This document shows positions 1-64,000 of a stretch of DNA of 64,000 nt, piece after piece. The stretch's first letter is position 1; every line of letters begins with the position of its first letter. Origin of the DNA: Bugula neritina (lineage: Eukaryota > Animalia > Bryozoa). A program made the translations under genes and the position numbers. A model generated the notes under the pieces. The model ran no database searches. It was not told where the DNA came from and worked only from the letters and a program-made list of their open reading frames with translations. The stretch covers positions 1-64,000 of the forward strand of contig CAXIUT010000236.1 of assembly GCA_964035545.1 (NCBI GenBank). Reading direction: 5' to 3'.

Positions 1-3000
1 GATTATTAGAATATAAACTATATAATATAATAGAGAATATAAACTATATATAATAGAGAATATAAACTATACAATATAATAGAGAATATAAACTATACAA
101 TATAATAGAGAAGTATAAACTATATAATATAATAGAGAATATATACTATATAATATAATAGAGAATATAAACTATATAATATAATAGAGAATATAAACTA
201 TATAATATAATAGAGAGTATAAACTATATAAATATAATAGAGAGTATAAACTATATAATATAATAGAGAATATAAACTATATAATATAATAGAGAATATA
301 AACTATATAATATAATAGAGAATATATACTATACAATATAATAGAGAATATAAACTATATAATATAAATAGAGAATATAAACTATATAATATAATAGAGA
401 GTATAAACTATACAATATAATAGAGAAGTATATACTATATAATATAATAGAGAGTATAACTATATAATATAATAGAGAATATAAACTATATAATATAATA
501 GAGAATATAAACTATATAATATAATAGAGAATATATACTATATAATATAATAGAGATATAAACTATATAATATAATAGAGAATATATACTATATAATATA
601 ATAGAGAAGTATAAACTATATAATATAATAGAGAATATAAACTATATAATATAATAGAGAAGTATAAACTATATAATATAATAGAGAATATAAACTATAT
701 AATATAATAGAGAATATAAACTATATAATATAATAGAGAATATAAACTATATAATAGAATAGAGAATATATACTATACAATATAATAGAGAGTATATAAC
801 TATATAATATAATAGAGAATATAAACTATATAATATAATAGAGAATATAAACTATATAATATAATAGAGAATATATACTATATAATATAATAGAGAATAT
901 AAACTATATAATATAATAGAGAATATAACTATACAATATAATAGAGAATATAAACTATATAATATAATAGAGAATATATACTATAAAATATAATAGAGAA
1001 TATAAACTATATAATATAATAGAGAATATATACTATATAATATAATAGAGAGTATAAACTATATAATATAATAGAGAATATAAACTATATAATATATAGA
1101 GAAGTATAAACTATACAATATAAAGAGAATATATACTATATAATATAATAGAGATATAAACTATATAATATAATAGAGAAGTATAAACTATACAATATAA
1201 TAGAGAATATAATCTATATAATATAATAGAGAGTATATACTATATAATATAATAGAGAGTATAAACTATATAATATAATAGAGAATATAAACTATATAAT
1301 ATAATAGAGAATATAAACTATATAATATAATAGAGAATATAAACTATATAATATAATAGAGTATATAAACTATATAATATAATAGAGAATATAAACTATA
1401 TAATATAATAGAGAATATAAACTATATAATATAATAGAGAGTATATACTATACAATATAATAGAGAATATAAACTATATAATATAATAGAGAATATAAAC
1501 TATACAATATAATAGAGAATATAAACTATATAATATAATAGAGAATATAAACTATATAATATAATAGAGAATATATACTATATAATATAATAGAGAATAT
1601 AAACTATATAATATAATAGAGATATATACTATATAATATAAAGAGAATATAAACTATATAATATAATAGAGAATATAAACTATATAATATAATAGAGAAT
1701 ATAAACTATATAATATAATAGAGAATATATACTATACAATATAATAGAGAATATAAACTATATAATATAATAGAGAATATATACTATATAATATAATAGA
1801 GAATATAAACTATATAATATAAATAGAGAATATAAACTATATAATATAATAGAGAGTATAAACTATACAATATAATAGAGAATATATACTATATAATATA
1901 ATAGAGAGTATAAACTATATAATATAATAGAGAGTATAAACTATATAATATAATAGAGAATATAAACTATATAATATAATAGAGTATATACTATATAATA
2001 TAATAGAGAGTATAAACTATATAATATAATAGAGAATATAAACTATATAATATAATAGAGAATATATACTATATAATATAATAGAGAATATAAACTATAT
2101 AATATAATAGAGAATATAAACTATATAATATATAGAGAATATAAACTATATAATATAATAGAGAATATAAACTATATAATATAATAGAGAGTATAAACTA
2201 TATAATATAATAGAGAGTATAAACTATATAATATAATAGAGAATATAAACTATATAATATAATAGAGAATATAAACTATACAATATAATAGAGATTATAA
2301 ACTATATAATATAATAGAGAATATAAACTATACAATATAATAGAGAATATAAACTATATAATATAATAGAGAATATAATACTATATAATATAATAGAGAG
2401 TATAAACTATATAATATAATAGAGAATATAAACTATATAATATAATAGAGAATATAAACTATACAATATAATAGAGAATATAAACTATATAATATAATAG
2501 AGAATATAAACTATATAATTAAATAGAGATATAAACTATATAATATAATAGAGAATATAAACTATATAATATAATAGAGAGTATATACTATATAATATAA
2601 TAGAGAATATAAACTATATAATATAATAGAGAGTATAAACTATATAATATAATAGAGAATATAAACTATATATTATAATAGAGAATATAAACTATATAAT
2701 ATAATAGAGAATATAAACTATAATATTATAATAGAGAATATAAACTATATTATAATAGAGAATATAAACTATATAATATAATAGAGAATATACACTATAT
2801 AATATAATAGAGAGTATAAACTATATAATATAATAGAGAATATAAACTATATAATATAATAGAGAATATAAACTATATAATATAATAGAGAGTATAAACT
2901 ATATAATATATATAGAGAGTATAAACTATATAATATAATAGAGAGTATAAACTATATAATATAATAGAGAGTATAAACTATATAATATAATAGAGAATAT

Positions 3001-6000
3001 AAACTATACAATATAATAGAGAGTATATACTATATAATATAATAGAGAATATAAACTATATAATATAATAGAGAATATAAACTATAATATAATAGAGAAT
3101 ATAAACTATATAATATAATAGAGAGTATAAACTATATAATATAATAGAGAATATAAACTATATAATATAATAGAGAGTATATACTATATAATATAATAGA
3201 GAATATAAACTATATAATATAATAGAGAGTATAAACTATATAATATAATAGAGAATATAAACTATACAATATAATAGAGAATATAAACTATATAATATAA
3301 TAGAGTATATACTATATAATATAATAGAGAATATAAACTATATAGATATATATAGAGAGTATATACTATATAATATAATAGAGAATATAAACTATATGAT
3401 ATAATAGAGAGTATAAACTATATAATATAATAGAGAATATAAACTATATCAATATAATAGAGAATATAAACTATATAATATAATAGAGAATATAAACTAT
3501 ATAATATAATAGAGAATATAAACTATATAATATAATAGAGAGTATAAACTATATAATATAATAGAGAGTATAAACTATATAATATAATAGAGAATATATA
3601 ACTATATAATATAATAGAGAGTATATACTATATAATATAATAGAGAATATAAACTATATAATATAATAGAGAATATAAACTATATAATATAATAGAGAAT
3701 ATAAACTATATAATATAATAGAGAATATAAACTATATAATATAATAGAGAATATAAACTATATAATATAATAGAGAATATAACTATATAATATAATAGAG
3801 AATATAAACTATATAATATAATAGAGAATATAAACTATATAATATAATAGAGAATATAAACTATATAATATAATAGAGATATAAACTATATAATAATAGA
3901 GAAGTATAAACTATATAATATAATAGAGAATATAACTATATAATATAATAGAGAATATAAACTATATAATATAATAGAGAATATAAACTATATAGTATAA
4001 TAGAGAATATAAACTTATAATATAATAGAGAATATAAACTATATAATATAATAGAGAATATAACTATATAATATAATAGATAAGATATACTATATAATAT
4101 AATAGAGAAGTATAAACTATAATATAATAGAGAATATAAACTATATAATATAATAGAGAATATAAACTATATAATATAATAGAGAATATATACTATATAA
4201 TATAATAGAGAATATAAACTATATAATATAATAGAGAATATAAACTATATAATATAATAAGAATATAAACTATATAATATAATAGAGAATATAAACTATA
4301 TAGTATAATAGAGAGTATATACTATATAATATAATAGAGAATATAAACTATATAATTTAATAGAGAATATAAACTATATAATATAATAGAGAATATAAAC
4401 TATATAATATAATAGAGATATAAACAATATAATATAATAGAGAATATATACTATAATATAATAGAGAATATAAACTATATAATATAATAGAGAATATATA
4501 CTATATAATATAATAGAGGATATAAACTATATAATATAATAGAGTATATACTATATAATATAATAGAGAATATAAACTATATAATATAATAGAGAGTATA
4601 TACTATATAATATAATAGAGAATATAAACTATATAATTAATAGAGAGTATAAACTATATAATATAATTAGAGAGTATATACTATACAATATAATAGAGAA
4701 TATAAACTATATAATATAATAGAGAATATATACTATACAATATAATAGAGAATATAAACTATATAGTATAATAGAGAATATAAACTATATATATAATAGA
4801 GAATATATACTATATAATATAATGAGAATATAAACTATATAATATAATAGAGAATATAAACTATATAATATAATAGAGAGTAAACTATATAATATAATAG
4901 AGAATATAAACTATATATATAATAGAGAATATAAACTATATAATATAATAGAGAATATATACTATATAATATAATAGAGAATATAAACATATAATATATA
5001 GAGAATATAAACTATATAATATAATAGAGAGTAAACTATATAATATAATAGAGAATATAAACTAAATAATATAATAGAGAGTATAAACTATATAATATAA
5101 TAGAGAGTATATACTATATAATATAATAGAGAATATAAACTATATAATATAATAGAGAATATAAACTATATAATATAATAGAGAGTAAACTATATAATAT
5201 ATAGAGAATAGAAACTAAATAATATAATAGAGAATATAAACTATATAATATATAGAGAATATATACTATATAATATAATAGAGAATATAAACTATATAAT
5301 ATAATAGAATATATAAACTATAAATATAATAGAGAATATAAACTATATAATATAATAGAGAGTATAAACTATATAATATAATAGAGAGTATAAACTATAC
5401 AATATAATAGAGAATATATACTATATAATATAATAGAGAGTATATACTATATAATATAATAGAGAATATAAACTATATAATATAATAGAGAGTATAAACT
5501 ATAATATAATAGAGAATATATACTATATAATATAATAGAGATTATAAACTATATAATATAATAGAGAATATAAACTATATAATATAATAGAGAGTATAAA
5601 CTATAATATAATAGAGAATATATACTATACAATATAATAGAGAGTATACACTATATAATATAATAGAGAATATAAACTATATAATATAATAGAGTATATA
5701 CTATATAATATAATAGAATATAAACTATATAATATAATAGAGAGTATAAACTATATAATATAATAGAGAATATAAACTATATAATATATATAGAGAATAT
5801 ATACTATATAATATAATAGAGAATATAAACTATATAATATAATAGAGAATATAAACTATATAATATAATAGAGAATATAAACTATACAATATAATAGAGA
5901 GTATACTATATAATATATAGAGATATAAACTATATAATATAATAGAGAGTATATACTATATAATATAATAGAGAGTATATACTATATAATATAATAGAGA

Positions 6001-9000
6001 ATATAAACTATATAATATAATAAAGAATATAAACTATATAATATAATAGAGAGTATATACTATATATATAATAGAGAATATAAACTATATAATATAATAG
6101 AGAATATAAACTATATAATATAATAGAGAATATAAACTATATATATGAGAGTATATACTTATAATATAATAGAGAATATAAACTATATAATATAATAGAG
6201 AATATAAACTATATAATATAATAGAGATTATAAACTAAATAATATAATAGAGATTAAACTATATAATATAATAGAGAGTATATACTATATAATATAATAG
6301 AGATATATACTATATAATATAATAGAGAATATAAACTATATATATAATAGAGAGTATAAACTATATAATATAATAGAGAATATAAACTATATAATATAAT
6401 AGAGAATATAAACTATATAATATAATAGAGAATATAATACTATATAATATAATAGAGAATATAAACTATATAATATAATAGAGAATATAAACTATATAAT
6501 ATAATAGAGAATATAAACTATATAATATAATAGAGAGTATAAACTATATAATATAATAGAGAGTATAAACTATATAATATAATAGAGAATATATACTATA
6601 TAATATAATAGAGAGTATATACTATATAATATAATAGAGAGTATAAACTATATAATATAATAGAGAGTATAAACTATAATATAATAGAGAATATATACTA
6701 TATAATATAATAGAGAATATAAACTATATAATATAATAGAGAATATATACTATATAATATAATAGAGAAGTATAAACTTATATATTATTAGAATATATAC
6801 TATATATAATAGAGATTATAAACTATATAATATAATAGAGAGTATAAACTATATAATATAATAGAGATATAAACTATATAATATAATAGAGAATATAAAC
6901 TATATAATATAATAGAGAATATAAACTATATAATATAATAGAGATATAAACTATATAATTAATAGAGAGTATATAAACTATATAATATAATAGAGAATAT
7001 ATACTATATAATATAATAGAGAAGTATAAACTATATAATATAATAGAGAATATTAAACTATATAATATAATAGAGAATATAAACTATATAATATAATAGA
7101 GAATATAAACTATAATAATATAATAGAGAATATATACTATATAATATAATAGAGAATATAAACTATATAATATAATAGAGAATATATACTATATAATATA
7201 ATAGAGAATATAAACTATATAATATAATAGAGAATATAAACTATATAATATAATAGAGAATATAAACTATATAATATAATAGAGAATATATACTATATAA
7301 TATAATAGAGAATATATACTATATAATATAATAGAGAATATAAACTATATAGATATAATAGAGAGTATAAACTATATAATATAATAGAGAATATAAACTA
7401 TATAATATAATAGAGAGATATATACTATATATATATTAGAGAGTATAAACTATATATATAATAGAGAGTATAAACTATATAATATAATAGAGAATATAAA
7501 CTATATAATATAATAGAGAATATAAACTATATAATATAATAGAGAGTATAAACTATATAATATAATAGAGTATAAACTATATAATATAATAGAGAGTATA
7601 AACTATATAATATAATAGAGAGTATAAACTATATATATAATAGAGAGTATAAACTATATAATATAAATAGAGAATATAAACTATATAATATAATAGAGAA
7701 TATATACTATATAATATAATAGAGAGTATAAACTATATAATATAATAGAGAGTATAAACTATATAATATAATAGAGAATATAAACTATATAATATAATAG
7801 AGAATATAAACTATATAATATAATAGAGAATATAAACTATATAATATAATAGAGAATATAAACTATATAATATAATAGAGAATATAAACTATATAATATA
7901 ATAGAGAATATAAACTATATAATATAATAGAGAATATAAACTATATAATATAATAGAGAATATAAACTATATAATATAATAGAGATTATAAACTATATAA
8001 TATAATAGAGAATATAAACTATATAATATAATAGAGAGTATAAACTATATAATATAATAGAGAATATAAACTATATAATATAATAGAGAATATAAACTAT
8101 ATAATATAATAGAGAGTATAAACTATATAATATAATAGAGAGTATAAACTATATAGTATAATAGAGAATATAAACTATATAGTATAATAGAGAATATAAA
8201 CTATATAATATAATAGAGAATATAAACTATATAATATAATAGAGAATATAAACTATATAGTATAATAGAGAATATAAACTATACAATATAATAGAGAGTA
8301 TAAACTATATAGTATAATAGAGAGTATATACTATATAATATAATAGAGAATATAAACTATATAATATAATAGAGAATATAAACTATATAATATAATAGAG
8401 AGTTATACTATATAATATAATAGAGAATATAAACTATATAGTATAATAGAGTATAAACTATATAATATAATAGAGAATATAAACTATATAATATAATAGA
8501 GAATATAAACTATAATATAATAGAGAGTATAAACTATATATATAATAGAGAGTATAAACTATATAATATAATAGAGAGTATAAACTATATAATATAATAG
8601 AGAGTATAAACTATATAATATAATAGAGAGTATAAACTATATAGTATAATAGAGAGTATAAACTATATAGTATAATAGAGAATATATACTATATAATATA
8701 ATAGAGAATATAACTATATAATATAATAGAGAATATAAACTATATAATATAATAGAGAATATATACTATACAATATAATAGAGAATATAAACTATATAGT
8801 ATAATAGAGAATATAAACTATATAATATAATAGAGAGTATAAACTATATAATATAATAGAGAATATAAACTATATAATATAATAGAGAGTATAAACTATA
8901 TAATATAATAGAGAATATATACTATATAATATAATAGAGAATATAAACTATATAATATAATAGAGAATATAAACTATACAATATAATAGAGAATAATAAA

Positions 9001-12000
9001 CTATATAGTATAATAGAGAGTATATACTATATAATATAATAGAGAATATAAACTATATGAATATAATAGAGAATATAAACTATTATAATATATAATAGAG
9101 AATATAAACTATATAATATAATAGAGAATATAAACTATATAATATGATAGAGTATATACTATATAAGTATAATAGAGTATATACTATATAATATAATAGA
9201 GAAGTATAAACTATATAATATAATAGAGAATATATACTATACTAATATAATAGAGAATATAAACTATATAATATAATAGAGAATATATACTATATAATAT
9301 AATAGAGAGTATAAACTATATAATATAATAGAGAATATAAACTATATAATATAATAGAGAGTATAAACTATATAGTATAATAGAGAATATAAACTATATA
9401 ATATATTAGAGAGTATAAACTATATAATATAATAGAGAATATAAACTATATAATATAATAGAGAATATAAACTATATAATATAATAGAGAAGTATATATA
9501 CTATATAATATAATAGAGAATATAAACTATATAATATAATAGAGAATATAAACTATATAATATAATAGAGAGTATAAACTATATAATATAATAGAGAATA
9601 TAAACTATATAATATAATAGAGAGTATAAACTATATAATATAATAGAGATATATACTATATAATATAATAGAGAATATAAACTATATAATAAATAGAGAA
9701 TATATACTATACAATATAATAGAGAATATAAACTATATAGATAATAGAGAGTATATACTATATAATATAATAGAGAGTATAAACTATATAATATAATAGA
9801 GAATATAAACTATATAATATAATAGAGAATATAAACTATATAATATAATAGAGAATATAAACTATATAAGTATAATAGAGAAGTATATACTATATAATAT
9901 AATAGAGAATATAAACTATATAATATAATAGAGAATATAAACTATATAATATAATAGAGAATATATACTATACAATATAATAGAGAATATAAACTATATA
10001 ATATAATAGAGAGTATAAACTATATAATATAATAGAGAGTATAAACTATATAATATAATAGAGAATATAAACTATATAATATAATAGAGAATATAAACTA
10101 TATAATATAATAGAGAATATAAACTATATAGTATAATAGAGAATATATACTATATAATATAATAGAGAATATAAACTATATAATATAATTGAGAATATAA
10201 ACTATATAATATAATAGAGAGTATAAACTATATAATATAATAGAGAATATAAACTATATAATATAATAGAGAGTATAAACTATATATTATAATAGAGATT
10301 ATAAACTATATAATATAATAGAGAATATAAACTATATATATAATAGAGAATATAAACTATATAATATAATAGGAGAATATAAACTATATAATATAATAGA
10401 GAATATAAACTATATAATATAATAGAGAATATAAACTATATAATATAATAGAGAGTATAAACTATATAATATAATAGAGAGTATAAACTATATAATATAA
10501 TAGAGAGTATAAACTATATAATATAATAGAGAGTATAAACTATATAAGTATAATAGAGAATATAAACTATATAGTATAATAGTAGAATATAAACTATATA
10601 ATATAATAGAGAATATAAACTATATAATATAATAGAGAATATAAACTATATAATATAATAGAGAGTATAAACTATATAATATAATAGAGAGTATAAACTA
10701 TATAATATAATAGAGAGTACATACTATATAATATAATAGAGAGTATAAACTATATAATATAATAGAGAATATATACTATATTGATATAATAGAGAATATA
10801 TACTATATAATATAATAGAGAATATATACTATATAATATAATAGAGAATATAAACTATACAGTATAATAGAGAATATAAACTATATAATATAATAGAGAG
10901 TATAAACTATATAATATAATAGAGAGTATAAACTATATAATATAATAGAGAGTATAAACTATATAATATAATAGAGAGTATAAACTATATAATATAATAG
11001 AGAATATAAACTATATAGTATAATAGAGAATATAAACTATATAATATAATAGAGAATATAAACTATATAATATAATAGAGAGTATAAACTATATAGTATA
11101 ATAGAGAATATATACTATATATATAATAGAGAATATAAACTATATAATATAATAGAGAGTATAAACTATATAATATAATAGAGAGTATAAACTATATAAT
11201 ATATAAGAGAGTATATACTATATAATATAATAGAGAATATAAACTATATAGTATAATAGAGAATATAAACTATATAATATAATAGAGAATATAAACTATA
11301 CAATATAATAGAGAATATAAACTATATAATATAATAGAGAATATAAACTATATAATATAATAGAGAATATAAACTATACAATATAATAGAGAATATAAAC
11401 TATATAATATAATAGAGAATATACTATATAATATAATAGAGAGTATAAACTATATAATATAATAGAGAGTATAAACTATATAATATAATAGAGAGTATAA
11501 ACTATATAATATAATAGAGAATATAAACTATATAATATAATAGAGAATATAAACTGTATAATATAATAGAGAATATAAACTATACAATATAATAGAGAAT
11601 ATATACTATATAATATAATAGAGAGTATAACTATATAATATAATAGAGTATATAACTATATAATATATAGAGAATTATAAAGCTATACAATATAATAGAG
11701 AATATACTATACATTTAAATTACATATATATATAGATAAACTATATAATATAATAAGAGATATAACTACTATATAATATAATAGAGAATATATACTATAC
11801 AATATAATAGAGAATATAAACTATATAATATGAGATAGAGAGTATAAACTATATAATATAGATAGAGAATATAAACTATAATATATAGATATGAACTATA
11901 TAATAATATGCATATATAATATACTATATAATAGAGAATATAAACTATATAATATAATAGAGAATATATACTAGATAATATAATAGAGGATATACTATAT

Positions 12001-15000
12001 AATATAATAGATATATACTATAATATATAAATATATATATTATTTATTAGAGATTATAAACTATATAATATTAATGTAGAGAGTATAAACTATATAATAT
12101 AATAGAGAATATAAACTATACAATATAATAGAGAATATAAACTATATAATATAATAGAGAATATAAACTATATAATATAATAGAGAATATAAACTATATA
12201 ATATAATAGAGAATATATTACTATATAATGATATTATAGAGAATATAACTATACATATAATAGAGAATATATACTATAATTTAATAGAGAATATAAACTA
12301 TATAATATAATAGAGAGTATAAACTATATAATATAATAGAGAATATAAACTATATAATATAATAGAGAGTATAAACTATATAATATAATAGAGAATATAA
12401 ACTATATAATATAATAGAGAATATAAACTAAATAATATAATAGAGAGTATAAACTATATAATATAATAGAGAATATAAACTATATAATATAATAGAGAAT
12501 ATATACTACATAATATAATAGAGAGTATAAACTATATAATATAATAGAGAATATAAACTATATAATATAATAGAGAATATAAACTATACAATATAATAGA
12601 GAATATAAACTATATAGTATAATAGAGAATATAAACTATATAATATAATAGAGAGTATAAACTATATAATATAATAGAGAATATAAACTATACAATATAA
12701 TAGAGAATATAAACTATATAATATAATAGAGAATATAAACTATATAATATAATAGAGAATATATACTATATAATATAATAGAGAATATAAACTATATAAT
12801 ATAATAGAGATATATACTATATATATATAATAGAGAATATAAACTATATATTATAATAGAGAATATAAACTATATAATATAATAGAGAGTATAAACTATA
12901 TAATATAATAGAGAATATATACTATATAATATAATAGAGAGTATATACTATACAATATAATAGAGAATATAAACTATATAATATAATAGAGAATATAAAC
13001 TATATAATATAATAGAGAATATAAACTATATAATATAATAGAGAGTATAAACTATATAATATAATAGAGAATATAAACTATATAATATAATAGAGAGTAT
13101 AAACTATATAATATAATAAGAGAATATAACTATATAATATAATAGAGAGTATATACTATATAATATAATAGAGAATATAAACTATATAATATAATAGAGA
13201 ATATAAACTATATAATATAATAGAGAATATATACTATATAATATATAGAGAATATAAACTATATAATATAATAGAGAGTATATACTATATAGTATATTAG
13301 AGAATATAAACTATATAATATAATAGAGAATATAAACTATATAATATAATAGAGAATATATACTATATAATATAATAGAGAATATAAACTATATAATATA
13401 ATAGAGAATATAAACTATAATATAATAGAGAATATAAACTATATAATATAATAGATAATATATACTATATAATATAATAGAGAATATAAACTATATAATA
13501 TAATAGAGAATATAAACTATATAATATAATAGAGAATATAAACTATATAATATAATAGAGAGTATATACTATATAATATAATAGAGAATATAAACTATAT
13601 AATATAATAGAGAATATTACTATATAATATAATAGAGAATATAAACTATATAGTATAATAGAGAATATAAACTATATAATATAATAGAGAATATAAACTA
13701 TATAATATAATAGAGAATATATACTATATAATATAATAGAGAATATAAACTATATAATATAATAGAGAATATAAACTATAATATAATAGAGAATATAAAC
13801 TATATAATATAATAGATAATATAAACTATATAATATAATAGAGAATATAAACTATATAATATAATAGAGAATATACTATATAATATATAGAATATACTAT
13901 AGTATAGAGAATATAAACTATATATATAGATAATATAAACTATATAATATAATAGAGAATATAAACTATATAATATAATAGATAATATAAACTATATAAT
14001 ATAATAGAGAATATAAACTATATAATATAATAGAGAGTATATACTATATAATATAATAGAGAATATAAACTATATAATATAATAGAGAATATAAACTATA
14101 TAGTATAATAGAGAATATAAACTATATAATATAATAGAGAGTATAAACTATATAATATAATAGAGAATAAAACTATTAATATAATAGAGAATATAAACTA
14201 TATAATATAATAGAGAATATAAACTATATAATATAATAGAGAGTATAAACTATATAATATAATAGAGATTATAAAACTATATAATATAGTAGAGAGTATA
14301 TACTATATAATATAATAGAATATAAACTATATAATATAATAGAGAATATAAACTATATAATATAATAGAGAGTATAAACTATATAATATAATAGAGAATA
14401 TAAACTATATAATATAATAGAGAATATAAACTATATAATATAATTAGAGAATATAAACTATATAATATAATAGAGAATATAAACTATATAATATAATAGA
14501 GGAGTATAAACTATATAATATAATAGAGAATATAAACTATACAATATAATAGAGAGTATATACTATATAATATAATAGAGAATATAAACTATATAATATA
14601 ATAGAGAGTATAAACTATATAATATAATAGAGAATATAAACTATATAATATAATAGAGAATATAAACTATATAATATAATAGAGAATATAAACTATATAA
14701 TATAATAGAGAATATAAACTATATAATATAATAGAGAGTATAAACTATATAATATAATAGAGAATATAAACTATACAATATAATAGAGAGTATATACTAT
14801 ATAATTATAATAGAGAATATAAACTATATAATATAATAGAGAATATAAACTATATAATATAATAGAGAATATAAACTATATAATATAATAGAGAATATAA
14901 ACTATATAATATAATAGAGAGTATAAACTATATAATATAATAGAGAATATAAACTATATAATATAATAGAGAGTATATACTATATAATATAATAGAGAAT

Positions 15001-15030
15001 ATAAACTATATAATATAATAGATAATATAT
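1..15030 (+). repeat. 26-bp satellite array, left arm (consensus AGAGAATATAAACTATATAATATAAT), roughly 580 monomers, indel-rich
   Basis: Period 26 read directly (GAGAAT at 1281 and 1307). Recurrent variants GAGAG, TATATAC, TATACAA, ATAGTAT; many 1-2 nt indels; badly degraded patch ~11640-12080. Confidence 0.98.
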
Positions 15031-18000
15031 TCTCTATTATATTATATATGTTTTATATTCTCTATTATATTATATAGTATATATTATCTATTATATTATA
15101 TAGTTTATATTCTCTATTATATTATATAGTATATACTCTCTATTATATTATATAGTTTATATTCTCTATTATATTATATAGTTTATACTCTCTATTATAT
15201 TATATAGTTTATATTCTCTATTATATTATATAGTTTATATTCTCTATTATATTATATAGTTTATATTCTCTATTATATTATATAGTTTATATTCTCTATT
15301 ATATTATATAGTATATACTCTCTATTATATTGTATAGTTTATATTCTCTATTATATTATATAGTTTATACTCTCTATTATATTATATAGTTTATATTCTC
15401 TATTATATTATATAGTTTATATTCTCTATTATATTATATAGTTTATATTCTCTATTATATTATATAGTTTATATTCTCTATTATATTATATAGTTTATAC
15501 TCTCTATTATATTATATAGTTTATATTCTCTATTATATTATATAGTATATACTCTCTATTATATTGTATAGTTTATATTCTCTATTATATTATATAGTTT
15601 ATACTCTCTATTATATTATATAGTTTATATTCTCTATTATATTATATAGTTTATATTCTCTATTATATTATATAGTTTATATTCTCTATTATATTATATA
15701 GTTTATATTCTCTATTATATTATATAGTTTATACTCTCTATTATATTATATAGTTTATATTCTCTATTATATTATATAGTTTATATTCTATTATATTATA
15801 TAGTATATACTCTCTACTATATTATATAGTTTATATTCTCTATTATATTATATAGTTTATACTCTCTATTATATTATATAGTTTATATTCTCTATTATAT
15901 TATATAGTTTATATTCTCTATTATATTATATAGTTTATATTCTCTATTATATTATATAGTTTATACTCTCTATTATATTATATAGTTTATATTCTCTATT
16001 ATACTATATAGTTTATATTCTCTATTATATTATATAGTTTATATTCTCTATTATATTATATAGTATATACTCTCTATTATATTATATAGTTTATATTCTC
16101 TATTATATTATATAGTTTATATTATCTATTATATTATATAGTTTATATTCTCTATTATATTATATAGTTTATATTATCTATTATATTATATAGTTTATAT
16201 TCTCTATTATACTATATAGTTTATATTCTCTATTATATTATATAGTTTATATTCTCTATTATATTATATAGTTTATATTCTCTATTATATTATATAGTTT
16301 ATATTATCTATTATATTATATAGTTTATATTCTCTATTATATTATAGTTTATATTCTCTATTATATTATATAGTTTATATTCTCTATTATATTATATAGT
16401 ATATATTCTCTATTATATTATATAGTTTATATTCTCTATTATATTATATAGTTTATATTCTCTATTATACTATATAGTTTATATTCTCTATTATATTATA
16501 TAGTATATATTCTCTATTATATTATATAGTTTATATTCTCTATTATATTATATAGTATATACTCTCTATTATATTATATAGTTTATATTCTCTATTATAT
16601 TATATAGTTTATATTCTCTATTATATTATATAGTTTATATTCTCTATTATATTATATAGTATATATTATCTATTATATTATATAGTTTATATTCTCTATT
16701 ATATTATAGTTTATATTCTCTATTATATTATATAGTTTATATTCTCTATTATATTATATAGTATATATTCTCTATTATATTATATAGTTTATATTCTCTA
16801 TTATATTATATAGTTTATATTCTCTATTATACTATATAGTATATACTCTCTATTATATTATATAGTTTATATTCTCTATTATATTATATAGTATATATTC
16901 TCTATTATATTATATAGTTTATATTCTCTATTATATTATATAGTTTATATTCTCTATTATATTATATAGTTTATACTCTCTATTATATTATATAGTTTAT
17001 ATTCTCTATTATATTATATAGTTTATACTCTCTATTATATTATATAGTTTATATTCTCTATTATATTATATAGTTTATACTCTCTATTATATTATATAGT
17101 TTATATTCTCTATTATATTATATAGTTTATATTCTCTATTATATTATATAGTTTATATTCTCTATTATATTGTATAGTATATACTCTCTATTATATTATA
17201 TAGTATATATTCTCTATTATATTATATAGTTTATACTCTCTATTATATTATATAGTTTATATTCTCTATTATATTATATAGTTTATATTCTCTATTATAT
17301 TATATAGTATATATTCTCTATTATATTATATAGTTTATATTCTCTATTATATTATATAGTATATATTCTCTATTATATTATATAGTTTATATTCTCTATT
17401 ATATTATATAGTTTATATTCTCTATTATATTGTATAGTTTATATTCTCTATTATATTATATAGTTTATACTCTCTATTATATTATATAGTTTATATTCTC
17501 TATTATACTATATAGTTTATATTCTCTATTATATTGTATAGTTTATATTCTCTATTATATTATATAGTTTATATTCTCTATTATATTATATAGTTTATAC
17601 TCTCTATTATATTATGTAGTATATATTCTCTATTATATTATATAGTTTATATTCTCTATTATATTATATAGTTTATACTCTCTATTATATTATTTAGTTT
17701 ATATTCTCTATTATATTATATAGTTTATATTCTCTATTATATTATATAGTTTATACTCTCTATTATATTATATAGTTTATATTCTCTATTATATTATATA
17801 GTTTATACTCTCTATTATATTATATAGTTTATATTCTCTATTATATTATAGTATATATTCTCTATTATATTGTATAGTTTATATTCTCTATTATATTATA
17901 TAGTATATATTCTCTATTATATTATATAGTTTATATTCTCTATTATATTATATAGTTTATATTCTCTATTATATTATATAGTTTATATTCTCTATTATAT

Positions 18001-21000
18001 TGTATAGTTTATATTCTCTATTATATTATATAGTTTATACTCTCTATTATATTATATAGTTTATATTCTCTATTATAATATATAGTATATATTCTCTATT
18101 ATATTATATAGTATATACTCTATTATATTATATAGTTTATATTCTCTATTATATTATATAGTTTATATTCTCTATTATATTATATAGTTTATATTCTCTA
18201 TTATATTGTATAGTTTATATTCTCTATTATATTATATAGTTTATACTCTCTATTATATTATATAGTTTATATTCTCTATTATATTGTATAGTTTATATTC
18301 TCTATTATATTATATAGTTTATATTCTCTATTATATTATATAGTTTATATTCTCTATTATATTATATAGTATACATTCTCTATTATATTGTATAGTTTAT
18401 ATTCTCTATTATATTATATAGTATATACTCTATTATATTATATAGTTTATATTCTCTATTATATTATATAGTATATATTCTCTATTATATTGTATAGTTT
18501 ATATTCTCTATTATATTATACAGTTTATATTCTCTATTATATTATATAGTTTATATTCTCTATTATATTATATAGTTTATACTCTCTATTATATTATATA
18601 GTTTATACTCTCTATTATATTATATAGTTTATACTCTCTATTATATTATATAGTTTATATTCTCTATTATATTATATAGTTTATATTCTCTATTATATTG
18701 TATAGTTTATATTCTCTATTATATTATATAGTTTATATTCTCTATTATATTATATAGTTTATATTCTCTATTATATTGTATAGTTTATATTCTCTATTAT
18801 ATTATATAGTTTATATTCTCTATTATACTATATAGTTTATATTCTCTATTATATTATATAGTATATACTCTCTATTATATTATATAGTTTATACTCTCTA
18901 TTATATTATATAGTTTATACTCTCTATTATATTATATAGTTTATATTCTCTATTATATTATATAGTATATATTCTCTATTATACTATATAGTTTATACTC
19001 TCTATTATATTATATAGTTTATATTCTCTATTATATTATATAGTTTATATTCTCTATTATACTATATAGTTTATATTCTCTATTATATTATATAGTTTAT
19101 ACTCTCTATTATATTATATAGTTTATACTCTCTATTATATTATATAGTTTATACTCTCTATTATATTATATAGTTTATACTCTCTATTATATTATATAGT
19201 TTATATTCTCTATTATATTGTATAGTTTATATTCTCTATTATATTATATAGTATATATTCTCTATTATATTATATAGTATATATTCTCTATTATATTATA
19301 TAGTATATATTCTCTATTATATTATATAGTTTATACTCTCTATTATATTATATAGTATGTACTCTCTATTATATTATATAGTTTATACTCTCTATTATAT
19401 TATATAGTTTATACTCTCTATTATATTATATAGTTTATATTCTCTATTATATTATATAGTTTATATTCTCTATTATATTATATAGTTTATATTCTCTATT
19501 ATACTATATAGTTTATATTCTCTATTATACTATATAGTTTATACTCTCTATTATATTATATAGTTTATACTCTCTATTATATTATATAGTTTATATTCTC
19601 TATTATATTATATAGTTTATACTCTCTATTATATTATATAGTTTATATTCTCTATTATATTATATAGTTTATATTCTCTATTATATTATATAGTTTATAT
19701 TCTCTATTATATTATATAGTTTATATTCTCTATTATATTATATAGTTTATATTCTCTATTATATTATATAGTTTATATTCTCTATTATATTATATAGTTT
19801 ATACTCTCTATTATATTATATAGTTTATATTCTCTATTATATTATATAGTTTATATTCTCTATTATATTATATAGTTTATATTCTCTATTATATTATATA
19901 GTTTATATTCTCTATTATATTATATAGTATATACTCTCTATTATACTATATAGTTTATATTCTCTATTATATTATATAGTTTATATTCTCTATTATATTA
20001 TATAGTTTATATTCTCTATTATATTATATAGTTTATACTCTCTATTATATTATATAGTTTATATTCTCTATTATATTATATAGTTTATATTCTCTATTAT
20101 ATTGTATAGTATATATTCTCTATTATATTATATAGTTTATATTCTCTATTATATTATATTGTATATACTCTATTATATTATATAGTTTATATTCTCTATT
20201 ATATTATATAGTTTATATTCTCTATTATATTATATAGTTTATATTCTCTATTATATTATATAGTTTATATTCTCTATTATATTATATAGTTTATATTCTC
20301 TATTATATTATATAGTATATACTCTCTATTATACTATATAGTTTATATTCTCTATTATATTGTATAGTTTATATTCTCTATTATATTATATAGTTTATAT
20401 TCTCTATTATATTATATAGTATATATTCTCTATTATATTATATAGTTTATACTCTCTATTATATTATATAGTTTATATTCTCTATTATATTATATAGTTT
20501 ATACTCTCTATTATATTATATAGTTTATATTCTCTATTATATTATATAGTTTATATTCTCTATTATATTATATAGTATATATTCTCTATTATATTATATA
20601 GTTTATACTCTCTATTATATTATATAGTTTATATTCTCTATTATATTATATAGTTTATACTCTCTATTATATTATATAGTTTATATTCTCTATTATACTA
20701 TATAGTTTATATTCTCTATTATATTATATAGTTTATATTCTCTATTATATTATATAGTTTATACTCTCTATTATATTATATAGTTTATATTCTCTATTAT
20801 ATTATATAGTTTATATTCTCTATTATATTGTATAGTATATATTCTCTATTATATTATATAGTTTATATTCTCTATTATATTATATTGTATATACTCTATT
20901 ATATTATATAGTATATACTCTATCATATTATATAGTTTATATTCTCTATTATATTATATAGTTTATATTCTCTATTATATTATATAGTTTATATTCTCTA

Positions 21001-24000
21001 TTATATTATATAGTTTATATTCTCTATTATATTATATAGTATATACTCTCTATTATACTATATAGTTTATATTCTCTATTATATTGTATAGTTTATATTC
21101 TCTATTATATTATATAGTTTATATTCTCTATTATATTATATAGTATATATTCTCTATTATATTATATAGTTTATACTCTCTATTATATTATATAGTTTAT
21201 ATTCTCTATTATATTATATAGTTTATACTCTCTATTATATTATATAGTTTATATTCTCTATTATACTATATAGTTTATATTCTCTATTATATTGTATAGT
21301 TTATATTCTCTATTATATTATATAGTTTATATTCTCTATTATATTATATAGTTTATATTCTCTATTATATTATATAGTATATATTCTCTATTATACTATA
21401 TAGTTTATACTCTCTATTATACTATATAGTTTATACTCTCTATTATATTATATAGTTTATACTCTCTATTATATTATATAGTTTATACTCTCTATTATAT
21501 TATATAGTTTATACTCTCTATTATATCATATAGTTTATACTCTCTATTATATTATAGTTTATATTCTCTATTATATTATATAGTTTATATTCTCTATTAT
21601 ATTATATAGTTTATACTCTCTATTATACTATATAGTTTATATTCTCTATTATATTATATAGTATACACTCTCTATTATATTATATAGTTTATATTCTCTA
21701 TTATATTATATAGTTTATATTCTCTATTATATTATATAGTATATACTCTCTATTATACTATATAGTTTATATTCTCTATTATATTGTATAGTTTATATTC
21801 TCTATTATACTATATAGTTTATATTCTCTATTATATTATATAGTTTATATTCTCTATTATATTATATAGTTTATATTCTCTATTATACTATATAGTTTAT
21901 ATTCTCTATTATACTATATAGTTTATACTCTCTATTATATTATATAGTTTATACTCTCTATTATATTATATAGTTTATATTCTCTATTATATTATATAGT
22001 TTATATTCTCTATTATATTATATAGTTTATACTCTCTATTATATTATATAGTTTATATTCTCTATTATATTATATAGTTTATATTCTCTATTATATTATA
22101 TAGTTTATATTCTCTATTATATTATATAGTTTATATTCTCTATTATATTATATAGTTTATATTCTCTATTATATTGTATAATTTATATTCTCTATTATAT
22201 TATATAGTTTATATTCTCTATTATATTGTATAGTTTATATTCTCTATTATATTATATAGTTTATATTCTCTATTATATTATATAGTTTATATTCTCTATT
22301 ATATTATATAGTTTATACTCTCTATTATATTATATAGTTTATACTCTCTATTATATTATATAGTATATATTCTCTATTATATTATATAGTTTATATTCTC
22401 TATTATATTATATAGTTTATACTCTCTATTATATTATATAGTTTATACTCTCTATTATATTATATAGTTTATATTCTCTATTATATTATATAGTTTACTC
22501 TCTATTATATTATATAGTTTATATTCTCTATTATATTATATAGTTTATATTCTCTATTATATTATATAGTTTATATTCTATATTATATTATAGTTTATAT
22601 TCTCTATTATACTATATAGTTTATATTCTCTATTATATTGTATAGTATATATTCTCTATTATATTATATAGTTTATATTCTCTATTATATTGTATAGTAT
22701 ATACTCTCTATTATATTATATAGTTTATACTCTCTATTATATTATATAGTTTATATTCTCTATTATATTATATAGTATATATTCTCTATTATATTATATA
22801 GTTTATATTCTCTATTATATTATATAGTTTATATTCTCTATTATATTATATAGTTTATATTCTCTATTATATTATATAGTTTATATTCTCTATTATATTA
22901 TATAGTTTATATTCTCTATTATATTATATAGTATATACTCTCTATTATATTATATAGTTTATATTCTTTATTATATTATATAGTTTATATTCTCTATTAT
23001 ATTATATAGTATATATTCTCTATTATATTATATAGTTTATATTCTCTATTATATTATATAGTTTATATTCTCTATTATATTATATAGTTTATACTCTCTA
23101 TTATATTATATAGTTTATACTCTCTATTATATTATATAGTTTATACTCTCTATTATATTATTTAGTTTATATTCTCTATTATATTATATAGTTTACTCTC
23201 TATTATATTGTATAGTTTATATTCTCTATTATATTATATAGTTTATATTCTCTATTATATTGTATAGTATATATTCTCTATTATATTATAGTTTATACTC
23301 TCTATTATATTATATAGTTTATATTCTCTATTATATTATATAGTTTATATTCTCTATTATATTATATAGTATATATTCTCTATTATATTATAGTTTATAC
23401 TCTCTATTATATTATATAGTTTATATTCTCTATTATATTATATAGTATATACTCTCTATTATATTATATAGTATATATTCTCTATTATATTGTATAGTTT
23501 ATACTCTCTATTATATTATATAGTTTATACTCTCTATTATATTATATAGTTTATATTCTCTATTATATTATATAGTTTATATTCTCTATTATATTATATA
23601 GTTTATATTCTCTATTATATTATATAGTATATATTCTCTATTATATTATATAGTTTATATTCTCTATTATATTATTTAGTTTATATTCTCTATTATATTA
23701 TATAGTTTACTCTCTATTATATTATATAGTTTATATTCTCTATTATATTATATAGTTTATATTCTCTATTATATTATATAGTATATACTCTCTATTATAT
23801 TATATAGTTTATACTCTCTATTATATTATTTAGTTTATATTCTCTATTATATTATATAGTTTATATTCTCTATTATATTATATAGTTTATATTCTCTATT
23901 ATATTATATAGTATATACTCTCTATTATATTATATAGTTTATATTCTCTATTATATTATATAGTTTATATTCTCTATTATATTATATAGTTTATATTCTC

Positions 24001-27000
24001 TATTATATTATATAGTATATACTCTCTATTATATTATATAGTTTATATTCTTTATTATATTATATAGTTTATATTCTCTATTATATTATATAGTATATAC
24101 TCTCTATTATATTATATAGTTTATACTCTCTATTATATTATTTAGTTTATATTCTCTATTATATTATATAGTTTACTCTCTATTATATTGTATAGTTTAT
24201 ATTCTCTATTATATTATATAGTTTATATTCTCTATTATATTATATAGTTTATATTCTCTATTATATTATATAGTATATATTCTCTATTATATTATATAGT
24301 TTATATTCTCTATTATATTATATAGTTTATACTCTCTATTATATTATATAGTTTATATTCTATTATATTATATAGTATATACTCTCTATTATATTATATA
24401 GTTTATATTCTCTATTATATTATATAGTGTATACTCTCTATTATATTGTATAGTATATATTCTCTATTATATTATAGTTTATACTCTCTATTATATTATA
24501 TAGTTTATATTCTCTATTATATTATATAGTTTATATTCTCTATTATATTATATAGTATATATTCTCTATTATATTATAGTTTATACTCTCTATTATATTA
24601 TATAGTTTATATTCTCTATTATATTATATAGTATATACTCTCTATTATATTATATAGTATATATTCTCTATTATATTGTATAGTTTATACTCTCTATTAT
24701 ATTATATAGTTTATACTCTCTATTATATTATATAGTTTATATTCTCTATTATATTATATAGTTTATATATTCTATTATATTATATAGTTTATATTCTCTA
24801 TTATATTATATAGTATATATTCTCTATTATATTATATAGTTTATATTCTCTATTATATTATTTAGTTTATATTCTCTATTATATTATATAGTTTACTCTC
24901 TATTATATTATATAGTTTATATTCTCTATTATATTATATAGTTTATATTCTCTATTATATTATATAGTATATACTCTCTATTATATTATATAGTTTATAC
25001 TCTCTATTATATTATTTAGTTTATATTCTCTATTATATTATATAGTTTACTCTCTATTATATTATATAGTTTATATTCTCTATTATATTATATAGTTTAT
25101 ATTCTCTATTATATTATATAGTATATATTCTCTATTATATTATATAGTTTATATTCTCTATTATATTATATAGTTTATATTCTCTATTATATTATATAGT
25201 TTACTCTCTATTATATTATATAGTTTATATTCTCTATTATATTATATAGTTTATATTCTCTATTATATTATATAGTATATATTCTCTATTATATTATAGT
25301 TTATATTCTCTATTATACTATATAGTTTATATTCTCTATTATATTGTATAGTATATATTCTCTATTATATTATATAGTTTATATTCTCTATTATATTGTA
25401 TAGTATATACTCTCTATTATATTATATAGTTTATACTCTCTATTATATTATATAGTTTATATTCTCTATTATATTATATAGTATATACTCTCTATTATAT
25501 TATATAGTTTATATTCTCTATTATATTATATAGTATATACTCTATTATATTATATAGTTTATATTCTCTATTATATTATATAGTATATATTCTCTATTAT
25601 ATTATATAGTTTATATTCTCTATTATATTATAGTTTATATTCTCTATTATATTATATTGTTTATATTCTCTATTATATTATATAGTTTATATTCTCTATT
25701 ATATTATATAGTTTATATTCTCTATTAAATTATATAGTTTATATTCTCTATTATATTATATAGTATATACTCTCTATTATACTATATAGTTTATATTCTC
25801 TATTATATTATATAGTTTATATTCTCTATTATATTATATAGTTTATATTCTCTATTATATTATATAGTTTATATTCTCTATTATATTATATAGTTTATAT
25901 TCTCTATTATATTATATAGTTTATATTCTCTATTATATTATATAGTTTATATTCTCTATTATATTATAGTTTATATTCTCTATTATATTATATAGTATAT
26001 ATTATCTATTATATTATATAGTTTATATTCTCTATTATATTATATAGTTTATATTCTCTATTATATTATATAGTTTATATTCTCTATTATATTATATAGT
26101 TTATATTCTCTATTATATTATATAGTTTATATTCTCTATTATATTATATAGTTTATATTCTCTATTATATTATATAGTTTATATTCTCTATTATTTTATA
26201 TAGTTTATATTCTCTATTATATTATATAGTTTATATTCTCTATTATATTATATAGTTTATATTCTCTATTATATTATATAGTTTATATTCTCTATTATAT
26301 TATATAGTTTATATTCTCTATTATATTGTATAGTTTATATTCTCTATTATATTATATAGTATATATTATCTATTATATTATATAGTTTATATTCTCTATT
26401 ATATTATATAGTTTATATTCTCTATTATATTATATAGTTTATATTCTCTATTATATTATATAGTATATACTCTCTATTATATTATATAGTTTATATTCTC
26501 TATTATATTATATAGTTTATACTCTCTATTATATTATATAGTTTATACTCTCTATTATATTATATAGTTTATATTCTCTATTATATTATATAGTTTATAT
26601 TCTCTATTATATTATATAGTTTATATTCTCTATTATATTGTATAGTTTATATTCTCTATTATATTATATAGTTTATACTCTCTATTATATCATATAGTTT
26701 ATATTCTCTATTATATTATATAGTATATACTCTCTATTATATTATATAGTTTATATTCTCTATTATATTATATAGTATATACTCTATTATATTATATAGT
26801 TTATATTCTCTATTATATTGTATAGTTTATATTCTCTATTATATTATATAGTTTATACTCTCTATTATATTATATAGTTTATATTCTCTATTATATTATA
26901 TAGTATATACTCTCTATTATATTATATAGTTTATATTCTCTATTATATTATATAGTTTATACTCTCTATTATATTATATAGTTTATATTCTCTATTATAT

Positions 27001-30000
27001 TATAGTTTATATTCTCTATTATATTATATAGTTTATATTCTCTATTATATTATATAGTATATACTCTCTATTATATTGTATAGTTTATATTCTCTATTAT
27101 ATTATATAGTTTATACTCTCTATTATATTATATAGTTTATACTCTCTATTATATTATATAGTTTATACTCTCTATTATATTATATAGTTTATACTCTCTA
27201 TTATATTATATAGTTTATATTCTCTATTATATTATATAGTTTATATTCTCTATTATATTATATAGTTTATATTCTCTATTATATTATATAGTGTATATTC
27301 TCTATTATATTATATAGTTTATATTCTCTATTATATTATATAGTTTATATTCTCTATTATAATATTATAGTTTATATTCTCTATTATATTATATAGTTTA
27401 TATTCTCTATTATAATATTATAGTTTATATTCTCTATTATATTATATAGTTTATATTCTCTATTATATTATATAGTTTATATTCTCTATTATATTATATA
27501 GTTTATACTCTCTATTATATTATATAGTTTATACTCTCTATTATATTATATAGTTTATATTCTCTATTATATTATATAGTTTATATTCTCTATTATATTA
27601 TATAGTTTATATTCTCTATTATATTGTATAGTTTATATTCTCTATTATATTATATAGTTTATATTCTCTATTATATTATATAGTTTATACTCTCTATTAT
27701 ATTATATAGTTTATATTCTCTATTATATTATATAGTTTATATTCTCTATTATATTGTATAGTTTATATTCTCTATTATATTATATAGTTTATATTCTCTA
27801 TTATATTGTATAGTTTATATTCTCTATTATATTATATAGTTTATATTCTCTATTATATTATATAGTTTATACTCTCTATTATATTATATAGTTTATACTC
27901 TCTATTATATTATATAGTTTATATTCTCTATTATATTATATAGTTTATATTCTCTATTATATTATATAGTTTATATTCTCTATTATATTATATAGTTTAT
28001 ATTCTCTATTATATTATATAGTATATATTCTCTATTATATTATATAGTTTATATTCTCTATTATATTATATAGTTTATACTCTCTATTATATTATATAGT
28101 ATATACTCTATTATATTATATAGTTTATATTCTCTATTATATTATATAGTTTATACTCTCTATTATATTATATAGTTTATACTCTCTATTATATTATATA
28201 GTATATATTCTCTATTATATTGTATAGTTTATACTCTCTATTATATTATATAGTTTATATTCTCTATTATATTATATAGTTTATATTCTCTATTATATTG
28301 TATAGTATATATTCTCTATTATATTATATAGTTTATATTCTCTATTATATTGTATAGTATATATTCTCTATTATATTATATAGTTTATATTCTCTATTAT
28401 ATTATATAGTTTATATTCTCTATTATATTATATAGTTTATACTCTCTATTATATTATATAGTATATATTCTCTATTATATTATATAGTTTATATTCTCTA
28501 TTATATTGTATAGTATATATTCTCTATTATATTATATAGTTTATATTCTCTATTATATTATATAGTTTATATTCTCTATTATATTGTATAGTATATATTC
28601 TCTATTATATTATATAGTTTATATTCTCTATTATATTGTATAGTATATATTCTCTATTATATTATATAGTTTATATTCTCTATTATATTATATAGTTTAT
28701 ATTCTCTATTATATTATATAGTATATACTCTATTATATTATATAGTTTATATTCTCTATTATATTATATAGTTTATATTCTCTATTATATTATATAGTTT
28801 ATATTCTCTATTATATTATGTAGTTTATATTCTCTATTATATTATATAGTTTATACTCTCTATTATATTATATAGTATATATTCTCTATTATATTGTATA
28901 GTTTATACTCTCTATTATATTATATAGTTTATATTCTCTATTATATTATATAGTTTATATTCTCTATTATATTGTATAGTATATATTCTCTATTATATTA
29001 TATAGTTTATATTCTCTATTATATTATATAGTTTATACTCTCTATTATATTATATAGTATATATTCTCTATTATATTGTATAGTTTATACTCTCTATTAT
29101 ATTATATAGTTTATATTCTCTATTATATTATATAGTTTATATTCTCTATTATATTGTATAGTATATATTCTCTATTATATTATATAGTTTATATTCTCTA
29201 TTATATTGTATAGTATATATTCTCTATTATATTATATAGTTTATATTCTCTATTATATTATATAGTTTATATTCTCTATTATATTATATAGTTTATACTC
29301 TCTATTATATTATATAGTATATATTCTCTATTATATTATAGTTTATATTCTCTATTATATTATATGGTTTATATTCTCTATTATATTATATAGTTTATAT
29401 TCTCTATTATATTATATAGTTTATATTCTCTATTATATTATATAGTTTATATTCTCTATTATATTATATAGTTTATACTCTCTATTATATTATATAGTAT
29501 ATATTCTCTATTATATTGTATAGTTTATACTCTCTATTATATTATATAGTATATATTCTCTATTATATTGTATAGTTTATATTCTCTATTATATTATATA
29601 GTTTATATTCTCTATTATATTATATAGTTTATACTCTCTATTATATTATATAGTATATATTCTCTATTATATTGTATAGTTTATACTCTCTATTATATTA
29701 TATAGTTTATATTCTCTATTATATTATATAGTTTATATTCTCTATTATATTGTATAGTATATATTCTCTATTATATTATATAGTTTATATTCTCTATTAT
29801 ATTATATAGTTTATATTCTCTATTATATTATATAGTTTATACTCTCTATTATATTATATAGTTTATATTCTCTATTATATTATATAGTTTATATTCTCTA
29901 TTATATTATATAGTTTATACTCTCTATTATATTATATAGTATATATTCTCTATTATATTATAGTTTATATTCTCTATTATATTATATGGTTTATATTCTC

Positions 30001-32760
30001 TATTATATTATATAGTTTATATTCTCTATTATATTATATAGTTTATATTCTCTATTATATTATATAGTTTATATTCTCTATTATATTATATAGTTTATAC
30101 TCTCTATTATATTATATAGTATATATTCTCTATTATATTGTATAGTTTATACTCTCTATTATATTATATAGTATATATTCTCTATTATATTGTATAGTTT
30201 ATATTCTCTATTATATTATATAGTTTATATTCTCTATTATATTATATAGTTTATACTCTCTATTATATTATATAGTATATATTCTCTATTATATTGTATA
30301 GTTTATACTCTCTATTATATTATATAGTTTATATTCTCTATTATATTATATAGTTTATATTCTCTATTATATTGTATAGTATATATTCTCTATTATATTA
30401 TATAGTTTATATTCTCTATTATATTGTATAGTATATATTCTCTATTATATTATATAGTTTATATTCTCTATTATATTGTATAGTATATATTCTCTATTAT
30501 ATTATATAGTTTATACTCTCTATTATATTATATAGTTTACTCTCTATTATATTATATAGTTTATACTCTCTATTATATTATATAGTTTATATTCTCTATT
30601 ATATTATATAGTTTATACTCTCTATTATATTATATAGTTTATATTCTCTATTATATTATATAGTTTATATTCTCTATTATATTATATAGTTTATATTCTC
30701 TATTATATTATATAGTATATATTCTCTATTATATTATATAGTTTATATTCTCTATTATATTGTATAGTTTATATTCTCTATTATATTATATAGTTTATAC
30801 TCTCTATTATATTATATAGTATATATTCTCTATTATATTATATAGTTTATACTCTCTATTATATTATATAGTTTATACTCTCTATTATATTATATAGTTT
30901 ATACTCTCTATTATATTATATAGTATATATTCTCTATTATATTGTATAGTTTATACTCTCTATTATATTATATAGTTTATATTCTCTATTATATTATATA
31001 GTTTATATTCTCTATTATATTGTATAGTATATATTCTCTATTATATTATATAGTTTATATTCTCTATTATATTGTATAGTATATATTCTCTATTATATTA
31101 TATAGTTTATATTCTCTATTATATTATATAGTTTATATTCTCTATTATATTATATAGTTTATACTCTCTATTATATTATATAGTTTATATTCTCTATTAT
31201 ATTATATAGTTTATACTCTCTATTATATTATATAGTATATATTCTCTATTATATTATATAGTTTATATTCTCTATTATATTATATAGTTTATATTCTCTA
31301 TTATATTATATAGTATATATTCTCTATTATATTATATAGTTTATATTCTCTATTATATTATATAGTTTATATTCTCTATTATATTATATAGTATATATTC
31401 TCTATTATATTATATAGTTTATATTCTCTATTATATTATATAGTTTATATTCTCTATTATATTATATAGTATATATTCTCTATTATATTATATAGTTTAT
31501 ATTCTCTATTATATTATATAGTTTATACTCTCTATTATATTATATAGTATATACTCTATTATATTATATAGTTTATATTCTCTATTATATTATATAGTTT
31601 ATATTCTCTATTATATTATATAGTATATACTCTATTATATTATATAGTTTATATTCTCTATTATATTATATAGTTTATACTCTCTATTATATTATATAGT
31701 TTATACTCTCTATTATATTATATAGTATATATTCTCTATTATATTGTATAGTTTATACTCTCTATTATATTATATAGTTTATATTCTCTATTATATTATA
31801 TAGTTTATATTCTCTATTATATTGTATAGTATATATTCTCTATTATATTATATAGTTTATATTCTCTATTATATTATATAGTTTATATTCTCTATTATAT
31901 TATATAGTATATATTCTCTATTATATTATATAGTTTATACTCTCTATTATATTATATAGTTTATATTCTCTATTATATTATATAGTTTATACTCTCTATT
32001 ATATTATATAGTATATATTCTCTATTATATTATATAGTTTATATTCTCTATTATATTATATAGTTTATATTCTCTATTATATTATATAGTTTATACTCTC
32101 TATTATATTATATAGTATATATTCTCTATTATATTATATAGTTTATACTCTCTATTATATTATATAGTTTATACTCTCTATTATATTATATAGTTTATAT
32201 TCTCTATTATATTGTATAGTTTATACTCTATTATATTATATAGTTTATATTCTCTATTATATTATATAGTTTATATTCTCTATTATATTGTATAGTTTAT
32301 ACTCTATTATATTATATAGTTTATATTCTCTATTATATTATATAGTTTATATTCTCTATTATATTATATAGTTTATACTCTCTATTATATTATATAGTAT
32401 ATATTCTCTATTATATTATATAGTTTATATTCTCTATTATATTGTATAGTATATATTCTCTATTATATTATATAGTTTATATTCTCTATTATATTATATA
32501 GTTTATACTCTCTATTATATTATATAGTATATATTCTCTATTATATTATATAGTTTATATTCTCTATTATATTGTATAGTATATATTCTCTATTATATTA
32601 TATAGTTTATATTCTCTATTATATTATATAGTTTATATTCTCTATTATATTATATAGTTTATATTCTCTATTATATTATATAGTTTATATTCTCTATTAT
32701 ATTATATAGTTTATATTCTCTATTATATTATATAGTTTATATTCTCTATTATATTATATA
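15031..32760 (-). repeat. 26-bp satellite array, right arm in reverse-complement orientation (ATTATATTATATAGTTTATATTCTCT), roughly 680 monomers, clean
   Basis: Reverse complement of the left-arm monomer from 15031; few indels; ends abruptly at 32760. Confidence 0.98.
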
Positions 32761-33598
32761 ACATTTACAGTAATACAGTAGAACTATCTAATAGCAGTGC
32801 TGACTAGTAACATTTACAGTAATACAGAGAACTATCTTATAGCAGTGCTGACTAGTAACATTTACAGTAATACAGTAGAACTATCTTATAGCAGTGCTGA
32901 CTAGTAACATTTACAGTAATACAGAGAACTATCTTATAGCAGTGCTGACTAATAACATTTACAGTAATACAGTAGAACTATCTTATAGCAGTGCTGACTA
33001 GTAACATTTACAGTAATACAGTAGAACTATCTTATAGCAGTGCTGACTAGTAACATTTACAGTAATACAGTAGAACTATCTTATAGCAGTGCTGACTAGT
33101 AACATTTACAGTAATACAGTAGAACTATCTTATAGCAGTGCTGACTAGTAACATTTACAGTAATACAGTAGAACTATCTTATAGCAGTGCTGACTATAGT
33201 AACATTTACAGTAATACAGTAGAACTATCTTATAGCAGTGCTGACTAGTAACATATACAGTAATACAGTAGAACTATCTTATAGCAGTGCTGACTAGTAA
33301 CATTTACAGTAATACAGTAGAACTATCTTATAGCAGTGCTCACTAATAACATTTACAGTGATACAGTAGAACTATCTTATAGCAGTGCTGACTAATAACA
33401 TTTACAGTAATAGAGTAGAACTATCTTATAGCAGTGCTGACTAGTAACATTTACAGTAATACAGAGAACTATCTTATAGCAGTGCTGACTAGTAACATTT
33501 ACAGTAATACAGTAGAACTATCTTATAGCAGTGCTCACTAATAACATATACAGTAATACAGTAGAACTATCTTATAGCAGTGCTGACTAGTAACATAT
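32761..33598 (+). repeat. 49-bp minisatellite (ACATTTACAGTAATACAGTAGAACTATCTTATAGCAGTGCTGACTAGTA), ~17 copies
   Basis: ACATTTACAG recurs at 32761, 32810 and onward; some 47-bp deletion variants; head-to-tail with no spacers. Confidence 0.95.
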
Positions 33599-33812
33599 AT
33601 ACTATATAATATTACAGTATAATATAGTATGATATACTGTATAATATATTACAGTATAATATAGTATGATATACTATATAATATGTTACAGTATAATATA
33701 GTATGATACACTATAATATATTACAGTATAATATAGTATGGTATAATATAATATATTACAGTATAATATAGTATGATATACTATAATATATTACAGCATA
33801 ATATAGTATAAA
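33599..33812 (+). repeat. 35-37-bp minisatellite (TACTATATAATATTACAGTATAATATAGTATGATA), ~6 copies
   Basis: TTACAGTATAATATAGTATGATA recurs every 35-37 nt. Confidence 0.85.
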
Positions 33813-33833
33813 TTACAATATGTTTGCCAACAG

Positions 33834-33956
33834 GGGGAGTGCTGATTGCTGTGGTTACAATTGTCTTTGGCTTCGCTACTTACTACTTCATAAAGAATTA
33901 TGGGAATGCAAAAGTTGCGGATGGGAGAGCATTTCAGCGAAATCAACAAAGGCTAG
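33834..33956 (+). CDS. Putative internal coding exon (123 bp, phase 1-1) encoding a transmembrane helix plus juxtamembrane tail: (G)GVLIAVVTIVFGFATYYFIKNYGNAKVADGRAFQRNQQRL
   Basis: GC-richer island in AT-rich repeats; CAG acceptor 33831-33833; AG|GTATAT donor at 33957; open frame with ~19 hydrophobic residues followed by Lys and a polar tail. Confidence 0.65.
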
Positions 33957-34455
33957 GTATATATTACTTTATTGTATTACTGTATTATATTAATATATTA
34001 TACTACTATATTATGTTACTATATTATGTTACTGTGTTGTGTTATATTGCTTTATTATATTACTATATTATACACAGTTAAGTGTATGTTACTGTATATA
34101 CTATATATTACTACAATACATTGCTACGTTAGTTATATATAATTTATATAATATGATCCCATACAAGGTATAAATAATCAAATTGCAACATTATATAAGC
34201 TATATACTATACTATATATTATATTTTATGAAGTATATATAATACATCAGACTATTATAGTATTTTAGCTGTTATGTGATTAGTAAATTATAAAATAATG
34301 CTAGTATAATAATAAGGAATAATGGTTTATTTATAATACATAAATTATAAGAAAAAATAATATATTCATAATATATAAATTAGAACTACTTAATAATATA
34401 TAATTCATATTATATGAGTTGAAAGTAAAAATATATTTATTGCATTTTGTGACAG

Positions 34456-34481
34456 AACAGCCAAGTGCAGATCCCTTTTAA
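34456..34481 (+). CDS. Putative terminal coding exon: (E)QPSADPF*
   Basis: TTTTGTGACAG acceptor ending at 34455; a phase-1 join to the TM exon gives G|AA CAG CCA AGT GCA GAT CCC TTT TAA. Confidence 0.5.
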
Positions 34482-34501
34482 TTACTGCAAGAGCTACTCG
34501 A

Positions 34502-34900
34502 ATATTACACACAGATATTACACAGATATTACACACAGATATTACACACAGATATTACACACAGGTATTACACACAGATATTACACACAGATATTACACA
34601 CAGATATTACACACGGATATTACACGCAGATATTACACGCATATATTACACACAGATATTACACACAGGTATTACACACAGATATTACACACAGATATTA
34701 CACACAGATATTACACACGGATATTACACACAGATATTACACACAGATATTACACACAGATATTACACACAGGTATTACACACAGATATTACACGCAGAT
34801 ATTACACAGATATTATACACATATATTACAAGGATATTACAAGGATATTACACACATATATTACCAGGACATTACAAAATATTACACACAGATGTTACAA
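34502..34900 (+). repeat. 13-bp minisatellite (GATATTACACACA)n, in the presumptive 3' UTR of the membrane-protein gene
   Basis: Period 13 (34681, 34694); explains the 13-aa periodic ORF at 34465-34962. Confidence 0.92.
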
Positions 34901-35449
34901 GGATAAGAAAAGACTACTACATTTATGATTGTGTATTTAAAGCAAGTAGTTGTGATTACTAGAAGCTCTTTCATTAGAATTCACGTATCAGTACTGTTAT
35001 TGCTTCATCAGTCTTTAATACTACTTTTAATAAATTCCTGTGTTACAGCTTTAGTTTGTTATAGCAATGATATAATTATGTCAGTCATACAACTTCTTCC
35101 CTTTTTGAAAAGGGAGAAATTAATAGTCAACATTTAGGAAAGGGAGGGAAATAGTTTCTTTAAGTCACCTATTCAATTTCTTTATGTCTCTTTGCGATGT
35201 TAGTTTGTGTTTCTCTTTTTGATAGTTAATTTAGCATAGTCTATCTTCTTTTCCAGTTTATTTTGCCCTAAACATGATTTAAAAAGCTGCTTAAATTAAG
35301 GGGACAAATTTTTAAAAATATTTGATTGCTACATCTATGTTTTCCCTTCATTAGATTCTGAAACTTGAAGCACTAAAATTAGTGTACATTTTCTTTGCTG
35401 CATACAGATCACTGATTTGGTAATGCCATTGGAACCTTCAGGGTGATGA

Positions 35450-35598
35450 TGAGTCATGAAATATAACACATGACGCAGCAATAGTCACGTGATCAGTTAC
35501 AGACGACTGAGCACGTGATCAGTTAAACAGACGACTGAGCACGCCTGCTGCGCTGTCATTAGTAAGTTGCTCAACTGAAACTGTCATTGCACGAAGGT
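35450..35598 (+). promoter_or_regulatory. CpG-containing promoter-like segment and first splice donor of the repeated non-coding unit
   Basis: TGAGTCA (35450-35456), TGACGCAGCA (35471-35480), GTCACGTGAT E-box (35484-35493) within a duplicated ~26-bp motif, TGAGCACGC (35536-35544), AAG|GTAATC donor at 35597. E-box and AP-1 motif are retained in the inverted copy (59661-59666, 59693-59699). Confidence 0.45.
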
Positions 35599-38500
35599 AA
35601 TCCTTTATAATTTAGCATTTTATTTAATATGTTTTACTAACCTTTTACTGACTGTTAATTTGTATTTATTCATAGGCTTGGAATTCACATTGAATATTGT
35701 ATTTAATTGATAGGTTACTACCCATTTCTAGTCAATTTGATTCTGCAGTCATTTGAGCAGATGCAACTGCAAGGCTTATAATAAATTTCAATTTAGCTTA
35801 GCTTCAAGTTGGCTTAATTTCAACATAACATAATTTACCCTGTTCTTCTCTGGTCTGTTGAACTAAACTACAAAATCAATACTATATGAATAATAGTATA
35901 ATTGAAATCAAATGTTTTAATTTTTTTCACTGTAGCCTTACCAGTACAATCAAGTTGAACTTATGCCCAATGGTTTAATTTGTTTGACTTTATTTTAGTT
36001 ACATACTCATTATGGTCATAAACATTCCTTGAAATTGACAAGTTGAATATTCAGTTTAAGCTGCTGTAACTATAAAAAACAAGTTATATTTCTTATTTGA
36101 AGAAATCTCTTTCTTGGTTCTGTAGACTATGTTGAAGTTATCATGGTACAATTTTCAATACTCTAGATTTTAGAGCCTATGAGATGTCCCATACATGTCT
36201 GTCATCATTTATTCAACAATTTTAATTCATCAAATGTGTTTTGTTTTTTAGAATGTCTCCAAGCAGCTCAGATATTCACACATTAGAGGACATATGGTCT
36301 ACACCAGGAAGATAGGACCTAGCCAACTGTGGTCAGTTCTGTGAGCCCCATCTTGGTTATAATTAGGTATTTATTATTTATGATAACTTACTGTGTTTTC
36401 AATTTTACAGGATTATAAGGAAAGAATTATCTTGTACTTCTTGTATTTTTCTTGATAACTGATGTCCATAATTCATGTATATCTATTTCAGTTTGAAGTA
36501 GTGAAAAAGTTATGTTTTTTTTCATTATTTTAGTCTTGTTAACTCCAAGTTTTGTGGAATTGTTCAAGTTAATCACTTGTAGTCTTTAGACTAGTATCTC
36601 AGCTCTGCAAACATTTACTATTAGCTAATTAAAATGAAATGTTTTATATATTAAGGTAGTTTAGAATATTCCTTGTCTGTTTTGTAGTTGTGTTTAACCA
36701 CATGCAGATAGAAGCTATACCTTGATATCAAGACCAGTTTTATATCCATGAGATGCTCACAAGCCACATGTAGCAGTTGTCTTCTCTCTGTGTTTGATTC
36801 ATCAAAACTTTTCATCAGTTCAGGTTTGTGTCTAAATGAATTGTTTATTGTAACAATATTTACTCTTTCCCTGTGTTATGTGCTATTAGATTTTAGCATT
36901 CATAAAGCTACTACCAGTGCATGGCAATGAGGTGAACTCAGTTGACCCATATCCGCTCCTTAGTACTTTTATTCTAGCTCCTAGGGGATAGCTACTCTCG
37001 TAAATGACGTTAGATTCAGCTTTTTCTACCTTCCCTTGGACAAAGTTTGATTTAAGATGAGCATAACAAGCGTTACTACTCAAATAGTGAAGCATGTGCT
37101 TTTGATCAAAGTTGCAATATAATTGTATAAAGTGTGGAATATATAACTTTGTAAAGTTGTGCACATGGAACTGTATAGAGATGATGATTAAAATGCAACT
37201 GTGTGAGTGTGGTACATGAAATATTCATACTATATGTTCTGTTAGCTATGAACTCCACTGTTGATTGATTTTGCAGTGTAACACTTGGCTGTTTTTCTGC
37301 TTTTAGTTTTAAAAAATTATGGCTGTTTATTTCATTCAAGAATTTCCAAACATGTTTCTAATAAAAGTTAAAACAGCCCATTGTAAAGGCTCTTGCAAAC
37401 CTTACCCAGCTTTAGCTATGTATGTAACCTTCCTGGCTCAAACCCAGTGTTGGTTTGTTTCACTTACAGGCTACTGATGGCTGCTTCATAATATTCTTTC
37501 TGGATGGTTTGGTATTAGTTGGAGTTGTTTGATCTCTACTTGACCTGAACTATTTTCAGACTGAGGTGAACTACATACTACTCTATTTGAAGTGTGAGGT
37601 TAGCCGGTTATTATACTTTTTGCATGTCTAATTTTTCAGTAGTGTGTTGGAATTTTTGCATCTGTATCAGCTGTGATGAAAAGTAGACTTAATTTCTGTC
37701 AACATAAAACATATTATAGCCAGGAGAATATAAGCTCAGTAGAAGTGAAAATATATGCATCTTATCCTTGTTTGTCTGAATGTCAATACAAAATTTGACC
37801 CAAGAGATGAGAAATCAGCACATGATTAGAATTTTATTTTAAGGTTTTACTTTTTATGGTAATGAAATCATTGCCTTCATTGAACACCATCAATAAGTAA
37901 TTTATTTGACTTTGGAGCTGTTTAAGCTGTTTCATGTAAATACTAGCAGCAAACCTCATTCCAACTAAATGAGCACTCTTCAATCATATTTATTATTTTG
38001 TCAATTTATTGCTAGCTTTGTGAAAACCTCTTATTAAATAATATAAGTTTACATAGTGCTATGCTTGCTTGTGGTAAGAAAATGAAGTCTGGTTTTCATT
38101 TTAGATATTTTATTATGGTTCTGTCAGCAAATCATGTTTTTTATTTAAATAATTATGACATTCTTCTATACATCTATACATAAATAAGAATATGAATTTT
38201 CTTTTGTACTTCTCCATTTTGCTTCTGTTGCTTTCTTTACCACTGTTATATAAATTAAGCATTTTATTTCATTGTTTTTCATGATATGCGACTGCTTAAT
38301 TATAGGCTGCTTTCTTCTTGCAGTAACTGGTGTGATGGTCACATGGTCAGCTACTGGACAACCAACCAATTGGGTATAAAGTTGGACAAAGTCATTCTAG
38401 ATTATTCTTCACATGTGTCAGCTGGATGAGCTATATGGAGGTAATTCCTGTTGTTTTTAATATATAGAGATATTTATTGTAGCAGTCTAAAAGAAAGTAG

Positions 38501-39498
38501 CAAAGTGAAAACAGTTACATCATAAGTTGTAAATGAAGTTGCAAGAAGCAAGCGTAAAGATAGGTGAAAATACTGGGTTGTTATACCAGTCAAAAAGGCC
38601 AGCTATATTGTAGTAGCCATAATTAATGTGGAAAAATCGTAATATAGCTTGCATAGCTGTAATAATACATGAAAAGCTATAATGCATTTAATCACAATTC
38701 AACCAGTAAACAGTTTCAAACTTTTCATCGAGTTGTATTTACAAGAAGTACTAATAAAAGTTGCACTGAAGTTAAACTGATATATTTTTTTACTTCTCTG
38801 TGAGTGGATATGACTTGGATGTTTTATGTGCCTTAACTTTACCTGATTATACATACCTGTGGTGGTTGATGTCTACTTTTATATCATAATTATATATTTA
38901 GTTTGTTTTACCCTATCAGCTAAATATTCCAATTTTAAATTACTAGGGAATAGGTTTTAGCAGTGGCAGCTTAATTCTGCTCAAGTCTCACATAACTTAA
39001 CTATATACCTCTGGTATTATGCATTATACAATGTACTTATTTTCTGTAGTCATAAAACTGGTTTTTGATGCTTCAACTAAATTTTGTTGCTTTAAAGTCA
39101 CTTTTATTGTGGATGTCTGCTTTGATTTCTCTATATAATTGTTGGTGTGCCATGCATGGGTTTTAAAGCTGTAAACACTGTTTTACGTTTCACAAAATAT
39201 ATATTGTTGTATCCTATATTATCATGATGTTAGTTATAAAAAAATTTCACTTGTCAAAAAGTGGTAATTTGTATAATTGATAGTCATGAAAGGGGGGGGG
39301 GGGAATTCATGTGTTATATAATTCTACTGCACTATAAGGGAGAAAATATGTTGTCCGTATCAACTATCCTGTTGAAATTTGGGCATACATGCTTTTACAG
39401 ATACACGCGTAACTGTATAAGGCATGAAAGTTGTTGGGACACTACATGAGCAGGGAAAGCTTTTGTTGAATCATTACAGCTTCAGTTGTATTAACATA

Positions 39499-39573
39499 GC
39501 TATGTTAGCTACATTAGGCTATGTTAGCTACATTAGGCTATGTTAGCTACATTAGGCTATGTTAGCTACATTA
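39499..39573 (+). repeat. 19-bp tandem repeat (GCTATGTTAGCTACATTAG) x4
   Basis: Read directly; about two copies at the homologous inverted position ~49795-49840. Confidence 0.85.
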
Positions 39574-40062
39574 TGTTTTTCTCTGTTGCGTTATTTGCTT
39601 ATGTACAGCTATTTTGGCTATTCCAGAAAAAAAGCTCTTTTCTAGACTGATATAAACCCTGTTCTTTCAGCTCTCTCTTCATTCAGTCTTTGGAAATGCA
39701 CATCTCTTTTAAAGTAACAGGAACTAACTTGAGAGTTGGTTGTTTTAGAAATGCTCACCTTTCATCTGAAGGATTTAAAGCGCCAAAGGCTTAAGCTACA
39801 TGTACACACGCTGATTTTTTCAGCCGATTTTGTACTTCTCGATTTCGCTATTGCTGATTGAAAAATCGACTGATTTTCTAGGCAATTTTTATTTCCCGGG
39901 TTAATTTTCTGCTTGCGTTTTATTGGCGGATGGCTCTCAGTCTATACAACTTTCTTTTAGGTTCATGCGCAAAATTCAAGATTAGTTTCACGTGCATTAG
40001 CATAGTAAACTGAGTAAACATACATCGGCATTATTATAATATACATTCTTTTCACACGTGAA

Positions 40063-42786
<2,724 letters not shown>

Positions 42787-42930
42787 TTGACTCTTTTGCT
42801 AGTTAGCAATGCATGTACTTTTGATTAAAATATTACATATTTTGCATTATATTTTACAAGAAATATTGATATTTTTGTTTCAGTTTTGTTTAAAACTATG
42901 CATATATTTATTTACACAACATACAAAAAT

Positions 42931-44415
42931 TTACATATATTGATAAGTCATGTGTGCATTTAGTTGCGATAAAATTGAAGAAGTACTCTCATGTGGTGAT
43001 TCGGCTACGGCACCGTCTTCAGCAGAAGCACTAGCTGGCAGCAAACTGGGCACGTATGGCCTCCTAGTTGTTTCCGACTGCTGGCAGATAGCATCCACAA
43101 CTTCCCCAGACAGGCGATGCATCAAGCGTCTCCTTACCTACAAAAAGTATATGAATTGATAAGCAGTGGTTTGATAATATTTTAATCGCAACTAACGAAG
43201 TCTTGAGTCTTTTTAGTTACAATGCTTACAGCAACATTGGTGATCTGGCGTAGGTCAGCAACAAGCGCATCACCCCACAAGTCCAAGTGGTCCTTGGTTG
43301 GAGTGTTCAGAAACTCCAAACACTTCATCCTTAGATGATCTTTGGGATTGGATTCTAGTGGTCGCTAAAACAGAACATAAAAAGCATTTAAGAAAGTGTT
43401 AAGTATTACAAACCTGCCCAACTTATATCAAATCTTTTTTATTTGACATTTTAGTAAGATTGTAAATGAAGCAAACCACTATATCTGTTATCGAATTACA
43501 GTTAACCCTAATTAAGCATTCTTGTGTTTAAAGTATGTTATTAAACCATCCTGCCATGTGGATTTTTTAGGCACAACAATTTTTAATAGCTGGTATACAG
43601 CTCTCACACGTTCACCTTTATTGTGTGAAAGCCTAACTACTAACTTTTGTTCCTCTGTTACGTGGTGTGTTGCCACGCATAGGTGGGGGAGATGTCACAG
43701 GTGGGGGAGATGTCACAGGTGGGGGAGATGTTACAGGTCGGGGAAATGTCACAGGTGGGGGCGATGTCACAGGTGTCCTAGATGCAGCTGGCAGCAGAAG
43801 TATTGATTCGGACCTTGATGATGTGGAAGATGGTTGTGAAGAATCACCTTGACTACTTCCATCATCCATCATCTGATTTCTATCCTAAACTCATATTATT
43901 ATGTGAAATAATTAACAACCTATTAATAAATAATGTATGTTTACATCGATTTGCATACTACCACAATCACTACTGTTGCTTACCTCAGCAATAAGGTTGG
44001 AGTGCGAGCTCCTAGTTTTTAGAGTTGGCAAAAGAAAGAGCATCTGCTCGTAATATGGGTATGTTTTTTTGTTGCGCTCCTCTCCACCAGCTCCAGACGG
44101 CTGATGAAAGCGCCTTTTGTGCTCCTGTTAAAAATCATAGTACCTGTATGAATATTAATTTAAATATCATTTAAATTTTCTCATTCCAAATGCAGTGAGT
44201 ATAAAATTATATTAAATTACCTTTGCAAAGTAAGTTCTATTGGTTTTGTGAAGAGTCTGAAGCTCTTCAGCCGATATTCCAACAAGAGCTGCCAGGTCAG
44301 CCCAAGCCCTCTTCTTGGCATCCTTGTTTGAATAAACCTTACTACGGTTATCCCACAGAGCAGGAAACTTCTCCAAGTTGTCGACATATTTTTGAGTAAT
44401 CTCTGAATCGTACAT
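42931..44415 (-). CDS. Harbinger accessory DNA-binding protein: N-terminal MADF (Myb/SANT-like) domain, Pro/Ser linker, C-terminal BESS-like helix; 5 exons: 44415-44221, 44124-43984, 43884-43645, 43364-43230, 43137-42931; 305 aa
   Basis: Hand-spliced CDS is 918 nt with four phase-0 GT-AG introns. FPALWD..SKVYSNKDAKKRAWADLA...PSGAG...YPYYEQMLFL is MADF-typical; DHLDLWGDALVADLRQITNVAVRRRLMHRLSGEVVDAI is BESS-like; convergent with the transposase. Confidence 0.88.
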
Positions 44416-44467
44416 GATGAGGTATATATATTACAGCAGGCAGCACCGAACTGACTGCTGCCACCAA

Positions 44468-44650
44468 TCACGATCATATTTATGTTGAAAAACGGCCGTC
44501 TTGGAGCTAAATTAGCAAAAACTCACAATCATATTTATGTTGAGAAAACGGCCGTCTTGGAGCTAACTTATTAACAAAAACTCACAATTATATTTATGTT
44601 GAGAAAACGGCCGTCTTGGAGCTAACTAAATTACTAACGAAAATTCACGA
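44468..44650. repeat. Three ~55-60-bp direct repeats (ATATTTATGTTGAGAAAACGGCCGTCTTGGAGCTAA core) just upstream of the MADF gene start
   Basis: Core occurs at ~44477, ~44531 and ~44590, each with an ACGGCCGT palindrome. Confidence 0.85.
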
Positions 44651-45017
44651 TCAGTGCAAATCTGTTCTTTCAACAAAAATTAAACTATAAAGTTGAGATG
44701 CTAATATTAGTTACTTAAATATAAAAATTAAAACTAAAAGTTATAAATTGTATTATAAATGAGTAAAAGTTGAGAATAATACCAGTGTTCTATTTAAAAA
44801 AGCAATATGTTTATTCTGATGTTCTAATAAATAAAAATTGCGTTGTTATTACTACTAGTACTACTTCGATTGATAGTTATTTTTATATTTGTATTTCATA
44901 TATGATGCATCGTAGTGATAGCAACGTACTAATTACTTCCTAGTTGTATTTCAACAATGGTGTTAACTTCGCTCGCTGTCATGATTTTCTGCCAGCTTTT
45001 GATTGGCTGGTTCAACA

Positions 45018-45155
45018 GAAAATCGCCCGATAAATTGAACATGTTCAATTCTGAAAATCGCTACAAAAATCTGCCAAAAGCAAAATCAGCCGATTTTTCA
45101 AAAATCCTAAAAAATCGCTAACAGTTTATCGGCCGATTTTCATGAAAAATCGACC
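45018..45155. promoter_or_regulatory. Subterminal AAAATC(G)/(C)GATTTT motif cluster (also at 39811-39877), candidate MADF-protein binding sites
   Basis: About 10 copies in both orientations at the right end (e.g. AAAATCAGCCGATTTT) and about 5 at the left end; 18-bp perfect palindrome AATTGAACATGTTCAATT at 45033-45050. Confidence 0.6.
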
Positions 45156-46647
45156 TGTGTACATGTAGCTTTACAGTTCATGCAGGCTAATATATAAGGT
45201 AAGTTTCATTTTTCATTTATTGGTGCACACAATTTATTTGATGAAGAATAGTTAATAAATTCAGTTTGATACAAAGTTGTTTGTGGATTAGGTGTTATTT
45301 ATGTTCAACAATTGCTATGGCCATAATAAAAATAGGAAATGTTAGTTTTGAAGTATTGAGTTTACATAACTACCATCTCTAAATTGTGTTTTAGGATAGA
45401 ATTACCCGTGGGGTGGATACCAGGGCTACATAGGATACTGTGTCAGTTGGAGACAGAGGGAACACACCAGTGAAAACTACAGCTGTCGTCTCTACCCCTT
45501 CACCTGTGCTAGAAGTGGTGAGACAGTACTGCTCCTATAAATACTACTAGGCATGGTGAGACAATGATATACACCTACTTATAATTTTCTTTCTTGAACA
45601 AGAACAGGCCATTCCACCACTGGTAGTTATTGCTAATTCAATTGCAAAGCTAGAACGTTTTTGGCTATATAGCAGGCTACAATAGTTAGCTATTAAGCCA
45701 TTAGAGAATAGCCTTTATTTTAAGTTATTTATAGCAAGCAGATGACAAATACAATTAGTAATCAGTATTCTATTATAAGGCATAGACCCATAAGGAGTGA
45801 CCCACAAGGTAGCTATTTTGTATTGCATTATATTCAAATTTTGTTCTTTTGATAGTTTATAGTGTTGTAGCTTCACTGAATGATATTTCTTGTATTTATG
45901 TTTTTTATTGCAGTCAGTTGGTCATGAGTGTATTATATAGTTGACATTGTTTAATAGGTTTCACTGTTAGTAAAGGTTGGTCACATAGAAATAAAGATGC
46001 AATTCAGTGGCAAATGAGCTTCAGACTCTACTTAGTCTTGAGAATGAAAATTTAATATACTGTTGCAGGAACGCTTACCAACGGAGCTGGTGGAGACTGT
46101 CATAATTTAATATATTATTCTGTTTGTAGAGGCGCTGGCCAATATCAATCAATTCCTCAAGATTCCCTGCCTGCTGCACATAGGTTGCGATATCAACTCA
46201 GCAGATGTTTTTCATGTCAGCCAATCAGATTTGCTGGAGTGAAGCACAAATATATTGCACCGTTGAGCCCTAGCAGGTGTCTTGTACCATGACTTCTAAG
46301 TCTGACATGTGTTCACAGGTGCCTTATGTCTCAGGAGATATGTTGACATTAGCTCACAAGTCTTCTTTTACATTGTTATGTACCAATGCAAAAGTAAATT
46401 TTTTTATACTAATTTAACTCTTTTTGTATACATTTTATCCATGCGTTAGTGTGCAACAATAAACTGATGACTATACTATTTTCACCAGGTTTTTTGATAT
46501 ACCCATTTCTAGGATCCAATGTATTAGGCTTGCCTAATTTTATTACAAGAACTTTTATGTTTTTTTACATGTATTTTATTTGATTACAAATGCAACAATA
46601 AATACTACGGTGGCAGGTGGCTACCTTTGTGGAATGGCTCTTTTTGT

Positions 46648-48710
46648 AAGTCTTCTTGTCTGCAAAGAAAAATCAAAATAGTCTTAGTCTTAGTCTTAGT
46701 CTTCTTGTCTGCAAAGAAAAATCAAAATAGTCTTAGTCTTCTTGTCTGCAAAGAAAAATCAAAATAGTCTTAGTCTTAGTCTTAGTCTTAGTCTTCTTGT
46801 CTGCAAAGAAAAATCAAAATAGTCTTAGTCTTCTTGTCTGCAAAGAAAAATCAAAATAGTCTTAGTCTTAGTCTTAGTCTTAGTCTTCTTGTCTGCAAAG
46901 AAAAATCAAAATAGTCTTAGTCTTAGTCTTAGTCTTAGTCTTCTTGTCTGCAAAGAAAAATCAAAATAGTCTTAGTCTTAGTCTTAGTCTTAGTCTTCTT
47001 GTCTGCAAAGAAAAATCAAAATAGTCTTAGTCTTAGTCTTAGTCTTAGTCTTCTTGTCTGCAAAGAAAAATCAAAATAGTCTTAGTCTTAGTCTTAGTCT
47101 TAGTCTTCTTGTCTGCAAAGAAAAATCAAAATAGTCTTAGTCTTAGTCTTAGTCTTAGTCTTCTTGTCTGCAAAGAAAAATCAAAATAGTCTTAGTCTTA
47201 GTCTTAGTCTTCTTGTCTGCAAAGAAAAATCAAAATAGTCTTAGTCTTAGTCTTAGTCTTAGTCTTCTTGTCTGCAAAGAAAAATCAAAATAGTCTTAGT
47301 CTTAGTCTTAGTCTTCTTGTCTGCAAAGAAAAATCAAAATAGTCTTAGTCTTAGTCTTAGTCTTCTTGTCTGCAAAGAAAAATCAAAATAGTCTTAGTCT
47401 TAGTCTTAGTCTTAGTCTTCTTGTCTGCAAAGAAAAATCAAAATAGTCTTAGTCTTAGTCTTAGTCTTAGTCTTCTTGTCTGCAAAGAAAAATCAAAATA
47501 GTCTTAGTCTTAGTCTTAGTCTTAGTCTTCTTGTCTGCAAAGAAAAATCAAAATAGTCTTAGTCTTAGTCTTAGTCTTAGTCTTCTTGTCTGCAAAGAAA
47601 AATCAAAATAGTCTTAGTCTTAGTCTTAGTCTTAGTCTTCTTGTCTGCAAAGAAAAATCAAAATAGTCTTAGTCTTAGTCTTCTTGTCTGCAAAGAAAAA
47701 TCAAAATAGTCTTAGTCTTAGTCTTAGTCTTAGTCTTCTTGTCTGCAAAGAAAAATCAAAATAGTCTTAGTCTTAGTCTTAGTCTTAGTCTTCTTGTCTG
47801 CAAAGAAAAATCAAAATAGTCTTAGTCTTAGTCTTAGTCTTAGTCTTCTTGTCTGCAAAGAAAAATCAAAATAGTCTTAGTCTTAGTCTTAGTCTTAGTC
47901 TTCTTGTCTGCAAAGAAAAATCAAAATAGTCTTAGTCTTAGTCTTAGTCTTAGTCTTCTTGTCTGCAAAGAAAAATCAAAATAGTCTTAGTCTTAGTCTT
48001 AGTCTTAGTCTTCTTGTCTGCAAAGAAAAATCAAAATAGTCTTAGTCTTAGTCTTAGTCTTAGTCTTCTTGTCTGCAAAGAAAAATCAAAATAGTCTTAG
48101 TCTTAGTCTTAGTCTTAGTCTTCTTGTCTGCAAAGAAAAATCAAAATAGTCTTAGTCTTAGTCTTAGTCTTAGTCTTCTTGTCTGCAAAGAAAAATCAAA
48201 ATAGTCTTAGTCTTAGTCTTAGTCTTAGTCTTCTTGTCTGCAAAGAAAAATCAAAATAGTCTTAGTCTTAGTCTTAGTCTTAGTCTTCTTGTCTGCAAAG
48301 AAAAATCAAAATAGTCTTAGTCTTAGTCTTAGTCTTAGTCTTAGTCTTAGTCTTCTTGTCTGCAAAGAAAAATCAAAATAGTCTTAGTCTTAGTCTTAGT
48401 CTTAGTCTTAGTCTTAGTCTTAGTCTTAGTCTTAGTCTTAGTCTTAGTCTTAGTCTTAGTCTTAGTCTTAGTCTTAGTCTTAGTCTTAGTCTTAGTCTTA
48501 GTCTTAGTCTTAGTCTTAGTCTTAGTCTTAGTCTTAGTCTTAGTCTTAGTCTTAGTCTTAGTCTTAGTCTTAGTCTTAGTCTTAGTCTTAGTCTTAGTCT
48601 TAGTCTTAGTCTTAGTCTTAGTCTTAGTCTTAGTCTTAGTCTTAGTCTTAGTCTTAGTCTTAGTCTTAGTCTTAGTCTTAGTCTTAGTCTTAGTCTTAGT
48701 CTTAGTCTTC
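46648..48710 (+). repeat. Composite array: 33 copies of a 31-bp unit TTCTTGTCTGCAAAGAAAAATCAAAATAGTC, each followed by (TTAGTC)1-6 (mode 4, 55-bp period), ending in ~54 pure TTAGTC hexamers
   Basis: Counted directly: units start at 46653 through 48353; pure run 48384-48707. Confidence 0.96.
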
Positions 48711-48806
48711 ATACATATATAAAAAAGGAAAAGAAAAAAACTTCCTTGACATGCAAAGTGAACAGAGAAGTGCATTATGGAAACGGTTGATGAACACTGC
48801 ACTAAC

Positions 48807-49631
48807 CTCTCTCCTGTCGTAAAGTCTAATGTAATCTTTGTGTTGTCAACTCAGAGGTCCATGTGGGAACCTGGGCCCAGGTCATTGAAAAGTCCAACAC
48901 CAGCTTAACCTGGCTCAAACTACAAAAGTTTCAAGACTAGAGCGGAAAGCAAACCGTAGTACAACAAATTTGATCAGAAAGAGAAAAGTGGACAGCAAAC
49001 AGGACGACAAGAAATATAACAAAGAGAAGAGAACAGGAAAACAAAGTTACTAGAATGATTTCTACATGCTACATAACACATTTCGAGCACCTACATGTTC
49101 AGTTTCTATCCATTCTCAAAGATGACCATAGCAATTAGGGAGCAGGAACCCACGGTGCCGCAACGTACGACGTCAGAGGATCCATGAGGGCATATGGTGG
49201 AGAGTTTGGGGCCTGTAGGGTCCACTCCAAGAAGTAGAGACTAAAGACAGCATGCCAGCTTATCAGCAGTAGATTTTTGGTGCCATAATATGTATCATGG
49301 AGCAATTCTTGCTAGCTATCACAGTATCTTCTGTAGCCCTGGTATCCATGCCCAGGATAACTCCATCCTAGAACACAGTCAATAGATATAAGTTGTGTAA
49401 ACTCAATACTTCAGCAACTAACATTTCCTATTTTTATTATGGCCATAACAATTGTTGAACAATAATAACAATAACCCCTAATCCACAAACAACTTTGTCT
49501 TAAACAGAATTTATTAACTATTTTTCAACAAATGAAAAATGAAACTTACCTTATATATTATCCCACATATAGTTGTGCCAGTACTGTAACCTTTTGGTGA
49601 TGTAAAACCTTCAGATGAAAGGTGAGCATTT
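48807..49631 (-). pseudogene. PSMB7: Proteasome subunit beta-2 (PSMB7-like) unprocessed pseudogene, copy B; exons 49631-49550, 49367-49091 (internally deleted), 48919-48807
   Basis: Translates as (R)NAHLSSEGFTSPKGYSTGTTICGIIYK | [36 protein letters not shown]...LLLGVDPTGPKLSTICPHGSSD...GSCSLIAMVIFENG*KLNM* | ...GLFNDLGPGSHMDL*V...DYIRLYD. This is colinear with recalled PSMB7 motifs ([54 protein letters not shown]). Multiple stops and frameshifts; introns retained. Confidence 0.9.
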
Positions 49632-52600
49632 CTAAAACAACCAACTCTCAAGTTAATTCCTGTTGCTTGAAGTGAGATGTGCGTTTCCAAAGACTGAATG
49701 AAGAGAGAGCTGAAAGTGCAGGGTTTTTATTAGTCTAGAAAATAGCTTTTGTCTGGAATAGCCAAAACAAGCAAATAACACAACATAGAAAAGCATAATG
49801 TAGCTAACATAGCCTAATGTAGCTAACATTATAGCTATGTTAATAAAATCAAAGCTTTAATGATTCAACAAAAGCTTTCCATGCTCATGTACTGTCCAAA
49901 CAATTTTCATGCCTTACAGTGTACCTGTAAAAGCACGTATGCCCAAATGTCAACAGCCAATGGGTTATGCAGAATAGTTGATGTGGACAACATATTTTCT
50001 CCCTTATAGTGCAGTAGAATATATATAACACAGGAGTTACCAACCTTTCCCTAACATTCCCCCCTTTCATGAATATTGACTATTAATTTCCCCCTTTTGA
50101 CAAACTGTGAAAATTTTTATAACTGGCATCATGATAATATAGGATACAACAATATACATTACATGAAAAGTGAAGCAGTATTTACAGCTCTAAATCCTGC
50201 ATGGCACACTAACAACTATCAAGACAAACATCCTCAACAAAAGTGACTATAAAAACAACGAAATTTAGTTGAAGCATCAAAAACCAGTTTTAGAGACTAT
50301 AGAGAATAAGAACATTGTATATAATGCATAGTACCAGAGGCATATAGTTTAAATGTGAGACTTTGGCAGAAATAAGCTGCTACTGGTAAAACCCATTCGC
50401 TAGCAATTTAAAATTGGAAAATTCAGCTGATTGGGGTAAAATAATATAATTAGGGTATAAAAGTAGACATCAACCACCAAGGGTATGTATAATCAGGTTA
50501 AGATAAACCGCATAAAACATCCAGGCCATACCAACTTATAGAGAAGCAAAATAATATATCAGTTCAACTTTAGTCAAATTTTTAATTGTAATTCTTGAAA
50601 ATATAACTTGATGAAAAGTTTGAAACTGTTTACTGGTTAAATTGTGATTAATTAAAAGTTTTCGAATAATTCTATTGTAAGTAGTTTAATCAAGGATTCG
50701 TGTTATACTTAATAGGAATTGTTGGGACTTTAAATAAGTTGGGAAAGCTTTTCCCTAATGCATTATAGCTTTTCATGTATTATTACAGCTATGCAAGCTA
50801 TATTACAATTTTCTGACACTCATTACGGCTACTACACAAGAGCTGACCTTTTTGACTGGTATAACAACTACGCTTACAACTTATGATGTAAAGGCTTTTA
50901 CATCGCTACTTTCTTTTAGACTGCTACAATAAATATCTCTATATATTAAAAACAACAGGAATTACCTCCATATAGCTCATCCAGCTGACCCATGTGAAGA
51001 ATAATCTAGAATGACTTTGTCCAACTTTATACCCAATTGGTTGGTTGTCTAGTAGATGACCATGTGACCATCACAGCAGTTACTGCAAGAAGAAAGCAGT
51101 CTATAATTATGTGGTGTTGCATATCATGAAAAACAATGAAATAAAATACTAAATATAACATATTTTATAAAACATTATTGAAGAAAGCAACAAAAGTAAA
51201 AATGGAGAACAACAGGGGAGGGGGGGAATTCACATTTTTTATTGATGTATAGGTGTACAGAAGAGTGTCACACTTGATTAATTTAAAAAAATGATTTGTT
51301 GAAAGAGCCATAACCAAAAATCAAAAATGAAAGCCTGACTTCGTTTTCTTACCACAAGCAAGCATAGCACTATGTAAACTTATATTTTTTAATAAGAGGT
51401 TTTCACACATTCAGCAATAAATTGACAGAACAACAAATATGATTGAAGAGTGCTCATTTAGATGGAATGAGGTTTGGTAGTATTTACAAGCTCCAAAATC
51501 AAATGAATTACTTATTGATGGTTTTCAATGAATACAATGATTGTATTAACATGAAAGTAAAATCCTAAAATAAAATCCCAATCATGTGCTGATTTTTCAT
51601 CTCTTCAGTCAAGTTTTGCATGGAGCTAGGGTAAGGTTGGCAAGAGCTATTACAATAGGCTGTTTTAACTTTCATTAGAAACACATATGGCAATTCTTGA
51701 ATGAAATAAACAGCTAAAACTTTTAAAGCTAAATATAACGACAGAAAAACAGCCAAGTGTTACGGTAGAATTGATCAACAGTGGACTTCATAGCTAACAG
51801 AACATATAGTATCAGTATTTTATGTGCCGAACAGTACAGTTTCATTTTAATCATCACTCTATAGTACAGTTCTATGTGCACAACTTCCCAAAGTTATATA
51901 TTCTACACCTTACACAATTATATTGCAACTTTTATCAAAAGCACATGCTTCAGTGTTTGAGTAGTAACGCTTGTTATGCTTATCCTAAATCATATTTTGT
52001 CCAAGGGAAGGTAGAAAAAGCTGAATCTAACATCATTTATGAGAGTAGCTATCCCCTGGTAGTAGCTTTATGAATGCTAAAACCTAATAGCACATAACAC
52101 AGGGAAAGAGCAAATATTGTTACAATAAACAAACCTGAACCGATGAAAAGTTTCGGTGAATCTAACACAGAGAGAAGACAACTTCTACATGGCATCTCAT
52201 GGATTTAAAACCAGTCTTGATAGCAAGAGAACTTTTATCTGCATGTGGTTAAACACAATTACAAAAAAAAACAATAAATATTCTAAACTACCTTAATATA
52301 TAAAACATTTTATTTTAATTTGCTAATACAGTAAATGTTTGCAGAGCTGAGATACTAGTCTACTGACTACAAGTGATTAACTTGAACAAATTCACAAGAC
52401 TTGGAGTTAACAAGACTAAAATTATAAACAAACCATAACATTGTTGCTACCACTTCAAACAGAAATAGATATACATGAATTATGGACATCAGTTATCAAG
52501 AAGAATACAAGAAGCACAAGATAATTCTTCTAATACATCGTGTAAAACTAGTAAAATTGAAACCACGGAGAAAATTATTGTAAATAATAAATACCTAATT

Positions 52601-53801
52601 ATAACCAAGATGGGGCTCACAGAACTGACCACGGTTGACTAGCTCACATCTTCCTGGTGTAGACCATATGTTCTCTAATGTGTGAATATCTGAGCTGCTT
52701 GGATACATTCTAAAAAACAAAACACATTTGACAAATTGAAGTTGTTGAATAAATGATGACAGACATGTATGAGACAAATTATAGACTGTTGAATCTAGAG
52801 TATGGGAAATTTGTATCATGATAAAATCAACTTAGTCTACAGAACCAGGAAAGACACTTCTTTGAATCAAAAACTTTTCAGTTGAACAACGTAAACTGAA
52901 TATTCCACTTTTTAATTTCAAGGAATGATTATGACTATAATATGAGTATGTAACTGAAATAAAGTCAAACAAATTGAATTATTGGGTAGGAGTTAAAATT
53001 TATTGCACAGTTATGGCTATTTTGAAAAGAAAAGTTGATTTCAATTATGAGCCATACAGTACAGAGTAGCAAATCAATGAATTAAAATCATAAGCTTGTA
53101 CATGTGGTGAGCAAAGCAACAGCCGCACTGTTACAGAAAGGTCATTGTAAAATGTTAGTGTAAATATTTGTGCAAAGTTTAATACTCCTGCAGAGGGGTT
53201 GATATAGAATCACAAAAATTATGTCTAATGATCATATATCACAACAAAATACCGTAAATATTAAAACAGCATTATATTAATACATAAATTAACCATCTCT
53301 TCAGTGTGGATAACAATTAATTAAGGCAAGCGGATAAAATCAAGCTGAAGACAGGTCTACTGTAAAATGAAAAATTTATAGAACAGAAATGGAAAAAAAA
53401 CTGTAAACACTGAAATAAAAATAAAATATGATACAAGCAAAAATGGCTTGGCATATTATATAATTAGTGGTAGGTACAGCAGCACCAATATTATGCTTAG
53501 ACAAGAAATTATCCCAAAGGATAAATTTTCAATAAACTAAAAAAATGAGCACTGACTCACTGCATCAACTATTAGCTAGAAAACCTTACATCAAACTAAA
53601 AGCAGTATAACAGCTAGGGTGCTAAAATGTATAGCTCACTATTTGTAGTATTACTAACATTATTATTCTTAGTATTGATTTTGTGGTTTAGTTCAACAAA
53701 CCAGAGGAGAACAGGGTAGAATTGTTACCTTGAAATCAAGCCAATTCAAAGCCAAGCTAAATTGAGATTTATTATATAAGTCTTGCAGCTGCATTTACTC
53801 A
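49632..53801 (-). repeat. Copy B of the amplified unit (inverted homologue of ~35755-39748), with internal deletions and a ~610-bp private insertion at ~53048-53660
   Basis: Block-by-block reverse-complement matches, e.g. 50966-51082 vs 38324-38440 and 52595-52709 vs 36252-36366. Confidence 0.88.
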
Positions 53802-54202
53802 ATTGAGTGCTTTAAATATTTGTTTTTGTTTTTGAAAATTTTATAAAAGTTCTTAAACTTGTTCATTGAGCTAAAACATATAAAACACTATAAATTAAGC
53901 TCATGAATTACAACCATGTTCAGTGCCAGTGAGATGCACAGAATAAAAAGTGTCCATCATTGAAACTGTAATTAAATCAAGTTTATGTTGATAATCAAAT
54001 AAAATTTGTTCAATTAAACAATTTATTTATAATTTTTATTATAAATCTTTAGTGAAAACATGTAACAAAGGGCAAAAAACTGGGTGAAATCATCCGCAAC
54101 TACCCTCTGTAAACATATAGTAATATGAGGCACGCCTCCTACCGATAAGTAGCATAATGGTGGACAACGCCCTAAAATCGCCGCTCTCATATCGATCATC
54201 TC
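53802..54202. mobile_element. Truncated (right-half) copy of the MITE at 57206-58018
   Basis: Matches 57626-58018 including the TIR CCCTAAAATCGCCGCTCTCATATCGATCATCTC and the same flank AGGGCTGAGGCTGACAA. Confidence 0.7.
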
Positions 54203-57200
54203 AGGGCTGAGGCTGACAAAAGCTTTTACAATGAGCTGTTTTAACTTTTATTAGAAACATGTTTGGCAATTTTTGAATGAAATTAACAGCTACAACTTTT
54301 AAAACAAAATAAAACGACAGAAAAACAGCCATGTGTTACGGTAGTGTTAATCAACAGTGGATTTCATAGCTAATAGGAGCAGATATAGGTCAACTGAGTT
54401 TACCTAACTGTCTAGCACTGGAAGTTTTACTAATTCCAAGGGTTGGTAGTAAAGGTTAGACAACTTTAACTTAATGAAAAGAAGAGTTAGTATTGTTGCA
54501 GTAAGCAATTCATTTAAACACACACCTGAACTGATGAAAAGTTTCGTTGAATCAAACACAGAGAGAAGACAACTTCAAGTGTCGGCTTGTGAGCATCTCA
54601 TGGATATAAAACGGGTCTTGATAGCAAGGTGACTTCTATCTGCATGTGGTTAAACACAACTACAAAACAGACAATAAATATTATAAACTACCTTAATTAT
54701 ATATAAAACATTTTATTTTAATTTGCTAATAGTAAATGTTTGCAGAGCTGGGATACTAGTCACAAGATGTCGAGTTAACAAGACTAAAATAATAAATAAA
54801 ACATTACTTTTTCACTATTAAAGATGAAATAGATAAACATAAATTATGGACATCAGTTATAAAAAAGAATACAGAAAGTACAAGATAATTAATTCCTAAT
54901 ATCCTGTAAAATTGGTAAAATTGAAAACACAGACAAAATTATCATAAATAATAAATACCTAATTATAACCAAGATGGGGCTCTCAGAACTGACCACAGTT
55001 GGCTAGGTCCCATCTTCCTGGTGTAGACTAAATGTGTTCTCTAATGTGTGAATATTTGAGCTGCTTGGAGACATTCTAACAAAAAAACACATTCGATGAA
55101 TTAAAATTGTTGAATAAATGATGACAAGACATGTATGAGACATCTTACAGACTGTAAAATCTAGAGTATTGGAAATTTACATGGTGATAAATTTTTATTA
55201 TGATAAAATCAGCATAGTCTACAGAACCAGGAGAGAAACTTCTTTGAATCAGAAACACAACTTGTTTTAGTTGAAGCAGCTTAAACTGAATATTCCACTT
55301 TAACTTTTGAATTTCGATCCATGATTATGACCATGATGAGTATGTAACTGAAATAAAGTCAAACGAATTAAATCATTGGGCAACAGTTAAACTTTATTAC
55401 ACTGGTAAGGCTGTAGTGAAAAAATAAAAACATTTGATTTCAATTATACTATTATTCACAGTATTGATTTTGTAGTTCAGTTCAACAGACCAGAGAAGAA
55501 CAGGGTAGAAGTTGTGTTGAAATTAAGCTAATTTGAAGCTAAGCTAAATTGAAATTCATTATATGCCTTGCAGTTGTATTTACTCAAATGACTGCAGAAT
55601 CAAATTGACAAAAAATGAGTGGCAGCTTATAAATTGAATAAAATATTCAATTTGAATTCTAAGCCTATGAATGAATACAGATTAACAAACAGTTTACTAA
55701 AGACGGTACAAAATTATTAAATGACGTGCTAAATAAAGGATTACTTTGGTAACATGACCAAACAGTTTCAGTTGCTGGACCAGTCAGTTTGAAGGGCAAC
55801 TTAGTAATGGCAGTGCAGAAATTGACAGAAATTGAACAGGTGAGCTAGAAAAACTGCTTGTTCTAGAAGCTATTCAGGTAAATGATGAAAATAAATGTTG
55901 CAACTTGTGATTTGACTTTTGGAATTTTTATGGAGCTTCATCATCCTTCTAACCATTCACCATTAAATCACTAATTTCTCTTATTGAATGCAACTAGATA
56001 TTAGCATGAGGTTAGGGACCTAAAGAAAAAGGACAGGGCTGTGCATGCACTTGCTTAGTCCTAACTCTGACTACTGGTTGTGGGTAAACATTCAACTACT
56101 TGTTTAAAATGTGTTGGGGAGGTCATGGTCATGAATTACTAGACAATCTGTATAGCATTAAGTTTACTATAATATGTGTGTACTGTCACTGTATGCCTGA
56201 TGAAATAACTTTTATGGACATCAATTTTAAATAGCAGGAATTTGGGATAAGGTAACTTTAGAAAATAAAGATTTAAAATAAAACATACCACGGACAGATA
56301 AAGATGAGGCTTACAGGGATGGGAAGAATAACACACAGAGAAAAAGAGTACAGGTTGCTGTTCCTCTGCCCATTCTGTAACACAAAAAATAGTAAATAAA
56401 CTTGTTCAAAATACAATAGAAAAAAGGAAGCAATAGAAACATCACCTGTAGAATTTTTTCTATCAAATTGACAAATTTATTAGCAAATTCCAAGCATTCA
56501 GAAAACCCTCAACACTATGCTAACTCTGTAGAAGTATATATTATATCTAAAGTTTCTAAGTGGTTAAATGATTGAACCAACATCAAAATTTTCTACTCAT
56601 ATATAATACAGATGTGTGATATAAATAGGAAATCTAGTAATGTAATGAGTCTTGTGAAACAGTATAAATTTACAGCTCTAAAACCTACGTCGCAAACCAA
56701 CAATTCAAAGAATCAAGACAGAAATTCACAATAAAAGTATCTTTAAAACAATAAAATTTAGTTGAAGCATGAAACACCAGTTTTAGAGAATATAGAAAAT
56801 AAGTATATTGTATAATGCATACTACGAGAGACTTTGACAAAATTACGCTGTACATGCCACAGTTAGCCCTAATTTGCGAATAATTCAAAAATGCAACATC
56901 CAGCTGCATGACTGAAACTGAAAACTTGGACATGCGAAAGTAATAACCGGCTAACCTCACACTGCAAATAGAGTAGTATGCAGTTCACCTCAGTCTGAAA
57001 ATAGTTCAGGTCAAGCAAAGATCAAACAACTCCAACTAATACCAAACCATCCAGAAGGAATATTATGAAGCAGCAATCAGTAACCTGTAAGTGAAACAAA
57101 CCAACACTGGGTTTGAGCCAGGAAGGTTTCAGAGATATATATCTAAAGCAAATAAAGTTGCAAAGATATGGAAATGATATCTTTATACGAAGCTAGGGTG

Positions 57201-57205
57201 AGGCA
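54203..57205 (-). repeat. Copy C of the amplified unit (tandem duplicate of copy D with deletions)
   Basis: 54203-55800 matches ~37405-35560; 55870-56640 nearly identical to 59990-60760; 56640-56850 matches ~39190-38990; 56940-57130 matches ~37610-37425. Confidence 0.88.
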
Positions 57206-58018
57206 AAGGTGATCTATATGAGAGTGGCGACTTTAGGGAGTCATGGGGACATCATTATGCAGAATTCTGCGCTGCGAGTTTATAAAAGTTAAAAAGGGAA
57301 AATTTTGTCACTTTTTTTATTTCATTATTATTTCTATTTTATGTGTACATTTTTAATTTTATTTATTGCTATAGTTTTTAAACACATTCTTTATGCATAT
57401 AAAATTAAAAACAAGTTTAAAACTCACTCACTAATAATTATTCACGTGTAGCTTAATATATTGACAATAGAAAGCCCAAAGTTATTCAATTTAGTTTCAA
57501 ATAGCATGAGGAAATTTATTTGAATTAAATTCTTAAAAATTATTATTATTTGAACTATTTTAAAAAGTTTTATCCAATACTAAGTTCACACCTTTGAAGC
57601 CATAAAAACAATCATTAAATAATTCATTGAGTGCTTTAAAATATTTTTTTTGTTTTTGGAATTTTTTTAAAAGTTCTTAAACTTCTTTTTTGAGTTGAAA
57701 CATATAAAACACTATAAATTAAGCTCATGAATTACAACCGTGTTCAGTGCCAGTAAGCTGCACAGAATAAAACGTGTCCATCATTGAAAATGCAATTAAA
57801 TCAAGTTTCTGTTGATGATCGAATAAAAATTGTTGAATTCATTTATAATTTTTATCATAAATCTTTAGGGAAAACATGCAAAAAAGGACAAAAACTCAGT
57901 GAAATTATCACGCAACAATCCACTGTAATTATATAATAATATGAGGCACATCTCCTACCAATAAATAGCATAATGGTAGACAACGCCCTAAAATTGCCAC
58001 TCTCATATCGATCATCTC
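57206..58018. mobile_element. Non-autonomous TIR element (MITE, possibly Mutator-like), ~813 bp
   Basis: Imperfect ~33-bp TIRs AAGGTGATCTATATGAGAGTGGCGACTTTAGGG (57206-57238) / CCCTAAAATTGCCACTCTCATATCGATCATCTC (57986-58018); degenerate ~10-bp TSD AGGGTGAGGC / AGGGCTGAGGC; absent from the homologous site in copies A (~37400) and B (~51630). Confidence 0.72.
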
Positions 58019-61000
58019 AGGGCTGAGGCTGACAAGAGCTTTTACAATAGGCCGTTTTAACTTTTATTAGAAACATGTTTGGCAATTTTTGAATGAAATT
58101 AACAGCTACAACTTTTAAAACAAAATAAAACGACAGAAGTGTTAATCAACAGTGGATTTCATAGCTAATAGGAGCAGATATAGGTCAACTGAGTTTACCT
58201 AACTGTCTAGCACTGGAAGTTTTACTAATTCCAAGGGTTGGTAGTAAAGGTTAGACAACTTTAACTTAATGAAAGGAAGAGTTAGTAATGTTGCAGTAAG
58301 CAATTCATTTAAACACACACCTGAACTGATGAAAAGTTTCGTTGAATCAAACACAGAGAGAAGACAACTTCTACACGTCGGCTTGTGAGCATCTCATGGA
58401 TATAAAACTGGTCTTGATGGCAAGGTGACTTCTATCTGCATGTGGTTAAACACAACTACAAAACAGACAATAAATTTTCTAAAATACCTTGATATATAAA
58501 ACATTTCATTTTAATTTGCTATCGAGCTGAGATTCTAGTCTAAAGACTACAAGTCATTAACTTGAACAAATTCACAGGACTTGGAGTTAACAAGACTAAA
58601 ATTATGAATAAAAGATAACATTTTTACTACTTCAAACAGAAATAGATAAACATGAATTATGGACATTAGAATACAAGAAGTACAAGATAATGATTTGCCT
58701 AACATCATTTAAAATTGGTAAAATTAAAAACAGAGAAAATTATTGTAAATAATAAATACCTAATTATAACCAAGATGGGGCTCTCAGAACTGACCACAGT
58801 TGGCTAGGTCCTATCTTCCTGGTGAAAACCATATGTTCTCTAATGTGTGAATATCTGAGCTGCTTGGAGTGATTCTAAAAAACAAAACACATTTGATAAA
58901 TTAAAATTGTTGAATAAATGATGACAGATATATATGAGACATCTCATAGGTCCTAAAATCTAGAGTATTGAAAATTGTATCATGATAGAATCAACATAGT
59001 CTACAGAACCAGGAAAGAAACTTCTTTGAACAAGAAATATAACTTGTTTTTTATAGTTACAGCAGTTTAAACTGAATTTATTCCACTTAAACTTTTCAAT
59101 TTCGAACCATGATTATGACCATGATGAGTATGTGACTGAAATAAAGTAAAACAAAATAAATCATTCAGCATAAGTTGAACGTTATTATAGCGAGAAAAAA
59201 ATTAAAATATTAGATTTCAATTATACTATTATTCTTAGTATTGATTTTGTAGTTCAGTTCAACAGACCAGAGTAGAAAAGGGTAAAAGTTAAGTCAAAGT
59301 CAAGCCAATTTGAAGCAAAGCTAAATTGAAATTTATTATATGCCTTGCAGTTGTATTTACTCAAATGACTGCAGAATCAAATTGACTAGAAATGGGTAGC
59401 AGCCTATCAATTAAGTACAATATTCAATGTGAATTCCAAGCCTATGAATAAATACAGATCAACAATCAGTAAACTAAAGATAATGTTGGTAAAAAATTAA
59501 TAAATGACATGCTAAACAAAGGTTACCTTGGTAAGATGACCAAACAATTTCAATTGCACGATCATTCACTATGAAGAGCAACTTACTATATAATAATGAC
59601 AGTGCAGCAGACGTGCTTAGTCATCCGTAACCAATCATTGCTCAGTCGTCTGTAACTGATCACGTGATTATTGGGGCATGCGCTATATCTCATGACTCAC
59701 TTCCAATGGTGTCACCAATTCAGTGCAATCTGTATGCAGCAAAAAGAGCAATACTAATTTTGGTGCCTAAGATTCTATGAGGCTTCAAGTTTCAGAATAT
59801 AATGAAAGGAAAACAGAGATGTAGCAATCAAATACTTTTAAAAATTTGTCCTCTTTATGCAGCATTATCAATCATGCTTAGGGCAAAATAAACAGGAATA
59901 TATATCACTATGCTAAATTAACCATCAAGAAAAGAAACACAAATTCACGACACAAAGAGGCATAAAGTAATTAAACAGGTGAGATAAGAAAACTGCTTGT
60001 TCTAGAAGCCATTCAGTGTTGCAACTTGGTGTTTTGATTTTTGAAATTTTTATGGAGCTTAATCATTCTTTAAACCATTCACCATTAAATCACTAATTTC
60101 TGTTATTGAATGCAACTAGAGAGTAGCATGAGGTTAGGGACCTACAGCAAAAGGCCAGGGTTTGGCTTGCCTTTGCTTAGTCCCAACTCTGACTACTGTT
60201 TGCAGGTAAACATTGAAATACTTGTTCACATGTGTTGGGGCAGGTCATGGTCATGAATTACTAGACAATCTGTATAGCATTAAGTTTACTATAATATGTG
60301 TGTAACGTCACTGTATGCCTCAAGAAATAACTTTTATGGACATCAATTTTAAATAGCAAGAATTTGGGATAAGGTAACTTTAGAAAATAAAGATTTAAAA
60401 TAAAACATACCACGGACAGATAAAGATGAGGCTTACAGGGATGGGAAGAATAACACACAGAGAAAAAGAGTACAGGTTGCTGTTCCTCTGCCCATTCTGT
60501 AACACAAAAAATAGTAAATAAACTTGTTCAAAATACAATAGAAAAAAGGAAGCAATAGAAACATCACCTGTAGAATTTTTTCTATCAAATTGACAAATTT
60601 ATTAGCAAATTCCAAGCATTCAGAAAACCCTCAACACTATGCTAACACTGTATAGGAGTATATATTATATATAAAGTTTCCAACTGGTTAAATAATTGAA
60701 CCAACATTAAAATTCTCTACTCGCATTATACAGATGTGTGACATAAGTAGGAAATCTAGTAACCTGATGAGTTTAATATAAAACAGTATAAATTTACAGC
60801 TCTAAAACCTGCATGGTAAACCAACAAGTCAAAACATCAAGGCAGACATTCACAATAAAAGTGACTGTAAAACATTATAATTTAATTGAAGCATGAAACA
60901 TGTTTTTTTTAGATAATACAGTATAGAAAAAAAGTATGTTGTATAATGCATAGTAGGAGAGACTTTGACAAAATTAGCCCAAGCTAACACCCAAATGCTA

Positions 61001-61690
61001 GTCAGTCAAAATTGGAATATTCAGCAGATTGGGGTAAAATAATATAATTATGACATAGAAGTAAACATCAACCACCACATGTATGTATAATCAGGTTCAG
61101 TTAGGGTACATAAAACACCCAAGTCATATCGACTTACAGAGAAGTAAATTATTATATCGGTTTAGCTTCAGTGCAACTTTTATTTGTAATTCTTGAAAAT
61201 ACAACTTGATGAAAAGTTTGAAACTGTTTACTTGTTGAATTATGATTAAATGAAAATTTGTGAACAATTCTATAGATAAATAGCTTCATCAAGGAGACAT
61301 GTTATACTTAATAAGTAATACCTCCATATAGCTCTTACAGCTGACACATGCCAAGAATAATCTAGAATGAATTTGTCCAACTTTATACCCAATTGGTTGG
61401 TTGTCTAGTAGCTGACCATGTGACCATCACACCAGTTACTGTAATAATAAAGTAGTCTATAATTATGTGGTGTTGCATATGATGAAAAACAATGAAATAA
61501 ACATAAAATTCTAAATACAGCTCATTTATTACAACAGCAGTAGGAAAAACAAAAAAAATGGGAAATGGAAAAATACAAAACAATCATATTTAATCTTGAA
61601 GATTAATCATTACTCAAATAAGTAGAAGAGTGTCATCATGCTTAATTAAGTTAAAATATGATTTGTTGAAAGAGCCATAACCTGATAAAT
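58019..61690 (-). repeat. Copies D/E of the amplified unit (58019-59990 matches 37405-35150 including the promoter-like segment; 60780-61690 matches ~39180-38110)
   Basis: Reverse-complement matches to copy A; near-identical short ORFs at 56139/60261 and 56311/60433 give a 4122-bp offset. Confidence 0.88.
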
Positions 61691-61859
61691 AATAAAGCTA
61701 GCAAATATACCTGATTGTTACCAGCAAGCTAAACATAATGACCAAGTGAGAACAAAATACTTCCCTAGTCTGGAGGCTGCTGAGTCACAATAAACTGATC
61801 AAACTATTCTTACTGACAGAGCAGACAATTTGAAAGTGTGAGCCTTTGAAAATCCTAAA

Positions 61860-62022
61860 GAAAACAACTACCTCATCATATTCCAAGAAAGTGAGAGAAG
61901 ACAACTACATAATGAAACTTTAAGAGAACAGGAGAAGACAACTACATTACGAGAGTTCACGAAAACAAAAGAAGACAACTTCGTAATGGAACTTCAAGAA
62001 AACAAGAGAAAACAACTACATT
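61860..62022 (+). repeat. Degenerate 37-bp tandem repeat, 5 copies (GAAGACAACTAC core)
   Basis: Core at 61860, 61897, 61934, 61971 and 62008. Confidence 0.7.
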
Positions 62023-63639
62023 AGGAGCAAGCAGCAAGCTGCACAAATTTCCATTACCAGAGTTAGCTGATAATAAAATTATAACCTCACGTGAAATAGC
62101 ATGGCACATTATTGATTATTAAAAACACACAATAGAATAGATATGTAACTATACAGGTATGTAGATGATTTTTAGAAAATACTGCAAGTTTCCTCCACAA
62201 ATAATTACAATATTCAAAAAGTGAATCAGAAATTTAAACAGATGGAAAATTTGGAATGTTTTACAATATTAGATAATATGTGATATGAGGTTTGGGGTTT
62301 GAACTGAAAAACTGAAGAGAACTAACATAAAAATACTGAGAAGAAACAAACAACAGCTTTTACACAAATCTGAGAAACCGTGAACAAACAGAAAACGCAA
62401 AAGTGAAGCAGAGTGAAGTGAAAACAACAGTCATAAAAGCATTCTACTGCCTGCATGTGTTACTAATGTGAATTCAGCAGAGGAAGTGTTATATTAGGAT
62501 CATTATTGACTTTGTAAACACTATTCATCTAAATACAGTAGATTACAAGAAACAGGCCATAATGGTAAAACTGATTGCCTTGAAATATTGAGTAGTGATT
62601 TAAAAAAATCAACTTTGGCAAAATCTGAGCATGATCATGGTGTTTAAACGGTATGAAAATACTTAATAGGGAATGAAGGAAAAATTGTCAAAACTCAAAA
62701 TGAGTGAATCATATTACATACAAATTAAATGATTTTGAACTGAAAATGAGTTCAAACTGACTAACTTAAATGAATGAAAAATAGGAACAAATTACCATTC
62801 TAATATTACATAAACTCGAGTATGAAAATACAAAACATATTATATTTTTGTACTACTATTACCTATTTGTCATTAGCATAAAAACAAACACAACTAATGG
62901 AGTAAAATTTTGACTCTATTTATAATATCAATTTGAATGATGAATATAAATTTTCGTAGTCATATACTGATGGTAAAAAAGTAGAATAGTAGCGATTATA
63001 ATGATGAATATCAATATGCATAAAACCCAATTTCCAAGAGACTAGAACAAGTGCTAAAACTAGACGGACGAAACACAAATAAAGACACCGAGCTTGAAAT
63101 AACATTTCATTACAATTATGACTAATGGTCATAGTGATAGTCATGCTTATAAGTTACCAGTAGAGGTTTGAGCTGTGGGAAAATAAAATAAAACGGGAGC
63201 CTGGAAGAGAATGAAAATGATAATAATAATCAATATCATAATTTAAAATATTATCATAATTATTAGGCATTGCAGTTATGATTATAATTATTATAACAAT
63301 AGTTGACATTATCATTATGATTATAATTATCATCGAGTTTTGTTGCCTATGGTTATCAATATCATATTGATATTTATTCTGATAATAAAAACAAAAAAGA
63401 CAACTAATACTATAACTATTAATATTACTCTTACTACTACTGTTAGTGCAAGTATTTGTGTTAGTAATACTAATAGTAATACTAATAAGCTACTAAAACT
63501 ACTAAAAATAGTCAAGTGAGCTACTATTACTCTATAGTCTATTGGCATTACTTAAATCATTAGCCTTAGCGTTACTATTACTAACATAATCTTAATGATG
63601 AAGTTTGACATAAAATGAAAACGATTAAAATTAAATGCA

Positions 63640-63900
63640 AGGAGCCACCACTTGAAATTTAATTGAATTAGCAGTTGATACAGACATTACCGCGACAGGG
63701 TTAAGGATTCTCTAAACAGAACTTGCAGAAGACATCAATGTAGGTTCAGCCGAGTGAATGATGAATGGCGATCCAATTAGAACCACGATTGAATACGTGC
63801 TTGTTACGTCATGTATCGTGACGCATGACTGGCCGTGCACGGCTTTAATATCCATGGACTGTGAATAACGGCTTTCTATTGGTTGAACAAATAATAAAAA
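63640..63900. promoter_or_regulatory. CpG-rich promoter-like patch
   Basis: Local CpG excess with CRE-like TTACGTCA and TGACGCA, CCAAT/ATTGG boxes and the palindrome GCCGTGCACGGC; no associated gene visible in the window. Confidence 0.3.
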
Positions 63901-64000
63901 AGGACAACAGACTCAAGAGAGTGCGAACTATAGATTAAGTGTATATATTGAGATAATTCGTTGATCAGCAACGGAAAAGAATCAGTGAAGCATAAGGTTT

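What the first reader, a model, noticed from the sequence alone, without database searches (positions are those of the whole stretch)
35150..61690. Amplified ORF-less multi-exon unit joined to PSMB7 pseudo-exons and arranged as a convergent inverted repeat: candidate dsRNA/endo-siRNA locus against a proteasome subunit
Seen: one + copy (35150-39793/45171-45442) faces three to four rearranged - copies (49319-61690). The two innermost copies both run into PSMB7-like exons and converge on a ~3.9-kb spacer. Promoter-like motifs and AG/GT-bounded blocks persist in several copies although no ORF does. Established: pseudogene inverted repeats generate endo-siRNAs (mouse oocytes, Drosophila hpRNAs) that silence parent genes or selfish paralogues. 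Inference: a chimeric lncRNA family that could make hairpin or convergent dsRNA with PSMB7 homology. It could also be neutral duplication debris.
Basis: partly seen in the sequence, partly recalled or inferred. Interest (0 to 1): 0.75.

Follow-up and report, generated by a model that had tools for sequence, protein, structure and literature searches.

The report
Subtelomeric duplicon with PSMB7 pseudogene palindrome
The inverted repeat with proteasome-gene fragments is real, but it is one copy of a repeat block found next to the telomeres of most chromosomes of this small animal genome, and nothing in the sequence suggests it evolved to silence the proteasome gene.

Summary
A + unit (35072-39793, continuing at 45171-45442) faces rearranged - copies (49320-61505) at 78-94% identity. 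Both inner ends carry intron-containing fragments of the beta2 proteasome gene PSMB7.

The locus is not unique. The whole block from about 33 kb to the contig end is collinear at 88-98% with blocks that abut (TTGGGGT)n telomere arrays at chromosome ends. The convergent layout recurs at eight other places. Five further ends carry only the distal arm.

The split in the + copy is a recent 5,377-bp PIF/Harbinger insertion, and the site is empty at the other ends examined.

- Proximal arms form one clade and distal arms lie on the other side of the tree.
- Arm-to-arm identity is the same within a locus (89.6%) as between loci (89.5%).
- Pseudo-exons are no better kept than pseudo-introns.
- Only 12 perfect 21-mers match PSMB7 exons.
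- The unit has no conserved ORF, Pfam domain or Rfam RNA.

A read-through RNA would fold into a long hairpin, so small-RNA production is physically possible, but I had no RNA data. Best reading: a passively spread subtelomeric duplicon with a passenger pseudogene.

The scan flagged the same structure on other DNA of this genome (s1-458060, s1-447305, s1-442962). The contig is not human.

The parts
32759..34899 (.). Proximal tandem-repeat zone (49-bp x17, 35-bp x6, 13-bp x31) between the 26-bp satellite and the + arm. It is shared with other chromosome ends.
   Evidence: TRF. Collinear with C5 right end and the C3 internal site at 94-97%.
35072..39646 (+). Proximal (inverted) arm: a non-coding unit of about 4.6 kb, with its head at the left and tail at the right.
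   Evidence: It is 93-98% identical to the equivalent arm at C5R, C3int, C7R, C8R, C6R and C9R. No Pfam match and no conserved ORF.
35470..35520 (+). Promoter-like head core of the + arm (CCAAT-like, CRE-like and E-box elements). Coordinates are approximate.
   Evidence: Aligned with the heads of - copy C and of the 2.18-kb unit. The motif search is.
39647..39793 (+). PSMB7 fragment of the + arm, first part: the tail of intron 1 and the first 45 nt of pseudo-exon 2, which starts at 39749.
   Evidence: 85% identity to the parent gene. Exon mapping is.
39794..45170 (+). A 5,377-bp PIF/Harbinger transposon inserted in pseudo-exon 2. It has a TTA target-site duplication and 15-bp terminal inverted repeats.
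   Evidence: Junctions and empty sites at C5R and C7R. Weak DDE_Tnp_4 match. At least 4 other full-length copies at 97-99% in chromosome interiors.
45171..45442 (+). PSMB7 fragment of the + arm, second part: the rest of pseudo-exon 2 (to 45198), intron 2, and the first 48 nt of pseudo-exon 3 (45395-45442). The arm ends here.
   Evidence: An in-frame stop in pseudo-exon 3 is seen.
45443..48747 (.). Spacer: about 1.2 kb of sequence shared with other ends, then 55-bp (46728-48409) and 6-bp (48312-48709) tandem arrays that vary in size between ends.
   Evidence: C2R has the spacer piece 45469-45998 but no + arm.
48748..49733 (-). PSMB7 fragment of the distal arm: intron-1 tail, pseudo-exon 2 (49631-49550), intron 2 and pseudo-exon 3 (49367-49256). 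A deletion follows, then the 3' part of exon 4 (about 49225-49078) and degenerate exon-5-like sequence.
   Evidence: The copy was made at the DNA level, because it contains introns.
49734..53810 (-). Distal-arm unit copy A, collinear with + arm positions of about 600-4650. It has no head.
54217..57128 (-). Partial and rearranged unit pieces: copy B at 54217-55803, and tail and middle fragments at 56652-57128.
57626..59991 (-). Unit copy C, with the promoter-like head (motif at 59661-59679).
60017..61505 (-). Further tail fragments of the unit.
61506..64000 (.). Distal continuation of the same duplicon into the 2.18-kb units that are interleaved with telomere tracts. The contig ends in a telomere array at 76.9-77.6 kb.
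   Evidence: Collinear with C7L, C9R, C3int and C5R. TTGGGGT arrays.

Best explanation
Window 33-64 kb is one copy of a subtelomeric duplicon of about 30-45 kb. This non-coding repeat block lies directly inside the (TTGGGGT)n telomere arrays of most chromosomes of this 216-Mb animal genome. Earlier notes call the animal a bryozoan; I did not verify that.

Inferred history:
1. An intron-containing piece of the beta2 proteasome gene PSMB7 (intron 1 tail to about exon 5, with an internal deletion) was copied at the DNA level and joined to a non-coding unit. The source was probably a degenerate tandem pseudogene that still lies 3 kb downstream of the gene on C8.
2. The unit was duplicated and rearranged in tandem.
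3. Part of the block was copied once in inverted orientation onto its centromere side, which gave the convergent palindrome.
4. Ectopic recombination or break-induced replication between chromosome ends spread and shuffled the block.
5. A Harbinger transposon recently landed in the + arm of this copy only.

The PSMB7 pieces are passengers. No function directed at PSMB7 is indicated. Any activity of the block, such as transcription from the promoter-like heads or small RNAs from the hairpin, would be a general property of chromosome ends and remains untested.
For: Location and spread:
- The unit and the PSMB7 junction occur only near contig ends of C2, C3, C5, C6, C7, C8 and C9, and at one C3 internal site followed by an interstitial telomere array.
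- The block is collinear at 88-98% from the satellite boundary to the telomere at C7L and C5R.
- C245 itself ends in telomere repeats.

Single origin:
- All copies share the same breakpoint in PSMB7 intron 1.
- Proximal arms form one clade (support 92/92), with the parent gene as outgroup.

Order of events, from identity:
- Parent gene against copies: about 85%.
- Arm against arm: 89.6%.
- Same arm between ends: 94-95%, up to 99%.

Mosaic exchange: the window's proximal arm pairs with C5R, but its distal arm pairs with C9R, C6R and C3int.

No constraint:
- Pseudo-exons are no better kept than pseudo-introns.
- Open frames are broken in other copies.
- There is no Pfam or Rfam signal.

Harbinger insertion: TSD and TIRs are present, the site is empty at other ends, and other copies are 99% identical.
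Against: - No RNA or small-RNA data could be consulted, so a function cannot be excluded.
- The promoter-like head core is kept in diverged copies.
- The exon 2 and exon 3 splice dinucleotides are kept in 17 of 18 copies.
- A read-through RNA would form a stable hairpin with helices of up to 47 bp.
- The palindrome persists at nine places.

All of these are also expected from recent block-wise copying of sequences only 5-15% diverged.
Confidence: 0.8

Rival explanations
1. One reading: a hairpin or convergent-transcript dsRNA locus. Transcripts starting at the unit heads read through both PSMB7 fragments, Dicer cuts the duplex, and the siRNAs lower PSMB7 mRNA in trans.
For: - The inverted arms contain 41 perfect stretches of 21 bp or more, 1.33 kb in total.
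- The predicted hairpin is far more stable than shuffles.
- Promoter-like heads point towards the centre.
- Piwi-domain genes are present.
Against: - Only 12 perfect 21-mers match PSMB7 exons. Four lie in the part that can pair, and none is in the + copy.
- Exon identity to the parent gene is 78-91%.
- Pseudo-exons evolve as fast as or faster than pseudo-introns among copies.
- The arms do not co-evolve within a locus.
- In this copy a 5.4-kb transposon and 2 kb of tandem repeats separate the arms.
- The innermost - copy has no head; the nearest head is 10 kb away.
- PSMB7 is a single essential housekeeping gene. This last point is my own knowledge.
Confidence: 0.04
2. The block is a chromosome-end small-RNA or heterochromatin source. 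It would work like the Drosophila TAS piRNA clusters or the fission-yeast subtelomeric siRNA nucleation sites. The palindrome and dual-strand transcription would feed small RNAs that keep chromosome ends silent and could trap transposons such as the Harbinger copy. PSMB7 homology would be incidental.
For: - The block is subtelomeric, repeated, and present at most ends.
- It has hairpin potential.
- A young copy of an active-looking transposon has inserted in it.
- Piwi-domain genes are present.
Against: - There is no RNA evidence.
- Five ends lack the proximal arm, so the palindrome is not universal.
- Only one transposon insertion is seen in about 27 kb, which is not the transposon graveyard typical of piRNA clusters.
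Confidence: 0.1
3. The units are genes for spliced long non-coding RNAs. They would be driven by the conserved head core and transcribed from the telomere side inward, with a function at chromosome ends. The PSMB7 splice sites would be co-opted as terminal exons.
For: - The head core is kept in three diverged unit types.
- An earlier follow-up, s1-442962, reached the same view of the core.
- PSMB7 exon 2 and exon 3 splice dinucleotides are retained in 17 of 18 copies.
Against: - Identity along the unit is patchy (62-97% per 100 nt) without a clear exon-like pattern.
- Most copies are truncated and rearranged, and lack the head.
- There is no Rfam match and no transcript data.
- Retention of six splice nucleotides is expected at 85-95% identity in only two independent lineages.
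Confidence: 0.06

Closest known systems
Subtelomeric duplicons (segmental duplication blocks) of human, yeast and other eukaryote chromosome ends
   Same: The block lies directly inside the telomere arrays. It is shared between non-homologous chromosome ends at 90-99% identity and is a patchwork of older internal duplications. It carries a DNA-level gene fragment and interstitial telomere-like tracts, and it shows exchange between ends.
   Different: Different organism and sequences. A large conserved inverted arm creates a palindrome centred on two pseudogene fragments at nine places. The telomere unit is TTGGGGT.
Drosophila hpRNA loci and mouse-oocyte pseudogene-derived endo-siRNA loci
   Same: An inverted duplication containing fragments of a protein-coding gene, able on paper to fold into long dsRNA.
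   Different: Neither expression nor small RNAs have been shown. Complementarity to the parent mRNA is low (78-91%, with 12 perfect 21-mers). There is no co-evolution between the arms or with the target. The structure is multi-copy and subtelomeric, not a dedicated locus.
Drosophila telomere-associated sequences (TAS) acting as piRNA clusters
   Same: A repeated non-coding array next to the telomere with a transposon insertion inside it.
   Different: There is no piRNA evidence. The repeats are multi-kb rearranged units rather than regular TAS satellites, and there is only one transposon insertion.
PIF/Harbinger DNA transposons (for the 39794-45170 insert)
   Same: A 3-bp TTA target duplication, terminal inverted repeats, a DDE_Tnp_4-like transposase remnant, and near-identical dispersed copies together with short derivatives that keep only the ends.
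   Different: The transposase match is below Pfam's cut-off, because the gene is split by introns or by decay. Whether the copy is intact was not assessed.

Membership tests
Subtelomeric duplicon | Lies adjacent to terminal telomere-repeat arrays | tested here: met
   TTGGGGT arrays follow the block on C245, at C5R from 17,710,756, and at C7L over 1-11,074.
Subtelomeric duplicon | Shared by several non-homologous chromosome ends at high identity | tested here: met
   Collinear at 88-98% with C5R, C6R, C7R, C7L, C8R, C9R, C2R, C3R and the C3 internal site.
Subtelomeric duplicon | Restricted to chromosome ends, not dispersed like a transposon | tested here: met
   All 152 listed matches of the unit lie within about 45 kb of contig ends or at the C3 site that carries an interstitial telomere. 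Only 31 of 229 candidates were scored, so this is a lower-bound view. Short junction pieces also lie on C8 near the parent gene.
Subtelomeric duplicon | Mosaic structure from exchange between ends | tested here: met
   The proximal and distal arms of one locus have different nearest relatives. Within-locus arm identity equals between-locus identity.
hpRNA / pseudogene endo-siRNA locus | Inverted repeat able to form long dsRNA | tested here: met
hpRNA / pseudogene endo-siRNA locus | Transcription through both arms, or convergent transcription | not testable with these tools
hpRNA / pseudogene endo-siRNA locus | 21-22 nt small RNAs from the arms | not testable with these tools
   No small-RNA data.
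hpRNA / pseudogene endo-siRNA locus | Extensive near-perfect complementarity to the target mRNA | tested here: not met
   Tested exon by exon. The - copy has 12 perfect 21-mers out of 568 and the + copy has none. Exon identity is 78-91%.
hpRNA / pseudogene endo-siRNA locus | Arms kept alike, or co-evolving with the target | tested here: not met
   Arms are 89.6% identical within loci against 89.5% between loci. Pseudo-exons are 85.3% identical against 90.1% for pseudo-introns.
hpRNA / pseudogene endo-siRNA locus | RNAi machinery in the genome | tested here: inconclusive
   Piwi-domain exons lie on C2 and C4. The short Dicer_dimer model found nothing, but its controls were also silent.
TAS-like piRNA cluster | Production of piRNAs from both strands | not testable with these tools
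   No small-RNA data.
PIF/Harbinger transposon (insert 39794-45170) | 3-bp TWA target duplication and terminal inverted repeats | tested here: met
   TTA on both sides, 15-bp inverted ends, and an empty site at C5R and C7R.
PIF/Harbinger transposon (insert 39794-45170) | DDE_Tnp_4 transposase | tested here: inconclusive
   PF13359 at E 8e-4 and 19.4 bits, below the 24.8-bit cut-off, matched on one ORF fragment.

The most novel reading that the evidence does not exclude
The palindromic duplicon at nine or more chromosome ends is transcribed inward from its conserved head promoters and folds into hairpins. These feed a small-RNA pathway that silences chromosome ends and traps transposons, in the manner of Drosophila TAS. 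PSMB7-derived small RNAs would be a by-product that might tune proteasome dosage.
Probability: 0.08. Interest if true: 0.6.

Novelty: new member of a known kind. Interest (0 to 1): 0.22.

Why it matters
The result turns an apparently unique candidate RNAi locus against a proteasome gene into one instance of a genome-wide subtelomeric repeat family. The several similar flags in this genome can therefore be read together instead of as separate discoveries. It also gives a dated sequence of events for how chromosome ends are built in a poorly studied animal group: gene-fragment capture, inverted duplication, spread between ends, then transposon insertion. If small RNAs were found, the nine palindromes would be a ready system for studying chromosome-end silencing.

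Tried and rejected
- Coding unit: Pfam scans of the 18 longest open frames gave only noise (E of 0.007 or weaker), and the 112-aa frame is broken in other copies.
- Known RNA family: the only Rfam hits were sub-threshold miRNA matches caused by a palindromic trinucleotide microsatellite inside the transposon.
- Unit as the parent gene's neighbourhood: 10 kb around PSMB7 shares only about 0.5 kb with the unit tail, through a tandem pseudogene.
- Dispersed transposon: rejected because the unit occurs only at chromosome ends.
- Arm-to-arm gene conversion: rejected.
- Species and telomere-motif literature: two paper searches gave nothing specific.
- Failed calls: one search failed on a wrong frame and was corrected.
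- Steps left out: the joined spliced PSMB7 model was never built, and exons were compared one by one. The large protein searches were not used, because no protein was left unexplained.
Full report
**What the window is.**

The window is G000:C245:1-64000, from a 77,580-bp unplaced contig of a 216-Mb assembly with nine Mb-scale scaffolds. It is not human. The genome is small, and the chromosome ends carry (TTGGGGT)n arrays. The PSMB7 gene also differs from the vertebrate gene. Earlier notes of this scan call the organism a bryozoan with ciliate contaminant contigs; I did not verify the taxon. Positions 8-32760 are a 26-bp satellite of 13% G+C that flips strand at about 15,027. The finding lies in the 30-33% G+C part that follows.

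**Check of the observation.**

- Repeats. Self-BLAST and the repeat finder confirm a + copy at 35155-39799 and 45233-45442. It is collinear in inverted orientation with 49320-53032. Further rearranged - pieces run to 61505, at 78-94% identity. With sensitive settings the + arm starts at about 35072.
- Parent gene. An intact beta2 proteasome gene lies on C8 (L002, minus strand) with canonical AG/GT exon boundaries. Its exon 4 matches 'proteasome subunit beta type-7' structures at E 4e-41 and Pfam PF00227 at 3e-19.
- PSMB7 fragments. The window's - copy aligns to the parent gene from 104 nt inside intron 1 through exon 2, intron 2 and exon 3. It then skips to the end of exon 4 and continues into degenerate exon-5 sequence. 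The + copy stops 48 nt into exon 3. The copies contain introns, so they are DNA-level duplicates and not retrocopies.
- Method note. Exons were compared one by one.

**The split in the + copy.**

Positions 39794-45170 are a 5,377-bp PIF/Harbinger transposon. It has a TTA target duplication and 15-bp inverted ends, a weak DDE_Tnp_4 match, and at least four other full-length copies at 97-99% elsewhere in the genome. The site is empty at the C5 and C7 right ends, and the flanks are contiguous at the other ends examined. The insertion is therefore recent and private to this chromosome end.

**The locus is a subtelomeric duplicon.**

- Distribution. Searching the assembly with the unit and with the PSMB7 junction finds them only within about 45 kb of the ends of C2, C3, C5, C6, C7, C8 and C9, according to the contig lengths. 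The one exception is a C3 internal site (17.85-17.88 Mb) that is itself followed by an interstitial telomere array.
- Collinearity. The whole block from the tandem-repeat zone at about 33 kb to beyond 64 kb is collinear at 88-98% with C7's left end and with C5's right end. At C7's left end the telomere occupies 1-11,074 and the block follows in mirror orientation. At C5's right end the telomere starts at 17,710,756.
- This contig. C245 also ends in telomere repeats.
- Census. Besides the window, the convergent pair of PSMB7 fragments recurs at C5R, C6R, C7R, C8R, C9R, C3int and C7L, and in partial form at C6L. The first seven of these are the other loci compared with the window in the tree and identity tests below. 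Five ends (C2L, C2R, C3L, C3R, C5L) show only the distal arm.

**History inferred from the copies.**

- Tree. In a tree of 18 PSMB7 fragments plus the parent gene, all proximal arms form one clade (support 92/92). The distal arms lie on the other side, and the parent gene is the outgroup.
- Identities over ungapped columns:

| Comparison | Identity |
|---|---|
| Parent gene against copies | 84-85% |
| Arm against arm | 89.6% within loci, 89.5% between loci |
| Same arm between chromosome ends | 94-95% on average, up to 99% |

- Order of events. The fragment was captured once. The inverted arm arose once, later. The block then spread among chromosome ends.
- Exchange between ends. The window's proximal arm is closest to C5R, but its distal arm is closest to C9R, C6R and C3int. 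This shows exchange between ends.
- Possible source. A degenerate tandem PSMB7 pseudogene lies 3 kb downstream of the parent gene (L002 2586-3644). It shares the same junction and about 0.5 kb of the unit tail, so it may be the source. The rest of the unit is not in the parent gene's neighbourhood.

**Tests of function.**

- Coding and RNA families. There is no conserved ORF, no Pfam domain and no Rfam family.
- Constraint. Among copies, pseudo-exons are no better conserved than pseudo-introns (85.3% against 90.1% between arms). Their higher identity to the parent gene (90.7% against 85.7% for distal copies) is what purifying selection on the parent gene alone would give.
- Match to PSMB7. Perfect 21-mers shared with PSMB7 exons number 12 in the - copy (four in exon 2, eight in exon 4) and none in the + copy. 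Only the four in exon 2 lie in the part that can pair with the other arm.
- Points in favour of a function:
  - The arms share 41 perfect stretches of 21 bp or more.
  - A read-through RNA of the short-spacer C7R copy folds with 454 of 493 arm bases paired across, and with helices of up to 47 bp.
  - A promoter-like core persists in the + arm head, in - copy C and in the 2.18-kb distal unit.
  - Splice dinucleotides are kept in 17 of 18 copies.
  - Piwi-domain genes exist in the genome.
- Weighing them. All of these are expected from young block-wise copies, and none shows activity.

**Verdict.**

The best explanation is a passively propagated subtelomeric duplicon carrying a passenger PSMB7 pseudogene palindrome (confidence 0.8). 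The PSMB7-directed endo-siRNA model is unlikely (0.04). A general small-RNA or lncRNA role at chromosome ends remains possible but untested (0.06-0.10 each). The scan flagged the same structure on other pieces of this genome (s1-458060, s1-447305), and s1-442962 described the shared head core. This is a new member of a known kind, of modest interest.

Noticed in passing
window 8-32760; L025 (C1:1-10000): A 26-bp satellite of 13% G+C fills the first 32.7 kb in two opposed blocks that meet head to head at about 15,027. Scaffold C1 begins in the same satellite, so C245 may be its missing end. At the C5 right end the same satellite is only 0.67 kb long.
   Followed up: partly
window 39794-45170: A young PIF/Harbinger family. 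At least 4 other full-length copies at 97-99% lie on C9, C4, C1 and C2, together with many short derivatives that keep only the ends (MITE-like).
   Followed up: partly
L008, L022-L024 (C3:17.84-17.88 Mb): A complete subtelomeric block followed by more than 3.7 kb of TTGGGGT repeats in the middle of scaffold C3. This is either a scaffold join of two chromosomes or a chromosome fusion.
   Followed up: no
L002 2586-3644 (C8:11,205,586-11,206,644); C8:11,620,066-11,620,551: A degenerate tandem PSMB7 pseudogene lies 3 kb downstream of the intact gene and shares the duplicon's junction. A 72%-identical interior copy lies 410 kb away. Either could be the source of the subtelomeric fragment.
   Followed up: partly
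L001, L013, L015, L026, L027: The terminal repeat of the Mb-scale scaffolds is the 7-mer TTGGGGT, not TTAGGG, which is unusual for an animal. Two literature searches found no description of it.
   Followed up: partly
window 46728-48709: The 55-bp and 6-bp tandem arrays in the palindrome spacer differ greatly in size between chromosome ends. At C7R the two PSMB7 fragments are only about 0.8 kb apart.
   Followed up: partly
window 40230-40486: A palindromic (ACT)n/(AGT)n microsatellite inside the transposon gives spurious sub-threshold Rfam miRNA matches (MIR834, mir-1260b).
   Followed up: yes
G000 small contigs C85, C66, C114, C110, C175: Intron-poor proteasome genes with in-frame TAA and TAG codons lie on small contigs. 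This fits the ciliate contaminant contigs mentioned in earlier notes.
   Followed up: no
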